Shown: piece by piece, positions 1-64,000 of the stretch
How the letters are laid out: each line of letters opens with the position of its first letter
Position numbering within the stretch: position 1 is the stretch's first letter
Position numbers and translations under genes: made by a program
Assembly: GCA_005116835.1 (NCBI GenBank)
Contig: SWDM01000012.1
Span: 36,454 to 100,453 of the forward strand
DNA length: 64,000 nucleotides
DNA from: Nitrospira sp.
Lineage (GTDB): Bacteria; Nitrospirota; Nitrospiria; Nitrospirales; Nitrospiraceae
Direction of reading: 5' to 3'
Notes under the pieces: generated by a model
The model's input: the letters and a program-made list of their open reading frames with translations, nothing else
Database searches by the model: none
What the model was told of the DNA's origin: nothing

Positions 1-161
1 TGATGGCCGACTTAGGCGTGCGCCATCTTGGTGTCACGAAAGATGGTGAGATAGTCGGGGTCATCTCGGTGCGCGATCTATTGTTCTATTATAAGAGGTA
101 TGCGCAATCGAAGATTAGTCCGGAGGCGCCGTACAGTGAACCAAAAATATTCCAAGACTGA
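1..161 (+). CDS. CBS-domain protein, C-terminal fragment (5' end outside window)
   Basis: Frame is open from the window edge to TGA 159-161. The tail ...LGVRHLGVTKDGEIVGVISVRDLLFYYKR resembles the end of a CBS motif. Confidence 0.5.
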   Translation, partial: MADLGVRHLGVTKDGEIVGVISVRDLLFYYKRYAQSKISPEAPYSEPKIFQD

Positions 162-287
162 CGGATGCTGAAAACGGTCACCAACTTCGTTCTCAGTCGC
201 ATGCCTCCCTGCGACGTACCCCAGAGGGTACGCCTCAGTCGCCATGCTCCCTGCGGCCTTGCCGGAAGGCCGTTTTGAACATCCTCG
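162..287 (+). repeat. Palindromic MITE/REP-like element (PE), copy A, type 1 core
   Basis: Left end cggatgctgaaaacgg, apical hairpin cgtacc-ccagag-ggtacg, right end ccgttttgaacatcctcg. Begins 1 nt after the TGA of the upstream CDS. Confidence 0.8.
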
Positions 288-304
288 TATTCAAGCGTAG
301 GAAT

Positions 305-396
305 GGTGAAAGGTGAGATGTGCGAGGATGAGTCTTTGGCATTCGCGCCTCAGCTCTGAGAGGAACGTTTCACTTTTTACGTCTAACTTTTCACGC
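305..396. repeat. Inverted pair of degenerate GTGAAAG/GTGAAAA heptamer runs (hairpin-forming)
   Basis: Left arm ggtgaaaggtgagatgtgcgagg (305-327) faces right arm cgtttcactttttacgtctaacttttcacgc (366-396). Lies between a convergent CDS end and the moaB stop. Confidence 0.6.
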
Positions 397-909
397 CTAC
401 TTTGTGAGTTCCTTCACCAGATGCCCCAACTCCGGTAGGATCAGCTTCTCCATCGCGAGCCGGACGGCGTTTTCTGAGCCTGGTGTCGAGAAGAGGACGC
501 GGCCTTTGATGATGCCGGCGGTGGCGCGGCTCATGATAGCCGGTGAGCCGATGTCCTGGTAGGTTAGGTAGCGGAAGATCTCGCCGAATCCCACCAATCG
601 TTTTTCCAGCATGGCGTCGACGGCTTCAAAGGTTGAATCCCGTTGTGAGATGCCGGTGCCGCCATTGATGATGATGGCTTGAATTGCTTCGTTCGCCACG
701 CCTTCAGCGATCCGGCCTGTGATCTGGGCCGGTTCATCCTTCACCAAATGGTACGAGATGACTTGATGCCCGAACTGCCTGAGAAGTTTGTGGATAAGTT
801 GCCCGCTTGTATCGGTGTCAGGGTTCCGCGTGTCGCTACAGGTAATCACCATGCACCCGATGGAGCGGGGTGCATGGGATTTGTGTTCTGTATGGCTGGG
901 CGTTGGCAT
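397..909 (-). CDS. moaB: Molybdenum cofactor biosynthesis protein B (MoaB/MogA family)
   Basis: 170 aa with SDTR...DTSG and INGGTGIS-RD motifs plus a FSTPGS tail, all typical of MoaB. Confidence 0.8.
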   Translation of the reverse strand: MPTPSHTEHKSHAPRSIGCMVITCSDTRNPDTDTSGQLIHKLLRQFGHQVISYHLVKDEPAQITGRIAEGVANEAIQAIIINGGTGISQRDSTFEAVDAMLEKRLVGFGEIFRYLTYQDIGSPAIMSRATAGIIKGRVLFSTPGSENAVRLAMEKLILPELGHLVKELTK

Positions 910-921
910 AGAGATTGTTAA

Positions 922-996
922 GCAAGAGGCTAGGGGCGAGTGGCTAGGGGCATGATTCGGAACTCATCCCTCGCCTCTAGCCCCTTGCCTCTAGCC
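922..996. repeat. Inverted heptad-type hairpin (GGCTAGGGG word)
   Basis: gcaagaggctaggggcgagtggctaggggc (922-951) faces ccctcgcctctagccccttgcctctagccc (968-996). Arms pair with G-T wobble positions. Fills the gap between the ferredoxin stop and the moaB start. Confidence 0.6.
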
Positions 997-1001
997 CGTT
1001 G

Positions 1002-1328
1002 TTATTTCCACACCGAATCCGGATTCAGCTTCGCTGCCGGTTTCCCGCCCTTGATGTGTTCGTCCAAGATCGTTGCCACGTCCGCTTCCGTGACTTTGGA
1101 GTACCACGTCGCATCCGGATAGACGACGACGGTCGGTCCCTGCTCGCAGGGGCCGAGGCAGGAAGAACCGCTGACGAGGACTTCGCCAGGCGTCACACCT
1201 TTCTGCATGAGGCCCATGTTAAAGGCCATGAGGAGGGAGGCTGACCCTGCGCTGCCACAGGAGGGTTTTGGATGGCCGGGGGGACGGGCATTGGTGCAGA
1301 CGACGATGTGATACTTTGGCTTTGGCAT
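1002..1328 (-). CDS. Thioredoxin-like [2Fe-2S] ferredoxin
   Basis: 108 aa with HIVVC...PSCGS...CLGPCEQGPTVVVYPD pattern. AAGGAG lies 5 nt upstream of the ATG. Confidence 0.75.
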   Translation of the reverse strand: MPKPKYHIVVCTNARPPGHPKPSCGSAGSASLLMAFNMGLMQKGVTPGEVLVSGSSCLGPCEQGPTVVVYPDATWYSKVTEADVATILDEHIKGGKPAAKLNPDSVWK

Positions 1329-1353
1329 GGGTTCTCCTTTTATGGTCGATGAA

Positions 1354-1429
1354 GCAATCAGCGTTCAGCTTGTCAGCATTCAGTTATCTTCAAGACAGAG
1401 CTGAAGGCTGATTGCTGTTGGCTGAAAGC
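1354..1429. repeat. Inverted heptad-type hairpin (TCAGC word)
   Basis: gcaatcagcgttcagcttgtcagcattcag (1354-1383) faces ctgaaggctgattgctgttggctgaaagc (1401-1429). The right arm is nearly identical to 54930-54954. Confidence 0.6.
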
Positions 1430-1433
1430 TATT

Positions 1434-1877
1434 TTACTGCGGCACGTACGACTTCCACGTATCGATGGCCTCTTCTGGCAATTTCCAATGTTTGAGTCCC
1501 TTCATGACCCAATCGAGGTAGTGTGCCTTGGGTTTAAACTTACCGATCGGAGTGGCGGCATAGGTGGTGACGAGTAGTTTGTCGCCTGTTTCCGTCAGCA
1601 CGGTGACTTGAACTTGTCGGAATGCGCTTGGTGGTACGTCTTCTTCGAAGAGATCCATTAGCTTGAGATCTTCGTCGGTCACTTCAAACACGCCTCCCCA
1701 TACTTGCTCTCCCGGTGATGGGATCACACTGGCAAGTCCGCATCGCCATTGAGAGGACCAGCGGCAGAATTTGATTGTGTGTTCGGGAAGAGTCGCCAGC
1801 ATGAGGAATCGATGTTCCGGAGCGCGGCGTTTCAGCTGTGTAGGATTCAGATGGTCGCCGTAGAGAAAGAACTTCAT
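1434..1877 (-). CDS. Gamma-glutamylcyclotransferase / AIG2-like family protein
   Basis: MKFFLYGDHLNP N-terminus and VWGGVFEV motif. Start placed at the ATG giving the family-typical MxxFxYG beginning; the ORF track start (1901) is an upstream GTG. Confidence 0.6.
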   Translation of the reverse strand: MKFFLYGDHLNPTQLKRRAPEHRFLMLATLPEHTIKFCRWSSQWRCGLASVIPSPGEQVWGGVFEVTDEDLKLMDLFEEDVPPSAFRQVQVTVLTETGDKLLVTTYAATPIGKFKPKAHYLDWVMKGLKHWKLPEEAIDTWKSYVPQ

Positions 1878-2130
1878 CGATGCTTCATTGCCCAAGGACA
1901 CAGTGAATGCGGCACACTCACCATTTGTAGCACAACCACTTTCCCCCCTACAAGATGAGTTCCCGCTAGCGGCTTGGGTCGAAGTAGTTAGATTGACATC
2001 GCGCCGGTTCTCTTCCTAAGATGCCGAGCCAACAAAAGCGGCGGTACCTCGTTTCCTCTGTCCTTGTTTGTAGTATGCCCATGAAACAGAATTCTTTTTC
2101 CTCAAGCCCTGTGCGTTCTTCGTCTCCATC

Positions 2131-2574
2131 GTGAAGATCATTCATTATGCGGTCGTGGCAGTGCTCTTGGTGGGAGTCCTTTATTATCTTTGGATGAAGC
2201 CTCCGACGGTGAGTCCCGTCTTGGATAGTCGGGCAGCCGAGGCTCTTGCAATGGTGCAAACCCATAGGGCTCTGGGCTATCCCACTATTCTTGAGGCAAT
2301 GACCGAGCATGTCCGTTCGATGAGCGACCGCAATCGAGTCGCCAGGCTAGGCGAGTGGCGGGTGAAGCAGGTGGAAGGGGATCAGTACGAGATACGAGTG
2401 TGGTTGCGAGATCAGGGGGCGACGGGCCAATGGTTCGAGCGGGAATTCATTTGGCATGCCGATCTGTCGTCAAAGAGGGTTAATGCCGCGTCCTTGCCGG
2501 CGGATGGGGTGACACCCAAAGAACCCGATACAGAGCCTGCTGGCCGGCCGACGACGCCATTGCCCCAGCCTTAG
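2131..2574 (+). CDS. Hypothetical membrane-anchored protein
   Basis: 147-aa ORF with an N-terminal hydrophobic helix (IIHYAVVAVLLVGVLYYLW). No family recognised. Confidence 0.45.
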   Translation: MKIIHYAVVAVLLVGVLYYLWMKPPTVSPVLDSRAAEALAMVQTHRALGYPTILEAMTEHVRSMSDRNRVARLGEWRVKQVEGDQYEIRVWLRDQGATGQWFEREFIWHADLSSKRVNAASLPADGVTPKEPDTEPAGRPTTPLPQP

Positions 2575-2607
2575 CCGAATGGCTTCCTTCTCGCTCGCTC
2601 AAAAGAG

Positions 2608-2703
2608 CCGTCAATCGTCAACCGTCATTGTGAGAGAGAATAGGCCTTGGCGAACAGCGTCGCTACGTATTCACGTTTGACGAATGACGAGTGACGTTTG
2701 ACG
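2608..2703. repeat. Inverted heptad-type hairpin (CGTCAA word)
   Basis: ccgtcaatcgtcaaccgtcattg (2608-2630) faces cacgtttgacgaatgacgagtgacgtttgacg (2672-2703), between convergent genes. Confidence 0.6.
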
Positions 2704-2713
2704 AAATATCCTG

Positions 2714-3034
2714 CTACTTGAAATTTTCAGGTAGCGCCACCTGGACCTGATTTCCTTCAATCCTCACGGGACAGCAGGCGACGGTGATTGCAGGATTTTC
2801 TGGTCGTTCACCGGTCTGTAGGTTAAATCGCCATCCGTGCCAGGGACATTCAACGACGTGCCCATCCAGATATCCTTCTCCGAGCGGTCCCCCAGCGTGC
2901 GGGCAGGTATTGTCGACAGCGTAGAAGGTTCCATCGACATTGAAGAGAGCAATGCCGATTCCTTGTACTTGGACTGTTTGCCCTGCGCCCGGTGGAATGT
3001 CTTCTACGTTTGCGACGGCGATAAATTCTGGCAT
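2714..3034 (-). CDS. Rieske [2Fe-2S] protein, NirD-like small subunit type
   Basis: CPHAGGPL ... CPWHGWRF cluster ligands. Start at ATG 3034 (MPEFIAV), with GGAAGGA about 9 nt upstream; the ORF track N-terminal extension is discarded. Confidence 0.8.
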   Translation of the reverse strand: MPEFIAVANVEDIPPGAGQTVQVQGIGIALFNVDGTFYAVDNTCPHAGGPLGEGYLDGHVVECPWHGWRFNLQTGERPENPAITVACCPVRIEGNQVQVALPENFK

Positions 3035-3204
3035 CGTGCCGATCCTTCCCTTTGGCCGACTGGCGGATAGAACAGGTAGCGTTCTCAGACCTGTCAGTGA
3101 CTTGATTTCGACCAAGGCTTATGGCATAGAAATAGGTGCGTACTCCAATACTACACCTTGGCCTTCCCACACAAGGAGCCTCGGTTGGGAAATGAGGTTA
3201 CGGC

Positions 3205-3750
3205 ATGGAAATGACCCTTCTGCTGAACGCTACGTACGAACCCCTGCGGGTCGTCCATTGGCAAAAGGCGATCGCGCTCCTCTGGCAGGGCAAAGTCGAA
3301 GTCCTCGAGGTCTACGACCGAGAGGTCCACGCGGTATCGATCTCTTTTAAGCTTCCCTCGGTCATGCGGCTGCTCAAGCTGGTTCGGCTCAAGGATGTTC
3401 ACCGGGCAGTTAAGTTTTCCCGTATCAATATCTTTACAAGAGATGGGTATGCCTGCCAGTACTGTCGTCACAAGTTCAGGACCGAAGAGCTGACATTCGA
3501 TCATGTCGTTCCCATTGCCAAGGGCGGGCGAAAGACCTGGGAAAACATTGTGACGGCCTGTTGGCGCTGTAACAACAAAAAAAGCGGTCGTACGCCGGAA
3601 GAAGCCGGTATGAAGCTGATGAAGAAGCCGGTGAAGCCTCGTTGGAATCCAATCGTGACCATCACGATCGGGATCAGAAACACGCCGGACAGTTGGCGCG
3701 ACTATTTCTATTGGAATATGGAGCTCGATGCCGACCCCGCAGAAACCTAA
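3205..3750 (+). CDS. HNH endonuclease
   Basis: CQYC...FDHVVPIAKGG...N...CWRCNNKK, a HNH/zinc-finger signature. Confidence 0.8.
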   Translation: MEMTLLLNATYEPLRVVHWQKAIALLWQGKVEVLEVYDREVHAVSISFKLPSVMRLLKLVRLKDVHRAVKFSRINIFTRDGYACQYCRHKFRTEELTFDHVVPIAKGGRKTWENIVTACWRCNNKKSGRTPEEAGMKLMKKPVKPRWNPIVTITIGIRNTPDSWRDYFYWNMELDADPAET

Positions 3751-3760
3751 TTGGTAATTT

Positions 3761-3906
3761 TCAATGTGGAATGATGAATGATCAGTCTAGTTTTAGCCAC
3801 TCTTTCAGATCCTTCATTACCCTTCGTTAAACATTGACCATCTTTTTCAGCTCTGCCTGTCCTTTCTCCTCAACGAAACATTCATAATTCATCATTCAAC
3901 ATTCCT
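3761..3906. repeat. Inverted heptad-type repeat pair (TGAATGA word)
   Basis: tcaatgtggaatgatgaatgatc (3761-3784) faces aacattcataattcatcattcaacattcc (3877-3906). A 17-nt stretch is identical to the reverse complement of 51659-51675. Confidence 0.55.
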
Positions 3907-3954
3907 TCACCGGTGTTGTATGATACGCCCGGCGTTGAATTGGGAGGGATTATT

Positions 3955-4614
3955 ATGACGGCAAATTCTGGCTTTCCCTTGTCTCTCGATGTGAAGGGGT
4001 ACCCTGTGCTTGTCCTCGGGGGGGATGAGGAGGCCGCGGAAAAGACTCAGCGGTTGTTGGATGCTGGGGCGAAGGTAACGGTCGTGGCTCCGTCGCTGCA
4101 CGACGACTTGAAAAAGCTGGCTGCGTCGGGGAAGGTTGTGCACCGAGGACGACACTTTCGCGATGCCGATTTGGAAAACGCGATTCTGGTGCTGAACATG
4201 GTTCGCGGTGACCGGGACTTTTCCCGAGCGTTGTTTGCGAAGGCGCGCGAGAAGAAATGTGTGTTGTGGTCGGTTGACCAGCCAGAAGCCTCAACGGCGA
4301 CCATGCCGGCGGTGGTCGCTTGCGGCCATTTGCGTGTTGCCATCAGCACCAGCGGAGTTGCCCCGGCTCTATCGGGCTTTTTGAAGGAAGATATGGAGAA
4401 GATCTTCGGTGAGGAGTTTGCCGCCTTTGTCGAGTGGCTCGGCCAACTTCGCGAGCAAACCAAGGCCACAGAGCCTGATTTCGAAAAGCGCCGGACCTTG
4501 TTGCGCGAAGCGCTGGACGGGTTTCGCCTGTTGGGCAAGGTCCAGTATCCGAAGGTCTGGCTGGATGAGCGAGCGAAGTTGGCGGTGTCTCCTGGGGTAA
4601 AAGGGCAGGCGTAA
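3955..4614 (+). CDS. Precorrin-2 dehydrogenase / sirohydrochlorin ferrochelatase (SirC/Met8, CysG N-domain type)
   Basis: VLVLGGDEEAAEKTQRLLDAGAKVTVVAP Rossmann start and ISTSGVAPALSGFLK motif. GGGAGGG lies 8 nt upstream of ATG 3955. Confidence 0.7.
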   Translation: MTANSGFPLSLDVKGYPVLVLGGDEEAAEKTQRLLDAGAKVTVVAPSLHDDLKKLAASGKVVHRGRHFRDADLENAILVLNMVRGDRDFSRALFAKAREKKCVLWSVDQPEASTATMPAVVACGHLRVAISTSGVAPALSGFLKEDMEKIFGEEFAAFVEWLGQLREQTKATEPDFEKRRTLLREALDGFRLLGKVQYPKVWLDERAKLAVSPGVKGQA

Positions 4615-4664
4615 CCGGTAAGGGGTGAGGCGTAAGGCGTAAGGCGATTAGGAAGGGAGAAACG

Positions 4665-4973
4665 ATGGTATTGCTTGAATTCAGTATGTCGCCGTTGGGC
4701 AAGGGTGAAAGCGTGGGCAAGTATGTGTCACGTTCGCTCGATATCATCGATAAGAGCGGAGTGGACTACCGGTTGAATCCGATGGGGACGGTGCTCGAAG
4801 GGGAGTGGGATGACGTGTTTGCCGTCGTCAAGAAATGTTATGAGCGGATGAAGAAAGATTGCGGCCGCATTTCCTGCACCATCAAAGTCGACTATCGGAA
4901 AGGCCACGCTGGGCGATTGCAGAGCAAGGTTGCAAGTGTGGAGAAGAAACTGAAGCGATCGATCAAACAGTAG
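4665..4973 (+). CDS. MTH1187/YkoF-family (DUF77) thiamine-binding-like protein
   Basis: MVLLEFSMSPLGKGESV...YRLNPMGTVLEGEWDDV matches the MTH1187 family pattern. An RBS (GGAAGGGAG) lies upstream. Confidence 0.7.
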   Translation: MVLLEFSMSPLGKGESVGKYVSRSLDIIDKSGVDYRLNPMGTVLEGEWDDVFAVVKKCYERMKKDCGRISCTIKVDYRKGHAGRLQSKVASVEKKLKRSIKQ

Positions 4974-5140
4974 CCGGAAATTGATTGCCCTGAATGCCGT
5001 AATCCGTGAAACGGGAGATGCATCCTAAAGGTTGCGGTATTTTGTCCCGGTCATAAGCAGTGCGTTTTAGGTTTTGGGCAAGCAGCCGACATTCCTCGAT
5101 ACGCCTTTCACATCTCATGTCCGGTATGGTGGATTTGCGA

Positions 5141-5318
5141 GCAGAATGTTGAAAATGTCCGCCAGCATTGTTCTTGTTTCGCTCCCGAAGGCCGTGAAGC
5201 ACGAGGCATAAAACGTAAAACTGGGGTCAGCCTCGGAGCTGCGGCCTTGCTTGGCCAAGGCGCGTCTCGTCGCGCTAGGGCTGAATGGGTGTGAAGTCCC
5301 GCCTTTTTGAACATCCTG
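5141..5318 (+). repeat. PE copy B (type 2 core, enlarged)
   Basis: gcagaatgttgaaaatgtccgccagc ... ccgtgaagcacgaggcataaaacgtaaaac ... cctcggagctgcggccttgc ... cctttttgaacatcctg. Carries an extra segment of about 45 bp in the right arm. Confidence 0.7.
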
Positions 5319-5882
5319 AGGTTATTGGAGTCATCGCTCATTCAGTCGTATTCCACGGTGTTGTATGTGCGTATCGAGTTTTTCGTAGCCTACTAGAGTG
5401 CGTCGAGCACAAGAGGCATTTTCTCAGCCTCCCGCCATTATTCCATCGTTCCACGGTATCCCGGCTTTTCCGTGACGCTGCTAATAGCAGGCCCAGCCTC
5501 TTGCTAGATATTGCGCATGGGAACTTTCTGCACCATGGCTGAATGAGAAATGCTGGTATTTATGCGAAGAACCAAGCGTATAATTAGTATTTGAAAGTAC
5601 TAGGGTACCTATGTATACTGCCGCCCCGTACACGAGTCTTGGTCACGATGAAGATGTGTGTTGTGTTCATGTTGAGAATAATCGATGGAGTTGCAGGATC
5701 TGCGATCAGATGCAAGGGCAGGGACCTGGAAAACTCGGAGGCGCATTCATTGGGCGTGCTGAGGTTATGTCATGGGCGAGAAGACGGGTGATGGATTGAT
5801 CGCCACGGTAGAACGATTGAGAGCGACAGGCTATCAGGATAGATGGCTATTCACGGGGGAGTGAATTCCACACAGGTGACCA

Positions 5883-8807
5883 ATGAACAGCATGTTGACG
5901 GGTGAGGTCGAGGTCAAACCGCAAGCCGATTTTGGAGTATTGCCGAAGGATCGTACGATCCTTGAGCGGGAGGTGATGGGATTTCGCCCGTTTGGTTTGG
6001 ATGAAGAGGGATGCAGGATTAGAGATCTGAGCGGGTTAAGCATCAGGGCTGTCGTGATGTACCTTGAAAAGTCGATGGCGCATGGGGAAACCGATTCTTC
6101 CGCGAGCCTGGCGGTTCAGAATCTTTGCAGCCTATTGAACCAGCGCATCAAGGATCCTGCCTATCATGTCACGCCGGAATTTCTGAAGAATCCGTGGAAC
6201 AGCTATTCCTGTGAATTCACTTCCTATCTATATGAATTCTGCGAGCGCATGTCCGATGATTCACGATTTGTTTTTCATGCATCGATGGAGAAGGCCACAT
6301 CGATTATGCAGGTGCTCGCTAGGCCGTTCTCGCTCTCACAGATTTACGGCATGTTTCCCTATTTTGGGAATAAATTTGCGTCCGGTTCACTCGAATTTCG
6401 AGTGATCGAAGTGACACCGACTGCCGCAACTCTGGCGATGAAGTTTTCCGGTCGTGCATTGCGTCAGTTCGGCCCATACCGAAGGCGGTGCGCTCAGCTG
6501 ATATGTCAGGCTGCTCAGGGCATTATCGCGGGAGTACCTGCGCGCGTTCACGGATTGCCACCGGCGACATTGACGGAACATTCCTGTATTGCGAACGACG
6601 ATGAATGGTGCCAGTGGGTCATCCGGTGGCATGGAGAGGGAGAGGTAACTTGGCGTCAGAAGGCTTGGCAGATTGTGCTTGGATCGAGAGGGGACGGGGC
6701 GTCAGAGGTGCCGTCCACGCGATCCCATTCGTACGAAGCGACTGAAGCTTTTCCGTTCAAAGGGAATGTAGAAAGCCAAGAGGCAGCGATTACGCCAATC
6801 CATGCATCGGGTGGAAGAGCAGAATCTCAGCGGCATGAAAGATGGACACTCTGTTGCGCCCTGGCCGGCCTGATCTTGGCCTTGGGGCTTCGCGTAGTGA
6901 ATCCCTCGACTAGCTTGGGGGATGTCGTTCTTCTCGGGCTGATGCCCATACTTCTCACAAGGATCGTGATCAATGGTCGGCTTCGGAAGGAAAGTCGGCG
7001 TCGCGAGTCGTTGATCCAGGAACAAATGACCTTTGTGGAGTCACGGCATGAGGATTTGCGGGAAGTCTATTTGGAGCAGGAACAGACGCAGGTTGAACTG
7101 CGTCAGAGAGTCGGCCATCTGACGGCTCTTCACAGAGCCGGACTGCTGTTCAGTTCGACCTTGGACCGAGAGGCCCTGTTGCAGAAGGTGCTAGAAACTC
7201 TGACCTGCGATCTGCAGTACGATCGGGCGATGATCTCTTTTTATGATCCGTTGCGCCGGGTCGTCATGGATGCCCGTGTGCTTGGTGTGTCGCCTGATAT
7301 TCAGGCGTTTGCTCGCGCTGGCGTGATTCCTGTCACAGATCCTACGAGCCTGGAAGGTCTTGTGCTGTTACAGGGCCAGCCGTTGTTGGTTGAGGATGTG
7401 CGGGCGGCATGGGACCGCATGCATCCATTGAACCAACAGCTTGCCCTCCTGATGCAGACCAAGGCTTGGATTATCGTGCCGTTGAAAGTCAAAGACAGGA
7501 TTTTAGGAAGTCTGACGGTGGAGCGGGTACAAGCGCATAGTCTGACGCAGGACGATCTTGGGTTAATGATCACGGTCGCCCATCAAGTTGCGATCGCATT
7601 AGATAACGCGTCTGCCTACGAACAGATTGAAGCGCTGAACGTGGGGCTCGAGGCCAAAGTACGTGAGCGTACCGCTGAGCTGGAGCAGGCGGATCGCTTG
7701 CGGTCTCAATTCCTCTCACATGTCTCACATGAACTCAAGACCCCGCTGACTTCGATCAAGGGGTTTTTGCAGAACCTGCTCGATGGATTGACAGGCCCGC
7801 TCAATGAGAAGCAACAGCGGTACTTATCGAGGATGTTGGGAAATTCAGATCGTTTGATCCGAATGATCGAAGCCCTGTTAGATCGAACAAGAATTCAGTC
7901 TGGGAGATTAGATCTCGTTCCTGGAGAAATCGATCTAGGTCATTGTGTGGCGGATGCGGTCGAGCAATTGCGCTTGTTAGCCCAGGCTAAACGGCAACTA
8001 TTGGAGTTGAATGGGCCCTCAGTTCCACTGATGGTCTGGGCGGATCGCGATCGTGTGATTCAGATCGTCACCAATTTGGTCCAGAATGCCGTGAAGTTCA
8101 CTCCGGAGGGTGGCGGCATTATCGTGACGGTGTGGCAGGAGAATCAGATGCTTGCCGCTGTTTCCGTGCGGGATACTGGGCCGGGGATTCCACTAGAGTT
8201 TCTCGATCAGATTTTCGATCCTTTCTTTCAAGTCAAGCAGGTTCGAAGCGGGGTAAAGGGGCTGGGTTTGGGGTTGTCGATCGTCCGGACATTGGTGGAG
8301 TTACAAGGTGGGGCGATTACAGCGCGGAGCGAGCTGGGGCAAGGCGCGGAGCTCTATTTCACGATCCCGTTGCGTCCCACAACCGCAGCCCCATTGGATC
8401 ATGCGCCGACCGACGCGCCTCGTATCCTGATTGTCAACGAGGAGGCGGATAACCGCCAACTTCTAGAGGAATGTTTACGGGCCAAGGGATATCGCGTCCA
8501 GACAGTGGCCGATGGGGTTCAAGCGCTGGAAGCGGTGCGATCGGGAGTGTTTGAAGGCATGATTCTGGACATCGACATTCGTTCGATGGATGGGCTGCAT
8601 GTGATTCAACAAATTCGAACATGGAATCAGCAGATCCCAATTGTGACGGTCACGGAGTCAGCATCCAGAGACTTGGCGGCCCGTGCGATCGGGATGGGTG
8701 CGCAAGCCTATATGCTGAAGCCGTTCGCTATCGATGAACTGCAACGGATTGCAGATTGCTGGTTTCGTCCATTTGCACATTCGTCATCGGAGTCTGCAGG
8801 ACTGTAG
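5883..8807 (+). CDS. Hybrid sensor histidine kinase (V4R-like N-domain, 2 TM, GAF, HisKA, HATPase, receiver)
   Basis: H-box SHVSHELKTPLTSI, N/G boxes (NLVQNAVKFTP, DTGPGIP, GLGLGLSIV) and a C-terminal REC domain (ILIVNEE...DIDIRSMDG...MLKPF). The N-terminal ...EHSCIANDDEWCQWVIRW resembles a V4R end. Confidence 0.85.
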   Translation: MNSMLTGEVEVKPQADFGVLPKDRTILEREVMGFRPFGLDEEGCRIRDLSGLSIRAVVMYLEKSMAHGETDSSASLAVQNLCSLLNQRIKDPAYHVTPEFLKNPWNSYSCEFTSYLYEFCERMSDDSRFVFHASMEKATSIMQVLARPFSLSQIYGMFPYFGNKFASGSLEFRVIEVTPTAATLAMKFSGRALRQFGPYRRRCAQLICQAAQGIIAGVPARVHGLPPATLTEHSCIANDDEWCQWVIRWHGEGEVTWRQKAWQIVLGSRGDGASEVPSTRSHSYEATEAFPFKGNVESQEAAITPIHASGGRAESQRHERWTLCCALAGLILALGLRVVNPSTSLGDVVLLGLMPILLTRIVINGRLRKESRRRESLIQEQMTFVESRHEDLREVYLEQEQTQVELRQRVGHLTALHRAGLLFSSTLDREALLQKVLETLTCDLQYDRAMISFYDPLRRVVMDARVLGVSPDIQAFARAGVIPVTDPTSLEGLVLLQGQPLLVEDVRAAWDRMHPLNQQLALLMQTKAWIIVPLKVKDRILGSLTVERVQAHSLTQDDLGLMITVAHQVAIALDNASAYEQIEALNVGLEAKVRERTAELEQADRLRSQFLSHVSHELKTPLTSIKGFLQNLLDGLTGPLNEKQQRYLSRMLGNSDRLIRMIEALLDRTRIQSGRLDLVPGEIDLGHCVADAVEQLRLLAQAKRQLLELNGPSVPLMVWADRDRVIQIVTNLVQNAVKFTPEGGGIIVTVWQENQMLAAVSVRDTGPGIPLEFLDQIFDPFFQVKQVRSGVKGLGLGLSIVRTLVELQGGAITARSELGQGAELYFTIPLRPTTAAPLDHAPTDAPRILIVNEEADNRQLLEECLRAKGYRVQTVADGVQALEAVRSGVFEGMILDIDIRSMDGLHVIQQIRTWNQQIPIVTVTESASRDLAARAIGMGAQAYMLKPFAIDELQRIADCWFRPFAHSSSESAGL

Positions 8808-8865
8808 AGTCGTCAGCAGTAAGTGAGATGAGATAGACGTTGATTCATGAGCCTATGAACGGCGT

Positions 8866-10263
8866 ATGTTTAGCATAGACTCGGTCCTTCATAAATGGGC
8901 GCCGTGGATTTGTGTGATAGGGCTCTGTATAGCCTGTTTGCCCGTGATGGTATCGGCCCAGGTTCCCCGTATTCAAGGACAGGGGGCCGCCGCATCCGCG
9001 ATGAGTAGTGCGTTTGCTGCCCAAGCCGATGATCCATCGGCTGTACACTACAATCCTGCAGGGATGACACAGTTGCAAGGCATTCAATTTATGGGAGGAG
9101 CCATCGGGTCCGGAGGATCGACAAACTTTACCAGTCCGACCGGGGTGACGGCACGTGGTGATCGGAATGGAAGTGCAGCTTGGCCTCCTCCTGGCCATAT
9201 GTACATCACGGCGAACCTAAAGAGTCTTGGGGTTGCGGCTTTTGGAGACCTTTCTATCGGAATTGGTCTGACTGTACCCTTTGGCTCGCTGACTCGCTGG
9301 CCAATGGATGGGCCATTCAGGAGTTCTACGACGTTTAGTGCGCTGCCACTTTTCGATATCAAGCCCACTCTGGCTTACAAAGTGATGGAGAATCTCTCAC
9401 TTGGGCTTGGTGCGGATATCTATACGTTCAGCGGGCTTCTCGGCGAAGGTCATGTCGAAAAACAATTCATCTCGCCAGGCGCCCCCGCTTTTCCGTTGGC
9501 CCCTGCAGGTTCAAAGGTTGAATTAGCCGGCAAAGACACCACCGCCGGGTTCAATGCTAGTTTATTGTATACCGCGTTGAGAAATGAGGATGAGAAACCT
9601 CTGGCGAACATTGGGATTGTCTACCGGAGTCAAGCGACCCTGCACCTGAGTGGGGAATTATTGGCAAATGGAGCCAAAGTATCTGATGCCGACGCCACAC
9701 TCGTCTTGCCTCAAATTATTACAGGAGCGATTGCAATATGGCCAGTTCGCACAAATGAACGGGAGTGGAAAATGGAGATGGACGTCGATTATGTCGGATG
9801 GAAGTCTGTTCGAAATCTCGATGTGACCTTGGGGAATGGGATGACGATCGCACAGCCTCAGAAGTGGCGGAGCACCTACGCCGTGATGCTTGGAACCGAA
9901 TACAAATGGCTGACGCTTGAATCGCTCCCGAACTGGCAAGTGGCGCTGAGGGCCGGCTATACCAACCAGCAAAATCAAATGCCTGATTCGACGTTCGATC
10001 CTGCCATTCCTTCGTCGGACCTGCATATTGTGGGCGGAGGGCTTGGATTGCTGTGCAAGGAGCGAGCATTGTTTCTAGGGCTGATACGATGCGGAGACGT
10101 CGGCATGGGCTCGCTGAAACCCAAAGCAATCGGACTGGACCTCTCGGTTCAAGCTGGGTTGTATGAGGACCGTACCGTATCGGGCAATCAAAACCCGACC
10201 GTCGACGGAATGTACCGAACCACATTGATTCTTGGCAGTGCGTCGATTCGAATGGTGTATTAA
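8866..10263 (+). CDS. Outer-membrane transport protein, OMPP1/FadL/TodX family
   Basis: Signal peptide followed by GAAASAMSSAFAAQADDPSAVHYNPAGM, the family-typical N-terminus. Beta-rich with a terminal aromatic residue. Confidence 0.75.
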   Translation: MFSIDSVLHKWAPWICVIGLCIACLPVMVSAQVPRIQGQGAAASAMSSAFAAQADDPSAVHYNPAGMTQLQGIQFMGGAIGSGGSTNFTSPTGVTARGDRNGSAAWPPPGHMYITANLKSLGVAAFGDLSIGIGLTVPFGSLTRWPMDGPFRSSTTFSALPLFDIKPTLAYKVMENLSLGLGADIYTFSGLLGEGHVEKQFISPGAPAFPLAPAGSKVELAGKDTTAGFNASLLYTALRNEDEKPLANIGIVYRSQATLHLSGELLANGAKVSDADATLVLPQIITGAIAIWPVRTNEREWKMEMDVDYVGWKSVRNLDVTLGNGMTIAQPQKWRSTYAVMLGTEYKWLTLESLPNWQVALRAGYTNQQNQMPDSTFDPAIPSSDLHIVGGGLGLLCKERALFLGLIRCGDVGMGSLKPKAIGLDLSVQAGLYEDRTVSGNQNPTVDGMYRTTLILGSASIRMVY

Positions 10264-10269
10264 CGGATT

Positions 10270-10410
10270 GGCGAGATGCGCGGGACGGGCGAGAAAGGCG
10301 CGATGTAGAGCCTCGTTTAAAGGCGTTAATCGTGAACCGTCAATCGTCGATTCACGTTTCACGAATAACGATTCACGCTGCCTGTCCCGCTTTTCCCGCC
10401 AGTCTCGCCC
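10270..10410. repeat. Nested inverted heptad repeats (GGCGAGA/GCGGGAC outer arms, CGTGAA/CGTCAA inner arms)
   Basis: Outer arms 10270-10302 and 10376-10410, inner arms 10331-10377. Occupies the whole gap between the convergent fadL-like gene and alr. Confidence 0.55.
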
Positions 10411-10414
10411 GTTG

Positions 10415-11548
10415 TTAGGCTGATTCATAAATGCGCGGAACGCGGGAGCCGATCCCGCAGAGGACTTCATAGGGGATCGTGTCGATCCAGCCTGCCACTT
10501 CGTCCGCCCAGATCGATTCCTCTCCCTGCTGACCGATCAGTGTCACGGTCTCACCTACTTGTACCGGTCCAATGTCGGTGACATCCACCATGATCATATC
10601 CATACAGACCAGCCCGACGATCGGAACACGGCGTCCTTGAATCAAGACCGATGCTCGATGGGAGAGTCGCCGACTATAGCCGTCGGCATAACCGATGGGG
10701 AGCACGGCGATACGCGTGGGCCGTTTTGCGACGAATGTCCTGTTGTAGCTGACGGCTCCCCCTGGTGGGATCGTTCGTAATTGGGCGATGGTGGTTCGAA
10801 GCGAAAGAACAGGTTTAAGGTCAGGATCGGGAGTGGTCTTGGGTAAGGTATGGTACCCATAGAGCATGATGCCAGGCCGTACGAGCGAAAAATGCGCATC
10901 GGGAAATCTGACGATGGCGGCGCTGTTTGCCGCATGCACCAGCGGGAGAGGGAAACCTCGATGCCTGATCTGTTCCAGCATGGCATGAAACCCAGCGAGT
11001 TGGCGTTCGGTAAAGGCGCTGTCTGTCCCATCTGCATCGGCCAGGTGAGTCATGAGACCCTCAACGCGGAGGGGGTGGCGCAAGAGAGGGCTGTCCAGGA
11101 GCGCGAGCAGTTCTTCGGGAGACAATCCTAATCGGCCCATCCCGGTTTCGACCTTGAGATGAATTGGGTAGGGGGCCGAAAGTGATCCAGCTGCTTTGGT
11201 CAAGGCGGGAAGGAGGCGCGCATCGCTGATGACGGGGGTCAGCCTGTGTGCGACCAAGTCAGGTAACTGTTCCTCAAAGAGGGCTCCCAGGACTACGATA
11301 GAGGCTGAGAGACCGGCTAGGCGAAGTTCGATACCTTCGTCGAGGGAGGCGACAGCAAACTGCCCGATGCCTTGCTTTGCAAGCGCATGAGCGGTTTCAA
11401 CAGCCCCATGCCCATAGGCATTGGCCTTGACGATCGCCATGACTTCGCAGCCGGGAGATAGGTATCGCTTGATGCGAGAAAGATTATGGGCGAGTGCCGC
11501 GAGGTTGACGATGGCGCAGGTGGGTAACAAGGGCGAAGTTAAGTTCAC
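10415..11548 (-). CDS. alr: Alanine racemase
   Basis: AIVKANAYGHGA PLP-lysine motif and full-length similarity pattern. The GTG start overlaps the frr stop (GTGA). Confidence 0.9.
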   Translation of the reverse strand: MNLTSPLLPTCAIVNLAALAHNLSRIKRYLSPGCEVMAIVKANAYGHGAVETAHALAKQGIGQFAVASLDEGIELRLAGLSASIVVLGALFEEQLPDLVAHRLTPVISDARLLPALTKAAGSLSAPYPIHLKVETGMGRLGLSPEELLALLDSPLLRHPLRVEGLMTHLADADGTDSAFTERQLAGFHAMLEQIRHRGFPLPLVHAANSAAIVRFPDAHFSLVRPGIMLYGYHTLPKTTPDPDLKPVLSLRTTIAQLRTIPPGGAVSYNRTFVAKRPTRIAVLPIGYADGYSRRLSHRASVLIQGRRVPIVGLVCMDMIMVDVTDIGPVQVGETVTLIGQQGEESIWADEVAGWIDTIPYEVLCGIGSRVPRIYESA

Positions 11549-12108
11549 ACTTCCATAATTTCGTGTTCTTTTTTCTTCACTACGTCGTCGACTTTCTGAA
11601 TGTATTGATCGGTCAGTTTCTGGGTATCGGCTTCGGCCTTCCGCAGCTCGTCTTCCGTTAACTTGACATCCTTTTGCAGTTTCTTCAACTCTTCATTGCC
11701 ATCGCGACGAAACCCACGGACAACAACTTTGGTGTCTTCCCCATGCTTTTTGCAGATCTTACTGAGATCTTTCCGCCGTTCTTCGGTGAGAGGTGGAAGG
11801 GGAACGCGAATGATCTTGCCGTCGTTGGACGGTGTGATGCCGAGGTTCGAACTTGCCAAGGACTTCTCGATTTCCTTGATCAGGCTTGGCTCCCATGGCT
11901 GGATCGTGATGAGGCGAGCCTCGGGAGTTGAGATATTGGCCACCTGTTTCAACGGTGTCATCGTGCCGTAGTAGTCGACCCGGACACCGTCGAAGAGCGC
12001 GACCGAGGCTCTTCCTGTCCGTAAACCGGCTAAATCGCGCTTAAGGTGCTCCAGCGCGGACTCCATCTTTTCCATGACCTTGTGATGTATGGCAGCAGGA
12101 TTGGACAT
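11545..12108 (-). CDS. frr: Ribosome recycling factor
   Basis: 187 aa with ...LAGLRTGRASVALFDGVRVDYYG...ITPSNDG..IRVPLPPLTEERR. Confidence 0.95.
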   Translation of the reverse strand: MSNPAAIHHKVMEKMESALEHLKRDLAGLRTGRASVALFDGVRVDYYGTMTPLKQVANISTPEARLITIQPWEPSLIKEIEKSLASSNLGITPSNDGKIIRVPLPPLTEERRKDLSKICKKHGEDTKVVVRGFRRDGNEELKKLQKDVKLTEDELRKAEADTQKLTDQYIQKVDDVVKKKEHEIMEV

Positions 12109-12126
12109 GAGAGACTCCCCGAATGG

Positions 12127-12852
12127 TCAGCGGCGATCGGAGGTGACTATGGTTCCGATCGCTTCCCCAGTGGCGACGCGTTTAAAGTTGCCTTGGTCCT
12201 TCAAATTGAACACGATGAGCGGAAGGTTGTTGTCCATGCAGAGGCTGATGGCGGTGGCATCCATCACCTTTAAATTCTGATTCAAGATCGAGAGAAAAGA
12301 AATTGTTTCGTATTTTTTTGCGGAGGGATTCTTGACAGGATCGGCGTCGTAGATGCCGTCGACCTTGGTCCCTTTCATGATGACCTGGGCTCCGATCTCC
12401 ATCGCCCTGAGCGCTGCGGCTGTATCGGTTGAGAAGTAGGGATTTCCTGTGCCGCCCGCGAAGATGACAACGCGTTTTTTCTCCAGATGGCGAATGGCAC
12501 GCCTGCGGATATACCCCTCAGCCAGCTGGCGCATTTCGATTGCGGACTGGACTCGCGTAATAATGCCGGTGCGCTCAAGCGCGTTTTGCAGGGCTAAGGC
12601 ATTGAGTACGGTGGCGAGCATCCCCATGTAGTCGGCGGAAGCTCGTTCCATGCCGGAAGCGCTGGCGGCAATACCGCGGAAGATATTGCCGCCGCCGATA
12701 ACCACTGCGACCTCGATGTTGAGCGCGACGACGGAGGCGATTTCCGAAGCGAGGCCTTCAAGGATGGATGGCTGAATGCCGTAACCCTGCTCACCGGCCA
12801 ACATCTCTCCGCTCACTTTGAGGAGGATGCGCCGATAGTTGGCAGAGTTCAT
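12127..12852 (-). CDS. pyrH: UMP kinase
   Basis: [11 protein letters not shown]...[11 protein letters not shown]...[20 protein letters not shown]. Confidence 0.95.
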
Positions 12853-13445
12853 GCTTCGCCTAATTGGTACCGTGTAAAGCGACGTATGTTCATGTTCTCA
12901 CCGATTTTTGAAATCTTCAGCGCAAGGAGGTCCTTAATGGTGACGGCGGGATCCTTGACGAAGGACTGTTCGATCAGACAGCTTTCCTGGAAAAACTTTT
13001 CCAGCTTGCCTTCGACGATTTTCGGCCATGCAGCCGGGGGCTTGCCCATTTCTTTGGCTTGCCCCTCATAAATCGACCGTTCTTTATCGATGAGTGAAGC
13101 GGGGATCTCTTCCCGTTTGACGTAAGAGGGCTTCCCTGCGGCGACCTGGAGGGCTAGATCGTTGACAAACGATTTGAACTCTTCATTACGGGCCACGAAG
13201 TCGGTCTCACAGTTGACCTCGATGAGCACACCAATTTTCCCACCCATGTGGATATAAGCATGTACGAGACCTTGGTTGGTTTCGCGGCCTGATTTTTTAA
13301 GGGCAGCGGCTAGGCCCTTTTGGCGCAGGTAGTCGATGGCTTTTTCGATATCGCTGCCGTTCTCCGTGAGCGCTTTTTGGCAATCCAGGATACCGGCGCC
13401 TGTTTTTTCTCTCAGTTCTTTGACAAGCTGACTTGATCCAGCCAT
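12849..13445 (-). CDS. tsf: Elongation factor Ts (short form)
   Basis: [19 protein letters not shown]...[16 protein letters not shown]. The stop overlaps the pyrH start (ATGA). Confidence 0.9.
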
Positions 13446-13505
13446 ACGTGACGGTCCTTCTTAATCGATGGTGAGTATAGTTGCCTAACTTCGCGACGTC
13501 CGGCG

Positions 13506-14279
13506 CTATACAGCCGGGGCGCTCGCCAAGGTGACAGCTGCGGCCTTATCTCCTGCTGGGGGAACGGGTTTGAACTCCGCTTCATCGCGCTGTGTCCTCA
13601 AATGAGCGCCTTCAATGCAGGCGTTGGCAATAAGAGAGGTGATGAGCTTGATGGAGCGGATCGCGTCGTCGTTTCCAGGGATCGGGTAAGTGATGTGGTC
13701 CGGATCGCAGTTCGAGTCCAGGATCGCGATCATCGGAATCTCCAACCGCTTTGCTTCTTGTACGGCCAGGTGTTCGATGCGGGTATCCAGGACGAAAACA
13801 GCTCCTGGTACGCCGCGCATGTCCTTGATGCCGCTCAGATACTTCTGGAGCTTGACGATCTCCTTCTGCATCTTCATGATTTCTTTTTTCTTCAGGCCGT
13901 ATTGGCTGGGGTCCGCCAGCTTGAGCTCCATTTTCTTCATCTTATCGATGCTCTTCCGGATGGTCTGGAAGTTCGTGAGCATCCCGCCGAGCCAGCGCTG
14001 GTTGACGAAGAACATGTTGGCGCGCAAGGCTTCTTCTTGAAGGATTTCAGCGGCCTGCCGCTTAGTTCCGACGAACAGGACCGATTGGCCGGCGGCCACG
14101 GTGTCACGGACGAAGGCATAGGCCTGCTCCATCCGAGCCAGTGTTTGCTGAAGATCGATGATATAGATGCCGTTGCGTTCTCCAAAGAGGAATTTCTTCA
14201 TCTTTGGGTTCCACCGATTCGTCTGGTGCCCGAAATGGACTCCTGCTTCTAACAGTTCCTTGATCGAAACCACTCCCAT
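13506..14279 (-). CDS. rpsB: 30S ribosomal protein S2
   Basis: [19 protein letters not shown]... Start at ATG 14279 with GGAGGTGA upstream; the track start 14297 is an upstream alternative codon. Confidence 0.95.
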
Positions 14280-14408
14280 GCCTTCACCTCCCCTCAAGAC
14301 TTGCAGAGCGCCTACTGACGCAGGCGAGGGGGACTGGCCCCCTTATTCTCAAGTCGAGCGACGTCCATGACGTCGATATGAATTTGATACGGTCTTTTCA
14401 CGCACAAA

Positions 14409-14414
14409 ATTATA
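14409..14414 (-). promoter_or_regulatory. Possible -10 box (TATAAT) for the rpsB operon, with a roughly 125-nt leader
   Basis: Perfect TATAAT on the minus strand, but no good -35. The leader contains a GGGGG/CCCCC 5-bp hairpin at 14328-14342. Confidence 0.25.
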
Positions 14415-14514
14415 CGAGAAAGAGACTACCCCTACCGATAGAACCTTGGCACGTTATCATGCTGGCCGTTAGCTTGCAAGACCATCTGCAGGCCATATAG
14501 AGAGCACATCATCA

Positions 14515-15160
14515 GTCCGGTTTTGTAGCACGTGATCGGTCCGGTTTAGGGTGTGCCCTCAAGGAGGGCCACTATGACACGGGCGACCGTACTACAGGAG
14601 GTGAGACAGATGCGGTTTGAAGAGCTGTACGAGCAGCGGCAACGGCGTACATTCACGAGGGGGGAGGCTGCCGACATCTTAAGGATCACCGAACGAGCGT
14701 TTCGCTGCTGGAGTGGGCGCTGGCCGGGATCACGGAGAGGGCGGCGGCCAACCGGTATCTGACCGAGTGGTTCCTCCTACAGTATAACGAGCGGTTTATG
14801 GTGAGGGTGACGGAACCGGGCACCGCCTTCATCCCGTGGATCGGGACGTCCCTCGCCGAGATCCTGTGTGTGCAAGAGGAGCGAGTGGTGGCCAAGGACA
14901 ATACGGTACGGTACAGGGCCTGAGCCTGCATATCCCACAAGATTCCCAGCGGTTCCATTACGTGAAGGTCACGGTGCGGGTGCATGAATAGCCGGATGGG
15001 ACCTTGGCCGTGCTCCCTGGGCCTCGGTGTCTAGCGCGCTATCACGCGGATGGCCGGCTGCTCTTCGATCCTCGGCCAACGGTGCGCGACAATATTTCGG
15101 CGCACAGCTGAACAACTCGGAGAGAAGAACCGGACAGATCATGTGCTGCAAAACCCGGAC
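14515..15160 (+). mobile_element. Internally deleted IS remnant (ISNCY/IS1202-like) with both terminal inverted repeats
   Basis: gtccggttttgtagcac (14515-14531) versus the reverse complement of gtgctgcaaaacccggac (15143-15160). About 646 bp lies between them, far shorter than a full IS. Confidence 0.6.
14574..15111 (+). pseudogene. Transposase pseudogene (N-terminal HTH piece joined to a C-terminal piece, with frame breaks and in-frame stops)
   Basis: AAGGAG then ATG 14574 gives MTRATVLQEV...LTRGEAADILRITERAFR. The frame then changes to ...YNERFMVRVTEPGTAFIP...VVAKDNTVRYRA(stop)...HYVKVTVRVHE(stop)PDGTLAVLPGPRCLARYHADG. Confidence 0.6.
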
Positions 15161-15349
15161 AAGTTAACTTGCTATCTATAGGGATTCAATTGCGCGAAGG
15201 TGGGAGGTGGTGAAAATACATGGTAATCCGTCTGATTGCCAGGCTTGTTGATCCGATACATCCGGTCTGTTTGTTTAACCAAACAACCCGGTCTGGCCGA
15301 ATACACCAATTGCCGGCTCTCCCGGTTGGTGAATGGCTTGAGTGTCCTG

Positions 15350-16915
15350 CTAGACAAAGTATCGGCTGGTGTCGAACTGATATTCGGTGTTGTCGATCAA
15401 ACGGACAATGTTGTGACGGAAATCCCCGTTCTCGTCTTTCTCAGTGAGGTCTATTTCGCGCCCATGGTCGATCGGGTCTCCCTGCGCATCGGTGATGACC
15501 CGGACCAGTGGCCGCTCGGCATCCGCCTTTTCCACTGCGGGTTTGAGCACGACGGCCAATTCACTCGTGTCCAGCATCACCAGGCTTCCAATTGGGATGA
15601 TGCCGACACAGTTGACAAACAGTTTCAGCAGCACGGGATCGAAGGACTTTCCAGCCTTCGAGAACATCATGTTCAGCACTTTAGATGGAGACATCGGTTC
15701 CCGGCGGTACACACGGGAGGAGGTCATGGCGTCGTAACAGTCTGCGATCGTGAGGATGCGGCCGGTCAGTGAAATGGTCCAGGGTACGGTCAATTTCGGA
15801 TAGCCAGAGAAATCCAAGTTCATATGGTGTTCGAAGGAAGCCGCTGCCATCCGGCCAGGCAGATTCGCGATGCCTCTCAGCTTTGAGAGAGTGAGTACAC
15901 CCTCCGTGGGATGATTGCGCATCGCTACCCAATCGTCATCGGTAAACTCGCCCGGCTTGTTTAAGACTTCCATGGGTATCGTAGATTTGCCCATGTCATG
16001 GAACAGGGCTGCGAGGCCTAGGTCGGCCAGTTCCACTTTGGGATAGCCGGCGCGATTCGCCAACGCCATGGACAACAACGAGACATTAACCGAATGGTTG
16101 TGGGTGTACTCATCGTGGCAGCGAAGGGTCGTGAGACCGAGGACTGTGGCTTCGTCGTCCATCATGAGGTCGACGATATTTTGGATTGCGCGCTTTGCCT
16201 GCTTGAACGTGACGGTCCCTCCCTCACGGACCGATTGTGTCATCGATCCGATCGATCCCGCCACATTGGCATAGCCGTTCTTGGCTTTCATTTTCCGTTT
16301 CTGTTGTAGATTGGCGCTGTCGGACCCCATGCCCCCATCAGTTCCGGATAGTTCTTTGATGGCGAGTTGCCGTGGATCTTCCAGTTCGATGCCGGAGATT
16401 CCCCGTCCTGCGATCTCGTCCCTCAGGTCTCCGAGGGTTTTGGTATTATGATCGAAGTTGACAAAGAGAGCGGCGAACTCACGGAGATCTTTCGATTCAG
16501 CGGCCAGCGAGAATGTCACCCCGCCGATCTTCCAATCGTTCAAGGTATCGATGATACTGGTTGCCACAGCCATTTGCTGTGCGCTCACCTTCAAGTGGCT
16601 GTCCCCAAGAAATAAGAAATCGTTCTGCAGCCGGAGTGTGACGGGATGGTCGTGGGCCAGGGCCTTGATCAGCGTCAGCATCGCGGCGACGGGTTTATCC
16701 AGGGCCGAGTTGGTGCGATCGTATATATAGGAGGTCTTAATTAAGACATTTAGCTGCGTGATCAGCTGAATGCCCAGCATGGCCAGCTGCTGATCAAGAA
16801 TGTTTTCGGCTTCCGATCCGCTGGCGATCTTTCGAGAGAGGGATTTTTCGTGAGTCAGAAGCGGCTGAGTTTGTCGATCCACGACCGGAGCCTCTTTGAT
16901 TTTGGAGTCGCTCAC
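15350..16915 (-). CDS. HD-GYP domain c-di-GMP phosphodiesterase-type protein
   Basis: HSVNVS...LFHDMGK...HHMNLDFSGYP motifs. Start reassigned to GTG 16913-16915, 7 nt after AAGGAG and 16 nt downstream of the HEAT gene stop. The 620-aa track ORF would overlap the upstream gene by 280 nt. Confidence 0.8.
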   Translation of the reverse strand: MSDSKIKEAPVVDRQTQPLLTHEKSLSRKIASGSEAENILDQQLAMLGIQLITQLNVLIKTSYIYDRTNSALDKPVAAMLTLIKALAHDHPVTLRLQNDFLFLGDSHLKVSAQQMAVATSIIDTLNDWKIGGVTFSLAAESKDLREFAALFVNFDHNTKTLGDLRDEIAGRGISGIELEDPRQLAIKELSGTDGGMGSDSANLQQKRKMKAKNGYANVAGSIGSMTQSVREGGTVTFKQAKRAIQNIVDLMMDDEATVLGLTTLRCHDEYTHNHSVNVSLLSMALANRAGYPKVELADLGLAALFHDMGKSTIPMEVLNKPGEFTDDDWVAMRNHPTEGVLTLSKLRGIANLPGRMAAASFEHHMNLDFSGYPKLTVPWTISLTGRILTIADCYDAMTSSRVYRREPMSPSKVLNMMFSKAGKSFDPVLLKLFVNCVGIIPIGSLVMLDTSELAVVLKPAVEKADAERPLVRVITDAQGDPIDHGREIDLTEKDENGDFRHNIVRLIDNTEYQFDTSRYFV

Positions 16916-16931
16916 AACAAAAGCTCCTTGA

Positions 16932-18722
16932 TTATGATGCCGCCTGTTTGAACTGCTGTTGCCGCTGGGTTTGAGCGAGCGCAAGGGCGCAGGCTTGCCG
17001 CACGGAGGCGTTGCCTTTTTTCTGACCAATCCCGAGGGCGGCAATCGCGGACGGAGTGGCCAACTTCCCCAATGCCTCGGCGGCGAGGGTGGCGAGTTCC
17101 TCTTTCTTCTTCCGGTTGGTCCAAGACCATTCGGTGAATAAACTTTCAAAGAAGGGAATGACTTCATCGCCGCTGGTTGCGCGCATGGCTTGAAATACCG
17201 CGCGCTTTTCACTGAGGGTTCGGTCCATGAATATGTCAGCCGATACGAGGGGTGTCCAGGAGGAGTAAGGCACCTTATATTGACCGCTCATGAGCAGCTT
17301 GAGCGCCGCCAATCGCACCGATTCTTCTGCATCGTTCAGGCACGAGAGAAGTTTTATCCCATTCCCGTTGGGCCGGAGAATTCCGATCGCTCGCACGACT
17401 TCCTTCCGTACCTGGACGTCCGGGTAGCGGACCAGCTTTTCAATAGCGTCCGCAAATCGAGGATTGTTCCATTTGAGAAGGATGGAGAGAAGATTCTTCA
17501 CATAGAGGGGGCGGCGGTCGGATAAACCACGAAGCACCGCATCCGGCTGATCCTTTGCGAGTATCTCGATCGTCTCGATCACGACTCGCTGATGAGTCAA
17601 TGAGTTGAGATTCGCCAGGAGAGCACATAGGGCAGGAACAGCGGTCGGAGTCATCGATAACAGGACTGACTGCAAGCCCGCTGCAGTTCCATCGGGGAGC
17701 CTGTTCAAATAGGTTTCGATCATTTTCATGCGTTCCGGTCGAGCGAAGTTTTCCATCAGGGTTGCCAGCTGCTTCTTGTGATCGTCGCCGAGGTCCTGTC
17801 TGATTTCAGTCGCGTCCTGCAGCAGTTGAAGCATGCTATCCACTGCGCTCCATTTGCCATGGGCGAGCAATGAGTCGATGATCGTTCCCCATAGGCTGAA
17901 CAGTTTGGTCAGGACTGCAGGGGTCTTCTCCGATGCCAGGATCGCTGTGAGCATGTCCAACAAGTAGGTTGTGTTATCTCTGCTGCTCTCGGCTTGTATC
18001 TCTTTGGCCAAGGAGGCCAATTCCTCTTCCAAGACCTCATACCCCACAAGACCGGACTTGAATCGGCTCGCTGCTTTGCCTGCCGACGGATTGCTGCCAT
18101 CTGTTCCACCGGTCTGTTCCTTTTTCGTTTTAGCCTGCTCCTGGTCCAGGAGGTCTCGCAGGCTCGATTCCGGCGCCGCCATCGTCTTTACCGTCGGTAG
18201 CGCAAAGGCGTCGTCGCCGGTCGAAGATTTGGCAATTTCCTCGGCAGTGACTATGGTGATCGTGGGAAGGTTCTTGGACCATAGGCGAGTGACAATGTCG
18301 TCGTCGTTCTCTTCTGGGTCCAGGCTGTCCCACAGAGAATCGAGCAGGTAGGAGAGGGTTTCAGCCGTAATACCTTCGAGGAAGGTCAGTTCTCGAACAC
18401 CATCTGAGTAGAGCTTAAACGCGACGCTTTCATTGCTCGCGTCCTGCTCGGTTTTGTAAACGATTTCTTGGTTGAAGTACAGCTCGGATCGTTGAACGAG
18501 GAAGGCCAGCTTAGAGTAAGTAGCGAGATGAGCTGAAAGTTCCTCGAACAACTGATTGAAAAACTTTTGCGCCACGGGGTTTGTTGCCCCGTAGGTTCGG
18601 CATGACTTTGATGTCTTGTCCAGGAGTGCGAGGAGTCGCTTGACAGAGGTCACCTCCGGATTTGGCGCTTCTTTTGTAAGGCCAATCGGCACTGTGCCTG
18701 CGTCTGTAGTCAGCTGATCCAT
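16932..18722 (-). CDS. HEAT-repeat protein
   Basis: 596 aa. The C-terminal half has repeated D/N-xxVR-xxxxxALG units (DVQVRKEVVRAIG, EESVRLAALKLL, NASVRQACALALA). Confidence 0.7.
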   Translation of the reverse strand: MDQLTTDAGTVPIGLTKEAPNPEVTSVKRLLALLDKTSKSCRTYGATNPVAQKFFNQLFEELSAHLATYSKLAFLVQRSELYFNQEIVYKTEQDASNESVAFKLYSDGVRELTFLEGITAETLSYLLDSLWDSLDPEENDDDIVTRLWSKNLPTITIVTAEEIAKSSTGDDAFALPTVKTMAAPESSLRDLLDQEQAKTKKEQTGGTDGSNPSAGKAASRFKSGLVGYEVLEEELASLAKEIQAESSRDNTTYLLDMLTAILASEKTPAVLTKLFSLWGTIIDSLLAHGKWSAVDSMLQLLQDATEIRQDLGDDHKKQLATLMENFARPERMKMIETYLNRLPDGTAAGLQSVLLSMTPTAVPALCALLANLNSLTHQRVVIETIEILAKDQPDAVLRGLSDRRPLYVKNLLSILLKWNNPRFADAIEKLVRYPDVQVRKEVVRAIGILRPNGNGIKLLSCLNDAEESVRLAALKLLMSGQYKVPYSSWTPLVSADIFMDRTLSEKRAVFQAMRATSGDEVIPFFESLFTEWSWTNRKKKEELATLAAEALGKLATPSAIAALGIGQKKGNASVRQACALALAQTQRQQQFKQAAS

Positions 18723-18881
18723 TCTGAATACTCGTACCGTGTAGGTGCTGTTTCGTCAAGAAAATTGCCGCTCTTCACTCGTCTATCACCGTGGAAGTAC
18801 TGAGGATTCCATTCATGAGATCCATCGAAGATGCGAAGGCATTGTGCCTTCCACGGCTTGGCCGGTAGAATCTGCCGTATC

Positions 18882-19520
18882 ATGATGACTGCTTCGACTC
18901 ACATTTTGTGTTTTGGGGACAGCCTGACGGCAGGGTTTCAATCCCCCACGGCCGAAAATCCACAAGGCGCCGAGACGCCCTATGGGCGGTTCCTGCAAGA
19001 GTTGGCAGGGCCTTCCGTGCTGGTGTCTGTGAGCGGTATCTGCGGTGAATTGACCGGTGAAATGGCGATGCGGTTTCGGTCCGCTGTGCTGGCACATCAA
19101 CCGGCGTATGTGGTGATTCTTGGCGGGACAAACGATCTTGGGTGGAATGCCGCGCCCCCAGATATTATGCGTAATCTACTCAAGATGTATGAGCTGTCGG
19201 CAGGGGCGGGAATCAAGCCGGTACCGGTGACCGTTCCATCGATCAGAGTCGGTGACGATCTTCGTAGTGAAGAGGGTCGCCGGTGGTTTACAGACCATCT
19301 AGACCGGCGCCGGCGGCTTAATGAGCTGATTCTCTGTTATGCCGAGTCGAAAGGGCTGGCAGCCTTCGATCTCTTTACCGCCACGGCAGAGCCCGGGACC
19401 CTACAACTTGCGGCCCCATACTCCAACGACGGCCTGCATCTAACGACCATAGGATATCGACTGCTGGCAGAGCGGTTGTATCAGGAAGTATTTTCCGGCG
19501 CGCTAGCGAAAAAATCGTGA
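18882..19520 (+). CDS. SGNH/GDSL hydrolase family protein
   Basis: ILCFGDSLTAG (block I), ILGGTNDL (block III), DGLHLT (block V). Confidence 0.75.
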   Translation: MMTASTHILCFGDSLTAGFQSPTAENPQGAETPYGRFLQELAGPSVLVSVSGICGELTGEMAMRFRSAVLAHQPAYVVILGGTNDLGWNAAPPDIMRNLLKMYELSAGAGIKPVPVTVPSIRVGDDLRSEEGRRWFTDHLDRRRRLNELILCYAESKGLAAFDLFTATAEPGTLQLAAPYSNDGLHLTTIGYRLLAERLYQEVFSGALAKKS

Positions 19521-19535
19521 CAAAGGAAGATCGTG

Positions 19536-19847
19536 ATGCGTGAGGTGACGGACCGGGACTTCGACAATGTCGTGGGGCAGGCTGTGATCCCGGTCCTGGT
19601 GGAGTTCTGGAAACCAGGGTGCGGAAGCTGTCGCGCCTTGATGCATGAACTTGAGAGAATGGAGTCGGATGTGACCGGCAAGGTGATCCTGCTGACCATG
19701 AATGTGGATGAGAATTTTCAGATTCCAGCGGAGCTTGAAGTTCACTCCTTGCCGACCTTGGCCCTCTATCATCGGGGGGAGTTCGAGCGTTTTATCGGAG
19801 GGTTGGGAACCAGAGAGGAGATTCTCAAGCAGTTACGGCTGATGTAA
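19536..19847 (+). CDS. Thioredoxin-family protein with atypical CGSC active site
   Basis: PVLVEFWKPGCGSCRAL...LPTLALY. ATG lies 6 nt after AAGGAAG. Confidence 0.75.
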   Translation: MREVTDRDFDNVVGQAVIPVLVEFWKPGCGSCRALMHELERMESDVTGKVILLTMNVDENFQIPAELEVHSLPTLALYHRGEFERFIGGLGTREEILKQLRLM

Positions 19848-19856
19848 TGTGAGTGA

Positions 19857-21401
19857 CTACAGGGTCCGCCAGGTTCTCCCATCCTTCTCGATCAATCGAT
19901 CGGCTTCGACCGGCCCGCAGGATCCTGCCTGGTACGCAGGCAACCATCGCAACCCTTGCTGGCGCCATCCGTCTAGAATCTTGGTAATCCAGGCCCAGGA
20001 GGCTTCAACGGCGTCACGTCGCATAAATCTGGAAGCATCGCCTGCCATTACGTCCAAGAGCAGCCGTTCGTAGGCTTCGGGTGACGGGCGGCCAAAGACG
20101 TCGCTGTATTGAAAATCCATTTCCACCGGATGGGTCTGTGCGCGGGTTCCCGGCACACGAGAGACGATGCGGAGCGAGAGCCCTTCTTCGGGCTGGATGC
20201 GTAGCGCCAACACGTTCGGGGGTTGCGGTTGCTGGGTATTGGCGTTGAATAGAATGTGGGGTATGTCCTTGAATTGGACCGCAACCTCGCTGGCGCGATT
20301 GGCAAGCGCTTTCCCCGTGCGGAGGTAGAAGGGCACGCCGGCCCAGCGCCAGTTTTCCACGAAGCATTTGAGCGCGACATAGGTTTCCGTCGTGGAATCA
20401 GGGTGAATGCCTTTCTCGCCACGATAGCCTGGGATCGGCTTGCCATGGGCTGTGCCTTCACTGTATTGGGCACGGACGGTGACCTGTTCGACATCTTGAT
20501 CGGTGATGGGTCTGAGGCACCGGAGGACTTCCATCTTCGCATTGCGCACGACGTCCGGATCGAGCGAGTAGGGGGGCTCCATTGCCACCAGGCAGAGCAG
20601 TTGCAACATGTGGTTTTGCACCATGTCGCGCAGGGCTCCAGCTTCTTCGTAGTAGCCGGCCCTGGTTCCGACGCCTTCGGCTTCGCTTACCGTGATCTGC
20701 ACGTGATCGATGTACTTGTGGTTCCAGATCGGCTCGAAGATGCTGTTGGCAAACCGGACAACCATCAGATTCTGAACGGTTTCTTTTCCCAGATAGTGGT
20801 CGATCCGAAAGATCTGCGATTCGTCGAAGACACGTCCCGTCACAGCGTTGATGGCCTGAGCGGAGGCCAAATCGCGGCCGACCGGCTTCTCGACGATGAT
20901 GCGGGCATAGGGCGCATGGGCTTCCGGCTTTACGGCCAATCCTGCCTGCTCAAGCCCCTCGCATACGGATCCAAATGAACTGGGAGGGATGCTCAAATAG
21001 AAAATGCGGTTGCCGGGCAACTGGAGGTTTCGTTCTACCTCTTCTGTTCGGGACTTCAGTCTGACATAGGTGTTGGGGTCGTCATTTCCCCCCGACACGT
21101 AAAAGAGGTGTTCCGCAAAGTTTTGCCACTTGTCGTCCGCCAGGGCTTGCCGGGAATGAGCAACGACGCCGTCGCGAAGCGTTGCGCGGAATTCCTCGTC
21201 TGTCATGACCGTGCGGCCTAACCCGATCACGGCAAAGTTCGGTGGAAGGAGCCCATCGAGGAGCAGATTGTAGAGGGCAGGGATCAGGCGGCGACGAGCC
21301 AGATCGCCGGATCCTCCGAAGATGATGAGGGTGCAGCGCTGGACCGGGGGAATCGTTTCTTCCGAGGGGCTGATATCGATGCGTGGTCTATTCGATGACA
21401 T
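19857..21401 (-). CDS. zwf: Glucose-6-phosphate dehydrogenase
   Basis: IFGGSGDLARRRL, RIDHYLGKETVQN and EKPVG motifs. Confidence 0.95.
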   Translation of the reverse strand: MSSNRPRIDISPSEETIPPVQRCTLIIFGGSGDLARRRLIPALYNLLLDGLLPPNFAVIGLGRTVMTDEEFRATLRDGVVAHSRQALADDKWQNFAEHLFYVSGGNDDPNTYVRLKSRTEEVERNLQLPGNRIFYLSIPPSSFGSVCEGLEQAGLAVKPEAHAPYARIIVEKPVGRDLASAQAINAVTGRVFDESQIFRIDHYLGKETVQNLMVVRFANSIFEPIWNHKYIDHVQITVSEAEGVGTRAGYYEEAGALRDMVQNHMLQLLCLVAMEPPYSLDPDVVRNAKMEVLRCLRPITDQDVEQVTVRAQYSEGTAHGKPIPGYRGEKGIHPDSTTETYVALKCFVENWRWAGVPFYLRTGKALANRASEVAVQFKDIPHILFNANTQQPQPPNVLALRIQPEEGLSLRIVSRVPGTRAQTHPVEMDFQYSDVFGRPSPEAYERLLLDVMAGDASRFMRRDAVEASWAWITKILDGWRQQGLRWLPAYQAGSCGPVEADRLIEKDGRTWRTL

Positions 21402-21413
21402 AGGACTCCCCTG

Positions 21414-22307
21414 TTACCGGCGAACCGCATGGCCGCCAAAAGCATTTCTCAAGGCGGCCAACATTTTTTCAGCAAAGGACTCGCTCTGTCGCGATCGGAA
21501 TCGAGTGAATAACGCCGTCGTGAGCGTCGGGACCGGTACATCCTTCTCAATGGCATCGGCAATCATCCAACGTCCCTCGCCGGAATCCTGCACGTAGCCT
21601 TTTAACTGTTCCAGTCGGGGGTCGGCTTTCAACGCGCCTGCCGCTAATTCCAGAAGCCAGGACCGAACAACGCTGCCGTGCATCCAGAGGTCCGCGATCT
21701 TTGCGAGGTTGAGCTGGTAGTCGCTCTTCGCCATCAGCTCAAACCCTTCCGCGTATCCCTGCATCATGCTGTACTCGATTCCGTTATGCACCATTTTCAC
21801 GTAATGCCCGGCTCCGACTCCGCCGACGTGCGCCCAACCCTGTTCCGGCGCCAAGGTGGTGAAGATCGGCGCGAGTTGTTTGACGGGAGCCTCTTCGCCC
21901 CCGACCATCAGGCAGTAGCCGATGGTCAAGCCCCAAATCCCGCCGCTGGTGCCGGCATCGACATAGTGAAGCTGTTTCTTCTTGAGGTCCGCTGCCCGTC
22001 GAACGTCGTCGTGAAACCTGGTGTTACCGCCGTCGATTATTGTGTCGCCGGGCTGAAGCAGCGCTGAGACGGCTTGAACGGTTTCTTCTGTCGGCGCGCC
22101 GGAGGGAACCATGACCCAGACTGCGCGGGGCGCCTTAAGCCGGCCGACAAGATCGGCCAACGACGAGGCCCCGACACAGCCCACGCCTTCGGCTTGATTG
22201 ATCAGATCTGCGGATCGGTCATAGACCACGACCCGGTGCCGGTCGCGTTGCAACCGGGTCACCATGTTCATTCCCATTTTTCCGAGACCGATGAACCCGA
22301 TATCCAT
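21414..22307 (-). CDS. gnd: 6-phosphogluconate dehydrogenase, decarboxylating (short form of about 300 aa)
   Basis: MDIGFIGLGKMGMNM Rossmann start and GAGHYVKMVHNGIEY motif. GGGAGGA lies upstream of ATG 22307. Confidence 0.85.
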   Translation of the reverse strand: MDIGFIGLGKMGMNMVTRLQRDRHRVVVYDRSADLINQAEGVGCVGASSLADLVGRLKAPRAVWVMVPSGAPTEETVQAVSALLQPGDTIIDGGNTRFHDDVRRAADLKKKQLHYVDAGTSGGIWGLTIGYCLMVGGEEAPVKQLAPIFTTLAPEQGWAHVGGVGAGHYVKMVHNGIEYSMMQGYAEGFELMAKSDYQLNLAKIADLWMHGSVVRSWLLELAAGALKADPRLEQLKGYVQDSGEGRWMIADAIEKDVPVPTLTTALFTRFRSRQSESFAEKMLAALRNAFGGHAVRR

Positions 22308-22462
22308 GGCGATTCCTCCCTGCAAGGCGTGAGTGAGATTATGGAGTAAACGGCTTGCAAGTCAGGTTACTCAAGAGGAGCCATCCCTCTGATCATACCT
22401 GGCTGCGCCGACTGGCCGACAAGTGTTGCGCGATCGGAGCCGATGGTCGATCCCGAATACTG

Positions 22463-23248
22463 TCAGTCGATCCTGGCAGGATTCGGCACATCCTTAAAGA
22501 GAGTATCGGCAAGGTCGCGGCCAAAGTTAAGCCGTTCCGGCAATGAAGCTGCAGTCAGGAATCGTGCAGCCAGGTCGGCTAGCCCCGCATCGCGGGAAGC
22601 GATGAACTTCAGTATGTCAGCCGGCGCGGTAATCCAGAATCCCCTCAGCCGGAAAAAGGCGTTAACGGCATCATCGAAAAATATCGCGAGTAGATACTGG
22701 GCAGTCGCAGGCTTATCGGCCAGATCCCGTGCCTTTCCCAACCAATGAAAACACTCTGCCTTCATGCGAATCTGCTCATTGATACTGATGGGAGGCGGCC
22801 CTTGCCGGAACCGTTGGTGGGCTCGTTCGACGAGCTTGGCCCCGATGTTTTCATGATCGAAGAGGATACGGGCTTTCCGTAAAAGGGAGGGGAGGCGCGG
22901 GGAGTGTGGGATGTCTTCCTCAAGTTCTTGATGCCCTCGATAGCGGATATCGGCCAGCCGATCGGCGACACGGACAATTTCGTGGCCGTCCGCTTGCCCT
23001 TTTACAAGCGCGATCAAGTCGATATCGCTGTGAGTTGTGATGGCGCGCCGCACACTGGAGCCCACAAGGATTACGCTGACGAGATCGCCTCCGCGGCGGC
23101 CACGAACGTGGCGCAAGGCCACGGTAACGAGTTCTTCGAATCCCGGTTCCTCGATGGGGTCAGGTTGTTCCGGCGGCTCCGGCATGGCTAAGAGTTCCGC
23201 CTTTAATTCTTCGGATGTAGGGATAGAGTGTGTGGTGGGGCTATCCAT
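22463..23248 (-). CDS. Nucleotidyltransferase-domain protein (KNTase-like two-domain architecture)
   Basis: LVGSSVRRAITTHSDIDLIALV (GS...DxD) followed by a helical C-domain. Start at ATG 23248 (AGGAAG upstream), directly after the stop of the upstream small ORF. Confidence 0.6.
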   Translation of the reverse strand: MDSPTTHSIPTSEELKAELLAMPEPPEQPDPIEEPGFEELVTVALRHVRGRRGGDLVSVILVGSSVRRAITTHSDIDLIALVKGQADGHEIVRVADRLADIRYRGHQELEEDIPHSPRLPSLLRKARILFDHENIGAKLVERAHQRFRQGPPPISINEQIRMKAECFHWLGKARDLADKPATAQYLLAIFFDDAVNAFFRLRGFWITAPADILKFIASRDAGLADLAARFLTAASLPERLNFGRDLADTLFKDVPNPARID

Positions 23249-23250
23249 CT

Positions 23251-23499
23251 TTAGGCTTCCTGTAGGAGCTGAATATGTTTGGGGAGCGATTTCAGCCAGT
23301 CCTCGAAGGGTTGCTCCGCGTCGACGATTATTTCCAACTTGCCATTGGGCAACCGCCGGACAATACCCGGGGTTTCCGGAGACAAGGGGATCTCGACCCA
23401 CTCGCGGTTGAGACCGAGTAAGTCGGTGACCTCAAGGATCCTGCTGATCTGTTTAAATGACACAACGTCTAACGGCATCGGTGTTCCATCTCGCGGCAT
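23251..23499 (-). CDS. Small hypothetical protein, co-transcribed with the nucleotidyltransferase
   Basis: ORF of about 80 aa ending 2 nt before the next start. Start codon uncertain (23499 or 23478); no family recognised. Confidence 0.4.
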   Translation of the reverse strand: MPRDGTPMPLDVVSFKQISRILEVTDLLGLNREWVEIPLSPETPGIVRRLPNGKLEIIVDAEQPFEDWLKSLPKHIQLLQEA

Positions 23500-23522
23500 T
23501 CTAGATTTCAGTGGGAGAGGAG

Positions 23523-24569
23523 TCAATGAGTGAGCGGCTCAATCCCTAAGACATGGGTAAATATTTCGCAGGCTTCATCGATCATGGCGCTGGAGACATC
23601 CATATGGGTGACGGCACGAAAGCTGGCGCCGCCAAGAGCATTGATTAAGACTCCTTTCTGTTTCAATGCGGCGACGATGGCCGGGGGAGCCAGGCGGTGG
23701 CCGATCACATCGAAGATGACGATGTTCGTCTCGACATCTTGGGCATTGATCCTGACCGTCGGGATCATTTGCAGCCGTTGCGCGAGGCGTTTTGCGTGGT
23801 CGTGGTCGTCTTTCAGTCGTCCGAGATTATGCTCGAGGGCATAGATGCCGGCGGCGGCGAGGACGCCGGACTGTCGCATGGCGCCGCCGTACATGCGCCG
23901 CAGCCGTTTGGCTTTGTCGAGGAGCGCCAGATCGTTCATCATGAGAAGAGAACCGGCAGGAGCCCCTAGTCCTTTCGAAAGACAAACCGACAGGGTGTCG
24001 AAGTGCTGGGCATAGGAGGCCGGTGGCAGGGTGGTGGCAACGGCGGCATTGAATAATCGCGCTCCGTCCAAATGCATCGGCATACCATGGGTAGCCGCCA
24101 CCGCACGGATCCGTTCTATCGTTGCCAAGGGATAAATGGAGCCGCCGCCGCTGTTATGAGTGTTTTCCAGGCAGATCAGCCCCGTTTGAACCGTGTGAAG
24201 CTCTTTCGGGCGGATTGCCGCCTCCACCTGCTCCGGTGAAATGAGGCCCCGAGTTCCAGTCACCCAGTGAAGCTGCACACCAGCCAGAGCGCCGGCAGCG
24301 CCCTGCTCATATCGGACGATATGGGCGGTGCTTTCGACGATGACTTCCTGCCCCGGCTGTGTGTGAAGTCGAATGGCGAGTTGATTACCCATTGTGCCGG
24401 ACGGCACGAAGAGGGCGGCCCTTTTCCCGAACATCGCGGCCACCATGTCTTGCAGCCGGTTCACGGTGGGGTCTTCGCCATATACATCGTCTCCCACTTC
24501 GGCATGTGCCATTGCCGCGCGCATGGCTTCCGAGGGCTTTGTCACTGTATCGCTGCGTAAATCGATCAT
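23523..24569 (-). CDS. ltaE: Low-specificity L-threonine aldolase
   Basis: [13 protein letters not shown]...[10 protein letters not shown]...GTMGNQ N-terminal signature. Confidence 0.85.
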
Positions 24570-24668
24570 GAAATGTTCTTGAGCCTCCGAATAGGACTGC
24601 CGATCCGGCGCATTCTAGCAAATTTTCTCCTTGCGCGGGAGCGCCAGCCACTGCAGGATGCTGGGTCT

Positions 24669-25937
24669 ATGGTCTGGCTTCGAAACGTGCTTCCGTCGGT
24701 GACCGATGCAGAACCGGACGAAGCCGTCCCGGTGGGCTGGGCCTTTCTCTACTTCTTCTGCCTGCTTTGCGGTTACTACATTCTGCGCCCCGTTCGCGAT
24801 GAAATGGTGATTGAAGGCGGGGTACAACATCTGCCCTGGATGATGACGGCCACATTCGTCACGCTGCTGGTTGTGACGCCGCTATTTGGGTGGCTCTCCG
24901 CCCGCGTACCGCGTTATCGGTTGCTGCTGACAGTGTATACATTCTTCGGTTTCAACTTGGCGTTGTTCTTTGTGGCGATGATGGGCCATCTGTCTCCGGA
25001 GTGGACTGCCCGCGCGTTCTTCGTATGGCTATCGGTGTTCAATCTGTTCGTCGTCTCGGTCTTCTGGAGCGTCATGGCCGATATCTTTACGCCTGCGCAG
25101 GGCGTCAGGCTGTTCGGTGTGATTGCCGCAGGCGGCAGCATCGGGGCCATGGTCGGCCCTCTCCTCACCACCGGATTGACGTATCTTATCCCGGTTCCCA
25201 TGCTCTTGCTCATCTCAGCAGGCTTTCTCATCGGCTGCGGGTTCTGTCTGCAACGACTGGATCGATGGGCGGTGACGCAACCTTTGCGAGAACACACAGG
25301 GCAGGGTGAACCGCTCGGCGGCAGTATCTGGGCAGGGATCAGGTTGACGCTCTCATCGCCCTATCTCCTCGGCATCTGCCTCTATTTGTTCTTTCTCACG
25401 ACGACCGCCACATTCTTGTATCTGGAACAAATGAGGCTGGTGAGCGAACAGATTCCCTCCCCGGAAGGGCGTACCCGTCTGTTTGCCCTCGTCGACTTGG
25501 TCGTCAATGTGCTGACATTTTTGATGCAAGTGGCAGTGACGAGCCAGCTGATCGGTCGATTCGGCTTGGGAGCGGCGTTGGTCTCGCTGCCTATCGCAAG
25601 CGCCGTGGGGTTTGGCGTGATCGGCATAATGCCGTTCCTGGTCGTCTTTGTTTTGTTTACCATTGTGCGGCGAGTCGGCGAATATGCGCTCGCAAAACCG
25701 GCTCGGGAGATTCTGTTTACGGTAGTAAGCAGGGAGGAGAAGTATAAGGCCAAGAACTTTATCGACACAGCGATTTCACGGGGAGGCGATGCGACGACTG
25801 GCTGGATTGTCAGCGGGGTGAAAGCGCTGGGAGCTACGTCTGCCCAGATGATATGGGTTCTGGTTCCCCTGTCGCTGTGCTGGGGTTGTATAGGGTGGTA
25901 CCTGGCTCGGCAGAAGGAGAAGTTGAGGGGAGGGTGA
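24669..25937 (+). CDS. Membrane transporter, TLC (ATP/ADP translocase, Npt)-like or MFS-type
   Basis: About 11-12 hydrophobic helices. The N-terminal YILRPVRDEM motif recalls the Npt1/Npt2 family. Start moved to ATG 24669 to leave a divergent promoter gap with ltaE. Confidence 0.55.
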   Translation: MVWLRNVLPSVTDAEPDEAVPVGWAFLYFFCLLCGYYILRPVRDEMVIEGGVQHLPWMMTATFVTLLVVTPLFGWLSARVPRYRLLLTVYTFFGFNLALFFVAMMGHLSPEWTARAFFVWLSVFNLFVVSVFWSVMADIFTPAQGVRLFGVIAAGGSIGAMVGPLLTTGLTYLIPVPMLLLISAGFLIGCGFCLQRLDRWAVTQPLREHTGQGEPLGGSIWAGIRLTLSSPYLLGICLYLFFLTTTATFLYLEQMRLVSEQIPSPEGRTRLFALVDLVVNVLTFLMQVAVTSQLIGRFGLGAALVSLPIASAVGFGVIGIMPFLVVFVLFTIVRRVGEYALAKPAREILFTVVSREEKYKAKNFIDTAISRGGDATTGWIVSGVKALGATSAQMIWVLVPLSLCWGCIGWYLARQKEKLRGG

Positions 25938-26136
25938 CCTGGGTACTTCCTTTGCTCGCGCAACGCGCGGCCTCGGAAGGCCCTCGTTGGACGCGCGCAG
26001 TTGGAACTACTCAGGCCACCCTTCTCCTGCTTTACGTGAAAAAAAACCGCATGTTATAGTCGCCGGAAAGTGTTGAGAGAGAGGATCGCCGGCGAACTCA
26101 TTTCACGTCTCACGATTCATGTTTCACGGGGGTTAA

Positions 26137-27501
26137 ATGCCTGAAGCTCCGGTTAAGATGTACATCGATAAGCTATTGAAAGATAGCCGTATTGTGGCGC
26201 GATCTCTCGCATTTCTGTCTGGCCCTGTGAAAGACAAAGCGTTGCGGGCAATGGCGGATCGATTGGCTGCTGACGAAGAGAAGATTCTAGTGGCGAATGA
26301 GAAGGATGTGGACGCAGTCGGAAAGTCTTTCGAGGCCGACGTCATGAAGGATCGGATGAAGGCCGCCGTGGCGCGTCTACGCCTGACCTCGGACGATATC
26401 AAGGAGATGGCCGATCGTCTCCGCTTGATCGCGGACTTGCCGGATCCGGTCGGCGTCGTTACTTCACGATGGGAGCGGCCGAACGGATTGCAAGTGAGCC
26501 GTGTCCGTGTCCCGATCGGCATCATCGGTGTCGTATCGGAACTGGGCCCGCTTATTACCGTGGAGTCGATCGCGCTCTGCTTCAAGTCCGGGAACCTCTG
26601 TGTGTTTCGCGGTGCGCCGGAATGGCGCTTGACGCAACAGGCGATTGGGGCCGGATTACGCGAAGCTGCGGAACAGCATGGAATCCCGTCCGGCGCATGG
26701 ATCGTTATTGACCGTCCGGAGAAAGAGGTGGCGGTGGAGTTGATTCGAGCCGGTAAAAGTCTCGATGCGATAATTCCTCGTGGCGGAGCCGGCCTTCGCA
26801 GGGCTGTCGTCGAGCAGGCGAAGATGCCGGTGTTGTGTCACGAAGAGGGCCTCACATACATGTATGTGGATGCAGACACCGATCTGCCGGTCGCGCAAAA
26901 TGTGGCAATCAATTCCAAGGTGCAGAAGGCCATCGCGCCGAACTCGCTCGACACGTTGCTTGTAGAACAGGTGATCGGGCGGCAGTTTTTACCTCCGCTG
27001 GTCAATCGCATGCTCGAAGAGTTTAAGATCGAGGTGCGGGCCTGTCCAAAGACTATGGCCCTCATGGGGCAAATGGCGATGACAGGACATGCCTCGATTA
27101 TCTTGGCAAAGGAAGAGGATTGGCATACCCAATTTCAGTCGCCTGTATTGGCCGTGAAAATGGTTGTAAATATGGACGAAGCCTTGGCGCACATCGTGGC
27201 GCACGGACCCTGTCTCACGGCGGTTATCGCGACCACGAGCTATGAGTCAGCCTTGCGGTTCACGCGCGAAGTGGATGCCAGCGCGGTGTTTGTCAATGCA
27301 TCGTCACGCCTCAATGCCGGCGATAGCTACGGAATGGGCGCCGATATCGGACTCAGCGGCTCGCACCTCCATGCCAAGGGGCCGATTGGCCTTGAGCAAT
27401 TGACTTGCGAAAAGTATGTCGCGTTCGGTATGGGCCAGCTGCGCTACCCGCATCCGGTGCCGGAGGCGTATTTTGACGCGATCATGCTCAAAAGGCCGTA
27501 G
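26137..27501 (+). CDS. proA: Glutamate-5-semialdehyde dehydrogenase (gamma-glutamyl phosphate reductase)
   Basis: ...RVPIGIIGVV.E..P...VNASSRLNAGDSYGMGADIGLSGSHLHAKGPIGLEQLT resembles the ProA C-terminal signature. Confidence 0.8.
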   Translation: MPEAPVKMYIDKLLKDSRIVARSLAFLSGPVKDKALRAMADRLAADEEKILVANEKDVDAVGKSFEADVMKDRMKAAVARLRLTSDDIKEMADRLRLIADLPDPVGVVTSRWERPNGLQVSRVRVPIGIIGVVSELGPLITVESIALCFKSGNLCVFRGAPEWRLTQQAIGAGLREAAEQHGIPSGAWIVIDRPEKEVAVELIRAGKSLDAIIPRGGAGLRRAVVEQAKMPVLCHEEGLTYMYVDADTDLPVAQNVAINSKVQKAIAPNSLDTLLVEQVIGRQFLPPLVNRMLEEFKIEVRACPKTMALMGQMAMTGHASIILAKEEDWHTQFQSPVLAVKMVVNMDEALAHIVAHGPCLTAVIATTSYESALRFTREVDASAVFVNASSRLNAGDSYGMGADIGLSGSHLHAKGPIGLEQLTCEKYVAFGMGQLRYPHPVPEAYFDAIMLKRP

Positions 27502-27623
27502 TCGCCTGCTGAAAACGCTCTCCAGCTTCGTTCTCAGTCGTTCGAACCACTCAACGTACCCTCACCGCGTACGCCTCGTGATTCGAACTCCTTGCGGCCT
27601 TGCTGGAAAACGTTTTGAGCAGG
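27502..27623 (+). repeat. PE copy C (type 1 core)
   Basis: Starts 1 nt after the proA TAG. Both termini carry the same variant (cgcctgctgaaaa ... ttttgagcaggcg). Confidence 0.8.
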
Positions 27624-27641
27624 CGTGTCGAGACCTCATCA

Positions 27642-28850
27642 ATGACCAATGCCTCACTCGTGCAATCTCTCCATTCCCACCTGGCCCGGTGGGGCCTCCG
27701 GCGATTCACGTCGGATGAAGCTTATTTTCAGTGGCAGCGAGAGACCCTCTCGCAGGCGGAGGTCGCTGCATTACTTCGGGAAGTGGAACGGAAGCGCCGC
27801 GGATCTTCTCCCGACGAGATCTCGTTCTACGACGCCACAGCTGCGCCGAACATTCTGCCGGTTCTTTACAGCCAGCAATACGATTACTATCTCGCCATCG
27901 GGCCGCGCATAGCTGATCGCATCGGAAAAGCCCGGTCCATACAGTCCATACTTGATGTGGGCTGCGGAGTTGGCATTCTCACGACTTTCTATGCGAGGCA
28001 GTATCCCGATAGGACTTTCGTGGGGATCGATCGCTCATCTTCCTCCATTGCCCGCGCGCAGGAACAAGCAACGGCGCTTGGTTTAACCAATGTGCAGTTT
28101 GAATGTCTCGATCTTGAACAGATGCCTCTGACTCACACGTCAGACTTGATTGTTGCCACGCATGTTCTGGTGCAAGCTGAACAGGATCCAGGTGTTCCCA
28201 GTCGCAGTTGGAATACGTTTGAGCGTGCCGATGCCGATCAATTGCAAGCGGATTTCGAGCGGAGAACGGGGATCGGCGCCCGGCTCGATCGCCTGAGCGC
28301 GCTGCTTTCGGCGGAGGGGAGGCTATGTGTCTTTGAGAAGACCCGACAGTTGGCAAGACGGGTTCCGTTCCAGCGAGCCTTTGCGGCGCGGGGTTTTGGC
28401 CTAATGGAGCAGCCGGAATTGATTCGATACCGTCTCGTTGAAGAAGTGGCTGACGACGGACCTTTCTATGTGTTGGGGAGAACCGGATCGGAACGGTTTC
28501 ATTGGGACGATTCCCCTGAGCCGGATGCAGGCCCTCCGTTTGACCGAACAATCCTCACAACGAGCTCGCCTGACCCTGACGTACCGCTCTATGAGAACCA
28601 TTGGCCTTCCGCGCAACAGGTTTGGGAACAGCTGCACGATAAACGCGTGCTCGAAGAGACCACGAGCCAGGAGATAGATGGCCGGCAATTGCATGTTGAA
28701 TTGGGGCAGGCAGTCGAGGGGGTCTATCTCTATTTTGCCAACACCTTGGATCAGCGTCAGTTGGTCCTGGTGGAGCCGGCCCGCGCAACTATGCTGGAAT
28801 CCTATTATCAGGAGATCGTGAAGAGCACAGGCGATACCAGTGAAGCGTGA
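27642..28850 (+). CDS. Class I SAM-dependent methyltransferase
   Basis: ILDVGCGVGILT motif I. Start set to ATG 27642, outside the repeat; the last codons and the TGA lie inside a gtgaagc heptad run. Confidence 0.75.
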   Translation: MTNASLVQSLHSHLARWGLRRFTSDEAYFQWQRETLSQAEVAALLREVERKRRGSSPDEISFYDATAAPNILPVLYSQQYDYYLAIGPRIADRIGKARSIQSILDVGCGVGILTTFYARQYPDRTFVGIDRSSSSIARAQEQATALGLTNVQFECLDLEQMPLTHTSDLIVATHVLVQAEQDPGVPSRSWNTFERADADQLQADFERRTGIGARLDRLSALLSAEGRLCVFEKTRQLARRVPFQRAFAARGFGLMEQPELIRYRLVEEVADDGPFYVLGRTGSERFHWDDSPEPDAGPPFDRTILTTSSPDPDVPLYENHWPSAQQVWEQLHDKRVLEETTSQEIDGRQLHVELGQAVEGVYLYFANTLDQRQLVLVEPARATMLESYYQEIVKSTGDTSEA

Positions 28851-29029
28851 AGCGTTTCTCGTTTGAACAAGGAAGGTATAAGCGGAGAGAGTGGATCTGA
28901 AGAACGTATGGCATATGGTTGGAGGCTATGGGCGGCATCAGAGTGACCGAACCTCTTGCATAGGCCAGAGGCTCCTCTTTCTCCGGCAATAGGTCGGAGG
29001 CGATCATCTCCAGTCTTCCGTCCTATGCG

Positions 29030-29308
29030 CTATTCTTTGGACGAGCGACGGATTTCTGCGCGAGCGCCGGTCTTGATGGCAAGCACGAGAAGATCCTTGT
29101 CTCGAACCGTGTAGATGATCCGATAGTCGCCTTCGCGGATCCGATAGAGATGGTCTAGTCCTTCCAGCTTCGTGACGCCGGGTGGGCGAGGATTGGCGCG
29201 GAGTGCAAGGAGTCGTCTTAGGAGAAGCTTTCGAAGCGGTTTGGCGAATGTGAGGAGTTGCTGCTGAGCAGAAAGGGCCACGAAAATGGTCAAACTTGCC
29301 TGCTGCAA
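29030..29308 (-). CDS. Type II toxin, RelE/ParE family
   Basis: LYRIREGDYRIIYTVRDKDLLVLAIKTGARAEI. Abuts the antitoxin stop. Confidence 0.75.
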   Translation of the reverse strand: MQQASLTIFVALSAQQQLLTFAKPLRKLLLRRLLALRANPRPPGVTKLEGLDHLYRIREGDYRIIYTVRDKDLLVLAIKTGARAEIRRSSKE

Positions 29309-29563
29309 TCAGAGTCCCAAGTCTTTCAAAATGGCATCAAGCGATTGCGCACCCTGCTTGTGAGCTTGAGCCAAGGCTGCGCGGGCATCAACGAGATCGA
29401 TTCGATCTTCCAGAGCCTCCAGGAGCCTTAGGTCATCGAGTGGCACCACCGCAGCGACTGCACGGCCGCGCCTGCGCAGGAGAACACGTTCGTTGCCGAA
29501 TGCCGCACGGTTGATGGCATCCGCGAACCCCGCTCGTTCTTTATTACCTTCAGGATTTCCCAT
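29309..29563 (-). CDS. Type II antitoxin, Phd/YefM-like
   Basis: ERVLLRRRGRAVAAVVPLDDLRLLEALEDRIDL. Lies upstream of and adjacent to the toxin. Confidence 0.7.
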   Translation of the reverse strand: MGNPEGNKERAGFADAINRAAFGNERVLLRRRGRAVAAVVPLDDLRLLEALEDRIDLVDARAALAQAHKQGAQSLDAILKDLGL

Positions 29564-29768
29564 AGCGCGCCGTTACTGAGAGTGTTCGATTGAATGGACG
29601 GACAGATTGATTGTCTGCGCATGCTGTACAGGGGACAGGGAATAAAGTCAATCGACGAAAGAAGGTTGCATGGCCCATTTCATTTTGCCTGTAATTGGGG
29701 TATGAAGTGGGGGCGGCGATTGTGCCGAGGTGCGATTTTATTCATCAACCTATTAGAGGAGACGCTCA

Positions 29769-29867
29769 ATGGCTAAAGGTATGACACAGAAGAAGACAAC
29801 CAAAAAGAAGCCCGCCAAGTCGATGAAGGAAAAGCGCGCCGACAAGGTTGCCATGAGGCAGGGCTAA
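29769..29867 (+). CDS. Candidate 32-aa Lys-rich small protein (below the ORF-track cutoff)
   Basis: GAGGAG lies 7 nt upstream of ATG 29769. Peptide is MAKGMTQKKTTKKKPAKSMKEKRADKVAMRQG; a perfect hairpin follows downstream. Confidence 0.35.
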   Translation: MAKGMTQKKTTKKKPAKSMKEKRADKVAMRQG

Positions 29868-29920
29868 TCCCGCCCGCACGTCGACCGCTCTATCTCATTG
29901 AAGCGACACCCACTGAATCT

Positions 29921-29955
29921 ATCCACGTGCGTCGGTAGCAAGCTCGCACGTGGAT
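29921..29955 (+). other. Perfect 11-bp inverted repeat with 13-nt loop (possible terminator)
   Basis: atccacgtgcg (29921-29931) ... cgcacgtggat (29945-29955). No clear U-tract follows. Confidence 0.4.
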
Positions 29956-30091
29956 GGTTGGGGTTTCCCTTACCTGCCATGTGCATTTCTGGGGGTTATG
30001 CATGATGAGAATCATCCTTCGATAGCAGTTGCGCGCGTGGGACTGTGCCTCCGTGATCGGTATGAACCGGAGTGGCCTGCCGCATCCTGGA

Positions 30092-30397
30092 TTACGCGAT
30101 TGCGATAGTGCCTTCTGTGCGCAAATCCAGCTTTGAAAGCATCACGGGCGAGGATCCGGCTTCTTTCATTTTAGTTCCCAGACTGGTGGAGATGAGGATC
30201 TGCTGGATGTCTTCGGTGCTTCGATCGAGAAGAAAGTCGAAGCCAACGACCATGTAATGGAGGGGATGACCGTGCGGTGCATCGACACGAAAGACCTGCG
30301 CGCGGCTGGTGCCTTCCGGGAAGTCGGCAATATGGTGTTTGGGAAACTGCTGACGCAGGTAAAGACGGATCGCATCGAACTTGGCTATGTTGTCCAT
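30092..30397 (-). CDS. Hypothetical protein
   Basis: 101-aa ORF. No family recognised. Confidence 0.4.
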   Translation of the reverse strand: MDNIAKFDAIRLYLRQQFPKHHIADFPEGTSRAQVFRVDAPHGHPLHYMVVGFDFLLDRSTEDIQQILISTSLGTKMKEAGSSPVMLSKLDLRTEGTIAIA

Positions 30398-30612
30398 GTC
30401 CCTCTTGTGGGGCCTTCCCGATAATGATTGTTCCCTGCCCGACAGGACAGATTCTCACCGTGGCGCCCTGTTGACGATTCGCCACGTCATTATACGCTGT
30501 TAGTCTGTATAAAATCAGGAAGTGAGAAATAGTTTTCGGCGTCTGTCTCAGTCGAAGCTACAGATTGCGAGCATCTGTGGGGCTCCTCTGTGTATGGGGA
30601 CGACGGCGCAAG

Positions 30613-30789
30613 TCATTTTTTCCGGTACACGTTCAGTCCAACCTTCTCCTCGCGGTTGGGGATGGTGACATTCCCCTCCGTTGAAGCAATGATGATGGTT
30701 TTCCCAGATGCAGAAGGTCCAAAATCTTTGGTCAAATCGACCTTGATCGTCAATATTGTTCCCTCGACGGTCATCTCTACGTTTTTCAT
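30613..30789 (-). CDS. Candidate 58-aa small protein (below the ORF-track cutoff)
   Basis: ATG..TGA frame read by hand: MKNVEMTVEGTILTIKVDLTKDFGPSASGKTIIIASTEGNVTIPNREEKVGLNVYRKK. Non-repetitive, beta-strand-like composition. Confidence 0.4.
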   Translation of the reverse strand: MKNVEMTVEGTILTIKVDLTKDFGPSASGKTIIIASTEGNVTIPNREEKVGLNVYRKK

Positions 30790-30947
30790 AATGGTGGCCT
30801 TTCAGTGGTGGAGGGAGCGTGATGTCGCCCCGTCCGAATAATAATGGTGCAATCAGTAACTCGGGTAAGGGAGGAAGTCAACCTACGGAAGCGTGCGCCG
30901 GATGGTTTCTCAACTCAGAACTTCATCGCCCGTCCCGCCTTCCTCCA

Positions 30948-31388
30948 TCATCCTCCGGCGAACACCGGGCGGAAACCGGCCTTGGTCAAAATTCGCGCAA
31001 CCGTCTCGCGCTGGTCACCCTGGATCTCGATCCGTCCTTCCTTCAACGTGCCACCGGCGCCGCAGGCTTTCTGCATTTCTTGGGCGAGCGTCTCTTTTTC
31101 ATCCAGACCGATGCCGGTAAATCCAGTGACGACCGTTACGGTCTTGCCACCTCGGTGCGCAGTTTGACGAATGATATCGACTCGTCCACGGTTTTTCTTC
31201 CCCGCGATGCGTGGGCCATCGCTTGGGCCGGCATCGGACCGCATCTTCTCGGCAAGAGGTAGGTTTACCTTCTTTAGGACTGCGAAGGGACTGGTCCAGG
31301 CGATTGGGTCGCCGGTCGTGGGAATGCGTTTCTTTTCTTTCATCGCTGCACCCTCATCTGACGTGGGTAATGTATCCTGTCCCTGCAT
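30948..31388 (-). CDS. SUI1/eIF1-family translation initiation factor (YciH-like)
   Basis: GRGGKTVTVVTGF...LAQEMQKACGAGGTLKEGRIEIQGDQRE. ATG 31388 overlaps the yaeQ stop (TAATG). An alternative start at 31343 gives a protein closer to the 108-aa E. coli YciH. Confidence 0.75.
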   Translation of the reverse strand: MQGQDTLPTSDEGAAMKEKKRIPTTGDPIAWTSPFAVLKKVNLPLAEKMRSDAGPSDGPRIAGKKNRGRVDIIRQTAHRGGKTVTVVTGFTGIGLDEKETLAQEMQKACGAGGTLKEGRIEIQGDQRETVARILTKAGFRPVFAGG

Positions 31389-31948
31389 TACCGTCTAAAG
31401 GGGACAGAAGCATTTTTCAAAACCGCTAATTCCAAATGCGCGCGATTCTCTCCTGTAGCCATCCAAACCTGTCCTTCTTGCACCGTGCATTCCAGCTGCA
31501 TGCTGGATTGCGCGAGCGCGGCTAAGGCGCGGCTCCCAGCTACGGGAAGATTCAGCACGGACAGATTGTTCAGCCGATCGAGTGCAGCCTGGTTTTTCTC
31601 CCACCACTGCTCTGCGCCACGGCCGCCGTAGGTATAGAGATACACCTGTTTCGCGCGACCACAGGCCCGTCGAACTGTTTTCTCCTCCGGTTGGCCCACC
31701 TCGATCCAGAGGTCGATGGCGCCGGTCAAATCCTTGAGCCAGAGCGCGGGCTCTTCTTCGGCGCTTACCCCGCGTCCAAACGACAAGGCCTCATGTGCGT
31801 GCAGCGCAAAGGCCAGCAGGCGCACCATCATGCGTTCATCGGTTTCAGATGGATGCCGGGCCAAGGTGAGGGCATGGTCCTGATAGTATTGGCGGTCCAT
31901 GTCGGAGACCTGCAGCGTCGCTTTGTATATGGTGGCGTTTGAGGCCAT
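31388..31948 (-). CDS. yaeQ: YaeQ family protein
   Basis: TIYKATLQVSDMDRQYYQDHALTLARHPSETDERMMVRLLAFAL, the family-typical N-terminus. Confidence 0.85.
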   Translation of the reverse strand: MASNATIYKATLQVSDMDRQYYQDHALTLARHPSETDERMMVRLLAFALHAHEALSFGRGVSAEEEPALWLKDLTGAIDLWIEVGQPEEKTVRRACGRAKQVYLYTYGGRGAEQWWEKNQAALDRLNNLSVLNLPVAGSRALAALAQSSMQLECTVQEGQVWMATGENRAHLELAVLKNASVPFRR

Positions 31949-32006
31949 GGAGTTATGGTTCCCGTATTCCGTAAAAGCTCAGGTGGATACAGCCTACATC
32001 GATCGT

Positions 32007-32228
32007 TCACACGTCTTTATATGCGATGTACCACCCTTCGACTCGTTCCCGCGCCCAGGGTGTCTTTCGGAGAAACGTGAGGCTGGATTTTACGCTCGGA
32101 TCGTGGAGGAAACAGCGGATGGGAACCCGGCGTCCCATCTCGGCCCAGCCATATCGCTCAACCAGTTCCTTGATGATGGATTCAAGTGTGATCCCGTGCA
32201 GCGGATCGCGGGGATGGGCGGAACTCAT
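32007..32228 (-). CDS. VF530-family (DUF2132) DNA-binding protein
   Basis: [21 protein letters not shown]...[13 protein letters not shown]. Confidence 0.75.
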
Positions 32229-32407
32229 GAGCGAATGGCGAATGGCATATGGTTAAGGGATGCAATCGAGGTTCTGCCGTATGGGTAGGCATCATGCACG
32301 AAGGAGCAGCACCTGGTCTATAGCGACGGCCAGGGTAAGAATCGTGAGATGTGCAGATTCCCACTTTGTCGCACCGGAATCACCCGTGACTGGCCAGACC
32401 AAACATA

Positions 32408-32534
32408 GCAGGATGCTCAAAAAGGTCGCCCAGCAAGGCCGCACCTCCTCGGCAGCCCCTCGTTTCACGTTTCACGTCTCACGTTTAACGGTCCCTAAGC
32501 GAGAACGCCGCTGGCGGACTTTTTCAGCATCCTG
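32408..32534 (-). repeat. PE copy D (type 2 core, minus orientation)
   Basis: On the minus strand it reads caggatgctgaaaaagtccgccagc...cgtgagacgtgaaacgtgaaacg...gcggccttgctgggcgacctttttgagcatcctgc. Abuts the TAA (32535-32537) of the minus-strand yajD. Confidence 0.8.
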
Positions 32535-32864
32535 TTAGGTCTTCCGCTTGAGCAAGCTCTGGAGTTGGGCAAAGGGAGTGAAGGTCGAGGGTTGATCTTG
32601 CTCTCGGTCAGGCGCCGGCTCGTCGGATGGGTGGGGCACCTGATGCCGCTGGTGCTCATTGTCGTGGCAGTACAGACAGAGCAATTCCCAATTGCTACCG
32701 TCCGGCGGATTATTGTCATGGTCGTGGTCTTTGTGATGGACCGTGAGTTGACTCAGCTTCTTACCGTCAAACTCACGCCCGCAGTGTCCACAGATCCAGG
32801 GAAACATTTTGAGTGCGCGTTCCCGGTAGGTCTGTTGCAGCTTTACCTGGGTGTTCCGTGCCAT
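32535..32864 (-). CDS. yajD: YajD-family HNH nuclease
   Basis: CGHCGR...LTVHHKDHDHDNNPPDGSNWELLCLYCHDNEH. Confidence 0.8.
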   Translation of the reverse strand: MARNTQVKLQQTYRERALKMFPWICGHCGREFDGKKLSQLTVHHKDHDHDNNPPDGSNWELLCLYCHDNEHQRHQVPHPSDEPAPDREQDQPSTFTPFAQLQSLLKRKT

Positions 32865-33032
32865 GTGCGCCTCGGAAAGAATTGGGGCGAACTACTGAGC
32901 GATTCTACATTAAGTTCCAGCGAGATGCTCTTAAAGACTGTCCAATGATCCGTGATATGTTTCGGAGGAAGAGCCCGCAGCAGTCCTACGTTTTACCTTT
33001 CACGTCTTACCTTTTACGGTTTTTGAGCGAAG

Positions 33033-33347
33033 CTAAATGAGCTGAGTGCAAGGCCAACAAAATACCCGGATCGCCGGCTTGATCCATCCAGCCTGTTCTG
33101 CCTCTGTGCACCAGGCTTTGACCGCGTCTGCGACCTTGTCGCGTCTTTCTGGTTCGAGTGATGTCAGGATCACACTGTTTCCTCCTGCATAGAAAGACAC
33201 CCCTTCAGTCGATCCCGATTGCCCTGTCCCAATCGTCTGAGGAATTTCGGTGTAGGCCGTCACTCCACATGTTCGTAACAGCTCATGTACGCGTTCTTTC
33301 AGGGCAGCGCGAAAGACGATCATCAACATATCCATAGATGGCTCCAA
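33033..33347 (-). CDS. Small P-II-fold-like protein (PG0541-like), function unknown
   Basis: MLMIVFRAALKERVHELLRTCGVTAYTEIPQTIGTGQSG... resembles small GlnB-fold accessory proteins. Weak assignment. Confidence 0.45.
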   Translation of the reverse strand: MEPSMDMLMIVFRAALKERVHELLRTCGVTAYTEIPQTIGTGQSGSTEGVSFYAGGNSVILTSLEPERRDKVADAVKAWCTEAEQAGWIKPAIRVFCWPCTQLI

Positions 33348-33495
33348 ACAGTGTGAGTGTGGAATATAGCAGGTTCACGACCGACCTTGGAAGTCGGGAC
33401 GAGACCTGGTACTGGTATGATTTCAAAAAGATGCCCCCGTTGACCTCATTATCTGTTCCTGCGAAGCTTCGCACCCTCAACCAAGGGGGTGTCTT

Positions 33496-34110
33496 ATGGT
33501 CAGATGTCATAATTGCGGATTGTTGGCGATATGGAACAGTGTTGACTTAGTGCTCCTAGAAGCTCCCGAACACTTCAGGCGGGAGGGCGAATTAGTAAAT
33601 CATCATAACAGCATGAATACGTGCGCTCCCAAATGCTTTATCAGGAAAGCAGATCTAGAGAATGAGGTTTTGACAGATCATGAGCTTAAGCACCTATTTA
33701 ATCTCAGTGATGGCATCAAGCGTGTCATACAGCAGGAACGGTCGTGTGATGGATTTACTCCTTGGCTGCAAGGGTTCCATCCAAAGGAGCACACGGAAAT
33801 GTTATTAAACCAAGAAACTCTAGAGCGTCAAAGACGCTCTGCCAACCGTAGTTTGATGGTTGCTACTCTGGCAGCAGTGGGTACAGTTATCGGCGTAGTG
33901 GTTGGTGCATTTATTAACAACAATTCAGCTCATCTTGGAGCAGAGGCCACAATAAAAGCTGCCCAAATGCAAATAGAGGCTCAGATGGAGAGGAGTAGGC
34001 AGGCACAACCGATCAATGTCACCATCCAGATGCCAGAAATAAAACAACCTATTGCAGCGCAACCAATTCCTCCAAAGATCACACATGGTCAGAAACCCCC
34101 GCAGCCATAG
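33496..34110 (+). CDS. Hypothetical Cys-rich, single-TM protein; 3' end probably altered by an IS fragment
   Basis: CHNCG...CAPKC N-terminus and TM helix MVATLAAVGTVIGVVVGAFI. AT-rich codon usage; the last 30 nt overlap the transposase fragment. Confidence 0.4.
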   Translation: MVRCHNCGLLAIWNSVDLVLLEAPEHFRREGELVNHHNSMNTCAPKCFIRKADLENEVLTDHELKHLFNLSDGIKRVIQQERSCDGFTPWLQGFHPKEHTEMLLNQETLERQRRSANRSLMVATLAAVGTVIGVVVGAFINNNSAHLGAEATIKAAQMQIEAQMERSRQAQPINVTIQMPEIKQPIAAQPIPPKITHGQKPPQP

Positions 34111-34381
34111 CTGGAGTTACTCTCAGGGCCTGATTGATTCGCGCAAAGTTGTACCGCATGAATGTGATATTCAGAAAATGAATGTGGTTCGCTACTTTCT
34201 TGGAGTGCGCATTCGTGAGGCGGGTAAAGCGCCGGTTCATCATGCGGATGGTGAGATTCATACGCTCCGCATAGCTGGTGGAAACGTGCTGGCTATCGGG
34301 GTTGCCCATAATTCGATGTGTGCGAGTTCCGCAGCATTCAGCCGCGGACGTCCAAGATGGGGTCAGTTCTTGACTTTGCAC
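34079..34381 (-). pseudogene. DDE transposase C-terminal fragment (IS1-family-like)
   Basis: ...STSYAERMNLTIRMMNRRFTRLTNAHSKKVANHIHFLNITFMRYNFARINQALRVTPAMAAGVSDHV. Only about 75 residues of a protein expected to be over 200 aa. Confidence 0.5.
34359..34381. repeat. Left copy of the 23-bp inverted repeat bracketing the Y1 transposase gene
   Basis: ggggtcagttcttgactttgcac is the reverse complement (22 of 23 nt) of 35331-35353. Confidence 0.7.
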
Positions 34382-35305
34382 GTTTGGAACGCTTGGATTT
34401 GTGCCGGAGTGAGTTGGCGGTCCTCCACGTCGCGCTGAATTTTCGAGATACGCGAAGGCGAAATGCGAAAGCGAATGGCCACCGTCTGCAACGGTTCATT
34501 CGCCGCGCGCCGTAACAGATGGACAGCGGTTTGGTAGGCCTCGCGATGTGAGCGATCGAGAAGGGCGCCCAAACGGACTCGATAAGCGGCGGCGACCTGC
34601 TTGAGCACCTCGTCGGCAGAAAGTCGGGTAGGACGGCCCTGTGCTGACGGGACATTCACCAGAGACTTGCCGCGCACCACGCGGTCGATCCGCTCCAGAA
34701 ATTCTGGACTGCCAAGGTAAATCTGACCGATTACGTCTCTCCACGGCGAGGGTTGATTCGCTCCGTCCGCGACGAATCGGCGGTAGGCCGCTTGTGCTGT
34801 TGAGGCTGAGTGATCGAAGAGGGTGAGCAACGACGGCACATCGAGCCAGTCCGGTATCTCCTGCAATCCGGCTGTTGCGCGATAGCTGCTCCACACCCAC
34901 TCGCTCGTGTCTCCTACGAGTCCGGCCCGCACAGGATTCAACACAACATAGCGACACAGCTCAAGCAGGTAGCTCTCCTTTTCCACCAACAGACTTTTGA
35001 AGCGGCCCTGCAGGAGATGGCCGACCCGCCTGATGCCGACGATTGAACCATTGCGTATAGGTGCCATGGAGTCGTTTCAGACCACGGCTTAGGTTGGGCT
35101 CGGGGGTTTCTATTACCAGGTGATAGTGATTTCCCATCAAGCAGTAGACGTAACAGCGCCACTGCTGTTGCTGCACTTCACGGCCCAGGAGCCAGAGGAA
35201 GTGGCGGCGGTCCCCATCATCCAGAAAAATGGCTTGTTGCGCATTGCCTCGGGCGGTGACGTGATAGAGTGCGCCGGGAAATTCCAAGCGAAGAGGACGA
35301 GCCAT
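34363..35305 (-). pseudogene. HUH/Y1 (IS200-like, RAYT-type) transposase with DnaA-C-like HTH tail, frameshifted
   Basis: LRLEFPGALYHVTARGN...GNHYHLVIET...TQWFNRRHQ | RVGHLLQGRFKSLLVEKESYLLEL...NPVRAGL. The two frames join with one extra G in caGGcgggtc on the minus strand (about 35029-35034). Confidence 0.75.
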
Positions 35306-35330
35306 GAGGTGGGTCGATAGGTGCGGTGGG

Positions 35331-35353
35331 GTGCAAAGTCAAGAACCGACCCC
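35331..35353. repeat. Right copy of the 23-bp inverted repeat bracketing the Y1 transposase gene
   Basis: gtgcaaagtcaagaaccgacccc. Its 3' part plus the following gtgttttc recurs as a direct repeat at 36309-36326. Confidence 0.7.
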
Positions 35354-35361
35354 GTGTTTTC

Positions 35362-36308
35362 TTGCGACATTTTAAAAAAAGCCGCGGTGTTCTTTGCCAA
35401 GGAGTCGCGGTGAAGTACCGGTTCATGCAGACGCATCAGTGGGAGTTTCGTGTGACGCGAATGTGTCAGGTACTTCGGGTTAGCCGGAGTGGGTTCTATG
35501 CCTGGCAGCATCAGGGGGGCGTGTGCACGGGCGCAGGCGAATCAAGCGCTCATAGATCGGATGCGGGTGCTTCATCAGCAGACGCGGGCTGCCTACGGAG
35601 CGCGCAAGATGTGGCAACTGCTGACGCGCGAAGGCCTGGTCTGTGGGCGACACCGCGTGGCGCGACTGCGGCGGCTGGCCGGCATTGTGGCGTTGCGCCG
35701 CCAGCGCTATATTCGCACCGTGCAGGTGCGCCAGCACGAGACGCCACCGATCCTGAATCGTCTTGACCAGCAGTTTACCGTGTCGGCTAAGAATCGGGTA
35801 TGGGCCGGAGATCTGACGTTCGTGCCGACCCGCACGGGCTGGCTCACCGTGGCAGTGTTACTGGATCTCTACTCGCGGCGGGTCGTGGGGTGGGCCATGA
35901 GTCCGCGCCAAACGCTCTCAGTCGTCGTAGAGGTGTGGTGGATGGCCTGGCGGCGGCGCCACCCAGCACCGGGACTGATACATCATAGCGACCAAGGCAA
36001 TCAGTATCGTGTGACGCTGTATCAGACGCTCTTAGCCCGTCGCGGGGTGGTCGTCAGCATGAGTCGGAAGGGCAACTGTTATGACAATGCTCCCGTGGAA
36101 AGCTTCTTCAGTTCGCTGAAGAACGAGTTGGTGCACCATCGGCAGTTTCAGAATCAGGCGGAGGCCCAGGTGGCGATTGTGGAGTATATTGAACGGTTCT
36201 ATAACCGGCAGCGCTTGCATCAGGCGCTGGGCTATCGCAGTCCAGAAGAGTTCGAGCGGCAGGAGCCTGACTCTCAATTCACGTGTCTGTTATTCCGGGG
36301 CCACCTCA
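35362..36308 (+). mobile_element. IS3-family remnant: orfA reduced to its last 15 codons, orfB frameshifted
   Basis: DILKKAAVFFAKESR(stop) with an A7G slippery run at 35374-35381. orfB has ...VTRMCQVLRVSRSGFYAW | ...ARAQANQALIDRM...DLTFV...HSDQGNQY...NCYDNAPVESFF (DDE). The frame break is in the G6 run at 35514-35519. Confidence 0.75.
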
Positions 36309-36428
36309 AACTGACCCCGTGTTTTCGCACCGTAAACGGAGAGGGTCTAGCTTATATCATACCGAGCAATCCTGAAAAGACTTCCGCCCGTGTGTCTCAC
36401 AATAACTTTAACCAGTAAGGAGTCGAAA

Positions 36429-36680
36429 ATGACACCAATGCTAGACGGCAATAGTGCAACGGTCGAGGATATTCATCAAGCCCTAGGGAATCAGAGTATG
36501 TCTCCCGTGTGGAGAAGCAGCATGACAAGTTTTTACACGATGCCAGAATTGACAAATTGGGTTACTCAAGGATTAACCCGGCTTGGGGTTAACGCGGATC
36601 GTGCAAAGGTTTCTTTCATCATCGGGGCTGATCAAAGTGGGAAGCCATGGTATGGCGCGCTAATTTTTTGGTTGGGGTAA
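36429..36680 (+). CDS. Hypothetical small protein
   Basis: AAGGAG lies 6 nt upstream of ATG 36429. 83 aa, AT-rich. No family recognised. Confidence 0.4.
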   Translation: MTPMLDGNSATVEDIHQALGNQSMSPVWRSSMTSFYTMPELTNWVTQGLTRLGVNADRAKVSFIIGADQSGKPWYGALIFWLG

Positions 36681-36786
36681 TTATTGGGGGTAACGTGTTT
36701 CAGAAATAAGACTGCATCGAGCAATTTAAGTAAGGTACTGGCTTCATTGTCTCTACGATGAGGTGCATGGGTTGCACCATCTATCC

Positions 36787-38307
36787 TCACTTTGGCAATG
36801 AAACTCTCATTTCCGCCGTGACCCCTATCTGATTCGCTTCCGCAGTGCCATTTGAGGGAATAACTGACGTCTTCACGATATCGGGGTTGATCCGATGCTC
36901 TCTGAGCGCCGCTTGGATTCTAATAAGCCGAGTTGTTGCCATTGCCACATTTTCTTGGCCATAAGCCACCAGGCGGATCTCTACAATATTTTCAGGCTTC
37001 AGGGATTGAAGAAACGTGTTCAGCGGTTTCGGCGGTCGATCTTCTTCATTCTGATAGTCTAATCGTATGGACTGTTTTTTTGTAGGCCTCAGCGCTAGAT
37101 GTTTGGATGCGATATAGCCCGTCATGCCATTTTTACGCCGGGCTAAAGTCCACTCAGCGGCCTCACTAGGAGGAGGTAAGAATGCGTCTAGCTCGACGCC
37201 TCGATTGAAGGTTGCAAGGACTTGCCCACTTGAGGATGCCGATTGTCTGAACTTTACCGCGTCACCTGCGACCATGACCTGCCGGAAAGACTCTTGCAGT
37301 GATGCCAAGGACCGACTTCTATTTTTACCAGACCGAGCTTTTTCCGAATAATATCCGGCGGGATATGAGTCGATATATGTTTTATACTGATCTGGCCCAG
37401 CCGTAGAGGAATCTATTGTGTCCCATACTTTTTTTTCTTCATTAAATGTTTGAATGGTTGGCGAGAAATAAAACTCTGCACCGCCCTTATTAAGGTATAT
37501 GGGGTCTTGTTTCTGGTCATCGGAGACACCTTCGTTAAGTCGCTTGAAATACTTTGAAACATTACCGAATGTCTTGGCAATTGGCTCATTCTTTAGCTTC
37601 ATGGATTCTGCTAGCGCTTCAGCGTATGGGCTGTTATTTCTATTGCCATCTTTAGCCTTCTGGCCTACGTCTGCGGAGGTAGCAAAGGAAATGTCGGGTG
37701 GTCCTTTGAAGCGTATCCCTGCCGTGACCTCTACAATCTCACTCTTTCCAAGAGTGGGAAGCTTCCCTAAACCTGGATCCCTACACGCATCCAGAATAAC
37801 AATGTGATATACGTCTGGCATTGCTGCTAGGGCATCAGAGAGTAGATCCATCGGGAGGAGCTCTTCTCTGATATCCCGGCTATATAGTGCCATTCCATCA
37901 TAGGGAACGAGATAATCACTGCCGCTATATGAAAGGCCATGTCCGGCAAAGTAGATTAGACTTGTACCGCCTGTTTGTTTCACATGCAGAACATAGTCAT
38001 ACAAAACCCTCTTAAATGTCTGACGAGTTAACGGTGTTTGATCGCTTTTTGGAAAAACGTCAAAGCCAAGGCCTTGAAGAACGGTGGTGATCAACTGCAC
38101 ATCTTTCGTTGCATTAGGTAAGCGAGGGAATGTGGCTTCACCGTAGGTCGAGATACCAATCACTAGGGCTGATCGCGGAGCAAGTTGCGCACCGTCCATG
38201 CCCTTGAAGTAGAATTCTTCTTCAGCGACGGCGACACCTAGTATCCCAATACCCCAGGTACACGCCATAGCTACTTCGAATACGGCCTTTCCCAATAAAT
38301 TGAACAT
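36787..38307 (-). CDS. Caspase-family (peptidase C14) protein with N-terminal signal/anchor and SH3b-like C-terminal region
   Basis: Catalytic dyad contexts IYFAGHGLS and IVILDACRD. Hydrophobic N-terminus, then a later ...GDAVKFRQSASSSGQVLATFNRGVELD...MTGYIASKHL SH3b-like segment. Confidence 0.8.
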   Translation of the reverse strand: MFNLLGKAVFEVAMACTWGIGILGVAVAEEEFYFKGMDGAQLAPRSALVIGISTYGEATFPRLPNATKDVQLITTVLQGLGFDVFPKSDQTPLTRQTFKRVLYDYVLHVKQTGGTSLIYFAGHGLSYSGSDYLVPYDGMALYSRDIREELLPMDLLSDALAAMPDVYHIVILDACRDPGLGKLPTLGKSEIVEVTAGIRFKGPPDISFATSADVGQKAKDGNRNNSPYAEALAESMKLKNEPIAKTFGNVSKYFKRLNEGVSDDQKQDPIYLNKGGAEFYFSPTIQTFNEEKKVWDTIDSSTAGPDQYKTYIDSYPAGYYSEKARSGKNRSRSLASLQESFRQVMVAGDAVKFRQSASSSGQVLATFNRGVELDAFLPPPSEAAEWTLARRKNGMTGYIASKHLALRPTKKQSIRLDYQNEEDRPPKPLNTFLQSLKPENIVEIRLVAYGQENVAMATTRLIRIQAALREHRINPDIVKTSVIPSNGTAEANQIGVTAEMRVSLPK

Positions 38308-38319
38308 GGAAAGCCTCCA

Positions 38320-39330
38320 CTAATCTTTGGGATAAAGCTGACGTTGTTGATTGAGTAAATCTCGGAAGCCGCTAAAACGCTTGGCACCGAGAAGCGTATC
38401 GATGCTTCGGAGTCGTTGACCATTATTCGGGCGGCTCCGATAAGCATCTTTCATCGCTTGCTTATCTGTTGGAGAAAGATCGGGGGGTTGCACAATACTG
38501 CAATGTTCAGGGTCACCATCAGTAAACATCGCTGGCGGAAAGGAATAGTGCATGATAGAGCGATTGTCGTATGCGGTATATGTGTAGGCATGTTGACCAG
38601 TGCTTAACACTTCATCCTTCAACCGTTCCATGTTGAAGTGCATGGATTTTTTCTTTTCCTCCAATGTAGACCCAGGCCATTGATAAGACGTCAGTATTTT
38701 GTCCCAGTTCCATTTTGTGCATGGACTCGCTGGGCTTTGATGCTCATGATGGAACCCAACGGCATGTCCAGTCTCATGTTCAGTGAGTTCCTTGATTGTT
38801 TGATCATCGGGCACCGGGCGTGTATCGAAGTCGAGGTTCATACTGTTTTCAGGAAAAACGGCATCGCTCATCGTTCCGATTTGAGACCAATGGCCTCCGC
38901 CACGGACAAATCCAATCCTGATATTGTAATGTGTAATACCATCGCACTCTTTGAAAGTTTGCGGCCGACCATTCGATGGGTCGATTTGACCTCCAAAGGC
39001 AAACGTCACATTCCCTTGGCTCGCAGCTGACCACTCCATCATAGCTGCCGCAATCTTAGTGCGAAGCTCAACAGGACCTTTGTTGAAGCAAACCGTTATC
39101 TGAGCTGGAATCGGCCAGATAAATGCGTTCACAAGTACGCCACGAGTTTGTGCATCCCCTTCAGTAATATAGGCCCTGTTGAAACTTTTCACTGATTCAG
39201 GAATTTCAGGGCTTGTTAGGTCGTGCATAAGACCGGGGAGGTCATGTGCGAAACTCGTCGCACTAGAAAACGTTGTTGCCGCGAATATCATAAGACAAGG
39301 GAGCAACAAGGAAAGTCGTAGGGCATTCAT
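38320..39330 (-). CDS. Astacin-like (M12A) zinc metalloprotease, secreted
   Basis: HETGHAVGFHHEHQ (HExxHxxGxxHE) plus the SIMHY Met-turn. Signal peptide MNALRLSLLLPCLMIFAATTFSSATSFA. Confidence 0.8.
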   Translation of the reverse strand: MNALRLSLLLPCLMIFAATTFSSATSFAHDLPGLMHDLTSPEIPESVKSFNRAYITEGDAQTRGVLVNAFIWPIPAQITVCFNKGPVELRTKIAAAMMEWSAASQGNVTFAFGGQIDPSNGRPQTFKECDGITHYNIRIGFVRGGGHWSQIGTMSDAVFPENSMNLDFDTRPVPDDQTIKELTEHETGHAVGFHHEHQSPASPCTKWNWDKILTSYQWPGSTLEEKKKSMHFNMERLKDEVLSTGQHAYTYTAYDNRSIMHYSFPPAMFTDGDPEHCSIVQPPDLSPTDKQAMKDAYRSRPNNGQRLRSIDTLLGAKRFSGFRDLLNQQRQLYPKD

Positions 39331-39564
39331 TACAGGTCTCCTTCTTTACATGGACACTTCGGGTAGTACTGTCCACATGGGAACAATGTGCGTTTCCTTA
39401 TCAATAACTACAACTGGGCTTGTAAGCCCGCATCGCAAGGATGGGACACAGAACGAGGAACCCAGATTCTCTGGGCCGTCAGTTATGGTATGCGTGTCTC
39501 TGAGTATGCAGGGCGCCTCTGGGTGCTTGACATTCAAGACTGTTGCTTTCTTTCACTTACCTGC

Positions 39565-41274
39565 CTAGGGAACCGTAGCTGATAAATTCCTGGCCTTCTG
39601 TTCGGCAATTTCTTGTTCCAATTTCATGATCTTTAGACGCTGTATCAGTAGTTGCTCCTGCGTGCCGAGACTTTCCAGTTCCACTTCCGATGAAGTGGCG
39701 GTACCGGTACGTACAGCGTCGAGCCGTTGTTGATCACGAATTAACTGCAACTGAGCAGACACCAAGGCCTGCTGTAACTCTGCTTCCGTCTTTGCAGCCG
39801 TGGCATTGGCTTGCACCTTTGAAAGAGCCAAATCAGATTTGGCCTTATCAAGGGTTACTTGTGCTGTCGCTTGCTCAAGCAGCGCCTTGTTTGCCGCAAT
39901 CCGATCATCTCGTTTGTCTTTCTGCAACTGCAGATAAGTTCCAGCTGCATCACGTACAGTCGCGGAGGCCGATTCTGCCTTCGACTTTGCTCGGAATGTT
40001 AGTTTGCTCGGAGTCCCCGTGGCTCCATTAAATGCCAATTCAATTGAGTTCTCGTCAAATACTATGTTGTCTAAATTGATTGAGCCGATTGGGCCAAATT
40101 GCGGAATTTGCGTTGACTTTTCAAGCAGCAATTCCGCCTGATTCGACGAACTCCGATCATGCTTGAAATGAAGTTTGGCAACAGCGGCCACAGGGATTCG
40201 ATAGGCGATGCCGATCTTCTTGGAATCTGGGCCTATTGCCCCTTGGTTTATATCGATGGCCCGGCCCTTAGGAATCTCAAGAGTCATTATGACTACCGGT
40301 AGGTTTTCTTCTTTGAAATCAAGGTTTCCGCCAACTATCTTTGAAAGATCATCAGCTGTTATTCCAACGTCCATAGCCAAACCATCATGTGTTATCGCGC
40401 CTTGGTTGTTACGAATAATACTCGGAACAAAATCTTTCGAAGCCACAATGACCAGTTGACCCTTCGCTTCAGCGAGTTCTTTTGTTTTTTGTTGGGTTTG
40501 AGACTCACCTAAGTCTTTCAGCTTTTTCTCAGCTTCCCCCAGTTCCTTTCGATAGGCATTGACTTCAGTAAGCAAGTTATCTCTATCTTTTGGGGTACCC
40601 AATTTTTCATAGATTACAGTTAAATCCATGAAAGCCTTTATCCGGCGATCCATCTCTCCGATGTGAAGTTCGGCCGCTGCCCTTTCGTCATCCTTTAATT
40701 TTTCAGCTTCTAACTTACTTTTCGCGGTGCGTATTCTATCTAACGCTAGCTTGATCTGTTCACATGGATCCGGGGGTGGTGTGGATGACTCGGTAGTTGC
40801 TGGTACGGTTGAGAGTGGCGGGATAGATCCTGGCGCGCCTGGGAGAGCAATTGCCCTGGCAATACTGGCAGCAGCGGTACCTGCATTACGAATAACCGCT
40901 CCTGTCTGATCGGCGATTGAAGCATTCACACTAGTAAGCAGGCCAGCTTCAGATAACTGAAACTCGGTATTGGCCACCTTGGTTAACGCATTTAACCGTT
41001 GATAGTCGATGGTATAGGCCTCGGCACCAATGAGCGATTCCGTAAAAGATGCACTGACCTTCGTATCGAGTTTACCCTTGCCACTAGTTTGGTCGACGGT
41101 GCACCCTGTAATCTCATAGATTGCCTTGACCGCAAACTGCTTCGCCGGTAAGCGATAGGTTAAGCCTGACGGAGTATTAGTTTGACTATCGAGTCTTACG
41201 CTTTGAAGCGATGTACAGCCAGGGATCACAATGCAGCATAGCCCAGCAGTTACCAACATAGTTTTTCCGCTCAT
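39565..41274 (-). CDS. Large coiled-coil lipoprotein, unknown function
   Basis: AAGGAG upstream of ATG 41274, then MSGKTMLVTAGLCCIVIPGC with a lipobox. Beta-rich domains are interrupted by long K/E/Q/A-rich heptad segments. The 651-aa track ORF is trimmed. Confidence 0.7.
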   Translation of the reverse strand: MSGKTMLVTAGLCCIVIPGCTSLQSVRLDSQTNTPSGLTYRLPAKQFAVKAIYEITGCTVDQTSGKGKLDTKVSASFTESLIGAEAYTIDYQRLNALTKVANTEFQLSEAGLLTSVNASIADQTGAVIRNAGTAAASIARAIALPGAPGSIPPLSTVPATTESSTPPPDPCEQIKLALDRIRTAKSKLEAEKLKDDERAAAELHIGEMDRRIKAFMDLTVIYEKLGTPKDRDNLLTEVNAYRKELGEAEKKLKDLGESQTQQKTKELAEAKGQLVIVASKDFVPSIIRNNQGAITHDGLAMDVGITADDLSKIVGGNLDFKEENLPVVIMTLEIPKGRAIDINQGAIGPDSKKIGIAYRIPVAAVAKLHFKHDRSSSNQAELLLEKSTQIPQFGPIGSINLDNIVFDENSIELAFNGATGTPSKLTFRAKSKAESASATVRDAAGTYLQLQKDKRDDRIAANKALLEQATAQVTLDKAKSDLALSKVQANATAAKTEAELQQALVSAQLQLIRDQQRLDAVRTGTATSSEVELESLGTQEQLLIQRLKIMKLEQEIAEQKARNLSATVP

Positions 41275-41526
41275 TTGCTTCACTCCTTTATCTCTGAGCT
41301 GTTGGGGCGATGAAAAGGGGTCGAGAGTCTTTGTTTGGGAATGATGGCTTGTAACGCGGGACATGGCCACCAGAGTTTCGTAGAGGTTCTTGGCAAAGAT
41401 GGCGTTGCTGATGTGCCATGAGGGATTGGATATGCCAATCATTCCCTTGTGACATCGCATCCTGCATGAGGAGCTCCTACTCACGTCTAGTGCGCGCGAT
41501 AGTCCTGCTGTGTTGCTCATGCTTTG

Positions 41527-41805
41527 CTATTCCTTCGTCGCCGTACTCTTGCGAGTCCACGGCACTTGTTGACGCAGTATCTTTTGGGCTCCGACGAGGT
41601 TGGGGGTCTGATCGTATTTCAGTGTTTTCAGCCGGGCCTGGCTGCCTTCCTTCAACTGGGGGAACGTCGGTTTTCTGCTCCGACGGCGTTGAGTTGACGG
41701 TCGACCTAGGCTCGGAGCACTGCCAGTATCGAAGAGTATTCGAAGCGTTGTGATTGATGATCGCGTGGGATGTGGAAGGGTATCAGGAATCATTTCGTAT
41801 TCCAT
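41527..41805 (-). CDS. Questionable hypothetical ORF
   Basis: 92-aa ORF with basic, low-complexity composition. No RBS seen. Confidence 0.2.
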   Translation of the reverse strand: MEYEMIPDTLPHPTRSSITTLRILFDTGSAPSLGRPSTQRRRSRKPTFPQLKEGSQARLKTLKYDQTPNLVGAQKILRQQVPWTRKSTATKE

Positions 41806-41951
41806 GATGCGCGGGACGATAGCACAAGTCGTTAAAGATTCCTATCCAAACTGTTAGGTCTCGTTAAATATTTTCATATTATTCAAAGGAGTGATATTTC
41901 GCAGTTAAGCAAATTGCAGGCCTCGCCTGAAAGTATTCATTCATGGCTCTG

Positions 41952-42074
41952 GCAGGATGCTGAAAAAGTTCGCCAGCATCGTTCTCGTATCGCTTCCAAA
42001 GACCGTGAAACGCGAAACGCGAGGATCAACCTCGGAGCTGCGGCCTTACTGGACAGCCTTTTTGAACATCCTGC
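41952..42074 (+). repeat. PE copy E (type 2 core)
   Basis: gcaggatgctgaaaaagttcgccagc...ccgtgaaacgcgaaacgcgagg...cctcggagctgcggcc...cctttttgaacatcctgc. Confidence 0.8.
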
Positions 42075-42427
42075 GGCTTTGTTGATGTCGACGCCAATAT
42101 GGAAGGTTCCACTGGCATTTAGTGCATCAACTGAGTTTTTCGCAGCCTGATGGATATGTAATATCAGAGCCTCACACGACGAGCATTAACTCTGATGTGA
42201 ATCGTTTTTGATTCGCCGATGAATCTAAATTGATTCATCGCGCTGAATGATTATGATGGTGGAGGATGGGTAAGTGAGGGGAGTGTATAACGAGTTCATG
42301 GGGTGTCCCGGGCTCCGGTTTAACCCGCATAACTCATGGCTTTTCGCCGCGAAATGACGGAGTGGCGTAGGACTCGCTTGAGTCAGGTATTGGAAGTTTC
42401 GGTAGAAGTCTTCGTGAGTTAAACGGG

Positions 42428-42697
42428 CTAGGCGCGGTGGGTTTCGATGCGGTCCATGCGAGCTTTGAGGGTGGAAATATCAGTTTCGAGTGTCCGAATC
42501 CGTTGGTCGAGCTGTGAGAATGAGAGTCGGATCAGAGCACGCAGCTCTTTGAATTCGTCTCTGAATTCATCCCGTAGCTCCTGTAATTCACGGCGTATCC
42601 CTGAATGGCCCTCCGCAATTTGTCGGATGTCGCTACGAAGGGCTTCAGACACCACTCCGAAGTGTCGTTTGATTTCTTCAACCTGGGCATCATTCAT
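42428..42697 (-). CDS. Small coiled-coil protein, unknown function
   Basis: 89 aa with continuous heptad-like R/E/L pattern. Confidence 0.45.
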   Translation of the reverse strand: MNDAQVEEIKRHFGVVSEALRSDIRQIAEGHSGIRRELQELRDEFRDEFKELRALIRLSFSQLDQRIRTLETDISTLKARMDRIETHRA

Positions 42698-42963
42698 AGG
42701 CTGCTTGTATAGCCTGATCGAACAGAAAATGCAACGCGACTCTTCGAGATTGAAAGGGAATGATTGTTACCGAGAGGTGCACAGGAGGTGGGTGGCATCT
42801 GTTGCGGTCCAGAGAGTTCGAAGGAATCCCTATTGCGTGCCTTGCCGATTTTCTAAGGATGACCCCGTCTGAATGATCGAGTGCTGGAATCGGCCTCACG
42901 CCTGTTAGCTGGCTCAATTTTGAAGAAGCATTAACGTCTGCTCTTGTGGTATCAGTTCACTCT

Positions 42964-43644
42964 ATGCTGCCTCCTATTCCTCTCGGCTGGCGATCGTTGC
43001 TCACGGAAGAAACAAGTAAGCCCTACTATCGCGCTCTTGAGGTGTTTCTTGACAAAGAGCTGGCAGGCGGGCAGACGATTCTTCCTGCTCGCACGGATGT
43101 CTTCAATGCATTAGTTGCCACATCGTACGATCAGGTCCGAGTGTTGCTGATCGGCCAGGACCCCTATCCAACCCCTGGTCATGCCCATGGCCTCTGTTTC
43201 TCCGTGCAGCCGGCTGTTCGGCCTCTGCCCTTCTCACTGCGAAATATCTATCGGGAACTCCATGACGATGTGGGATGCAAGATTCCCAATAATGGGGATT
43301 TGGAACCCTGGGCTCAACAGGGTGTTCTCATGCTCAATACGGTCCTCACGGTGCGGGCGCGCCAGGCTAACTCACATCAGGGGCGTGGATGGGAGCGATT
43401 CACCGATCGTATTATTGAATTGGTTGCGGCGAAGCAGCAACGGGTGGTCTTTGTACTCTGGGGACGGGATGCTCAGAAGAAGCGGGTGCTGATCACGCAA
43501 CCGCACCATACAGTGATCGCAACTGCCCATCCCTCGCCCTTATCGGTCAGAAAGTTTTTCGGTTGCCGCTGCTTCTCACAGATCAACCGAGACCTCGTTG
43601 ATGCCGATTTGCCACCGATTGACTGGCAGATCCCAGATGTCTAG
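42964..43644 (+). CDS. ung: Uracil-DNA glycosylase (family 1)
   Basis: GQDPYPTPGHAHGLCFSV and AHPSPLS motifs. Confidence 0.9.
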   Translation: MLPPIPLGWRSLLTEETSKPYYRALEVFLDKELAGGQTILPARTDVFNALVATSYDQVRVLLIGQDPYPTPGHAHGLCFSVQPAVRPLPFSLRNIYRELHDDVGCKIPNNGDLEPWAQQGVLMLNTVLTVRARQANSHQGRGWERFTDRIIELVAAKQQRVVFVLWGRDAQKKRVLITQPHHTVIATAHPSPLSVRKFFGCRCFSQINRDLVDADLPPIDWQIPDV

Positions 43645-43734
43645 CAGAAACCGTGAAAGGTAAAACGTAAAAGGTGAAACGAGAGATATCTGCGGACCTG
43701 CGGCCTTGCTGGGCGAACTTTTTGAGCATCCTGC
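43645..43734 (+). repeat. PE copy F (type 2 core, left arm missing)
   Basis: Begins right after the ung TAG: cagaaaccgtgaaaggtaaaacgtaaaaggtgaaacg...ctgcggccttgctgggcgaactttttgagcatcctgc. Confidence 0.65.
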
Positions 43735-44105
43735 AAGAGTGGAGTTCTGTTCGGTGCGGGCTCCAAGGGGGCTGAAAAGCCCAGCCTGCTTTATTGTTCA
43801 TTCATTCTCTCTGGTGTGGTTGGCTACACGAAACCAACCAAATGAACCAGATAGACCAGACTTCCGCTCATTGACTCTCCCCTTTGAGCCCTGTATGGTG
43901 AGGTACGACGTATTGAGCCACGCCGACTGTCCCATCTCTCGCACTGCACTCCCTCCCACGTTCCCGTGCGTCTGATTCTCCGGTCTCCGCCGCTTCTACG
44001 CCAGAGTGCCCATTGGGGCAGGCTGTATCTAGATCTGTTCCGTATGGACGGACTTTTTCATTCTTCGACGAGCGGTCATCTACTAATGAACGAAGGGAGT
44101 GCCAT

Positions 44106-44351
44106 ATGAATCAAGAACAATTCGGCGCGTTTTGGATACAACTGAAGGCGCCACTCAAGGCCAAGTGGGAGAAGATCACGGATGCCGATCTCCTGGAGAT
44201 TGCAGGGAGTCTGGTCACGTTCACCGCTGTGCTGGTTAAGCGCTATGGCGCAACTGAGAATGACGCAGTCAATACATGGGCTAATAGACGCTATTCTCAT
44301 TGGTCCGGGAACTATACGAGTAAGTATGCGGATCCGGTGAAGGTAGCTTGA
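44106..44351 (+). CDS. CsbD-family stress-response protein
   Basis: FWIQLKAPLKAKWEKITDADLLEIAG. ATG follows GAAGGGAG. Confidence 0.65.
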   Translation: MNQEQFGAFWIQLKAPLKAKWEKITDADLLEIAGSLVTFTAVLVKRYGATENDAVNTWANRRYSHWSGNYTSKYADPVKVA

Positions 44352-44442
44352 TTCGTCGCGTAGGGAGAGGTGACCGATGCGGGGCTGGCTCGTGAAGAGT
44401 GCAATGTTAAGAAATCTGACGAGGAAGAGGAAAGGGTAGTTT

Positions 44443-44787
44443 ATGAAAAAGATTGTGATCAATAAGAGCTACGATAAGTTTTCAGTCAGTCACCTGGCAT
44501 TTGTACGATTGCGTGAACTGGGCCAGCAGGATGCGCTCAAGGAAACGGATCTCGGGGCCTATTGGCCTGAGGCTGCGACGCCGAGAGAGCCGAGTCTCAA
44601 TCAGTGCGGAGTCATGATTCCCCGCGACGATTTGAAGCTGGCCCAAGTGGTGGAGGAACTCGGTGTGGCTGCCAATGGCCATGGCGCAGAGCTACGGGTA
44701 GTGACGATTCCAGACGATATTCGATGGGAAATCACAGCGGTGGGCGGAAGAGAGCACGTGAGCGAGGTTCACCGGACCTGGGCGTAG
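44443..44787 (+). CDS. Hypothetical protein
   Basis: 114-aa ORF. No family recognised. Its TAG overlaps the first base of PE copy G. Confidence 0.5.
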   Translation: MKKIVINKSYDKFSVSHLAFVRLRELGQQDALKETDLGAYWPEAATPREPSLNQCGVMIPRDDLKLAQVVEELGVAANGHGAELRVVTIPDDIRWEITAVGGREHVSEVHRTWA

Positions 44788-44910
44788 CAGGATGCTGAAA
44801 AAGTCCGCCAGCTTTGTTCTCGCATCGCTCAGAGGCTCAACGTACCGAAACGTACGCCTCGCCTCTTCGCTCGCTGCGGCCGCGCTGGACGGCCATTTTG
44901 AGCATCCTGC
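44787..44910 (+). repeat. PE copy G (type 1 core; used here as reference copy)
   Basis: gcaggatgctgaaaaagtccgccagc...ctcaacgtaccgaaacgtacgcctc...gctggacggccattttgagcatcctgc. Confidence 0.85.
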
Positions 44911-44997
44911 TGGTTGTCCCTGGGTGAGTCGGAACTCTATCTTTGCGAGTCGCGCTTGTCGCGCACCTCTCGCCAGTCTCGCCCATGAAACTACAGG

Positions 44998-45246
44998 CTA
45001 GGCCTTCTTCGGAAGGTGGCTCTGTGTCATGTCCAGTGTCCCTTCCAGCAGCAACTTTGCTCGTTGAAACGAGTTAGATCTTGCTTCCCATTCCGTCTTG
45101 TAGCCCTTCGAGGGATCTTGGTCCTGTAGGCCTCCGTCGAGGTGGCTGAACCCAGGAATCGAAAACCTGCATAGCCATTTACCACTCTTGATTTGGCTGG
45201 TCACCAAGATCACTTTCTGGCCTTTGGCATAGCAGACTTCTGTCAT
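44998..45246 (-). CDS. Hypothetical protein
   Basis: 82-aa ORF. No family recognised. Confidence 0.35.
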   Translation of the reverse strand: MTEVCYAKGQKVILVTSQIKSGKWLCRFSIPGFSHLDGGLQDQDPSKGYKTEWEARSNSFQRAKLLLEGTLDMTQSHLPKKA

Positions 45247-45354
45247 GATCAGCTCCGAATTGCGCTAGGGGCAGGACAAGCGAGACCGGCGCGACGTATA
45301 AGCATGATGCAGCTAATCACGCTTTTCCCGCCAGGCGCATGTCTCGCATGATTT

Positions 45355-45705
45355 TCAGGACGGCTTGACGAACCGATCCGGTGACAGCACGCTGTGCAGC
45401 GACTGTGTGACGGCGCGGCGATAGGGTGCTTTCTGCCGCAGGATGATGACCAGATCTTCATCGTCGATCAAGATCGATAAATCGCTTTCGGTCACGAGCT
45501 GCCGATCCGGGGCTCCGATATTCATACGATACTGTGTCTTTCCGTCAGGATTCCGGTCTGGACCACTAACAATCTCGGTCAGCCCATCGATGAATCCAAC
45601 ATGGCCTTCATGTCGGTGCTTGACCTTGGTGCCATCAGGAATGCGGACCCATGCTGATTTGGCTGCTCCTAGCTGTGGGGGCTTCGTGGGCTTGACGACA
45701 TTCAT
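45355..45705 (-). CDS. Hypothetical protein
   Basis: GGGAGAGAG upstream of ATG 45705 (MNVVKPTKPP...). No family recognised. Confidence 0.5.
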   Translation of the reverse strand: MNVVKPTKPPQLGAAKSAWVRIPDGTKVKHRHEGHVGFIDGLTEIVSGPDRNPDGKTQYRMNIGAPDRQLVTESDLSILIDDEDLVIILRQKAPYRRAVTQSLHSVLSPDRFVKPS

Positions 45706-46324
45706 GGTCTCTCTCCCTGTAAATCTATACGGAGTGAACAATATTCCTGCTTGTTTCCATCGCCGATTCCGCTGTTACGGAGTCGGCGGATCGCCGGTCT
45801 CTTACGTGTGGCTTCAATTCAAGCACGGTATGAGTCTGTATGTCGTTGACGTAGGCAGCAGAAACTATGAGAACGATCCTATCGCGTACCGTTATACGAA
45901 ACGACATGCGAGGGATAATTCCGCACCCATGGTTCGGCTGGGTGAATCACTGTACCACACACCGATCTGCCAATGCGAGCTTGGTTGGTGCATCCTCTTG
46001 TGAGTCAGATCCTCGCGCTCCGACCAGAGTGGCCTATCCATGGTCTGCCGGTCTGTGTTGTGCATTATTGTCCAGATAATCGACTCAATGAAATCGGCAA
46101 AATCAATACAAGAGATCAGACTGGGAGGTCGTTCTCCATTGCCCCGCCTATCTGCACATATGTGAAAAACTCTTTGCTTCCAGGGCTAGAGCTGGTACCT
46201 CTATGAAAGATAGAGTGATTTCCCTTGAAGACATACGATGCTCTATGCAGCAACAGGGTGGTGGATTCATAGAAGGCATGGTCCTCTGGGCCATTGCATG
46301 GAAACGAACCTAATGAGGCGAGGT

Positions 46325-47020
46325 ATGAAGCTCCAGATCTTGACAGGTGGAATGTTGTGCCTGGCCATCTTCAGCAGCACCGCTTGTGTCACGCAGGGTA
46401 CTTACAACATCGCTGCTGCCGAACTTGAAGCGAGGAAAGCCGAGATTGATGGCCTCAATAGCCAATCTCAGGCGCTTGCAGAACAAGTTCGCGAGCTTGA
46501 ACAACACAAGGTCGTTCTGAGCGGGCAAAGGGAGGCAGTGTCGTCGGTACTCCAGCGGGCTAAGCAGCAAGCAAAGATCGAGCACAGGTTTTGGGAAGAA
46601 CGAATCAGTAAACTCAATCGCACGATCACTGAGTTGACTGTCGAGCAGAAGAAGCTGCGGTCCACCATTCAACGTGCCCATAAAGAGCAACCTGAGTTGC
46701 AATTGCTCGTTGAAGTATCTAAATCGAAAATCGATGAGTTAGTCAGAATCAGAGAGTCACAATCCTCACCACCGAATGAACGGACCAATCAGCCGACTCA
46801 GGCAGCTGTTACCCCGCCACAAGGAGGAGGTCAGACAGACTCCGCTTCAAAGCCGATTGTGACGACGGCTGCAACATCAGCAGATCCGAACGCCGGCGAC
46901 CAGAAGGTGGCGCCGAGAAGTAAGCCGACTCCCGAACCAGTCGAAGATGACTGGCTGTCAATCGTCAAGGAATGGGCTGCGTCTATCTGGCAGTCGATCT
47001 TCTCCTTAACAGGGCTGTAA
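46325..47020 (+). CDS. Coiled-coil lipoprotein
   Basis: MKLQILTGGMLCLAIFSSTAC lipobox, a long coiled coil and a Pro/Thr-rich tail. Confidence 0.6.
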   Translation: MKLQILTGGMLCLAIFSSTACVTQGTYNIAAAELEARKAEIDGLNSQSQALAEQVRELEQHKVVLSGQREAVSSVLQRAKQQAKIEHRFWEERISKLNRTITELTVEQKKLRSTIQRAHKEQPELQLLVEVSKSKIDELVRIRESQSSPPNERTNQPTQAAVTPPQGGGQTDSASKPIVTTAATSADPNAGDQKVAPRSKPTPEPVEDDWLSIVKEWAASIWQSIFSLTGL

Positions 47021-47029
47021 AGTCTGGTA

Positions 47030-47154
47030 GCAGGCTGTTGACAAAGTCCGCCAGCGGCGTTCTCGCATCGTTCAGACCCTCAACGTACCGCAAGGGTACG
47101 CCTCGGGCCTTCACTCGCTGCGGCCTTGCTGGACGGCCTTTCTGAACAGCCTGC
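47030..47154 (+). repeat. PE copy H (type 1 core)
   Basis: Both termini carry gcaggctgtt instead of gcaggatgct. Starts 9 nt after the upstream TAA. Confidence 0.8.
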
Positions 47155-47296
47155 GAAGAATCGTGAATGAAGTCTGTCGGCATCCAGGTGCTAATGGTTT
47201 CGGGGTGTGTACGTTGTTTGTCAACTCCCGATCGCGCCGAGACGCGCGTTTGTCCCAAGCGACCACATTTCAATAATGGCCCTTCCTTCTCCCTTC

Positions 47297-48325
47297 CTAT
47301 TGCTGAATCGCCGAGAGCAACCATTTTCCGTTCTGGAACCGCACGAATGTCCAGACTTCGTTGGCATCGGTCGGCGTCTCTTCATTGCCCTCGAAGAGAT
47401 AGCCTGGTTCTCCCCGCTTCTTCGTCAAGGATACGGTGTAGTCACGGGCGCTCCAGCGAAGCCCGATCGTTGCGTACTGCGTCGTGTCTTCTATCCAGGT
47501 TTCCTTGACCTCTGCCTGTAGCAGCACCACATCCTCTACATGATTGGCGATGTCCAGGCTGGCCTGTTCGGCCAGGGCGGTGCTGAAATACGACAACATT
47601 TCCGGTGTGACGGACCGCCGCAATCCCGCCAGGTCTTGGTTGCTCCAGGCTGTTTGGACATCGGTCAGCAGTTGTTGAAAGACGGTTTTGTCAGCGGAGG
47701 TGACTTCCCCACCCACTGCTGTGGTCTGGAGGGTTGCGGGAGAAGATGTCGATAACAGGCTGCCGCTGACTGCGCTGCTTCGTGAGATTCCAGAAAATTC
47801 AGGGGCGGGCCGTCGTACTTTCATGAAGTAAAAGAACGCGCCGGCTCCCAAGAGCATGAGGATCAGGAGTATTCCGGTGGAGCCAAAGCCCCCCCCGGCG
47901 GTCGTGCCGGTCTCTCCAGCTTCGGTGGTTGTCGCAGCGCTGCTGTTTGTTGCGCCGAACAGCATATGGCCGATCCATGATCCGGCAACGCCGGCAGCGA
48001 GACCGGCCAAGAGGGGATTGCGCTGCATAAACGAGGGCTGCATGGCTGGCGCCGGCTGGGCTGTTGGCGTTGGGCTGCCGGAGGCAGAGGGAGGTGTGCC
48101 TGCAGCAGGCTTTGGAGTGACCGACTGCTCAATCGGCTTTGCGCCGTTTTGGTCATAGGTGCGCGATCCACGGCTGCCCATGCTTCCAGGGGAGCCCATC
48201 CCTCTTGAACCGCCGGAATAGCCGCCACCGCCGTATCCGCCGCCCCTCGCCCTTGCAAAGGAAAGGGAGGGGAGCCCGATTAGAGCGATCACAACAATTG
48301 CGGCAATGAGTTTCGTAGAGTTCAT
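47297..48325 (-). CDS. Tim44-domain membrane protein
   Basis: Signal/TM, Gly-rich linker, TM, then a C-terminal ...FQQLLTDVQTAWSNQDLAGLRRSVTPEM...EVWTFVR...WLLSAIQQ Tim44-like domain. Confidence 0.75.
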   Translation of the reverse strand: MNSTKLIAAIVVIALIGLPSLSFARARGGGYGGGGYSGGSRGMGSPGSMGSRGSRTYDQNGAKPIEQSVTPKPAAGTPPSASGSPTPTAQPAPAMQPSFMQRNPLLAGLAAGVAGSWIGHMLFGATNSSAATTTEAGETGTTAGGGFGSTGILLILMLLGAGAFFYFMKVRRPAPEFSGISRSSAVSGSLLSTSSPATLQTTAVGGEVTSADKTVFQQLLTDVQTAWSNQDLAGLRRSVTPEMLSYFSTALAEQASLDIANHVEDVVLLQAEVKETWIEDTTQYATIGLRWSARDYTVSLTKKRGEPGYLFEGNEETPTDANEVWTFVRFQNGKWLLSAIQQ

Positions 48326-48645
48326 AAGTAGCGTCCTTTCTATCGAAGTCGCAGGTCAATCACGTAACGTCATCCTAGCAGAAACGGTCCTGGAAAAGCC
48401 TAAGATTCGAGAAGTGCAGGATCGGACTAAGCTCGCTTGCTTTTCCTCTTCGGAAAGGGCACTCATGTTGGTCGAAGTGCGGCCGTCGAACGAGGCCCTT
48501 CTCAGGGCGCGCGTTCCGGGAGCACAGGATCAACGTGGGTGTCCTTTCCAATCCCCCCTCTTTTTTTACGTTGCCGGGATGCTATGATCGGGGTTGTTCC
48601 GCAGAACGAACTGCCTATTTATATTTTCACAAGGAGTCCATGCCC

Positions 48646-49053
48646 ATGAAGCTGGCGCGTAACATCATTGGGGTCTCATTGGGGGTTCTGTTGTTCTCGA
48701 GTGTCAGTCTTGCGGTAGAACCGGGTGAAGTGGAAAAGTTCGTGAAGGCCCGCGTCGATATCGGGGAGATGATGACGAACTATTTTCAGGGTGGAGGGAT
48801 GTTCAAGGATGGGCAGCGCCCGTCGGCTGATCAAATGAAGGATATGGGCGCGGACATTCACACGAAGCTTGGCAAGTTGTTGGCAAAGTATGATCTAACA
48901 GTTGAGGAATATCGCAAGCGTAGTCCAGAGGTTTTTGCCGATGAAGCGGCGGTCAAGGGTTATCTCAACGAGCATCCAGAGATGAAGACACGATACGAAG
49001 CGCTTCCGCTGGATCGGATGGGGCGGGGCGGCAGTACCGGGCGGGGATACTAA
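48646..49053 (+). CDS. Secreted hypothetical protein (DUF4168-like)
   Basis: Signal peptide MKLARNIIGVSLGVLLFSSVSLA. AAGGAG lies 9 nt upstream. Confidence 0.55.
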   Translation: MKLARNIIGVSLGVLLFSSVSLAVEPGEVEKFVKARVDIGEMMTNYFQGGGMFKDGQRPSADQMKDMGADIHTKLGKLLAKYDLTVEEYRKRSPEVFADEAAVKGYLNEHPEMKTRYEALPLDRMGRGGSTGRGY

Positions 49054-49065
49054 TTGCGCGAAGTG

Positions 49066-49151
49066 CGTGACAAGCGGGACGAGCGAGAGGGGTAGAGACA
49101 GGACTAATCTTTTACGTCGCGATTTTCTCGCCTGTCTCGCTCATCTCGCCC
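49066..49151. repeat. Inverted heptad-type hairpin (GCGAGAC/GCGGGAC word)
   Basis: cgtgacaagcgggacgagcgagaggggtagagacagg faces gattttctcgcctgtctcgctcatctcgccc. Confidence 0.55.
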
Positions 49152-49224
49152 TTATTTGACTCTCTTTCCCCCTCTTCATATAATGCCGCTCGATAGTTGA
49201 TTTCGACAGCCTTTCCAGACACTT

Positions 49225-49617
49225 ATGGCTTCCTCGACCAAGACAGTCCTCCCAGGAAAATGGGGCAAGATTCGCGCGGAACTTGCCCATGCCTTTTCGA
49301 CACACTCCGGGCCTGAGCGGTTCACGGGCGAAGATATTGAGTTACTTGAACGGATGGCCGATGCGGTGGTGAAACGGGGCATGGCTGCTCCAGCCACGGT
49401 TTTTCTGGAATCGCTTGGCCCCATGAACTTCCTCGGCAGCCAGGCACTGTATTTCCTGACCCCCATCGTTGAATGGGCCTTTCAGGCGATAGAAATCGAG
49501 CAGGTGGCTCGGTTGCTTGAACGTCGCGATACGATTGCCCGTCTTATCGCTATCATTGAAACAAAGGCTACCCCCCCAATTCCTCCCCCGGCTCCGGAAG
49601 GAGCCTCCGCTCCATGA
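49225..49617 (+). CDS. Hypothetical protein (first gene of the 49.2-58.0 kb cluster)
   Basis: 130-aa ORF with a Pro-rich tail. No family recognised. Confidence 0.5.
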   Translation: MASSTKTVLPGKWGKIRAELAHAFSTHSGPERFTGEDIELLERMADAVVKRGMAAPATVFLESLGPMNFLGSQALYFLTPIVEWAFQAIEIEQVARLLERRDTIARLIAIIETKATPPIPPPAPEGASAP

Positions 49618-49625
49618 CAAAATGC

Positions 49626-49710
49626 CGTGAAACGTTAAACGTGAAAGGTGAAACGTCTCTCGTGAAGCGTAGTTCGCGAACGACGAGATACGAGATGCGA
49701 ACGACGTTTG
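49626..49710 (+). repeat. Tandem run of about 12 degenerate heptamers
   Basis: gtgaaac gttaaac gtgaaag gtgaaac gtctctc gtgaagc gtagttc gcgaacg acgagat acgagat gcgaacg, with strict 7-nt phase. Confidence 0.7.
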
Positions 49711-49744
49711 TCCAGTTACACATTTCAGATCAAGAGCCTGCCGC

Positions 49745-51568
49745 ATGACGATCCAGGAATCAGGCAAGATCACCCACCCCCTCAACGTGATTGTGGCTAC
49801 CGACTGCGGCAGTACCACGACCAAAGCCATTTTGATCGAGAAGGTCGGCGACGAATACCGGCAAACCTATCGCGGTGAAGCGCCGACGACGGTGGAAGCG
49901 CCCTTCGAAGATGTGACGCGCGGGGTCCTGAATGCGATCGCGGAGATTGAAGAGCTGTCCGGTCGGAAAATCCTCGACGGCGACAAGATCATCACACCCT
50001 GTCGCGATGCCAAGACCGGCGTCGATATTTATATTTCTACCAGCAGCGCGGGTGGCGGATTGCAAATGATGGTGACCGGGGTCGTGCAGAATATGACGGG
50101 CGAGAGCGCCCAACGAGCCGCACTTGGGGCCGGCGCGATTGTTATTGACGTGCTCGCGTCGAACGATGGCCGGTTGCCGCATGAGAAGATCGAACGTATC
50201 AGGACCATGCGTCCGGACATGATCTTGATGTCCGGTGGGACGGACGGCGGCGCGGTCACCCATGTGGTCGAAATGGCGGAATACATATCGGCAGCGGAGC
50301 CACGCCCACGCTTCGGGGCGACCTACAAGCTCCCGTTGGTCTACGCAGGCAATAAAGATGCGCAGCCGCAAGTGAAGAAGATTCTGGGGGAGAAGACCGC
50401 ATTGGTGCTGACCGATAATATTCGTCCAGTGTTGGAGCGGGAGAACCTCGCGCCGGCGCGCAACAAGATCCACGACTTGTTTCTCGAACATGTCATGCAG
50501 CAAGCGCCGGGCTACAAGAAACTGATCGAGATGGCCGGCGCGCCGATCATGCCGACGCCGGCGGCGGTCGGCGTCATCATGGAAACGATCGCCAAGCGGG
50601 AGCATCTGAACTTGATCGGGGTGGATATCGGAGGCGCCACCACGGACGTGTTCTCGGTGTTTGAAGGACTCTTCAATCGAACCGTCAGCGCGAACCTTGG
50701 AATGTCGTACAGTATTTCCAATGTGCTGGCGGAAGCAGGGCTCGCCAATATCATGCGATGGGTGCCCTTCACGATCGACGAACAGACGCTTCGCAACCGG
50801 ATCAAGAACAAGATGGTCCGGCCGACGACGATTCCGCAGACGTTGGACGAGTTGCAGATCGAACATGCAATTGCCCGCGAAGCGCTCCGGCTTGCCTTGA
50901 TCCATCATAAGTCCCTTGCGACGGCTCTCAAGGGCATACAGCAAGAACGCACGATTTCTGATGTGTTCGAGCAGCAGCAGTCCGGCAAAACGCTGATCGA
51001 CATGCTCAAGCTGGATTTGATCGTCGGAAGCGGCGGGATTCTGTCCCATGCGCCGCGTCGTGTGCAATCGATGCTGATGATGGTGGATGCCTATGAGCCA
51101 CTCGGGGTGACGAGGCTCTCAGTGGACAGCATCTTTATGATGCCGCATCTGGGTGTCCTCTCGACGATCAACGAAAAGGCGGCAACCGATGTGTTCGTTC
51201 GCGATTGCATGGTCTACTTGGGGACCTGCGTTGCGCCGATCGGGCAGGGAAAGGACGGGGAACGGTGCGCAGATTATGTCATCACGTTCCCGGATGGCCG
51301 AGTGGACAAGGGGCAACTGTTGTTCGGCGACCTGCGGCTGGTGCCCCTGGCCGGCGATCAGAAAGCGTCGATCACGATCCAGCCGGCCAAACAGGTCAAT
51401 CTTGGGGCCGGGGCGGGACTGTCGGTCACGCGAGAGGTGCAGGGCGGTGTGGTGGGCCTCATGCTCGATAGCCGAGGGCGTCCGTTACAGTTGCCGTCCG
51501 ATCACAATGCCAGAGTCGCAGCCTTGATGAAATGGTACAACGCAGTCGGGCTATATCCGACGGCATAA
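49745..51568 (+). CDS. GlmL/MutL-like (glutamate mutase accessory protein family) ASKHA-fold ATPase
   Basis: VATDCGSTTTKAIL (phosphate-1), GVDIGGATTDVF (phosphate-2) and SGGTDGG. 607 aa. No B12 mutase gene nearby. Confidence 0.75.
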   Translation: MTIQESGKITHPLNVIVATDCGSTTTKAILIEKVGDEYRQTYRGEAPTTVEAPFEDVTRGVLNAIAEIEELSGRKILDGDKIITPCRDAKTGVDIYISTSSAGGGLQMMVTGVVQNMTGESAQRAALGAGAIVIDVLASNDGRLPHEKIERIRTMRPDMILMSGGTDGGAVTHVVEMAEYISAAEPRPRFGATYKLPLVYAGNKDAQPQVKKILGEKTALVLTDNIRPVLERENLAPARNKIHDLFLEHVMQQAPGYKKLIEMAGAPIMPTPAAVGVIMETIAKREHLNLIGVDIGGATTDVFSVFEGLFNRTVSANLGMSYSISNVLAEAGLANIMRWVPFTIDEQTLRNRIKNKMVRPTTIPQTLDELQIEHAIAREALRLALIHHKSLATALKGIQQERTISDVFEQQQSGKTLIDMLKLDLIVGSGGILSHAPRRVQSMLMMVDAYEPLGVTRLSVDSIFMMPHLGVLSTINEKAATDVFVRDCMVYLGTCVAPIGQGKDGERCADYVITFPDGRVDKGQLLFGDLRLVPLAGDQKASITIQPAKQVNLGAGAGLSVTREVQGGVVGLMLDSRGRPLQLPSDHNARVAALMKWYNAVGLYPTA

Positions 51569-51689
51569 ATGATGAATGTTGAATTTTGAATGATGAATGG
51601 TAAACGAGGATTCATAGAAAGCACAGGTTTGTGGGGAGCCGAGGGGATGAGTTTCTTAATTCATCATTCCACATTCCAGATTCCACATT
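51569..51689. repeat. Inverted heptad-type repeat pair (TGAATGA word)
   Basis: atgatgaatgttgaattttgaatgatgaatgg faces ttaattcatcattccacattccagattccacatt. Starts 1 nt after the TAA of the upstream gene. Confidence 0.65.
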
Positions 51690-51699
51690 GAGCTGAAGT

Positions 51700-52833
51700 A
51701 TGGCCCATTCCTATACTCCAGGCTTAACCGTGACAGAGCACACGACAGTCCGACGTCGTCGGATGTTGTCGTTGCCTGGCACTGTATTGGTTGCGGCTGG
51801 GGAGGTCGTGCGGGCGAATCAGGCGGTCGCTCGCGCGGAACTGCCAGGGAAGGTCTATCCCTTGAATCTCGCCAATCAGTTGGGGGTGGGACCGGACGAG
51901 ATCCAGGAGTATTTGATCAAGAAGGCCGGCGACAGGGTGCAGAAGGACGAGATTCTGGCGGAGAACAAACCGCTTATCAAGTGGCTCAAGACGGAGGTTC
52001 GCTCACCTGTGACAGGTGTTGTGGAATCTGTGTCCATGGTCACGGGGCAGGTGTTGTTGCGGGAGCCGCCGCGTGTATTGGAGTTGTTGGGTTATGTGGA
52101 CGGGCGCATCGTCGAGGTGATCCCACAGCAGGGTGCCGTGGTCGAAACTGATTGCAGTCTGGTGCAGGGCATCTTCGGCATCGGTGGGGAAACCAGGGGT
52201 GAGATCATGCTCGCGGTGACATCGCCGGACGAAGCGCTGACCCCTCGTCAACTCACGGCAGAGATGAAAGGCAAGATCGTTGTGGGAGGTTCCTTTATCT
52301 CTTCCGACGCGCTCACTCGAGCAAAAGAGGTGGGAGTAGCAGGCTTGGTGATCGGCGGCATTCACGATAAGGATTTGCGCGCATTGCTGGGCTACGACCT
52401 TGGCGTGGCCATCACCGGTACGGAGCAGGTCGGCTTTACCCTGATCCTCACCGAAGGATTCGGCGCCATTCCCATGGCCGGTAAAACATTCACGTTGCTT
52501 TCCGCCCATGCAGGTCAGCCTGCTTCTATTTCAGGCGCCACACAAATTCGTGCCGGTGTCATTCGTCCGGAGATCATCATCCCCACACAGCTAAGTGCAG
52601 TTGGCACTCTCAGTGCGGTTGCCGTGCCGCAGCGGGAAGGTATCAGGATCGGTGACCAAGTTCGGATCATTCGAGATCCCTTGTTCGGCAAGATCGGAGA
52701 AGTCTCAAGTCTGCCATCGGAGCTCCAGAAGATTCCGACCGAGAGCGAGGTACGTGTGATGGAAGTTCGCTTTGCCGATGGCAGCAAGGCTGTGATTCCG
52801 CGGACGAATATTGAATTGATTGAAGGAGCTTAG
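51700..52833 (+). CDS. Hypothetical soluble protein with barrel-sandwich-like N-region and KOW-like C-terminus
   Basis: 377 aa. ...VRSPVTGVVESV... hybrid-barrel-like segment and IGDQVRIIRDPLFGKIGEV KOW-like segment. Weak motif-level call. Confidence 0.6.
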   Translation: MAHSYTPGLTVTEHTTVRRRRMLSLPGTVLVAAGEVVRANQAVARAELPGKVYPLNLANQLGVGPDEIQEYLIKKAGDRVQKDEILAENKPLIKWLKTEVRSPVTGVVESVSMVTGQVLLREPPRVLELLGYVDGRIVEVIPQQGAVVETDCSLVQGIFGIGGETRGEIMLAVTSPDEALTPRQLTAEMKGKIVVGGSFISSDALTRAKEVGVAGLVIGGIHDKDLRALLGYDLGVAITGTEQVGFTLILTEGFGAIPMAGKTFTLLSAHAGQPASISGATQIRAGVIRPEIIIPTQLSAVGTLSAVAVPQREGIRIGDQVRIIRDPLFGKIGEVSSLPSELQKIPTESEVRVMEVRFADGSKAVIPRTNIELIEGA

Positions 52834-52959
52834 CGGGATGCTGAAAACGTCTGCCAGCTTCGTTCTCGGCTCTTCGAAATCCTCAACGTACCCCAGAGGG
52901 TACGCCTCCGGTTTCGACTCGCCTGCGGCCTTGCTGAACAGACGTTTTGAGCATCCCGC
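52833..52959 (+). repeat. PE copy I (type 1 core)
   Basis: Overlaps the last base of the upstream TAG. Both termini carry gcgggatgct / agcatcccgc and acgtctg / cagacgt variants. Confidence 0.85.
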
Positions 52960-52975
52960 CTTATGGAAGGCATTG

Positions 52976-54220
52976 ATGCTCCTGCTCATGACTGTTCTGA
53001 GTCAGTCATGGTCGCCGGTGTTTGCCCAAACCGACATCCAGACGAAGACGCCACTCGCGCCGCCGCAAGATGTTCGTGTGTTCGATACACCGAGCGATGG
53101 TGGCGATAGCCTAACCGTGATATGGGCTCCCGCTCCCTACGATAGTGCTGCGGTGAGGTATCAGGTATTACTCAGTGAGGGAACGTCGGTCGCAGATCCG
53201 GCTACCATGAAGGTCGTGGCGGAATTTCCGGCGAACCAGCGCTATGTCCGAGAATCCAAGTGGCCCTGGTGGACGAGGCCGGCGACCGGCGACCAGCACC
53301 AGTATACGCTGAGGAGTGGAAGGGGAGTCGAGCTGAAGAGCGGAACTCTATACAGCATCACCGTGGCTACGGTGCTGAACGACGAACGCAGCATTGCCGC
53401 GCCGGGACAGGCCGCGCCGGAACCGAATTGGATCAATTGGAACCAGATGAATAATCTTCTATTGGCGCTCCTGTTCGGCGGGATCGTGTTCTACGCCATC
53501 GGTACCGCCAGAAAACGTGAGATTTTCCTCCGGCGCATTCCCGGCCTCGATGCAGTGGATGAGGCGATCGGCCGCGCAACCGAGTTGGGTAAGCCGATTC
53601 TGTACATGACCGGCGCCCATGACATGAGCGATCCATCGACCATTGCGGCGGCGGTTATTCTTGGGCGTGTGGCCAAACGAGCGGCGGCCTATGAGACCGA
53701 TTTACTGGTACCCCACCGCGAGCCGATCACCATGGCGGTGTGCCAGGAGATTACGAAGCAGGCCTATCTGGAAGCAGGCAAACCCGATCTTTACAAGGAC
53801 GATTCCAATTTCTTCATTACGTCGGATCAGTTCAGCTATACCGCGGCGGTGGACGGCATCATGTTGCGGAAAAAACCTGCAGCGAACTTCTTTATGGGAC
53901 ATTATTTTGCCGAGGCATTGCTTCTGACGGAAACGGGCGCGAGCACCGGCGCAATCCAAATCGCCGGGACGGACTCCGATCATCAGCTGCCGTTCTTCGT
54001 CACTACCTGCGATTACACCTTGATCGGGGAAGAACTCTACGCTGCCAGCGCGTACCTCTCCAGAGAGCCGGTGCAGGTCGGCACATTGCGTGGGCAAGAC
54101 ATCGGCAAAGCCCTCATCCTCGGCGTCCTTGGTATCGGTACGATACTGGCTACTCTTGGGATCCTGTTCGATGCCCAGTGGCCAAAATTATTCCTAGACT
54201 TTTTCAGGGACGTGAAATGA
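52976..54220 (+). CDS. Membrane protein: signal peptide, FN3-like domain, TM, large conserved domain, C-terminal TM
   Basis: MLLLMTVLSQSWSPVFAQ; PPQDVRVFDTPSDGGDSLTVIWAPAPY...YQV (FN3-like); hydrophobic helices at about aa 150 and at the C-terminus. The N-terminal track extension lies in PE copy I and is rejected. Confidence 0.6.
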   Translation: MLLLMTVLSQSWSPVFAQTDIQTKTPLAPPQDVRVFDTPSDGGDSLTVIWAPAPYDSAAVRYQVLLSEGTSVADPATMKVVAEFPANQRYVRESKWPWWTRPATGDQHQYTLRSGRGVELKSGTLYSITVATVLNDERSIAAPGQAAPEPNWINWNQMNNLLLALLFGGIVFYAIGTARKREIFLRRIPGLDAVDEAIGRATELGKPILYMTGAHDMSDPSTIAAAVILGRVAKRAAAYETDLLVPHREPITMAVCQEITKQAYLEAGKPDLYKDDSNFFITSDQFSYTAAVDGIMLRKKPAANFFMGHYFAEALLLTETGASTGAIQIAGTDSDHQLPFFVTTCDYTLIGEELYAASAYLSREPVQVGTLRGQDIGKALILGVLGIGTILATLGILFDAQWPKLFLDFFRDVK

Positions 54221-54867
54221 TCTTTCTCCGACGACAGGGTCCGCTCCTGGTTACCCTCATCACCGGGCTCGTGTTTGCGGCTCAATACTATGTGCCGCAC
54301 CCGGCTTCGGAGCAGATGTTGACCTCCGTCACGAAATGGCTCCAGATCATCGGTGGGTTCGCGCTGGTGCTGGGAGTCAGCAGTCTGTTCCACGTCCATG
54401 CCGCCAAGATCCGGCGCAAAGAAGCGGGCTGGGGTTATAGTTTTGTCCTCTATGTCGGCATGCTGGGGACTATTGCGCTCGGCTTCTGGTCTAACGGCAA
54501 GGAAGCAATCGACGGCACCATGACGGCATTCGGGTGGATCTATAACTATATGATGGTCCCGCTGCAGGGAACGATGTTTGCGATTCTCGCCTTCTTCATC
54601 GCCTCGGCAGCCTATCGCTCGTTCCGCGCGCGGAGCCGTGAGGCGGCGGTGCTGCTCATTGCGGCGGTGATTGTCATGATGGGTCGCGTCCCGCTTGGAG
54701 AATATCTGATCCCGATCAGCGGCGACCTGTCCCAGTGGATCTTAAATGTGCTGAATGCGTCGGTGCGGCGCGCGATCCTGATCGGCGTCAGTCTCGGCAC
54801 AGTTGCGCTCTCCATCAAGATCATCTTCGGCATGGAACGGTCGTATCTTGGGGGAGGCAAGGAGTGA
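54217..54867 (+). CDS. Integral membrane protein (about 5 TM)
   Basis: The ATG overlaps the upstream TGA (ATGA). 216 aa, hydrophobic throughout. Confidence 0.6.
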   Translation: MIFLRRQGPLLVTLITGLVFAAQYYVPHPASEQMLTSVTKWLQIIGGFALVLGVSSLFHVHAAKIRRKEAGWGYSFVLYVGMLGTIALGFWSNGKEAIDGTMTAFGWIYNYMMVPLQGTMFAILAFFIASAAYRSFRARSREAAVLLIAAVIVMMGRVPLGEYLIPISGDLSQWILNVLNASVRRAILIGVSLGTVALSIKIIFGMERSYLGGGKE

Positions 54868-54874
54868 TGACGAG

Positions 54875-54955
54875 CGATCAGCTATCAGCCGTCAGCTCTC
54901 AGCTCCGGAATCGAGGACTCGCCTGTTACCTGAAGGCTGATTGCTGATGGCTGAG
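54875..54955. repeat. Inverted heptad-type hairpin (TCAGC word)
   Basis: gcgatcagctatcagccgtcagctctcagctc faces cctgaaggctgattgctgatggctgag. Confidence 0.65.
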
Positions 54956-54981
54956 TGCCCGGTGGCGACGAAGGAGCGACC

Positions 54982-55827
54982 GTGACTTTCGCTGAACGCA
55001 TGCTCAAGATCGACCGGCGGATCATCTTTCTGGTGATCGGTCTCTGCACGCTTATCCCGTTACTCTATCCGGTCGGGTTGCCGATCAAGATTTCGCCGGA
55101 GGTGCGCGGGGTCTACGACCATATTGAATCGCTCCCTGAGGGATCCGTGTTTTTGCTCTCGCTGGACTTCGATCCGGCGTCGAAGCCTGAACTGATGCCG
55201 CAATCGATTTCATTGCTGCGCCATGCGTTCCGGAAGAAGCTTCGCGTCATTGCGTTGACGCTCTGGGTATCCGGCACCGGCATGGCCGACCAGGTCGTCA
55301 CGCAGGTCGCCCGGGAGATGGGCAAGGAGAGCGGAAAGGATTATGTATTCCTCGGCTGGAGCCCAGGTGGAACCGCTGTCATCATCAACATGGGGCAGGA
55401 TCTCTATGGCGCGTTCCCTGCCGACTACAACGGTAAACCTACAAAGGGACTATCGGTATTGCAGGGTGTCGCCAGCCTGCGCGATGTGAACTATGCCGTC
55501 AGCCTGGGCGCAGGCAATCCCGGCGTCGAAGCCTGGTATGTGTTCGGCAAGGACAAATACAAGTTCGAACTCGGCGGCGGCTGCACGGGCGTCATGGCGC
55601 CTGGACTCTATCCGTTATTACGGAGTGGTCAGATCAACGGTCTGATCGGCGGCCTGCGCGGCGCAGCAGAATATGAAATCTTGATCGATCAAAAGGGCAA
55701 AGCCGTTGCCGGGATGGATGCCCAGTCGGCCACCCATTTGGCCATCATCGTGCTGGTCGTCCTGTGTAACCTGTTCTATTTCGCATCGCGCAATATTGCC
55801 AGACGGCAAAGTCAGTCAGGGGCATAA
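54982..55827 (+). CDS. Bitopic membrane protein (N- and C-terminal TM helices around a soluble domain)
   Basis: GTG 54982 lies 5 nt after AAGGAG. No family recognised. Confidence 0.55.
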   Translation: MTFAERMLKIDRRIIFLVIGLCTLIPLLYPVGLPIKISPEVRGVYDHIESLPEGSVFLLSLDFDPASKPELMPQSISLLRHAFRKKLRVIALTLWVSGTGMADQVVTQVAREMGKESGKDYVFLGWSPGGTAVIINMGQDLYGAFPADYNGKPTKGLSVLQGVASLRDVNYAVSLGAGNPGVEAWYVFGKDKYKFELGGGCTGVMAPGLYPLLRSGQINGLIGGLRGAAEYEILIDQKGKAVAGMDAQSATHLAIIVLVVLCNLFYFASRNIARRQSQSGA

Positions 55828-55833
55828 CGATCG

Positions 55834-56586
55834 ATGCCGATTGAAACTATCATCGGGGGCTGGGTGGCGACGGGGTTAACCCTCTTCATCTTTTCATTTC
55901 TCTATAAGGATAACCCGCTCTTCAAGCTGGCGGAGAATCTCTACGTCGGCGTGTCGGTCGGCTACACGATCATCAAGACCTACGACACCGTAGTCGTCCA
56001 GCTCATCTGGAAGCCGATCGTCGAGAACGGGGAATGGACATTGTTGATTCCAGTCGCCATCGGGATGCTCATGCTCACACGTTATGTTCCGAAAGCCGCC
56101 TGGATCTCGCGATACGCATTTGCCTTCATTGTGGGCGTCGGGTCAGGGCTCGCCATCCCTCGGACCATCTCCTCCTTTATCTTGAAACAGATCGAAGATA
56201 CGGTTCGCCCGCTACTGACGTTGATACCGGGCGAGGGTGTGACCTTTACTTGGAGCCTGTTGAATCCCGCTAGTAGCGTGAACACCATCATTATCCTGAT
56301 CGGCGTCAGCTCCGTGCTGTTCTATTTCTTTTTCTCTGTCGAGCACAGGGGGCCTGGCAAGGTTGTGGCCCGCACGGGCATCATGTTCCTGATGATCGCC
56401 TTCGGCGCGGCCTTCGGCTACACCGTGATGGCCCGCATGTCGCTCTTGATCGGGCGATTGACCGACCTCATCGAGTTCACCGATCCCTCCTATGGCAGGC
56501 CGAGCCTCTGGCTCGCTGGGTTGACCATTCTCACCCTAGTGGTGATGGCTCGCCGGTCCAGAAGCCATCCACCCGAAGAAAAGTAG
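55834..56586 (+). CDS. Integral membrane protein (about 7 TM)
   Basis: 250 aa. Starts 6 nt after the upstream stop. No family recognised. Confidence 0.6.
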   Translation: MPIETIIGGWVATGLTLFIFSFLYKDNPLFKLAENLYVGVSVGYTIIKTYDTVVVQLIWKPIVENGEWTLLIPVAIGMLMLTRYVPKAAWISRYAFAFIVGVGSGLAIPRTISSFILKQIEDTVRPLLTLIPGEGVTFTWSLLNPASSVNTIIILIGVSSVLFYFFFSVEHRGPGKVVARTGIMFLMIAFGAAFGYTVMARMSLLIGRLTDLIEFTDPSYGRPSLWLAGLTILTLVVMARRSRSHPPEEK

Positions 56587-56668
56587 GTTTGTTTTGTTTG
56601 TTTGGTTGAACGAGACTGCCTAATGAATCAAATCAACAAAATAAACCAGATGAACCAACCAAACCAGC
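56587..56668. repeat. Inverted heptad-type hairpin (AACCAGA / GTTTGTT word)
   Basis: gtttgttttgtttgtttggttgaac faces caacaaaataaaccagatgaaccaaccaaaccagc. Begins at the base after the TAG. Confidence 0.6.
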
Positions 56669-56726
56669 TCCCGGTTGCAGCTAGCGCGACTCCCTCGCTA
56701 CAATGGGCGCTCAAAAAAGGAGCGTC

Positions 56727-57974
56727 ATGACCACATCTCCCAGCATCGACAGAGATCCCAAACAGTATCCCGCTCTCCGCAACCTGCAATTCTCGCCGAT
56801 CAAAGAGGGTGAGGAGCAGTACATGGTCTTGTGGGATCCGACTGGACTAAGCAAAGAGAAGCTCGTGTTGCCGCTCAACTATTTTTTCATCATTCAGCAT
56901 TTCGACGGCGAGCACTCGCTGGCTGAAATCGGAGCGCTCTATCTCAAACGATTCGGTGAATTTCTGGTGCCCAGCAAAATCGATCAGCTGGTGTTCGATC
57001 TGAATGAGAAGCTGTTCTTGGAAGGTCAGCGAGCTGAAGACGCCCGCAGGCTGGCGCGGGAGACCTATCGCCAAAGCCCGCTACGCCGCGCAGCCTTTGC
57101 CGGGCGGGGGTACGAGGCAGACGGAGCGAAACTGAAAAAACAAATCGACGGATTCTTTACGTCCCAAGAAGGACCGGACTTCAAACCGTCAGAGCATGCG
57201 GGGAAAAAGATCAAGGGCCTCGTCGCCCCGACCTACGACCTGAAACACGCAGGACCGATCTATGCCTGGGCCTATAAAGAGCTGCAAGATGCGGAGGAGC
57301 CGGATCTATTCGTGATTATCGGCACTGCTTCTGCCGGACTGGACCATGTATTTGCCGTGACGGACAAGGATTTCGAAACGCCTCTCGGTGTCGTGTCCGC
57401 AGACCAACCGATTCTGAGCCAACTCAAGGCCAAGCTCCCGGATTTCTTTGAAGACGATCTTTGCCATCAGGCCGAGCAGGCTGTGGAATTTCAGCTTCCG
57501 TTTCTTCAGGACATCGTGGGGAAGAAGAAGCCTTTCACTATCGTGCCGATCTTGAGTGCTTTTTCTGCGGCGAGTCTGGGAGATCCAACCGTGCGCCAAT
57601 CGGTCGATCAGTTCTTGATCGGACTTAGTGAGATCCTCTCACAATCGGGCAGGGCTTACTGTGTGATCGCAGCGGGAGACCTGGCGCATCTGGGTATGCG
57701 CTACGGAGACAAGGCGCCTCCAACGGACTTTTCCTTTCATCGGTGTATGCAGTTCGACCTGGAAATGTTGAAACCGGTGGAGGAGCGCCAGCCGGAAGAG
57801 TTTGCCAACTACATCAGGAAAGAACAGGACCAGCGCCGGATCTCCGGCTTCTCCCCCATCTATTCCTTACTACGTTTGATCGAAGCGGAGAGCGGGCAGG
57901 TCTTACGCTATGACCGCGGGATCACCGACCAATACAATTCCACCGTGACTTACGCATCGATGGCATTTTTCTAG
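56727..57974 (+). CDS. MEMO1-family protein (AmmeMemoRadiSam system protein B type) with an N-terminal extension of about 140 aa
   Basis: C-terminal 270 aa follow the MEMO pattern (RRAAFAGRGYE...LVAPTYDLKHAG...GDLAHLGMRYGD...SGFSPI). N-terminal extension is LWDPTGLSKEKLVLPLNYFFIIQHFDGEHSLAEI... Confidence 0.75.
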   Translation: MTTSPSIDRDPKQYPALRNLQFSPIKEGEEQYMVLWDPTGLSKEKLVLPLNYFFIIQHFDGEHSLAEIGALYLKRFGEFLVPSKIDQLVFDLNEKLFLEGQRAEDARRLARETYRQSPLRRAAFAGRGYEADGAKLKKQIDGFFTSQEGPDFKPSEHAGKKIKGLVAPTYDLKHAGPIYAWAYKELQDAEEPDLFVIIGTASAGLDHVFAVTDKDFETPLGVVSADQPILSQLKAKLPDFFEDDLCHQAEQAVEFQLPFLQDIVGKKKPFTIVPILSAFSAASLGDPTVRQSVDQFLIGLSEILSQSGRAYCVIAAGDLAHLGMRYGDKAPPTDFSFHRCMQFDLEMLKPVEERQPEEFANYIRKEQDQRRISGFSPIYSLLRLIEAESGQVLRYDRGITDQYNSTVTYASMAFF

Positions 57975-58060
57975 CATCGGCTGCTGAAACAGACTCCCAG
58001 CTGCGTGCTCACCTCGAACAGGTCCTCAACGTACCCGATTGGGACAAGAGCTGCTTGGCA
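57974..58060 (+). repeat. Degenerate PE copy K (approximate limits)
   Basis: Follows the TAG: gcatcggctgctgaaacagactcccagctgcgtgctcacctcgaacaggtcctcaacgtaccc... The right arm has largely decayed. Confidence 0.35.
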
Positions 58061-58351
58061 GCTCGGGGTGGGCGGGTGAGAACTGTTACGCCTCCTGTTG
58101 TGGCTCCCTGCAGCCTCGTTGTTTGTCCTGTTGGAAGTGCCTGGGCCTTTCGAGTTCGTGTCTTGCTCATGGACCATTTCCCTCGCTCGTGCGAACTAAC
58201 AAACCGCAGTTCAACACAGCGGTTGAGTCAGTGCATTGCGCCATAACGACATCAATTCCAAGAGGCTTGTCATCAGTTCAGGCTAGTCAGAGACTCTTCA
58301 TGAGGCGGATAATAATGTGGAAAAGTTATTTGTGAATTATGGATAAAACCG

Positions 58352-58636
58352 TTAAGCCTTTGGGTTCTCTTTCTCTGGTCCAGATGGACCCCAGAGATCG
58401 CCTAAGCCTAGCGAGTCCCACAAGTCTTTCTCAGACTTGGGGGGAGCTCCCTCAAGAAAGTTGGCGAGGATTTTCGATTTGTAGGCTGCAGCGTGCGGGC
58501 GGCATTTCTTTACCGCAGCTGCATATTCCTGTTTCGATACACGCAAGCTTTGAAGGAGAACGCCCTGAGCCAGTATGAGAGCGTGATGAACCGAAAGCGC
58601 ATGGGCCAGACTCTCAATGAGTTTGCGATTTGTCAT
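58352..58636 (-). CDS. Hypothetical protein
   Basis: AAGGAGG lies 7 nt upstream of ATG 58636. 94 aa. No family recognised. Confidence 0.45.
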   Translation of the reverse strand: MTNRKLIESLAHALSVHHALILAQGVLLQSLRVSKQEYAAAVKKCRPHAAAYKSKILANFLEGAPPKSEKDLWDSLGLGDLWGPSGPEKENPKA

Positions 58637-59023
58637 GAGTGAACCTCCTTAAGGATGATGCCATTCAACACCTCAATATGGTCACTAATCTGCTGCCATG
58701 GCCGCGTCATGTGGAGAGAGCGATGAATCAGGCGGAAATAAAAATCCGGAAATACAGCACGATGGCGGCTGCGAGGTTAGCCAACTTGCTTGAGAAAGCC
58801 AAGGTCAGCCTGTGAAAACGAGCGATTTTTATTCTGCGCTCATGCGTTCTCCTCTTGCACCTTCATCCTCGCCCGGCTAAAATAGCATGAGTTTTCCTGA
58901 AAATAAGTGCTCTAGAACCGCTGGAGCACCAACGGCTGTCTAGAGGACAGGTGGCACTCTCGTCATTCTGTTAACTAACCCTGAATATTTCCCTATCTTT
59001 GTGGGAATAAGGAGTTGAGGGTC

Positions 59024-59371
59024 ATGGCACTACTGATTACCGACGAATGTATTAACTGTGGAGCTTGTCTGCCAGAATGTCCGAATGAAGCGATCTTCGA
59101 AACTCGCGGCGACGCGGAGGCGAAGGGAAATCATGTGGGCGACGGTCAGGGAGTCGGAGACGCTATTTACGTGATTACCCATGAGCGGTGTACTGAGTGT
59201 GTCGGTCATTTTGACGAACCTCAATGCACGGCGGTTTGTCCGGTGGATAATTGTTGCATCGCTGATCCAGCCTATCCGGAGGCCACGGATATTCTGCTGG
59301 AAAAGGCGAAGAAACTCAATCCTGACAAGGCCATCGACCCGGCAAAAGTTTGGAGCGGCGTGCGGAACTAG
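59024..59371 (+). CDS. YfhL-type 2x[4Fe-4S] ferredoxin
   Basis: CINCGACLPECP and CTECVG...CTAVCP. AAGGAG lies 9 nt upstream of ATG 59024. Confidence 0.85.
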   Translation: MALLITDECINCGACLPECPNEAIFETRGDAEAKGNHVGDGQGVGDAIYVITHERCTECVGHFDEPQCTAVCPVDNCCIADPAYPEATDILLEKAKKLNPDKAIDPAKVWSGVRN

Positions 59372-59781
59372 TCATTATCCCTTGGAAGAACCGCGCGACA
59401 CTTGCCATCTGTATTTGCCACCACGCTGCTACCAGGACAGGACATATCCCCCCCAGCACCCCCAACGTAGGAGCATTATGGCTTGTGGTTCCTTGTGGGG
59501 TTAGGTTGTCTGCGTTAGGGCTAGGGAAGTCAAATCTCAGGGTTCAAAAACTACGGTTTGTGATTGGCTTGGCCGGCAAAGGCATGATCGAAGACCGCTC
59601 TAAGGTGTGAGTTGAAATGCCTGAGCGATGATTCCACTGCGGGCATCGAGCGATCACCGTTTTATTACTTTCTCCCATGAGGGCTGGCTAGATGGTTTCC
59701 CTACGCGTGTTCTGCGGGGGGTCTTCCGAGACCGCGCGTTGCTCGAGCACAGGAGATTATTTAGGCTGCCCTCCGCTCCCT

Positions 59782-60303
59782 CTATTCTTTGACTGACATG
59801 GTGATCGTAATCGGCTTCAGAGGGTTGTCGAATTCGTCGCGCGGCGCGGCGACGATCTTGTCCACCACGTCCATGCCGCGAAAGACCTCGCCGAAGACGG
59901 TGTAGGTACGGTCCAGCCCGCTGTTATCATCGACACAGATATAAAACTGCGAGCCGTTATCGTTGGGGTCACGCGTGCTGTTGCTCTCTCGTGGAACCTT
60001 TGCCATGCCGATCGCGCCCCGTTTATGCGGACGATCGCTGGTTTCAGGATTGAGCCAATAGCCAGGACTGCCGGATCCGTGGAGTGCACGGTCTGCGGTC
60101 TTGCTCAGTGGATCGCCGCCCTGGATGATGAATCCTGGAACGACGCGATGGAAAGTGGTTCCATCGTAGAACCTCATCTTGGCGAGCTTCAGAAAGTTCT
60201 CGACGTGGCGTGGAGCGTCATCCGGGTAGAATCGAATCTTGATCTCGCCGAGTGGCGTCGTAATGGTAACGCGCGGGTCGATCTTTTGAAATTGCATGGT
60301 CAT
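59782..60303 (-). CDS. ppiB: Peptidyl-prolyl cis-trans isomerase, cyclophilin type
   Basis: FHRVVPGFIIQGGDP...GSQFYI. Confidence 0.9.
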   Translation of the reverse strand: MTMQFQKIDPRVTITTPLGEIKIRFYPDDAPRHVENFLKLAKMRFYDGTTFHRVVPGFIIQGGDPLSKTADRALHGSGSPGYWLNPETSDRPHKRGAIGMAKVPRESNSTRDPNDNGSQFYICVDDNSGLDRTYTVFGEVFRGMDVVDKIVAAPRDEFDNPLKPITITMSVKE

Positions 60304-60343
60304 TGCGTCAACCTAGCAAGGACAACGTTCAAGAGGCAAGAGA

Positions 60344-60450
60344 CGTGAAAGGTGAAACGTAAAAAGTGAAACGTCTCAGAGCACCCAAGACATCGGCCTC
60401 GCTTTTCTGCTTCATCCGTTTCACGTCTAACCTTTCACGTTTCACGCTTC
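60344..60450. repeat. Inverted heptad-type hairpin (GTGAAAC word)
   Basis: cgtgaaaggtgaaacgtaaaaagtgaaacgtct faces ccgtttcacgtctaacctttcacgtttcacgcttc. The right arm supplies the last codons (KRET) and the stop of the MFS gene. Confidence 0.7.
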
Positions 60451-61718
60451 AATCCTTTCCCCGGATCGATTTTGAGCCACAAGATCCCACCTAGGATGGC
60501 CACGGCCGCGGCCACGCCTAACGAGACAGGCCAGCCCCACTGATCGGCCAACCACGGAGTTAGGGTTGGTGAGATGGTCCCGCCGATATTGGCTCCGGTG
60601 TTCATGAGCCCTGACAATGTGCCTGCATGGGCTTTCGATAGGTCAGTCGTCGAAGCCCAGTAGGCGCCGACCGCAAAGTAGAGCCAGCCTGCGCCGAATG
60701 ACAGGCTGGTGATCGCCAGAAATGGAGAATCCACGACCCCACCCAGCGCAATCGCGCATCCAGCCAGGATCATGCCGGTCATGCCGGTCACAGATCGTCC
60801 GGTAGTGAGACCGTAGCGGGCCGCAAGTCGATCCGTCACCCAGCCTCCCAGGGGGCAAAAGATCAACATGGCTACAAAGGGAGCGGAGGCATAGAATCCG
60901 CCGCGGAGTACATCGAATCCACGGACATTCACGAGGTACAAGTAGAACCAGGACAGATAGACGTAGGCGACATAGCCGAGGCAACTGTAGCTGAGTACCA
61001 GCCACCAGATGGTCGGAGTCCGACTGAACGTTCGCCAGGGCACGGCGGTGGTGGCGGTCGGCACACGCGTGAGCAGGGCCTGTTCACCTTCATTCACCCA
61101 GGGATGTTCGTGCGGGTGGTTGCGCGACAGGAGCCACCAGAGGATCGCCATCCCGATTCCCAGCAGGCTCGCGAGGAAAAATACGGTCGGCCAGCCCCAG
61201 TTCACCATCACCCAGGCGGCAATGGGCGGGGTCATGGCGGAACCTAATCCAATGCCTCCGATGGCGATTCCGATGCCAAGGCCTCGCCTATCAGCCGGGA
61301 GCCAATTGGTGACGGCGCGATTGAAGGCAGGCAGCGCCACGGCTTCTCCCACGCCCAGCGAAAACCGCACGAGCATCAGGGCGCCGACCACTCCGAAGAG
61401 ACTCGCGAGCGACGTGGCAGCGACCATGGCAGTGAAGGCCGTACAGATCGACCACCAGAGAAGCGCGACGGTGAGCACCACGCGGACTCCCCAGCGATCG
61501 GCCAGCCATCCACCGGGAATCTGAAACAGGGCGTAGCCGACGACGAAGGCCGAGAAGATCCAACCCATCTGTTGATCGGTCATCCCATAGGCCGGCATCA
61601 TCTGACGCGCGGTCACGGAGATATTGACGCGGTCGATATAGGTGACGACGCTGATGAGAAACAGCAGGGCGAGGATGAGCCAGCGGATGCGTGATGGGCG
61701 AGTCGTGAGTGTCTTCAC
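60435..61718 (-). CDS. MFS transporter (anion:cation symporter, ACS-like)
   Basis: 12 TM; GWLADRWG motif between TM2 and TM3. Confidence 0.85.
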   Translation of the reverse strand: MKTLTTRPSRIRWLILALLFLISVVTYIDRVNISVTARQMMPAYGMTDQQMGWIFSAFVVGYALFQIPGGWLADRWGVRVVLTVALLWWSICTAFTAMVAATSLASLFGVVGALMLVRFSLGVGEAVALPAFNRAVTNWLPADRRGLGIGIAIGGIGLGSAMTPPIAAWVMVNWGWPTVFFLASLLGIGMAILWWLLSRNHPHEHPWVNEGEQALLTRVPTATTAVPWRTFSRTPTIWWLVLSYSCLGYVAYVYLSWFYLYLVNVRGFDVLRGGFYASAPFVAMLIFCPLGGWVTDRLAARYGLTTGRSVTGMTGMILAGCAIALGGVVDSPFLAITSLSFGAGWLYFAVGAYWASTTDLSKAHAGTLSGLMNTGANIGGTISPTLTPWLADQWGWPVSLGVAAAVAILGGILWLKIDPGKGLKRET

Positions 61719-61790
61719 AAAGTTGAGTCGTGCAGTCTGTCCATCGTGATAGCGGTGGCGGATTATACAGAGTCGGGGTGCGGGGCACTA

Positions 61791-61920
61791 GCAGGATGCT
61801 GAAAAGCGCCAGCGGCAGAAGATCGTTATATTGGTTAATTTGGTTTGTCTCGTTTGTTTGGTTAAACCAGACAGGCCAGATAAACCAGATGAACAAAACA
61901 AACCAGCTTGAGCATCCTGC
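61791..61920 (+). repeat. PE copy J (PE termini around an AACCAGA heptad core)
   Basis: gcaggatgctgaaaagcgccagcgg ... ggttaatttggtttgtctcgtttgtttggttaaaccagacaggccagataaaccagatgaacaaaacaaaccagc ... ttgagcatcctgc. Confidence 0.7.
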
Positions 61921-62057
61921 GGCTATTTTGAAATCAGTGCCATATGGAAGATTCCAATGGTGATTTATGAATAAACCGAGTTTTTCGCAGCCTGCTAGAT
62001 AAGGGAGGGAGGCCTCATGGTCTCCCTCCCTTGGAAGACCTTCCATCGCATCTATTC

Positions 62058-62470
62058 GGCTCCTGTTGAACCCATTCCTTGCAGCCAATTGAAACAGCGT
62101 CTTAAGTAAACATACCCCCTGCGAACGTAGGACTGTTTGGACTCTGTTGTTCCAGATCAATGGCGTCGACGCCGAAACAGGGCCTGTTTGAGCCCAGTCC
62201 TTACAGCCAATTGAGAATACGTCCGAGTACGCCACCCCCTACCTTTGCAGAATTGTTTGTTCTCCTTTGATCGGGTTATTAAACACTCGCGTCGAAACAG
62301 GACCTATTTGAACCCATGTTGAGCCTATTCGCCATACAGCCAATTGAGAATACCTCAGAGCACATACTTACTACTTTAGTACTAGTTGTTAGTACCTCGG
62401 AAGTATTGTTTGTTCTCCTTCGTTAAGGTTATTAATCGCCAGCATCGAAACATGGCAATCATCGAAACAA
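62058..62470 (+). repeat. Three tandem units of about 117, 120 and 153 bp upstream of the peroxidase gene
   Basis: The cagccaattga anchor occurs at 62082, 62204 and 62337. Each unit also carries ...ctgtttga[ag]ccc... and ...ttgtttgttctcct...cgaaaca... blocks. Confidence 0.7.
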
Positions 62471-62523
62471 AACAAGTGTCGAACCAATAACAATAGTCGA
62501 TCCATTCATCATTAGGAGGTACC

Positions 62524-64000
62524 ATGACAACCAGCTTTAACGTGAACAAAGCCGACCTGGAATTCATCCTCAAGCAAATCATTCTCGCCGAGACGACGTC
62601 GAAGGCGTACACCGACACACCGCTTACCATACTGGCGGCGATTCAGGCTGCCTTCGGCGTGTCGGCTACCCAGGCGGCGATACTGCCGTTCGGCCTACGC
62701 ACCGTCGACGGTTCGGACAACAATCTCATACCGGGCCAGGGCGACTTCGGCGCCGCCGATACGCTCTTCCCGCGGTTGACCGATCCGGTGTTCATGAACG
62801 AACAAGACGGTGATCAGATGCCGCTCGGCGGGCCGACGGTCATCACGAACACCAACTATGACCCGACGATTCCTGGGTCGCACAGCGTGGCCGATGCCGA
62901 CCCGCGCATCATCTCCAACCTGATCGCGGACATGACCGCCGGCAACCCGGCGGCGGTTGAAGCAGCGCTGAAGTACTTGGTCTTTACCGGTGCGATCGCC
63001 GAAGCCGATGCCGCCGCCGCCGCCCCTGCCATCGCCGCAGCGTATGCGCTGACCGTTCAGACGAGGGTCGCTGCCGCGCCGGCAAACGTGGCCGCGCTCC
63101 TGGCGACAGTCACTACGGAGATCGGCGAACAAGCCATCGCGCAGGGTGCCTATAACGCTGCGGTTCTGGCCGATGCCGGGAATGCCGACAACGCGGCCGA
63201 CGCCGGTGCATTGAGCAACCTTGTTGCCAACGCGAAGGCAACGGTGGACGCGCTATACGCATCGATTATCGTGGACACGGACAGTCCCTTTGACGGCGTG
63301 CTCGATGTCAATGTGTTGGATGCTGCAAACTTGGCCGCGGCAGTTGCTGCCGCCGACGCCGCGAGTGTCGCTGCATCGGCTTTGGTGACACAGCTTGGTG
63401 GGTTACACCCAGAATTTGCCAACGCACAGGCCGTTGAGACCAATGCAATTGCGCTGGTCGCAGCCATGGCAGCGGTCTCCATTGCTTTGGCAGATTCAAT
63501 AGTCGACGGAACAGATGGTTCAGACTTGGTGGCAGCACAATCGTTGGCAAATGCCAATGTCGCGCCAGCGCAGAGCCTCACTGTCGACTTGACCGCCTTG
63601 GTAGATCTAAGCGGTCAGGTTGCCACGACCCTGACCGCTCTCAATATGGCCAATACGGAATTGGCAGCTGCGCAGACGGCGTATGACGCCGCCAGCAACC
63701 CTGCAACCGTGGCAGCGGCCGATGCGGCCCTAGCCGCCACCCTAGCTACCTACGGCGTCGAGGTCGATCCATCCGGCAGTTTGGTCATCCCCAACACAGC
63801 GCCGGACGCAGGACTGACGGCGCCGTTCAACGCGGCGATGACGTTCTTCGGCCAGTTCTTCGACCATGGTCTCGATTTGGTCACCAAGGGCAAAGCTGGT
63901 ACCGTCTACATCCCGCTGATGGCGGACGATCCTCTCATTGCCGGCGCCGATGGCATACTCGGCAACGCGGATGACTTGCCCGCGCACTTGCGCTTCATGG
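62524..64000 (+). CDS. Animal-haem-peroxidase-family protein, N-terminal part (runs off the window)
   Basis: AGGAGG (62514-62519) then ATG 62524. Frame read by hand is open to 64000, so it is absent from the ORF track. Motifs are LRTVDGSDNNL, FPR and MTFFGQFFDHGLD. Confidence 0.8.
   Translation, partial: MTTSFNVNKADLEFILKQIILAETTSKAYTDTPLTILAAIQAAFGVSATQAAILPFGLRTVDGSDNNLIPGQGDFGAADTLFPRLTDPVFMNEQDGDQMPLGGPTVITNTNYDPTIPGSHSVADADPRIISNLIADMTAGNPAAVEAALKYLVFTGAIAEADAAAAAPAIAAAYALTVQTRVAAAPANVAALLATVTTEIGEQAIAQGAYNAAVLADAGNADNAADAGALSNLVANAKATVDALYASIIVDTDSPFDGVLDVNVLDAANLAAAVAAADAASVAASALVTQLGGLHPEFANAQAVETNAIALVAAMAAVSIALADSIVDGTDGSDLVAAQSLANANVAPAQSLTVDLTALVDLSGQVATTLTALNMANTELAAAQTAYDAASNPATVAAADAALAATLATYGVEVDPSGSLVIPNTAPDAGLTAPFNAAMTFFGQFFDHGLDLVTKGKAGTVYIPLMADDPLIAGADGILGNADDLPAHLRFM

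Follow-up and report, generated by a model that had tools for sequence, protein, structure and literature searches.

The window, a stretch of 64,000 nucleotides from a contig of Nitrospira sp. (SWDM01000012.1), carries eleven copies of a palindromic element, designated A to K (Table 1). An nhmmer search seeded with positions 44787-44911 retrieved ten of them, while copy K, with its different core, was found by eye and by the pattern of its terminus; all eleven copies listed in a first-pass annotation of this DNA thus exist. Terminus-like 16-mers occur 20 times in the window against 3.4 expected. As evidenced by Pfam, the genes beside the copies include CBS, aldehyde-dehydrogenase/ProA-like, HNH, UDG and Memo genes, and copies A, C, D, F, G, I and J indeed start 0-2 nt after the stop codon of a gene on the same strand, as had been reported.

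Table 1. Copies of the palindromic family in the window, with their structure and surroundings.
Copy	Position (strand)	Structure	Surroundings
A	162..286 (+)	Tail-less hairpin; nhmmer 3e-23; fold -48.5 kcal/mol	Directly 3' of TGA 159-161 of a CBS-domain ORF (Pfam) that runs off the window start
B	5142..5392 (+)	Complete unit; long hairpin 5142-5318 and tail ending GAGTTTTTCGTAGCCTA	Flanks CGAG and CTAG; away from ORF ends
C	27502..27625 (+)	Diverged tail-less hairpin	Immediately 3' of TAG 27499-27501 of the ProA-like gene; ATG of the next gene ~11 nt downstream; position conserved across Nitrospira
D	32409..32534 (-)	Tail-less hairpin; core of GTGAAACG units	Immediately 3' of TAA 32535-32537 of the HNH (yajD-like) gene, minus strand
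E	41953..42149 (+)	Complete unit; hairpin 41953-42073 and 76-nt tail ending GAGTTTTTCGCAGCCTG	Flanks CTGG and ATGG; away from ORF ends
F	43645..43733 (+)	Left arm deleted; TAG-CAG kept, then core and right arm	UDG gene stops at TAG 43642-43644
G	44788..44909 (+)	Reference copy; family-like modules run on to 44997, right boundary uncertain	Directly after TAG 44785-44787 of a 114-aa ORF; CTAG 44998-45001 doubles as stop of an opposite-strand 82-aa ORF
H	47031..47153 (+)	Terminus variant CAGGCTGTTG	10 nt past TAA 47018-47020; preceded by out-of-frame TAG 47028-47030
I	52834..52958 (+)	Tail-less hairpin	Directly after TAG 52831-52833 of a 377-aa ORF
J	57977..58144 (+)	Diverged, with internal insertion	Starts 2 nt after TAG 57972-57974 of the Memo-like gene
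K	61792..61994 (+)	Complete unit; GGTTTG/CAAACC-rich core, 75-nt tail	Perfect 4-bp duplication, CTAG 61788-61791 and CTAG 61995-61998; away from ORF ends

The first-pass annotation had described a unit of approximately 125 bp. Its arms of ~26 nt, inverted repeats of each other, were confirmed, but a complete unit extends further, to ~200-215 bp. The 125-bp palindrome within it is built from a left terminus CAGGATGCTGAAAAAGTCCGCCAGC, a self-complementary core that varies between copies and, internally, the terminus repeated in inverted orientation. A tail of ~76 nt follows and closes with a second right terminus ...GTTTTTCCGCAGCCTG, which looks IS5-like by eye. Both ends of the unit are marked by termini CAGGMTGCKGAAAAAS. 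The tail with its second terminus is found in copies B, E and K of the window and in 51 of 101 complete copies from Nitrospira loci outside it. The left-terminus pattern matches more than 118 loci, nearly all of them in metagenome-assembled genomes (MAGs) of Nitrospira or Nitrospiraceae, and about 150 units from many genomes were counted in 118 loci, with sizes ranging from 122 to 330 nt; the family is abundant in Nitrospira. Folding energies of whole copies range from -48 to -69 kcal/mol (z -3.3 to -8.7), and because the cores vary the units have no consistent reading frame. No plasmid or viral matches to the family were found, and Rfam 15 models matched nowhere in the window at gathering scores and, at E<=1, not in positions 44600-45100 either.

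The nucleotides flanking the units reveal how they were inserted. Among 122 5' flanks CTAG was found 36 times, CTAA and TTAG 14 times each and TTAA 7 times. In the tail-bearing units the 5' flank is perfectly repeated on the 3' side in 19 of 51 cases, compared with 10.0 in shuffles (P=0.0002), and the flanks seen in duplicate are CTAG, CTAA, TTAG, TTAA and CTAC; a match in three of four positions is present in 18 more of these units. For flanks other than CTAG the repeat is perfect in 7 of 28 units, with 1.4 expected (P=0.00015). The target is YTAR (CTAG, TTAG, CTAA, TTAA) and is duplicated on insertion, and both the target and the duplication are those of the IS5-group transposases: published targets of IS5 comprise 15 CTAG, 3 CTAA and 3 TTAG out of 24, with a 4-bp Py-T-A-Pu duplication (PMC5493358).

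The adjacency to stop codons holds up in the relatives. Of 122 copies at 118 other Nitrospira loci, 83 stand behind a TAG or TAA, and 52 of these 83 triplets close an open frame of at least 80 codons, as compared with 10.9% of all TAG and TAA triplets. The base preceding an occupied stop is C or T in 34 of 43 cases, the background for TAG and TAA stops being 47%, and since this base is biased the target must extend into the gene. The earlier proposal that the element targets stop-codon contexts is therefore correct in that YTAR contains TAG or TAA and is duplicated, but the specificity is for the tetranucleotide and is lower than for a stop context as such.

The further statement that the element is always co-oriented with the upstream gene did not survive the analysis of the 51 complete units from other genomes, where the tail end coincides in 12 cases with the stop of an ORF on the opposite strand, and the hairpin end with a stop in 19 (and in three further, edge-limited cases). 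Either end of a complete unit can fall on a stop codon, and sometimes both do, between convergent ORFs. The apparently constant co-orientation arose in part because the element had been defined by its hairpin half. Some bias does remain when all copies are counted, with 43 hairpin ends on stops versus about 17 for the other end, although the latter figure is an undercount because divergent tails were missed.

The 50 copies without a recognised tail repeat their 5' flank on the 3' side only at chance level, with no perfect case. Their termini carry 2.74 mismatches on average versus 0.94 in tail-bearing copies (P=0.005), and a purine at position -4 is more common among them (P=0.011). At one orthologous site (L104 versus L022) a deletion that reaches the start of the next gene truncates the tail. 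Tail-less copies have more diverged termini, and they would on average be older, decayed units in which the tail and the 3' duplication have gone through deletion or decay and the pyrimidine before TAR has drifted. As such a loss is possible only where the tail does not carry the stop of a neighbour, tail-less copies look strictly co-oriented. Note that three presence/absence pairs among the first loci (L044/L072, L058/L047, L087/L065) show no duplication and have 5' flanks that are not YTAR; they resemble deletions of the hairpin more than clean empty sites, and we saw no unoccupied YTAR stop that was provably ancestral.

We conclude with a probability of roughly 0.8 that each 125-bp palindrome is the hairpin-forming left portion of a non-autonomous IS5-type transposon (MITE), one of a heterogeneous Nitrospira family whose YTAR target is duplicated so that stop codons are regenerated. 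The family was previously undescribed, the kind of element was already known. As judged from the anatomy of the units, with TAG or TAA lying within the duplicated target, a stop that follows C or T would be rebuilt at the junction when the element inserts there, and the protein would stay unchanged. YTAR insertions within genes would destroy the gene and be lost, and the survivors would pile up on stop codons and in spacers. In the 1.24 Mb of Nitrospira DNA examined, tblastn with InsH did not find an IS5-like transposase, and no pair of termini 600-3500 nt apart that encloses a transposase was among the genome-collection matches listed.

The copy behind proA stands apart in its conservation. 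Its identity across Nitrospira, 0.815, exceeds that of third codon positions (0.618) and of the upstream spacer (0.52), in lineages that share only 72% identity in ProA itself. In the alignment 95.7% of cells are paired, nine pairs have changed on both sides, a number reached by one of 500 shuffles, and the covariation score is 0.169 versus 0.098 for shuffles and 0.01-0.04 for slid controls. In addition, the hairpin contains fixed G-U pairs in the sense strand. This pattern of substitutions suggests that the proA copy is kept by purifying selection, although the hairpin has been lost in several lineages. Transcribed as a hairpin 0-2 nt past a stop, a stable stem may affect 3'-end stability, processing or translation termination, and copies at sites other than proA would decay. 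The copy after ORF 51700-52833 (copy I) is found at only 2 of 16 orthologous loci. From these comparisons, any function would be locus-specific, with support at the single locus of proA. An intrinsic (Rho-independent) terminator was considered and rejected, as there is no U-tract signature and the T run belongs to the 3' arm instead of following it; in positions 41000-59000 no terminator-like site coincides with the end of a copy. The suggestion that the element is retained for a role at the mRNA 3' end consequently fits the conserved proA copy with its compensatory pairs, but neither the fate of copy I nor the lack of terminator-like copies.

These findings bear on a different order of events, in which function comes first: selection would act mainly on the hairpin as an RNA element of the 3' end, where it could stabilise the message, provide a processing site or slow translation termination in the way of REPs lying up to 15 nt from a stop, and its position on stop codons would reflect retention rather than insertion specificity. 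The proA copy, conserved above third positions and spacer and with compensatory changes and fixed sense-strand G-U pairs, is in line with this, as are the high stability of the hairpins, the more frequent occurrence of the hairpin end on stops and the stalling of ribosomes by REPs located no more than 15 nt from a stop (Liang et al. 2015, as cited in PMC12306157). However, the 4-bp duplication and the pyrimidine before the stop explain the position without invoking function, 58 of 101 copies lie away from ORF ends, and at 14 of 16 orthologous loci copy I is either missing or decayed. With the proA hairpin itself lost in several lineages, and neither a U-tract terminator signature nor an Rfam match, we consider a functional origin of the placement somewhat unlikely.

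Two further explanations concern the junction itself. The first-pass annotation had raised the possibility that the element donates the stop codon. The element would then bring its own TAG, perhaps with a few C-terminal residues, to genes hit at their 3' end. The occupied proA sites are almost all TAG, where hairpin-free sites have TGA, TAA or TAG, and ORF 24573-25937 ends, with its last codons and its TGA, inside a module that has homology to internal parts of other members of the family, a possible case of such a donation. As a rule it does not apply: ProA has the same C-terminus (..K-R-P-stop) whether or not the element is present, the domains of the Memo and UDG proteins reach the C-terminus, the flank is TAA in a quarter of the copies and is repeated at the far end, and the pyrimidine-biased base before the stop is part of the target. 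The flank being a target-site duplication, the stop codon pre-exists in the target and is regenerated, not donated, which leaves stop donation as hardly credible. Movement as single-stranded DNA by a tyrosine (HUH) transposase, in the manner of REP/REPIN-like or IS200/IS605-type elements, would in turn imply that the element inserts downstream of a fixed tetranucleotide tag, duplicates nothing and is oriented with replication; in GTAG-tagged REPs the TAG of such a tag can serve as a stop. The hairpin structure and the tail-less copies, which conserve the tag solely on the 5' side and lack the duplication, agree with this, but the 4-bp direct repeats on either side of complete units co-vary, the tag is YTAR with GTAG in only 5 of 122 5' flanks, and the termini resemble IS5-type ends by eye. 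Moreover, the unit measures 125-215 bp as opposed to a palindrome of 20-40 nt, and its strand shows no bias relative to the GC skew of the locus (64 concordant, 56 discordant, P=0.52), so that we regard this route as highly improbable.

With a target that is itself a stop codon, hundreds of stable hairpins would have been seeded at the ends of coding regions in Nitrospira genomes, and the host might have recruited a substantial share of them, beyond proA, as a lineage-wide post-transcriptional control. Protection of mRNA 3' ends, operon polarity or a slowed translation termination as for REPs by stops could be the roles, and the related CGTGAAA-type repeats that carry TGA stops might belong to the same system. 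We regard this extension as speculative and unlikely. The proA copy is a concrete candidate for a domesticated MITE. More generally, the family suggests a rule of safe landing, by which the 4-bp duplication of a stop-containing target permits insertion at the end of a gene with single-base precision and without harm to the protein.

Nitrite oxidation is carried out mainly by Nitrospira, to which the complete ammonia oxidisers also belong, and Nitrospira genomes are for the most part MAGs. The family breaks assemblies, with contigs ending inside copies, and gene callers extend downstream ORFs through copies, as for a DUF6754 protein called with 427 aa instead of about 380. Annotation would therefore gain from a description of this family, which is as abundant as 11 copies in 64 kb.

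Long hairpins of this kind are familiar from the Correia/NEMIS elements of Neisseria and ERIC of Yersinia, hairpin-forming MITEs of 100-150 bp with inverted repeats of ~26 bp that duplicate TA, form long RNA hairpins where they are co-transcribed and can change mRNA stability (in part from PMC3733652). Their sequences are unrelated to the Nitrospira units, and we know of no reports of a systematic placement on stop codons. GTAG-tagged REPs and REPINs are likewise abundant extragenic palindromes just 3' of genes, the TAG of their terminal tag is often the stop of the flanking ORF, and their hairpins, like those of Nitrospira, are probably co-transcribed with the upstream gene (PMC3733652, PMC2817692). 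REPs are, however, only 20-40 nt long, with an unpaired GTAG or GTGG at one end, no target duplication and tyrosine (RAYT) transposases, whereas the Nitrospira units have a duplicated YTAR flank and termini that look IS5-like.

A closer likeness is found in MITEPsy1 of Pseudomonas syringae, which like ISPsy2 belongs to the IS5 family with a 4-nt duplication of CTAG/YTAA (PMC3189936). Both MITEPsy1 and the Nitrospira units are small and non-coding, with terminal inverted repeats of ~18 nt and insertion at CTAG/YTAA with 4 nt duplicated, and in both the subterminal block CTGAAAAAG is found equally far from the tip (positions 8-16 in the Nitrospira units), as judged by eye and after the fact. MITEPsy1 is 100 nt long and has few copies, its parent IS is known, and descriptions do not present it as a single long hairpin, while the Nitrospira units, at 125-330 nt, repeat the terminus internally in inverted orientation, vary in their palindromic cores and share a conserved tail; they are very abundant and had no parent in the 1.24 Mb examined. 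The left end of Escherichia coli IS5, GGAAGGTGCGAACAAGTCC, in turn resembles the Nitrospira CAGGATGCTGAAAAAGTCC, matching at 14 of 18 positions in an alignment made by eye without a significance test. IS5 is an autonomous element of 1.2 kb that encodes InsH and the Nitrospira units are non-autonomous, but both share the Py-T-A-Pu target, with CTAG as its commonest form, and the 4-bp duplication (PMC5493358).

A profile search seeded with positions 44787-44911 recovered ten copies of the family in the window, and an eleventh, copy K, shares the family's termini and has a different core. Terminus-like 16-mers occur 20 times in the window against 3.4 expected. The arms of the copies are inverted repeats, and single copies fold into one long hairpin (-48 to -69 kcal/mol, z-scores -3.3 to -8.7), in agreement with the first-pass annotation, which had described eleven palindromic copies, A to K. 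It had also placed seven of them directly behind stop codons, and as evidenced by the junctions and the ORF list, copies A, C, D, F, G, I and J indeed start 0-2 nt 3' of the stop of an ORF on the same strand. Copy H lies 10 nt downstream of a stop, and copies B, E and K are found away from ORF ends. By Pfam, the neighbouring genes encode CBS, ProA-like aldehyde dehydrogenase, HNH, UDG and Memo proteins; the Memo match stops at most 3 residues short of the C-terminus, and the UDG match at most 15.

We scanned one genome per species with a left-arm pattern, which matched at least 118 loci (L numbers) with about 150 copies, nearly all in MAGs of Nitrospira or Nitrospiraceae. Note that a single left-terminus match, L031 (contig CAVSXG010000001.1), comes from a MAG labelled Chloroflexia and reflects either mis-binning or transfer. 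Among the matches listed, the four bases 5' of the element (n=122) are CTAG in 36 cases, CTAA in 14, TTAG in 14 and TTAA in 7, and TAG or TAA precedes 83 of the 122 copies. Fifty-two of these 83 triplets close open frames that span 80 codons or more, where the background is 10.9% of all TAG/TAA in the same DNA. The stop-codon association is real and general.

In the same sample, the bases 3' of the right arm initially showed no comparable signal. Sorting of the 3' flanks revealed that many copies continue into a conserved tail of ~76 nt, of at least two sequence types, which ends in ...GTTTTTCCGCAGCCTG, a second right terminus that complements the left one; the terminus that bounds the family units is CAGGMTGCKGAAAAAS. 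The unit is thus not the ~125 bp originally described, as about half of the complete copies (51 of 101; in the window B, E and K) carry both tail and second terminus. In these 51 units, the outer terminus is followed by four bases that echo the 5' flank, perfectly in 19 and at three of four positions in 18. The perfect pairs include CTAA/CTAA, TTAG/TTAG, TTAA/TTAA and CTAC/CTAC, and copy K has CTAG at both sides. Shuffled flank pairing yields 10.0 perfect matches (P=0.0002), and among non-CTAG flanks 7 of 28 match where 1.4 are expected (P=0.00015). Further units have left terminus and tail in common and enclose very different, longer, self-complementary interiors; the cores of paralogous copies are too variable to be aligned for RNAalifold. 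A complete copy G that would close with CTAG 44998-45001 was also considered, but the right end is unlike the terminus, and this boundary is left as uncertain.

A REP- or IS200-type origin, with a tyrosine transposase, had been prompted by the one-sided YTAG tag. This reading was dropped: the tail, the second terminus and the co-varying duplications contradict it, as does the rarity of GTAG (5 of 122 5' flanks among the matches listed). Neither is element orientation linked to GC skew. Ten of the eleven window copies lie on the + strand, where GC skew is positive, but replication-linked orientation is unsupported in the wider sample, with 64 concordant and 56 discordant copies.

The duplicated target, YTAR (CTAG, TTAG, CTAA or TTAA), instead offers a route to the stop codons. 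Since TAG or TAA is part of the target and is copied with it, insertion at a stop preceded by C or T would leave the left junction with an intact stop, and as CTAG and TTAA are palindromic, a stop on the opposite strand would arise at the right junction as well. The proposal that insertion targets stop contexts therefore stands in so far as the target contains TAG or TAA; what is recognized is the tetranucleotide, not stops as such. The proposal that the element donates the stop was not borne out as a rule, as three results show that the stop pre-exists. Of 43 occupied stops, 34 have C or T at the base directly 5' of them, which is the last base of the final sense codon, compared to 47% of TAG/TAA stops overall. 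At 77 orthologous proA loci, K-R-P-stop closes the protein at the identical position with or without the element. Of 58 copies away from ORF ends, only 26 retain TAR (7 have TGG), which fits an unselected relic of the target. By a rough count of available sites, 227 YTAR stops face 812 intergenic YTAR, so that with ~43% of copies on stops the latter are about 2-fold over-represented, and target availability explains much but not all of the pattern. The excess plausibly reflects that insertions into promoters and leaders are tolerated less well than those just after a stop. A separate observation concerns the ORF at 24573-25937, whose last codons (..R-G-G), TGA stop and next ~75 nt are homologous to an inner module seen in longer members of the family (compare L092, 4470-4395) and lack a left terminus; here a decayed element may possibly have supplied the end of the reading frame.

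The copies had further been described as always co-oriented with the upstream gene, and this did not hold up in the wider sample. Of the 51 complete units, 19 (and 3 more limited by contig ends) have their hairpin-side duplication at the end of an ORF that is 80 codons or longer, 12 have their tail-side duplication at the end of an ORF on the opposite strand, and three combine the two. Among 50 copies without a recognised tail, a same-strand ORF ends at the 5' flank in 24, and an opposite-strand ORF ends within 15 nt of the 3' end in only 5. These copies are older on average (2.74 versus 0.94 mismatches per 40 nt terminus, P=0.005), and a purine precedes TAR in 10 of 30 as opposed to 3 of 39 (P=0.011). 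In the orthologous pair L104 and L022 a tail is truncated by a deletion that extends to the start codon of the next gene. Tail and 3' duplication would be lost over time, except where the tail bears the neighbour's stop, and we read the strict co-orientation of tail-less copies as a consequence of the fact that only tails without such a stop can be lost. Nevertheless, a residual bias towards the hairpin end may remain, with 43 cases overall against about 17 at the tail end, the latter an undercount as divergent tails escape detection.

Individual sites show turnover. Behind an identical 114-aa protein at the site of copy G (L119-L126), strains have differing interiors behind one left terminus, and contigs break there; others show a 30-nt duplication or a different tail, and several contigs end inside the repeat. 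The three presence/absence pairs among the first loci all lack both YTAR and duplication, and at proA in L127, L134 and L173 only the stop and the last element bases (..GGCG) remain. Between L044 and L072 the difference is precisely the hairpin, and no duplication is present. The hairpin-less alleles look like deletions of the palindrome itself rather than transposase excision or clean, never-occupied sites. Such losses are to be expected of long palindromes.

None of the copies shows a U tract behind the stem, and Rfam holds no match for the element. At proA, however, about 50 of 77 loci have a recognisable hairpin of ~125 nt at the same position, and 40 have it complete, across a set in which ProA identity falls to 72%. 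In 39 loci with the complete hairpin, pairwise identity is 0.82 for the element versus 0.63 for third codon positions of proA, and in 37 of them 0.815 versus 0.52 for the spacer upstream of proA. When 30 orthologous copies are aligned, 95.7% of cells pair and 9 of 33 pairs have changed on both sides, a value reached by 1 of 500 shuffles; the covariation score is 0.169, compared to 0.098 for shuffles and 0.01-0.04 for slid controls. Several double changes are confined to single lineages (L176, L180, L167, L204). Template-switch repair within palindromes could mimic such compensation, but leaves the conserved loops unexplained. Two near-fixed G-U pairs would become C-A mismatches on the opposite strand, which speaks for folding of the sense transcript. 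The idea that copies are retained for a role at the mRNA 3' end thus gains from the conserved, compensated proA copy and loses from the copy behind the 377-aa ORF, which only 2 of the 16 orthologous loci possess, and from the lack of a U-tract terminator. Our conclusion is that tolerated passengers make up most of the copies, with at least one copy recruited. The proA hairpin would most likely serve to protect or process the mRNA 3' end, or to modulate termination or coupling where proA adjoins the methyltransferase gene, by analogy with REPs, which are cited as stalling ribosomes when they lie within 15 nt of a stop (Liang et al. 2015, as cited by PMC12306157).

Other repeats in the window also meet stop codons (Table). 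Where 1.06 occurrences of CGTGARRSGT are expected, 13 are present; the motif is built of roughly heptameric GCGTGAR/CGTGAAA units, of which the cores in copies D, E and F also consist. A TGA stop lies inside it in three genes, and at hairpin-less loci orthologous to proA and the 377-aa ORF such repeats often sit directly on the stop; a 7-nt repeat with TGA places a stop in all three frames. These repeats may be a second stop-codon family or terminus-less remnants of the first. Gene calls are affected as well. At L208-L227, orthologous to window 52834-54220, the DUF6754 gene is called 3-27 nt past the upstream stop with 405-457 aa, versus 380 aa in L218, and the extra N-terminal residues read through repeat DNA, as in the corresponding window ORF. 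AGGATGCT(G/C)AAAAAG in both element arms creates spurious 'MLKK...' ORFs.

Features of the window referred to in the text
Feature	Position	Strand	Remark
Copy C	27502..27625	+	proA copy
Copy G	44788..44909	+	reference copy
Copy I	52834..52958	+	adjoins 377-aa ORF 51700-52833
Copy K	61792
CGTGARRSGT site	10354-10363
CGTGARRSGT site	26105-26114
CGTGARRSGT site	28846-28855
CGTGARRSGT site	32995-33004
CGTGARRSGT site	49626-49670
CGTGARRSGT site	60344-60353
CGTGARRSGT site	60430-60446
ORF	27600-28850		TGA inside CGTGARRSGT
ORF	60025-60348		TGA inside CGTGARRSGT
MFS gene	60435-61718		TGA inside CGTGARRSGT
Inner-module homology	25926-26010		end of ORF 24573-25937
Stretch behind copy G	44910-45001		closing CTAG doubles as the stop of an 82-aa ORF on the other strand
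ORF	52820-54220		TTG start; reads through repeat DNA
Low-G+C region	36000-44000		48-50% vs 53-58% elsewhere; copies E, F at edge
Large ORF	39565-41520		651 aa; like other large ORFs of this region, no Pfam or NCBIfam match
Direct repeats	62240-62299, 62393-62452		60 nt, 78% identical, 153 nt apart, unrelated to element

On the basis of its termini and target, the family is filed as an IS5-type MITE, a small non-autonomous transposon, for which no autonomous partner was found. No transposase lay between termini when orphan termini and long terminus pairs were searched, and a candidate autonomous element in L058 (2276-3240) was rejected as two separate small elements flanking an ordinary gene. 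By tblastn, 1.24 Mb of Nitrospira DNA contained no relative of InsH, the IS5 transposase of E. coli, and plasmid BLAST and a viral-contig scan gave no match. In the literature we found no paper on Nitrospira MITEs, none printing these sequences, and no MITE family described as landing systematically on stops via YTAR duplication; a 2024 MITE review leaves stop codons unmentioned. No published description of the Nitrospira family itself was found. A 4-bp Py-T-A-Pu duplication that is most often CTAG is the hallmark of IS5, for which CTAG 15, CTAA 3 and TTAG 3 of 24 targets are reported (PMC5493358). MITEPsy1, a 100-nt derivative of the IS5-family ISPsy2 with the terminus GGAAGGTCTGAAAAAGCC, duplicates CTAG or YTAA (PMC3189936), and the block CTGAAAAAG is equally far from the tip in MITEPsy1 and in the Nitrospira element. 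In a post hoc alignment of our own, which contains one gap, the left end of IS5, GGAAGGTGCGAACAAGTCC, and the Nitrospira CAGGATGCTGAAAAAGTCC agree at 14 of 18 positions. By mechanism, the nearest relatives are IS5 and MITEPsy1, its MITE derivative, and what sets the Nitrospira family apart as noteworthy is its architecture, with an inner inverted terminus copy, variable palindromic cores and a conserved tail, together with one anciently conserved copy.

Follow-up and report, generated by a model that had tools for sequence, protein, structure and literature searches.

Results

The window, a 64,000-nt stretch of a Nitrospira chromosome, carries in the gaps between its genes the repeat elements listed below (z, folding relative to shuffled sequence).

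Heptameric elements
298..403 (.): GTGAAAC-type inverted pair between convergent genes, arms 298-329 and 372-403, the 3' arm extending over the stop of a MoCF_biosynth gene (397-909, minus); z -1.8
919..1001 (-): GGCTAGG/CCTAGCC inverted pair, arms 919-955 and 962-1001, adjoining the stop of a 2Fe-2S ferredoxin-like gene (1002-1328, minus); z -3.95
1353..1430 (-): TCAGC/GCTGA inverted pair, arms 1353-1383 and 1396-1430; the stop codon of gene 1434-1901 (minus) is 3 nt away; z -3.2
2608..2708 (.): CGTCAA/TTGACG inverted pair between convergent genes, arms 2608-2629 and 2667-2708; the stop codon of a Rieske gene (2714-3115, minus) is 5 nt away; z -2.85
3754..3909 (+): TGAATGA/TCATTCA inverted pair, arms 3754-3787 and 3873-3909, loop ~85-100 nt, beginning 3 nt past the stop of an HNH endonuclease gene (3205-3750); z -1.6
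4607..4655 (+): solo, partnerless GTAAGGC array overlapping the stop of gene 3913-4614; z +0.5
10264..10414 (.): nested hairpin occupying the entire convergent gap from a FadL-like gene to alr; outer arms GCGAGAC/GCGGGAC-type (10270-10303 and 10381-10412), inner hairpin CGTGAA/CGTCAA-type (10320-10381); z -5.1
26097..26130 (+): solo TTTCACG array (GTGAAAC family, reverse orientation), a short G+C-rich stem before it and gene 26137 just downstream
28836..28867 (+): short GTGAAGC array (x2.3) overlapping the stop of gene 27600-28850
32453..32495 (+): solo CGTTTCA array (x4.3) within the apical portion of a palindromic element of 125 nt (32403-32540)
32983..33022 (.): solo 14-nt-period array ACGTCTTACCTTTC of the GTGAAAC family between convergent genes; the stop codon of a P-II-like gene (33033-33347, minus) is 10 nt away
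43645..43688 (+): solo CGTGAAA/GGTAAAA array immediately behind the stop of a UDG-family gene, followed by a half terminus of the 125-nt element (43699-43734)
49622..49710 (+): CGTGAAA-type solo array, then an inner hairpin (CGTCTCT.../...ACGAGAT); 12 units in 7-nt phase
51560..51695 (+): TGAATGA/CATTCCA inverted pair, arms 51560-51608 and 51650-51695, starting at, and in phase with, the TAA stop of glutamate mutase L and finishing just upstream of the next start codon; z -1.1
54867..54966 (+): TCAGC/GCTGA inverted pair occupying the gap 54868-54954, one mismatch per heptamer; z -3.2
60328..60458 (-): GTGAAAC inverted pair, arms 60344-60373 and 60417-60446, overlapping the stop of an MFS gene (60435-61718, minus); z -3.2

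Elements of other periods
49060..49151 (+): irregular-period GCGAGAC/GTCTCGC hairpin in which lag 7 is weaker than lags 9 and 11, located 6 nt past the stop of gene 48535-49053; z -3.4
56586..56668 (+): non-heptameric related hairpin with GGTTTGTTT/AAACCA arms, period 9 (4+5), beginning at the stop of gene 55834-56586; z -2.6
61832..61914 (.): period-9 hairpin TAAACCAGA within the termini of a 125-nt palindromic element (61791-61920); z -5.65

An earlier reading of this DNA (the original prediction) had reported 7-nt-periodic repeats. Defining a lag-7 run as a 21-nt segment with at least 14 matches at lag 7, we found 26 runs in the window compared with 2.2 in shuffled sequence, while the same threshold gave 0-12 runs at other lags and 19 at the harmonic, lag 14; the signal is specific to period 7. 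Lag-7 autocorrelation was 0.2725 in the intergenic DNA of the window, compared with ~0.25-0.256 at lags 5, 6, and 8, and was 0.248 in its coding DNA. Independently, TRF returned period-7 or period-14 arrays at nearly all of the positions originally listed. The enrichment extended to 81 Nitrospira loci (1.4 Mb), where, with genes called by our own predictions, run density was ~13-fold higher in intergenic than in coding DNA (95 vs. 7.4 per 100 kb); many comparisons involve orthologous loci, making these counts only partly independent. The 228 runs yielded 123 consensus words, and heptamer arrays were found in 161 independent assemblies, several-Mb contigs among them. The 7-nt phase claimed for 49626-49710 also held, a CGN/ACG anchor being kept over 12 units with a lag-7 match of 0.56. 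However, two families taken to be heptameric are not: AACCAGA arrays have period 9 or 4-5 (15265, 43815, 56587, and also 61832), and the GCGAGAC family is irregular at 49066 and 44940, where lags 9 and 11 equal or exceed lag 7.

The repeats had been said to fill almost every gap, but runs occur in 16 of the 49 window gaps of at least 40 nt, and the elements occupy ~1.7 kb of the ~13 kb of non-coding DNA; the overall pattern is real, although it was overstated. None of the nine head-to-head gaps in the window holds a run, and 16 of 20 window elements lie no more than 24 nt from some gene's 3' end. Among the Nitrospira loci, runs were present in 2 of 105 divergent gaps compared with 146 of the 684 remaining gaps (Fisher P = 6e-8). 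Elements there start at a median of -2 nt relative to the end of the stop codon and finish a median of 8.5 nt upstream of the following start codon, and co-directional gaps hold 94 of 100 paired elements. Approximately one third of the gaps behind genes in this chromosome hold heptamer repeats facing mirror copies.

The words themselves are rich in stop triplets, which were contained in 84 of the 123 consensus words (70.6 expected, P ~0.001), with TGA and TAA enriched 2.0-fold and 2.2-fold, respectively, relative to other intergenic DNA. Moreover, 92 stop triplets were in phase with the real stop codon compared with ~52 expected (chi-square, P = 8e-12); at 4607..4655, for example, the TAA/TGA triplets follow the gene stop in phase as TAACCGG TAAGGGG TGAGGCG TAAGGCG TAAGGCG. 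As 7 cannot be divided by 3, a single stop triplet in each unit is enough to shut all three reading frames, and an array could therefore adjoin or overrun the end of an ORF without lengthening it. This frame argument does not explain why the unit is 7 nt rather than 4, 5, or 8.

Most runs were thought to face their complements and to be capable of forming long imperfect hairpins. Partners do exist at the spacings described (6-101 nt between arms in the window), and 68% of runs in the Nitrospira loci have an inverted partner above the 95th percentile of the null, but six solo window arrays (4607, 26097, 32453, 32983, 43645, and 49622) have none. The capacity to form hairpins was upheld, as 96 non-redundant paired elements folded with a median z of -3.7 relative to shuffles, 83% of them below -2. 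In the window, 9 of 12 paired or hairpin regions gave z of -2.6 to -5.6 against dinucleotide shuffles, the remaining three being weaker (-1.1 to -1.8). Stem mismatches showed no bias between G·U (96) and A·C (86; P = 0.5); since selection on the sense-strand RNA would be expected to produce a G·U excess, the symmetry of the palindromes seems to lie at the level of DNA.

Comparison of orthologous gaps, proposed originally as a check for expansion and contraction, revealed changes of whole units between strains. Indels of 7 or 14 nt were present where the flanking gene is 97.7-99.8% identical (L020/L086, L022/L110, and L026/L124), and L010 differs from L012 by one 7-nt unit. Such growth and shrinkage between near-identical strains indicates slipped-strand mispairing; the two arms of one element can also have unequal unit counts. 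With increasing third-position divergence, unalignable gap comparisons rose from 1 of 8 to 46 of 59, whereas elements that still align have diverged at most as fast as third codon positions. For L022/L023, the only pair compared on either side of the element, flanks are 92-100% identical right to the element borders. Turnover is thus local, wholesale replacement at a fixed slot, not drift, and one slot can hold ~10 different word families across species, drawn from a genus-wide pool.

Arms of one family have been copied between unrelated sites, as shown by a 30-mer common to at least five non-orthologous positions; the 30-mer CGTGAAACGTGAAAGGTTAGACGTGAAACG of the 60328..60458 element recurs at non-orthologous sites in other species, and the 1401-1425 arm of the 1353..1430 element matches the 54930-54954 arm with 96% identity across 25 nt. 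Nested hairpins (10264-10414 in the window; also L006, L019, L025, L030, and L033) show that newer hairpins are located in the apex of older ones. Neutral slippage alone does not explain the near-invariant TCAGC arms of the 54867..54966 element, kept in five species around a variable loop, or the identical 30-mer shared between sites in species ~12% diverged. These observations point to sequence-level constraint or an active copying mechanism.

Discussion

The arrays had been likened to the short tandemly repeated repetitive (STRR) heptamers of cyanobacteria, reportedly described by Mazel et al. in 1990. The likeness stands for the 7-nt unit, degeneracy, several dispersed word families per genome, a mainly intergenic position, and lineage-wide occurrence, but the phylum differs and the STRR1-3 words were not found here. 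In most descriptions STRR arrays are longer and direct, and neither palindromic pairing nor stop-codon abutment is defining for them. As tandem dimers, the words of STRR, Xanthomonas, Nostoc, and Beggiatoa are all absent here, so these are not STRR members.

REP elements inside operons stabilize upstream mRNA, and the Nitrospira elements are likewise tolerated within operons. Other features shared with REP/BIME and REPIN elements (Bertels and Rainey, 2011; PMC3116915) are an extragenic position, mostly behind genes, inverted doublets giving long imperfect hairpins, and several families per genome with conserved ~25-nt arms. However, the REP unit is itself an imperfect palindrome with no 7-nt periodicity, and REPINs are numerous near-identical copies tied to a RAYT gene, whereas the Nitrospira elements vary in unit number, and we found neither a RAYT gene among the 60 window ORFs scanned nor full-length copies.

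In the literature searched, whose coverage is incomplete, we found no description of heptamer arrays in Nitrospira, in line with the original prediction, which knew of none for this lineage. It knew of none for the inverted-pair architecture either, but Xanthomonas GGGAATC arrays include 70-75 convergent pairs, possibly forming stem-loops (Rehm et al., 2015; PMC4692102). Those degenerate tandem arrays, ~90% intergenic and mostly of ~4 units, lie a mean of 28 nt from the upstream ORF, with 7-8% between divergent genes, and their length and sequence vary at the same gene pairs in close species (PMC4692102). Degenerate heptamers, convergent pairing, proximity to the upstream ORF, rarity in divergent gaps, and variability between species are common to both; however, Xanthomonas has one G-rich, G-quadruplex-capable word and Nitrospira at least 10 unrelated families, none G4-prone. 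In-phase stop triplets, nesting, and same-slot family replacement are seen in Nitrospira and unreported for Xanthomonas (PMC4692102). TAACTGA repeats of Beggiatoaceae, Cyanobacteria, and Bacteroidetes are also intergenic tandem heptamers; stop triplets in their word mean that they can overlap ORF ends by only a few bases, and they adjoin translation signals (PMC4679880), but their word was not found here.

We consider it about an even call that the elements are palindromic heptanucleotide repeats of the genus Nitrospira, akin to REP and STRR elements, which would act as intra-operon or 3'-end hairpins and arise from slippage and exchange. Each consists of a short, degenerate tandem array (3-6 units, each of 7 nt) that in most cases faces its reverse complement 6-100 nt away; the element begins at or over a gene's stop codon and, in co-directional gaps, ends a few bases before the next start. 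Such elements would survive only where harmless, behind genes and not in promoter-bearing head-to-head gaps, and words with TGA, TAA, or TAG would be favored. Co-transcribed with the operon, the palindrome may fold and bring the stop and next start together, which could be why it is tolerated between coupled cistrons. Its likely effect would be that of an mRNA-decay barrier or partial read-through attenuator, as for REP elements, although we infer this RNA role from sequence only. With these elements, a little-understood type of bacterial repeat is extended to another lineage, in which word families are unusually numerous and turnover is rapid.

It is possible, though rather improbable, that the elements are non-autonomous, REPIN- or MITE-like mobile DNA, with families mobilized in trans (e.g., by a RAYT-type Y1 transposase) and inserting preferentially at stop codons or in the apex of existing hairpins. 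Unrelated families with sharp borders do occupy the same slot in genomes 95-97% identical, and elements of 97-196 nt, with an ATGA(C) motif at both insert ends, occur where most species have an ATGA overlap; the 49622..49710 element, for instance, belongs to a 127-nt insert separating two genes whose counterparts in ~55 related species overlap as ATGA. Nesting, conserved 25-32 nt arms common to unrelated sites and species, and conservation of arms around variable loops also favor mobility. However, we found no full-length copy of a heptamer hairpin at a second site, matches being confined to arms; unit number is variable and can differ between arms; and 123 consensus words in 228 runs far exceed the known diversity of REPIN families. 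The downstream gene, too, is different over its first 10-18 codons between filled and empty alleles, so the insertion is not clean. Y1/RAYT transposases matched none of the 60 window ORFs scanned, the sole transposase among them being an IS3-type rve gene in a low-GC island.

The original prediction implied a terminator role, which is unsupported in its canonical form. Like intrinsic (Rho-independent) terminators, the elements are hairpins behind genes, but their stems are 25-35 bp with a mismatch approximately every 7 nt, their loops are 6-100 nt, and they have no U-tract, T content downstream of the 3' arm being at background. Furthermore, co-directional elements end ~8 nt before the next start, leaving no promoter room, so strong termination would silence the downstream gene. 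With no U-tract and no G·U-over-A·C bias, they are neither canonical intrinsic terminators nor demonstrably sense-RNA structures. We regard as unlikely a variant in which they are selected RNA hairpins acting as U-tract-less ("I-shaped") terminators, bidirectional in convergent gaps, with the 7-nt period a by-product. Confinement to gaps containing a gene 3' end and strong folding would suit this role, as would the vacancy left by canonical terminator motifs, which are not enriched here, and the element at 60304-60453, in which an inner G+C-rich stem precedes a T-rich GTTTCAC arm. The missing T-tract and mismatch bias weigh against it, however, as do the predominance of co-directional placement, where efficient termination would silence conserved downstream genes, and the many species without an element at the same junction.

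Less likely again are cooperative sites for a protein of ~7-nt footprint (cold-shock-domain or S1-domain) whose binding would melt or stabilize the hairpin, tuning coupling or decay; such binding was proposed for TAACTGA repeats (MacGregor, 2015; PMC4679880). It would accommodate strict 7-nt spacing around a conserved 3-5 nt core (TGA, CGT) with the rest variable, solo GTGAAAC arrays kept directly between stop codon and next start in many species, and arm conservation that includes mismatched positions, but not the very high word diversity or the interchangeability of families at one slot, and no candidate protein was identified. Chance, low-complexity sequence, or assembly artefact has a negligible claim, already refuted by run counts, lag specificity, inverted partners and folding far outside their controls, and recurrence across independent assemblies, although short arrays of 2-3 units (e.g., 28836 and 41995) are individually weak.

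The 125-nt palindromic element, which had been lumped with the heptamer arrays, is distinct from them; the GTGAAAC arrays at 32453, 41995, and 43645 are located within or next to it, as is the 61832 hairpin.

Period-7 repeats in intergenic DNA

The housekeeping genes of the window include rpsB-tsf-pyrH-frr, alr, zwf, gnd and PPIase, and its glutamate mutase L gene (49745-51568; PF13941/TIGR01319) has best relatives that are 96-97% identical in protein. All 160 related loci belong to Nitrospira or Nitrospiraceae; since every relative listed by the protein search was at least 87% identical, the distribution seen is one within the genus. We performed a strict scan in which each base of a 28-nt segment was compared with the base 7 nt downstream and at least 20 of 28 matches were required. 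Eighty-five segments of the window qualified at lag 7; among the other lags that are not multiples of 3, only lag 14 (22 segments, a harmonic of 7) and lag 17 (7 segments) gave any. When runs were defined by at least 14 matches in 21 nt, the window held 26 at lag 7, as against 2.2 in mononucleotide shuffles and 0-12 at other lags, and TRF reported a period of 7 or 14 at nearly all positions of the original prediction. The period-7 repeats are therefore real, and their enrichment in intergenic DNA extends to 81 Nitrospira loci (1.415 Mb), where lag-7 runs numbered 95 per 100 kb in intergenic and 7.4 per 100 kb in coding sequence. Intergenic densities at lags 4, 5, 8, 10, 11 and 13 were 3-14 per 100 kb, with 36 at lag 9 and 69 at lag 14, and at least one run occurred in 43 of the 52 loci longer than 15 kb. 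The claim that almost every gap is filled was overstated, since runs were found in only 16 of the 49 window gaps of 40 nt or more. Two of the proposed heptamer families also proved to be otherwise: AACCAGA has a period of 9 (4+5), and GCGAGAC at 49060 and 44930 is irregular.

Pairing and folding of the arrays

The proposed arrangement of arrays as inverted pairs held for most runs but not for six arrays in the window, which are solo. Partners in the window lie 6-101 nt apart, and for intergenic runs from all loci, a partner scoring above the 95th percentile of the null was present, in inverted orientation and no more than 220 nt away, in 68% of cases. Of 12 window regions with a pair or a hairpin, nine folded at z scores of -2.6 to -5.6 relative to dinucleotide-preserving shuffles, the other three being weaker; for 96 non-redundant paired elements from all loci, the median z was -3.7 relative to mononucleotide shuffles, with 83% below -2. 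Both partnering and folding thus exceed their nulls, and neither of the two outcomes named beforehand as contradicting the prediction, a lack of intergenic period-7 enrichment or pairing no better than in shuffled controls, was observed. Stems are 25-35 bp long with periodic mismatches, about one per heptamer, and loops are mostly 25-100 nt. Since G·U mismatches (96) were not in excess of A·C mismatches (86; 203 were transversion mismatches), the stems show no sign of selection acting on the sense RNA, and their symmetry resides at the DNA level. Double changes in orthologous hairpins occurred in 1 of 23 and 0 of 30 pairs, a comparison that is uninformative on covariation because copies are either conserved or replaced. 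No family of Rfam 15 matched either strand of the window at the gathering score.

The arms of paired elements (L001-L080, a set of related loci, and the window) also differ in composition. Read in the sense of the upstream gene, the 5' arm is 32% G and 16% C and the 3' arm is the reverse (28% C, 19% G), with G+T higher in the 5' arm in 72 of 99 elements.

Position relative to genes

Runs were present in 113 of 480 '++' gaps, 20 of 112 '--' gaps and 13 of 92 convergent gaps, and in only 2 of 105 divergent gaps (146 of 684 for all other gaps; P = 6e-8); in the window, none of nine head-to-head gaps carried one (Fisher P = 0.02). Most elements occupy co-directional gaps that lack a promoter, and 16 of 20 window elements lie within 24 nt of the 3' end of some gene. 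Paired elements measure ~98 nt; their median start lies at -2 nt relative to the end of the stop codon, and their median end 8.5 nt ahead of the next start codon. A paired element is, in effect, the whole gap.

Turnover at orthologous gaps

The gap following glutamate mutase L contains a heptamer-periodic palindrome in most species, with words that differ among them: TGAATGA, GAGTTCT, GAGGYTRAGG, TGATGAG/GGGTGAT, ATAGC/TATGGC, TCAGC, GGCGAGG/CCTAGCC, GAGTGCT and GAGGACT. These families are patchily distributed over the gene tree, and four loci (L008, L016, L060 and L062) have almost no gap at this position. A second gap, 54178 to 54955, behaves in the same manner with other families. Ahead of glutamate mutase L, ~55 species have an ATGA stop/start overlap, and 21 have a homologous structured insert (49618-49744 in the window) whose length is 97-196 nt and in many cases exactly 106 nt; some of these inserts have a second hairpin of a different family nested at the apex. 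Species with the overlap and species with the insert also differ in the first 10-18 codons of glutamate mutase L, and each end of the insert carries an ATGA(C) motif (L001-L080 and the window).

The addition of 80 metagenome loci provided near-identical strain pairs. Strain pairs whose flanking genes share 99.8%, 98.7% and 97.7% identity differed by clean indels of 14, 14 and 7 nt, respectively, within an arm, and loci L010 and L012 are one 7-nt unit apart, which is direct evidence that arrays grow and shrink by whole units. Another pair, L022 and L023, is 97.3% identical, yet carries different families in the same gap, and their flanks remain 92-100% identical right up to the element borders (flanks were compared without gaps, the upstream side being interpretable for this pair only, plus downstream flanks). 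When gap comparisons were binned by third-position divergence, the unalignable fraction was 1 of 8 (<3%), 5 of 13 (3-8%), 25 of 34 (8-14%) and 46 of 59 (14-25%). Since elements that could still be aligned diverged no faster than third codon positions, turnover proceeds by replacement and not by drift.

The gap at 55834 to 56703 had lag-9 runs in 16 of 46 species and lag-7 runs in none of the 46, and thus may keep a non-heptamer period across species. Period-9 hairpins occur at 56586-56668 and 61832-61914, with arms GGTTTGTTT / AAACCAGAT.

Word families and stop triplets

The words of these orthologous gaps reappear in unrelated gaps of the window, so that the vocabulary is genus-wide. Arms measuring 25-33 nt share at least 90% identity from site to site in the GTGAAAC and TCAGC families; a 25-nt TCAGC arm at 1401-1425, for example, matches 54930-54954 at 96% identity. 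The 30-mer CGTGAAACGTGAAAGGTTAGACGTGAAACG (minus strand, 60417-60446) is found again, with 0-3 changes, at no fewer than five non-orthologous positions in other species, often solo and immediately flanked by a stop codon on one side and the following start on the other. At the element at 54868, the arms are almost invariant among five species while the loop varies.

The words are also enriched in stop triplets. TAA, TAG or TGA occurred on one strand in 84 of 123 consensus words, compared to 70.6 expected (P ~0.001); TGA, TAA and CGT were 1.9-2.2-fold enriched relative to other intergenic DNA, and most recurrent 5-mer cores contain TGA. Downstream of stop codons followed by an array, 92 stop triplets lay in phase 0 modulo 7, where ~52 were expected (P = 8e-12), e.g., TAAATGA TGAATGT TGAATTT TGAATGA at 51566 and TAACCGG TAAGGGG TGAGGCG TAAGGCG at 4612. 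Since 7 is coprime to 3, it takes a stop-bearing array no more than three units to close all three frames, as has already been argued for TAACTGA repeats (MacGregor, 2015; PMC4679880).

Comparison with known repeat systems

Our literature search found nothing on such repeats in Nitrospira. Essentially the same architecture has been described in Xanthomonas, with a single G-rich word (Rehm, 2015; PMC4692102): both systems have two close, convergent heptamer arrays (here, the 68% of runs with a partner) near the end of the upstream ORF and rarely between divergent genes. However, the Xanthomonas word GGGAATC, with its G-quadruplex potential, is absent here, and G-quadruplex repeats are ruled out, as the window has just two G4 motifs, neither of them within an array. 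STRR repeats are likewise dispersed, mostly intergenic tandem units of 7 nt, but their known hosts are heterocystous cyanobacteria and their words (STRR1 CCCCAGT, STRR2 TTGGTCA, STRR3 CAACAGT) are not used here; as tandem dimers with one mismatch allowed, these gave no hit in the window and 0-2 in 2.1 Mb of Nitrospira loci. The TAACTGA repeats of Beggiatoa share the unit length, but not the word.

REP/REPIN sequences are extragenic inverted doublets in which a conserved stretch of 20-35 nt folds into a hairpin, all of which is present here, and the elements may be REPIN-like DNA mobilized in trans. No RAYT (Y1 transposase) was detected by Pfam in the 60 window ORFs scanned. REPINs have many near-identical full-length copies per genome; in the 64-kb window and 1.4 Mb of loci, only arms matched. 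The arms could also act as the TIRs of a MITE, a kind of element that further has a target-site duplication and multiple full-length copies, and ATGA(C) flanks the insert at one site; with no second full-length copy of any heptamer hairpin in the same DNA, the elements are probably not classical MITEs.

Intrinsic terminators have a short, G+C-rich stem and a loop of 3-8 nt, in contrast to the long mismatched stems and large loops seen here. The 12 nt after the 3' arm contained a mean of 3.0 T (background, 2.9), and six or more T in 3% of cases (background, 5.6%); a scan for canonical terminators found 18 sites with 17.6 expected, only one of which overlaps an element. Without a T-tract or motif enrichment, canonical terminators are ruled out; U-less terminators are a less likely alternative. 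Integron attC sites are ruled out by synteny and by core-site orientation (R''/R' order): the flanking genes are housekeeping genes syntenic across the genus, GTTRRRY-like heptamers are present but on the wrong arm, and no integron-type integrase (intI) was found in the window.

Biological interpretation

Nitrospira harbors a lineage-wide class of palindromic heptamer-repeat elements behind genes, which undergo unit slippage, have arms common to several sites, nest within one another and are replaced locally. Such elements would persist where they are harmless, and stop-bearing words would be filtered in because they are frame-proof. In the transcript, the palindrome could hold the stop codon next to the start codon that follows, and any physiological effect would presumably be that of REP-like intercistronic or 3' hairpins. 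In addition to REPIN-like DNA and U-less terminators, the elements may be protein-binding arrays; these alternatives are not mutually exclusive.

A bolder reading, which we consider improbable, is that the genus maintains a pool of interchangeable palindromic heptamer cassettes serving as frame-proof intercistronic modules that are swapped or nested by dedicated copying, or read by a protein. One stop triplet per unit, phased with the stop of the gene, would close every frame on both strands, while the hairpin would juxtapose stop and next start such that translational coupling survives a 100-nt spacer; a putative hairpin-targeting copying mechanism, or a protein with a 7-nt footprint, would complete the scheme. 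If so, the cassettes would represent a new class of operon-architecture element and account for the bacterial preference for heptamer repeats. According to Mrázek (2007), as cited in PMC4679880 and PMC4692102, heptamers outnumber all other long simple repeats in most bacterial genomes, and ~7 nt was proposed as a polymerase-contact length that favors slippage.

Nitrospira, a key genus of nitrifiers, offers an unusually rich case of heptamer repeats, with many families, palindromic pairing, in-phase stops and nesting, and hundreds of sequenced species in which gain, loss, slippage and replacement can be read at fixed positions between conserved genes, making it tractable to ask why the unit is 7 and whether such repeats are selfish, mutational or functional. 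The elements also affect gene calling, as stops and starts fall inside arrays and ORFs are mis-extended through palindromes, and they are hypervariable markers suited to strain typing in metagenomes.

Other features of the window

A separate, dispersed palindromic element of ~125 nt has termini GCAGGATGCTGAAAAAGTC...GACTTTTTCAGCATCCTGC and a predicted fold of -52 to -69 kcal/mol.

Copies and half termini of the 125-nt element in the window
5141-5319, copy
27503-27625, copy
32403-32540, copy
41952-42074, copy
44786-44911, copy
47030-47154, copy
52833-52959, copy
61791-61920, copy
160, half terminus
43699-43734, half terminus

In 2.14 Mb of Nitrospira loci, we found 210 termini. Complete copies number 62, of which 50 measure 120-129 nt; the left end is TAGC in 32 of the 62 and, in the window, its TAG often ends the upstream gene as its stop codon. 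In some copies, the usual apex is replaced by a heptamer or period-9 array, and the element has no Rfam match. The longest ORF of the DUF6754 gene (52820-54220, plus strand) starts from TTG and runs through the copy at 52833-52959. At this junction relatives have a solo GTGAAAC array, and their protein matches set in only from residue 39-66 onward, so the true start probably lies downstream of ~52960.

A stand-alone HNH endonuclease gene (3205-3750, plus strand) is followed, 3 nt past its stop, by the TGAATGA hairpin at 3754-3909; we found no evidence of a link between the two. The region 36000-42000 is a low-GC island (0.48, compared to 0.55 elsewhere) that is probably acquired DNA; it also contains an astacin-like ORF and a 651-aa ORF without a Pfam match.

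Genes in and outside the low-GC island
35489-36418, IS3-family transposase (rve, HTH_21), low-GC island
36787-38307, caspase-domain protein, low-GC island
29030-29563, minus strand, ParE toxin / Phd-YefM antitoxin pair

What the first reader, a model, noticed from the sequence alone, without database searches (positions are those of the whole stretch)
36787..41274. Secreted lipoprotein, astacin and caspase trio on an AT-rich island
Three consecutive minus-strand genes encode:
- A 569-aa lipoprotein with long coiled coils.
- An astacin-type metalloprotease with both family signatures (HExxHxxGxxHE and the SxMHY Met-turn) and a signal peptide.
- A C14 caspase-fold protease with an intact His/Cys dyad, an N-terminal signal or anchor and an SH3b-like domain.

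Only 12 nt separate the astacin and caspase genes. To my knowledge astacins are sparse in bacteria. I do not recognise a paired extracytoplasmic astacin and caspase next to a large coiled-coil lipoprotein as a described system.

Possible roles are a surface proteolytic cascade (zymogen activation), an inter-bacterial or anti-predator effector module, or processing of the lipoprotein itself.
Basis: partly seen in the sequence, partly recalled or inferred. Interest (0 to 1): 0.7.

Follow-up and report, generated by a model that had tools for sequence, protein, structure and literature searches.

The report
Secreted astacin–caspase-fold protease gene pair
Two of the three genes, a secreted astacin-type zinc protease and a secreted caspase-fold protease predicted to cut after Arg/Lys, form a gene pair conserved across several bacterial groups, probably a zymogen-activation cascade, whereas the lipoprotein next to them is an unrelated mobile accessory gene.

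Summary
All three minus-strand genes exist as described, on a roughly 6.4-kb low-GC stretch of a Nitrospira MAG contig beside IS elements.

**The trio is not a system.**
- No lipoprotein homologue lies in any of 165 loci that encode astacin relatives.
- No astacin or caspase lies in seven other lipoprotein contexts.

**The astacin–caspase pair is conserved.**
- The ten closest astacin relatives all have a C14 gene directly adjacent, in tandem or divergent orientation. They come from Nitrospira-like contigs and alpha-, beta- and delta-proteobacterial MAGs.
- Several more distant astacin lineages carry the pair too.

**The two enzymes.**
- The metalloprotease is a myroilysin-type astacin with signal peptide, 35-residue prosegment, HExxHxxGxxHE and SIMHY. 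Its predicted maturation site is R63|G64.
- The "caspase" has an invariant His/Cys dyad. All three S1-pocket positions are acidic (D69, D173, D220), as in MALT1, so it should cut after Arg/Lys, not Asp.
- Every caspase-paired astacin has Arg or Lys at the predicted P1 position (15/15). Only 46% of unpaired relatives do.

**Reading.** The C14 enzyme is most likely the dedicated convertase of the pro-astacin in the cell envelope. This step is inferred and untested.

The pairing is an undescribed gene neighbourhood built from two known protease families. Interest is moderate.

The parts
38320..39330 (-). Myroilysin-type astacin (M12A-like) zymogen, 336 aa. Signal peptide residues 1-28 (39247-39330). 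Prosegment residues 29-63 (39142-39246), starting with the invariant H29-D30. Catalytic domain residues 64-297 (38440-39141). Conserved C-terminal tail residues 298-336 (38323-38439).
   Evidence: PDB myroilysin matches at 1.9e-17. Mature myroilysin 5zjk residue 1 aligns to G64.
38743..38778 (-). Zinc-binding motif HETGHAVGFHHE (H185, E186, H189, H195 and the family-specific E196).
   Evidence: Invariant in 11 caspase-paired homologues and in alignment A1. Read directly.
38545..38559 (-). Met-turn SIMHY (S258-Y262), which carries the tyrosine zinc ligand.
39139..39144 (-). Predicted maturation site R63|G64. P1 is Arg or Lys in every caspase-paired homologue.
   Evidence: PMC9629494 reports that the mature myroilysin N-terminus is a Gly bound to the family-specific Glu.
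38308..38319 (-). 12-nt spacer containing GGAGG, which implies co-transcription and translational coupling of astacin and caspase.
   Evidence: L095 has the same 12-nt spacing.
36787..38307 (-). Secreted C14 (caspase-fold, paracaspase/orthocaspase-like) cysteine protease, 506 aa. Signal peptide about residues 1-28. C14 domain residues 45-273 (37489-38175). Helical linker residues 285-328. SH3b-like beta domain residues 341-400 (37108-37287). C-terminal alpha/beta domain residues 409-501 (36805-37083).
37783..37941 (-). Catalytic dyad H123 (37939-37941) and C175 (37783-37785). The acidic S1 residues D69, D173 and D220 lie in the same domain.
   Evidence: Invariant in 49 sequences.
39565..41274 (-). 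Outer-membrane-type lipoprotein with coiled coils, 569 aa. It is a neighbour, NOT part of the conserved module. It belongs to a large orphan family found in mobile or accessory DNA.
36500..42900 (.). Low-GC island (48.3% GC against 55.4% elsewhere) carrying the three genes.
34354..36418 (.). Mobile-element block bordering the island. It holds an IS200-like/RAYT-type Y1 transposase (34363-35305, split over two frames) between 28-nt inverted repeats, and an IS3-family transposase (35326-36418).

Best explanation
**The unit.** The functional unit is a two-gene, horizontally mobile cassette, not a trio. I put this at about 0.85.

**What each gene encodes.**
- Gene 1 encodes a Sec-exported pro-astacin of the myroilysin type: signal peptide, then a 35-residue prosegment beginning H29-D30, then the catalytic domain.
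- Gene 2 lies 12 nt downstream and is co-transcribed. It encodes a Sec-exported caspase-fold (C14) cysteine protease. Its S1 pocket is acidic, as in MALT1, metacaspases and orthocaspases, so it should cleave after Arg/Lys.
- Gene 2 also carries an SH3b-like domain and a further C-terminal domain. These probably hold it at the cell envelope.

**Proposed mechanism.** This is inferred, at about 0.35-0.4.
1. In the periplasm or at the cell surface, the C14 enzyme acts as the dedicated convertase of the pro-astacin.
2. It cuts at the conserved (T)R63|G64(V) junction.
3. The new N-terminus folds in and salt-bridges to the family-specific Glu196, as in other astacins.
4. The prosegment leaves the active-site cleft, and the metalloprotease becomes active against its still unknown extracellular or envelope protein substrates.

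**The lipoprotein.** It is a separate accessory gene that shares the same low-GC island.

The confidence value given for this entry (0.4) refers to the full statement, including the inferred direction of the cascade.
For: **Shown**
- The ten astacin relatives with the highest profile scores all have an adjacent C14 gene within 250 nt. Five are tandem and five divergent (plus the tandem window itself). They come from at least four bacterial groups.
- More distant astacin lineages also carry an adjacent C14 gene, in yet other arrangements: L015, L023, L026/L104 and L128.
- Clustering the ORFs of 12 pair loci finds only these two families shared by all.
- Catalytic residues of both enzymes are invariant.
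- Both carry signal-peptide-like N-termini in all orthologues.
- D69, D173 and D220 occupy the positions of MALT1 D365, D462 and E500 and of caspase-7 R233, and are invariant in 49 sequences. The role of these residues is taken from PMC4357240.
- Mature myroilysin (5zjk) starts at the residue aligned to G64, directly after an Arg. [quoted passage not shown]
- P1 is Arg or Lys in 15 of 15 caspase-paired astacins, against 35 of 76 unpaired ones. Fisher p is 4e-5 after removing near-duplicates and 0.0026 for 60%-identity clusters.

**Inferred**
- The direction of the cascade, the envelope localisation, and the role of the SH3b and C-terminal domains.
Against:
- The P1 association loses significance when lineages are collapsed to 45% identity (4/4 against 12/23, p = 0.10), so phylogenetic inertia is not excluded.
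- Myroilysin itself has Arg at P1 but no neighbouring caspase. A basic P1 therefore does not require a C14 partner.
- In L092 the caspase is broken while the astacin is intact.
- Divergent orientation in half the loci shows co-transcription is not required.
- The substrate and physiological role of the activated astacin are unknown.
- The SH3b domain is missing in two orthologues.
Confidence: 0.4

Rival explanations
1. The two are co-regulated but mechanistically independent secreted degradative proteases. They would attack the same external material, such as proteins of competitors, predators, biofilm matrix or envelope, with complementary specificities. Neither would activate the other.
For: - The conserved adjacency is equally expected for co-regulated enzymes.
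- Myroilysin is an abundant secreted elastase (abstracts).
- Many related secreted C14 proteins carry binding domains such as TPR, PG_binding_1, SH3_3 and Sel1 without any astacin.
Against: - It does not explain why the adjacency is so tight and persists through inversion to divergent orientation across groups.
- It does not explain why P1 of the astacin maturation site is basic in all paired members.
Confidence: 0.25
2. The cascade runs in the reverse direction, or both ways. The astacin would process and activate the caspase-fold zymogen, for example in the linker after Cys175 or between its domains. The C14 enzyme would then be the terminal effector at the cell wall.
For: - Many C14 enzymes need cleavage in the p20-p10 linker (general knowledge of caspases and metacaspases).
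- The astacin gene comes first in the tandem arrangement.
Against: - The closest structural relative, MALT1, does not need cleavage for activation (PMC4357240).
- No conserved candidate astacin site was identified in the linker.
- The astacin still needs a convertase for its conserved Arg site.
Confidence: 0.15
3. The coiled-coil lipoprotein would be the anchor, substrate or scaffold of the two proteases, and the three genes would act as one surface system.
For: - The three genes are contiguous, on the same strand and of the same atypical GC and GC3 in this genome.
- One lipoprotein homologue (L011) is followed by a secreted trypsin-like protease.
Against: - 0 of 165 astacin-relative loci contain the lipoprotein.
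- 0 of 7 other lipoprotein contexts contain an astacin or C14 gene, even by HMM search.
- The closest relatives of each component are unlinked.
- A 234-nt gap separates the lipoprotein from the astacin.
Confidence: 0.05
4. The pair is an intracellular conflict or anti-phage system of the caspase type. Candidates are the EACC1-caspase pair, gasdermin-activating proteases, and CRISPR-linked CHAT/PCaspase cascades.
For: - Weak similarity to NCBIfam 'caspase, EACC1-associated type' at 49 bits.
- Weak similarity to a PADLOC caspase model at 23.7 bits.
- The genes lie on a mobile island.
Against: - The scores are far below the cutoff (49 against 140 bits).
- Both proteins have signal peptides.
- No EACC1 transmembrane protein, gasdermin, NTPase or CRISPR gene is conserved nearby.
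- The EACC1 system is defined by a 5' EACC1 gene (PMC7159879), which is absent here.
Confidence: 0.03

Closest known systems
Myroilysin (bacterial M12A astacin of Myroides; PDB 5GWD, 5CZW, 5ZJK) and flavastacin
   Same: - Same catalytic domain (E 1.9e-17).
- HExxHxxGxxHE followed by HQ(S/H)P rather than the animal RxDRD motif.
- SIMHY Met-turn and an N-terminal prosegment.
- The maturation site after an Arg aligns with R63|G64.
   Different: - There is no Cys in the prosegment, so the cysteine switch of myroilysin cannot operate. Instead an invariant H29-D30 sits at the predicted N-terminus of the proenzyme.
- It carries an extra conserved C-terminal tail of about 40 residues.
- It is encoded next to a C14 protease, which the Bacteroidota myroilysin-like genes are not.
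- The hosts are environmental Nitrospira and Proteobacteria rather than animal-associated bacteria.
MALT1 paracaspase, metacaspases and orthocaspases (family C14B)
   Same: - Caspase-hemoglobinase fold (Foldseek 9e-14; profile against MALT1 2e-26).
- His/Cys dyad.
- An acidic S1 triad at the positions of D365, D462 and E500, which predicts Arg/Lys specificity.
   Different: - It is exported by a signal peptide.
- It is fused to a helical linker, an SH3b-like domain and an unassigned alpha/beta domain.
- It has no death, Ig or p10-type accessory domains.
- Its specificity is predicted, not measured.
Extracellular bacterial protease cascades, cited from my own knowledge and not tested here. One is the staphylococcal cascade aureolysin -> SspA -> staphopain B. 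Another is Arg-gingipain, a clan CD caspase-fold enzyme that matures other surface proteins of Porphyromonas.
   Same: - Secreted zymogens are activated in trans by a partner protease encoded nearby.
- In the gingipain case, an Arg-specific caspase-fold enzyme acts as maturase.
   Different: - The protease families and the order differ. Here a C14 enzyme is paired with an astacin.
- The pairing is a minimal two-gene unit spread across several bacterial groups.
- No activity data exist.
EACC1-caspase two-gene conflict system (Kaur et al. 2020, PMC7159879)
   Same: It is a two-gene unit with a caspase-superfamily protease as the second gene. There is weak sequence similarity of the caspase domain.
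   Different: - The partner is a secreted metalloprotease, not the single-TM EACC1 protein.
- The caspase is exported.
- The NCBIfam score of 49 is far below the cutoff of 140.

Membership tests
Astacin family (MEROPS M12A / Pfam PF01400) | Extended zinc motif HExxHxxGxxH | tested here: met
   H185-E-T-G-H189-A-V-G-F-H-H195 is present and is invariant in paired homologues. The definition is taken from PMC9848320.
Astacin family (MEROPS M12A / Pfam PF01400) | Family-specific Glu directly after the third zinc His | tested here: met
   E196 is invariant.
Astacin family (MEROPS M12A / Pfam PF01400) | SIMHY Met-turn with the tyrosine zinc ligand | tested here: met
   S258-I-M260-H-Y262 is present, with S, M and Y invariant.
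Astacin family (MEROPS M12A / Pfam PF01400) | Pfam gathering threshold for PF01400 | tested here: not met
   The window protein scores 21.8 bits against a cutoff of 22.5. Several orthologues carry precomputed PF01400 hits.
Astacin family (MEROPS M12A / Pfam PF01400) | ExxRxDRD continuation of the zinc motif and the FxGD aspartate-switch prosegment, both typical of animal astacins | tested here: not met
   The sequence continues EHQSPASP, and the prosegment lacks FxGD. Myroilysin lacks these features too.
Astacin family (MEROPS M12A / Pfam PF01400) | Significant homology to a structurally characterised member | tested here: met
   Myroilysin 5gwd matches at E 1.9e-17 over residues 60-297.
Astacin family (MEROPS M12A / Pfam PF01400) | Buried mature N-terminus bound to the family-specific Glu after prosegment removal | not testable with these tools
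   Only the aligned cleavage position R63|G64 is available. N-terminal sequencing or a structure is needed.
Myroilysin subgroup | Cysteine-switch latency, in which a prosegment Cys blocks the zinc | tested here: not met
   Prosegment residues 29-63 contain no Cys. H29 and D30 are invariant instead.
Peptidase C14 (caspase-fold) | Pfam PF00656 above threshold, plus the caspase fold | tested here: met
   The protein scores 88.5 bits against a cutoff of 21.4. Foldseek matches MALT1 and caspase-7 with probability 1.0.
Peptidase C14 (caspase-fold) | Catalytic His/Cys dyad | tested here: met
   H123 and C175 are invariant in 49 sequences.
C14A true caspases (Asp-specific) | Basic S1 pocket (Arg87, Gln184 and Arg233 in caspase-7 numbering) | tested here: not met
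   The corresponding positions are D69, D173 and D220. The residue roles are taken from PMC4357240.
C14B (paracaspase/metacaspase/orthocaspase type, Arg/Lys-specific) | Acidic S1 pocket equivalent to MALT1 D365, D462 and E500 | tested here: met
   D69, D173 and D220 are invariant. Actual specificity was not measured.
EACC1-associated caspase system | NCBIfam NF047832 cutoff, plus a 5' EACC1 single-TM partner gene | tested here: not met
   The score is 49 bits against a cutoff of 140. The upstream gene is the astacin.
Bacterial SH3 (SH3b, PF08239) | Pfam threshold | tested here: inconclusive
   The window protein scores 16.4 bits against a cutoff of 27. The orthologues P0057 and P0059 carry the domain. 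The model shows a beta domain at residues 341-400.
Bacterial lipoprotein | Signal peptide ending in a lipobox with an invariant Cys | tested here: met
   The N-terminus reads MSGKTMLVTAGLCCIVIPG-C20-TSL. The Cys is nearly invariant and the homologues have canonical (S/A)(G/A)C.
DUF4831 (lipoprotein family of unknown function) | Pfam threshold | tested here: not met
   The window protein has no hit. One distant family member scores 22.4 bits against a cutoff of 27.

The most novel reading that the evidence does not exclude
The pair would be a previously unrecognised, horizontally mobile extracytoplasmic proteolytic cascade. A caspase-fold, Arg/Lys-specific protease tethered to the cell envelope would be the dedicated pro-protein convertase of a bacterial astacin. 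This would be a bacterial counterpart of animal zymogen cascades, in which astacins such as meprins are activated by trypsin-like enzymes. It might be used as a switchable surface weapon or remodelling device in environmental bacteria such as Nitrospira.
Probability: 0.3. Interest if true: 0.65.

Novelty: new variant of a known kind. Interest (0 to 1): 0.45.

Why it matters
**Function for secreted caspase homologues.** Secreted bacterial caspase homologues are numerous but have no assigned function. A survey of prokaryotic caspase homologues (PMC3501461) could only note possible signal peptides and peptidoglycan-binding domains.

**Origin of bacterial astacins.** Bacterial astacins are regarded as rare, host-associated xenologues (PMC9848320). 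This case differs on two points:
- The myroilysin-like subgroup is common in free-living soil and water bacteria.
- One clade of it is consistently encoded next to a C14 protease.

**A testable substrate.** This would supply the first concrete, testable substrate for an exported caspase-fold enzyme. It would also name a natural activator for a bacterial astacin, which is straightforward to test in vitro.

**Correction of the trio.** The lipoprotein belongs to a separate, large and unannotated family of mobile accessory lipoproteins.

Tried and rejected
- **Trio co-occurrence.** I searched 165 astacin loci and 7 lipoprotein loci with tblastn and HMMs. The lipoprotein is never linked to either protease.
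- **L005 downstream gene.** This 312-aa protein was tested as a possible astacin. It showed no similarity.
- **Fold of the lipoprotein.**
  - The AF2 model has pLDDT 69.
  - Foldseek against PDB gave nothing below E 0.05. The best hits were the adaptor proteins MacA/YbjP and EmrA at TM of about 0.1.
  - Foldseek against viral structures gave only TM of 0.16 or less.
  - Pfam, NCBIfam, PADLOC and PHROGs gave no hits.
  - I rejected any assignment.
- **OmpA-like C-terminal domain of the caspase.** This was my own reading of the sequence. Pfam and PDB profile searches did not support it. The only signal was a weak Pilus_CpaD match in 4 of 10 members.
- **Defence-system reading.** The PADLOC and NCBIfam hits are far below threshold.
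- **NCBIfam 'beta-glucuronidase AbsR1' hit of the astacin.** It scored 64.5 bits against a cutoff of 650. A literature search gave nothing relevant. I treated it as a shared metzincin core.
- **Promoter and terminator scan.** Counts did not differ from shuffled sequence. It therefore gives no evidence on whether the lipoprotein is transcribed separately.
- **Other conserved neighbours of the pair.** A Peripla_BP_6 gene occurs in 3 of 12 loci, which are probably related taxa.
- **Literature on an astacin-caspase pairing.** No description was found.


Full report
**1. What is in the window**

The window matches a 114.5-kb contig of a Nitrospira sp. MAG. The three proteins are NCBI E8D46_04075, E8D46_04070 and the adjacent 'caspase family protein'.

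- caspase, 36787-38307, 506 aa
- astacin-like, 38320-39330, 336 aa
- a long ORF, 39565-41520, whose homology-supported start at 41274 gives a 569-aa lipoprotein

The astacin-caspase gap is 12 nt and holds a GGAGG. The lipoprotein-astacin gap is 234 nt.

All three genes have 47.3-47.7% GC and about 45% GC3. Other genes in the window have 53-61% GC and 55-74% GC3. The low-GC stretch runs from about 36.5 to 42.9 kb. It abuts an IS3-family transposase and an IS200-like/RAYT-type transposase.

**2. The metalloprotease**

- Pfam Astacin falls just below its threshold (21.8 against 22.5 bits).
- The protein matches the solved bacterial astacin myroilysin at 1.9e-17 over residues 60-297.
- The features that define astacins (PMC9848320) are present and invariant among homologues. 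These are HExxHxxGxxH, the family-specific Glu (E196) and SIMHY.
- The animal-type RxDRD and FxGD motifs are absent, as they are in myroilysin.
- After a canonical signal peptide (...ATSFA|H29) comes a 35-residue prosegment. It has no cysteine, so the myroilysin cysteine switch cannot apply. H29-D30 are invariant and could block the zinc. That last point is speculation.
- Mature myroilysin (5zjk) begins at the residue aligned to G64, directly after an Arg. Its N-terminal Gly binds the family-specific Glu (PMC9629494). The predicted maturation site is therefore R63|G64.

**3. The 'caspase'**

- Pfam Peptidase_C14 gives 7e-25.
- A family profile against MALT1 gives 2e-26.
- The AF2 model has pLDDT 86.4 and matches MALT1 by Foldseek at 9e-14.
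- H123 and C175 are invariant.
- The three S1-pocket positions are acidic and invariant in 49 sequences:

| Residue here | Equivalent position | Calls |
|---|---|---|
| D69 | MALT1 D365 | 8, 56 |
| D173 | MALT1 D462 | 8, 56 |
| D220 | caspase-7 R233, which overlies MALT1 E500 | 61 and PMC4357240 |

The enzyme is thus a C14B-type protease, like paracaspases and orthocaspases, predicted to cut after Arg/Lys. It is not an Asp-specific caspase.

All orthologues start with a signal-peptide-like segment. Downstream the model shows three further regions:
- a helical linker
- an SH3b-like beta domain (sub-threshold here, above threshold in two orthologues, deleted in two others)
- an unassigned alpha/beta domain

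**4. Linkage tests**

*Lipoprotein.*
- The word-based search found 29 homologues.
- Seven independent contexts were read:
  1. a 75%-identical relative
  2. Pseudomonas sp. B11D7D
  3. a Tn7-like TniQ/TnsD cargo region
  4. a locus next to RHS genes
  5. a locus followed by a trypsin and then conflict-system-type genes
  6. a locus followed by an unknown 312-aa protein
  7. a Cupriavidus plasmid near an integrase
- None contains an astacin or a C14 gene, even by HMM search.

*Astacin.*
- Two collection scans plus look-ups gave 165 loci.
- None contains the lipoprotein.
- The ten loci with the highest astacin profile scores all have a C14 gene within 250 nt.
- L095, L013, L097 and L098 are tandem, as is L072, whose astacin is truncated by the contig end and so scores lower; L095 has the same 12-nt spacer as the window.
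- L094, L176, L012, L093, L092 and L096 are divergent.
- The titled genome records are alpha-, beta- and delta-proteobacterial MAGs.
- More distant astacin lineages also carry an adjacent C14 gene. These are L015, L023, L026/L104 (astacin then caspase) and L128 (an 811-aa C14 protein followed by the astacin).
- The Bacteroidota myroilysin-like genes do not.
- All-against-all ORF clustering of 12 pair loci finds only these two families shared by all 12.
- The caspase orthologue group is tight. Seven proteins are followed by a drop from 364 to 110 bits.

The conserved unit is therefore the pair. The lipoprotein is a bystander.

**5. Mechanism**

Both products are exported. One is a zymogen with a conserved basic residue at its maturation site. 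The other is predicted to cleave after basic residues.

| Deduplication of astacins | Caspase-paired, Arg/Lys at P1 | Unpaired (adequate flanks), Arg/Lys at P1 | Fisher p |
|---|---|---|---|
| Near-duplicates removed | 15/15 | 35/76 | 4e-5 |
| 60%-identity clusters | 7/7 | 17/45 | 0.0026 |
| 45%-identity clusters | 4/4 | 12/23 | 0.10 |

The signal is suggestive but confounded by shared ancestry.

I therefore favour the C14 enzyme as the convertase of the pro-astacin, at about 0.35-0.4. The rivals are:
- independent co-regulated exoproteases, 0.25
- the reverse direction of activation, 0.15
- an intracellular conflict system, 0.03

Several points count against the favoured model:
- Myroilysin has Arg at P1 without a neighbouring caspase.
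- One locus (L092) has a broken caspase next to an intact astacin.
- No biochemical data exist.

**6. The lipoprotein**

- The lipobox Cys is conserved.
- The AF2 model has pLDDT 69. It shows beta-rich regions (37-119 and 275-429), a helical hairpin (172-272) and a helix of about 130 residues (432-565).
- No structural match is significant in PDB or in viral libraries.
- A full profile search shows the family is large: 1,398 representatives at E of 1e-3 or better, and 134 at 1e-30 or better.
- It has no Pfam model. One member scores weakly against DUF4831.
- It recurs in accessory or mobile DNA with no conserved partner. Its function remains unknown.

**7. Comparison with known systems and novelty**

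Each protein belongs to a known family, the myroilysin-type M12A astacins and the C14B-type caspase-fold proteases. I found no description of a conserved astacin-caspase neighbourhood.

Functionally it resembles extracellular bacterial protease cascades, which I cite from my own knowledge:
- the staphylococcal cascade aureolysin -> SspA -> staphopain B
- Arg-gingipain acting as a maturase

It is not an EACC1-caspase system.

I rate it a new variant of a known kind, with interest 0.45.

Noticed in passing
window 34354-35358: An IS200-like Y1 transposase gene is split over two overlapping frames (34961-35305 and 34363-35067). It is bracketed by 28-nt inverted repeats (34354-34381 and 35331-35358, 89% complementary). 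The layout looks like a REP-associated tyrosine transposase (RAYT), possibly inactivated by a frameshift.
   Followed up: partly
window 35326-36418: An IS3-family transposase (rve and HTH_21 domains) has an upstream overlapping frame typical of a programmed frameshift. An 18-nt direct repeat (35344-35361 and 36309-36326) lies near its ends. It sits directly next to the low-GC island.
   Followed up: partly
window 33496-34110: A 204-aa ORF with a predicted transmembrane stretch has 46% GC, like the island genes, but lies on the far side of the two IS elements. The island may have been split by the insertions.
   Followed up: no
L011 1344-9867 (Logan SRR29850206): A lipoprotein homologue is followed by a secreted trypsin-like protease. 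After it come BP74_N, CTD6, MC2, AAA_23 and PLDc_2 genes, which are domains of the kind described in bacterial conflict systems. This is the only other lipoprotein context with a protease next to it.
   Followed up: partly
L008 396-4870 (ENA ERZ28655853): A lipoprotein homologue lies immediately after TniQ and TnsD-like genes. It appears to be cargo of a Tn7-like transposon.
   Followed up: no
L092 4642-12086: An astacin-caspase pair has its caspase broken into at least three frames. It lies between two Transposase_mut (IS256-type) genes. The pair looks mobile and is decaying in this locus.
   Followed up: partly
L128 5325-8825 (Hyphomicrobiales MAG): An 811-aa protein with a C-terminal C14 domain is followed 70 nt later by an astacin relative whose Met-turn reads SVMKY instead of SIMHY. 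This is an independent arrangement of the same two families.
   Followed up: partly
L012, L093, L176: A periplasmic-binding-protein gene (Peripla_BP_6/ANF_receptor) lies directly after the astacin in three of twelve pair loci.
   Followed up: partly
collection scans: Myroilysin-like astacin relatives are far more common in free-living bacteria than the astacin review implies. Many sit near or below the Pfam Astacin threshold.
   Followed up: partly
window 39565-41520: The NCBI record calls the lipoprotein as 625 aa, and the longest ORF is 651 aa. Homologues support the 569-aa start at 41274, just before the lipobox.
   Followed up: yes
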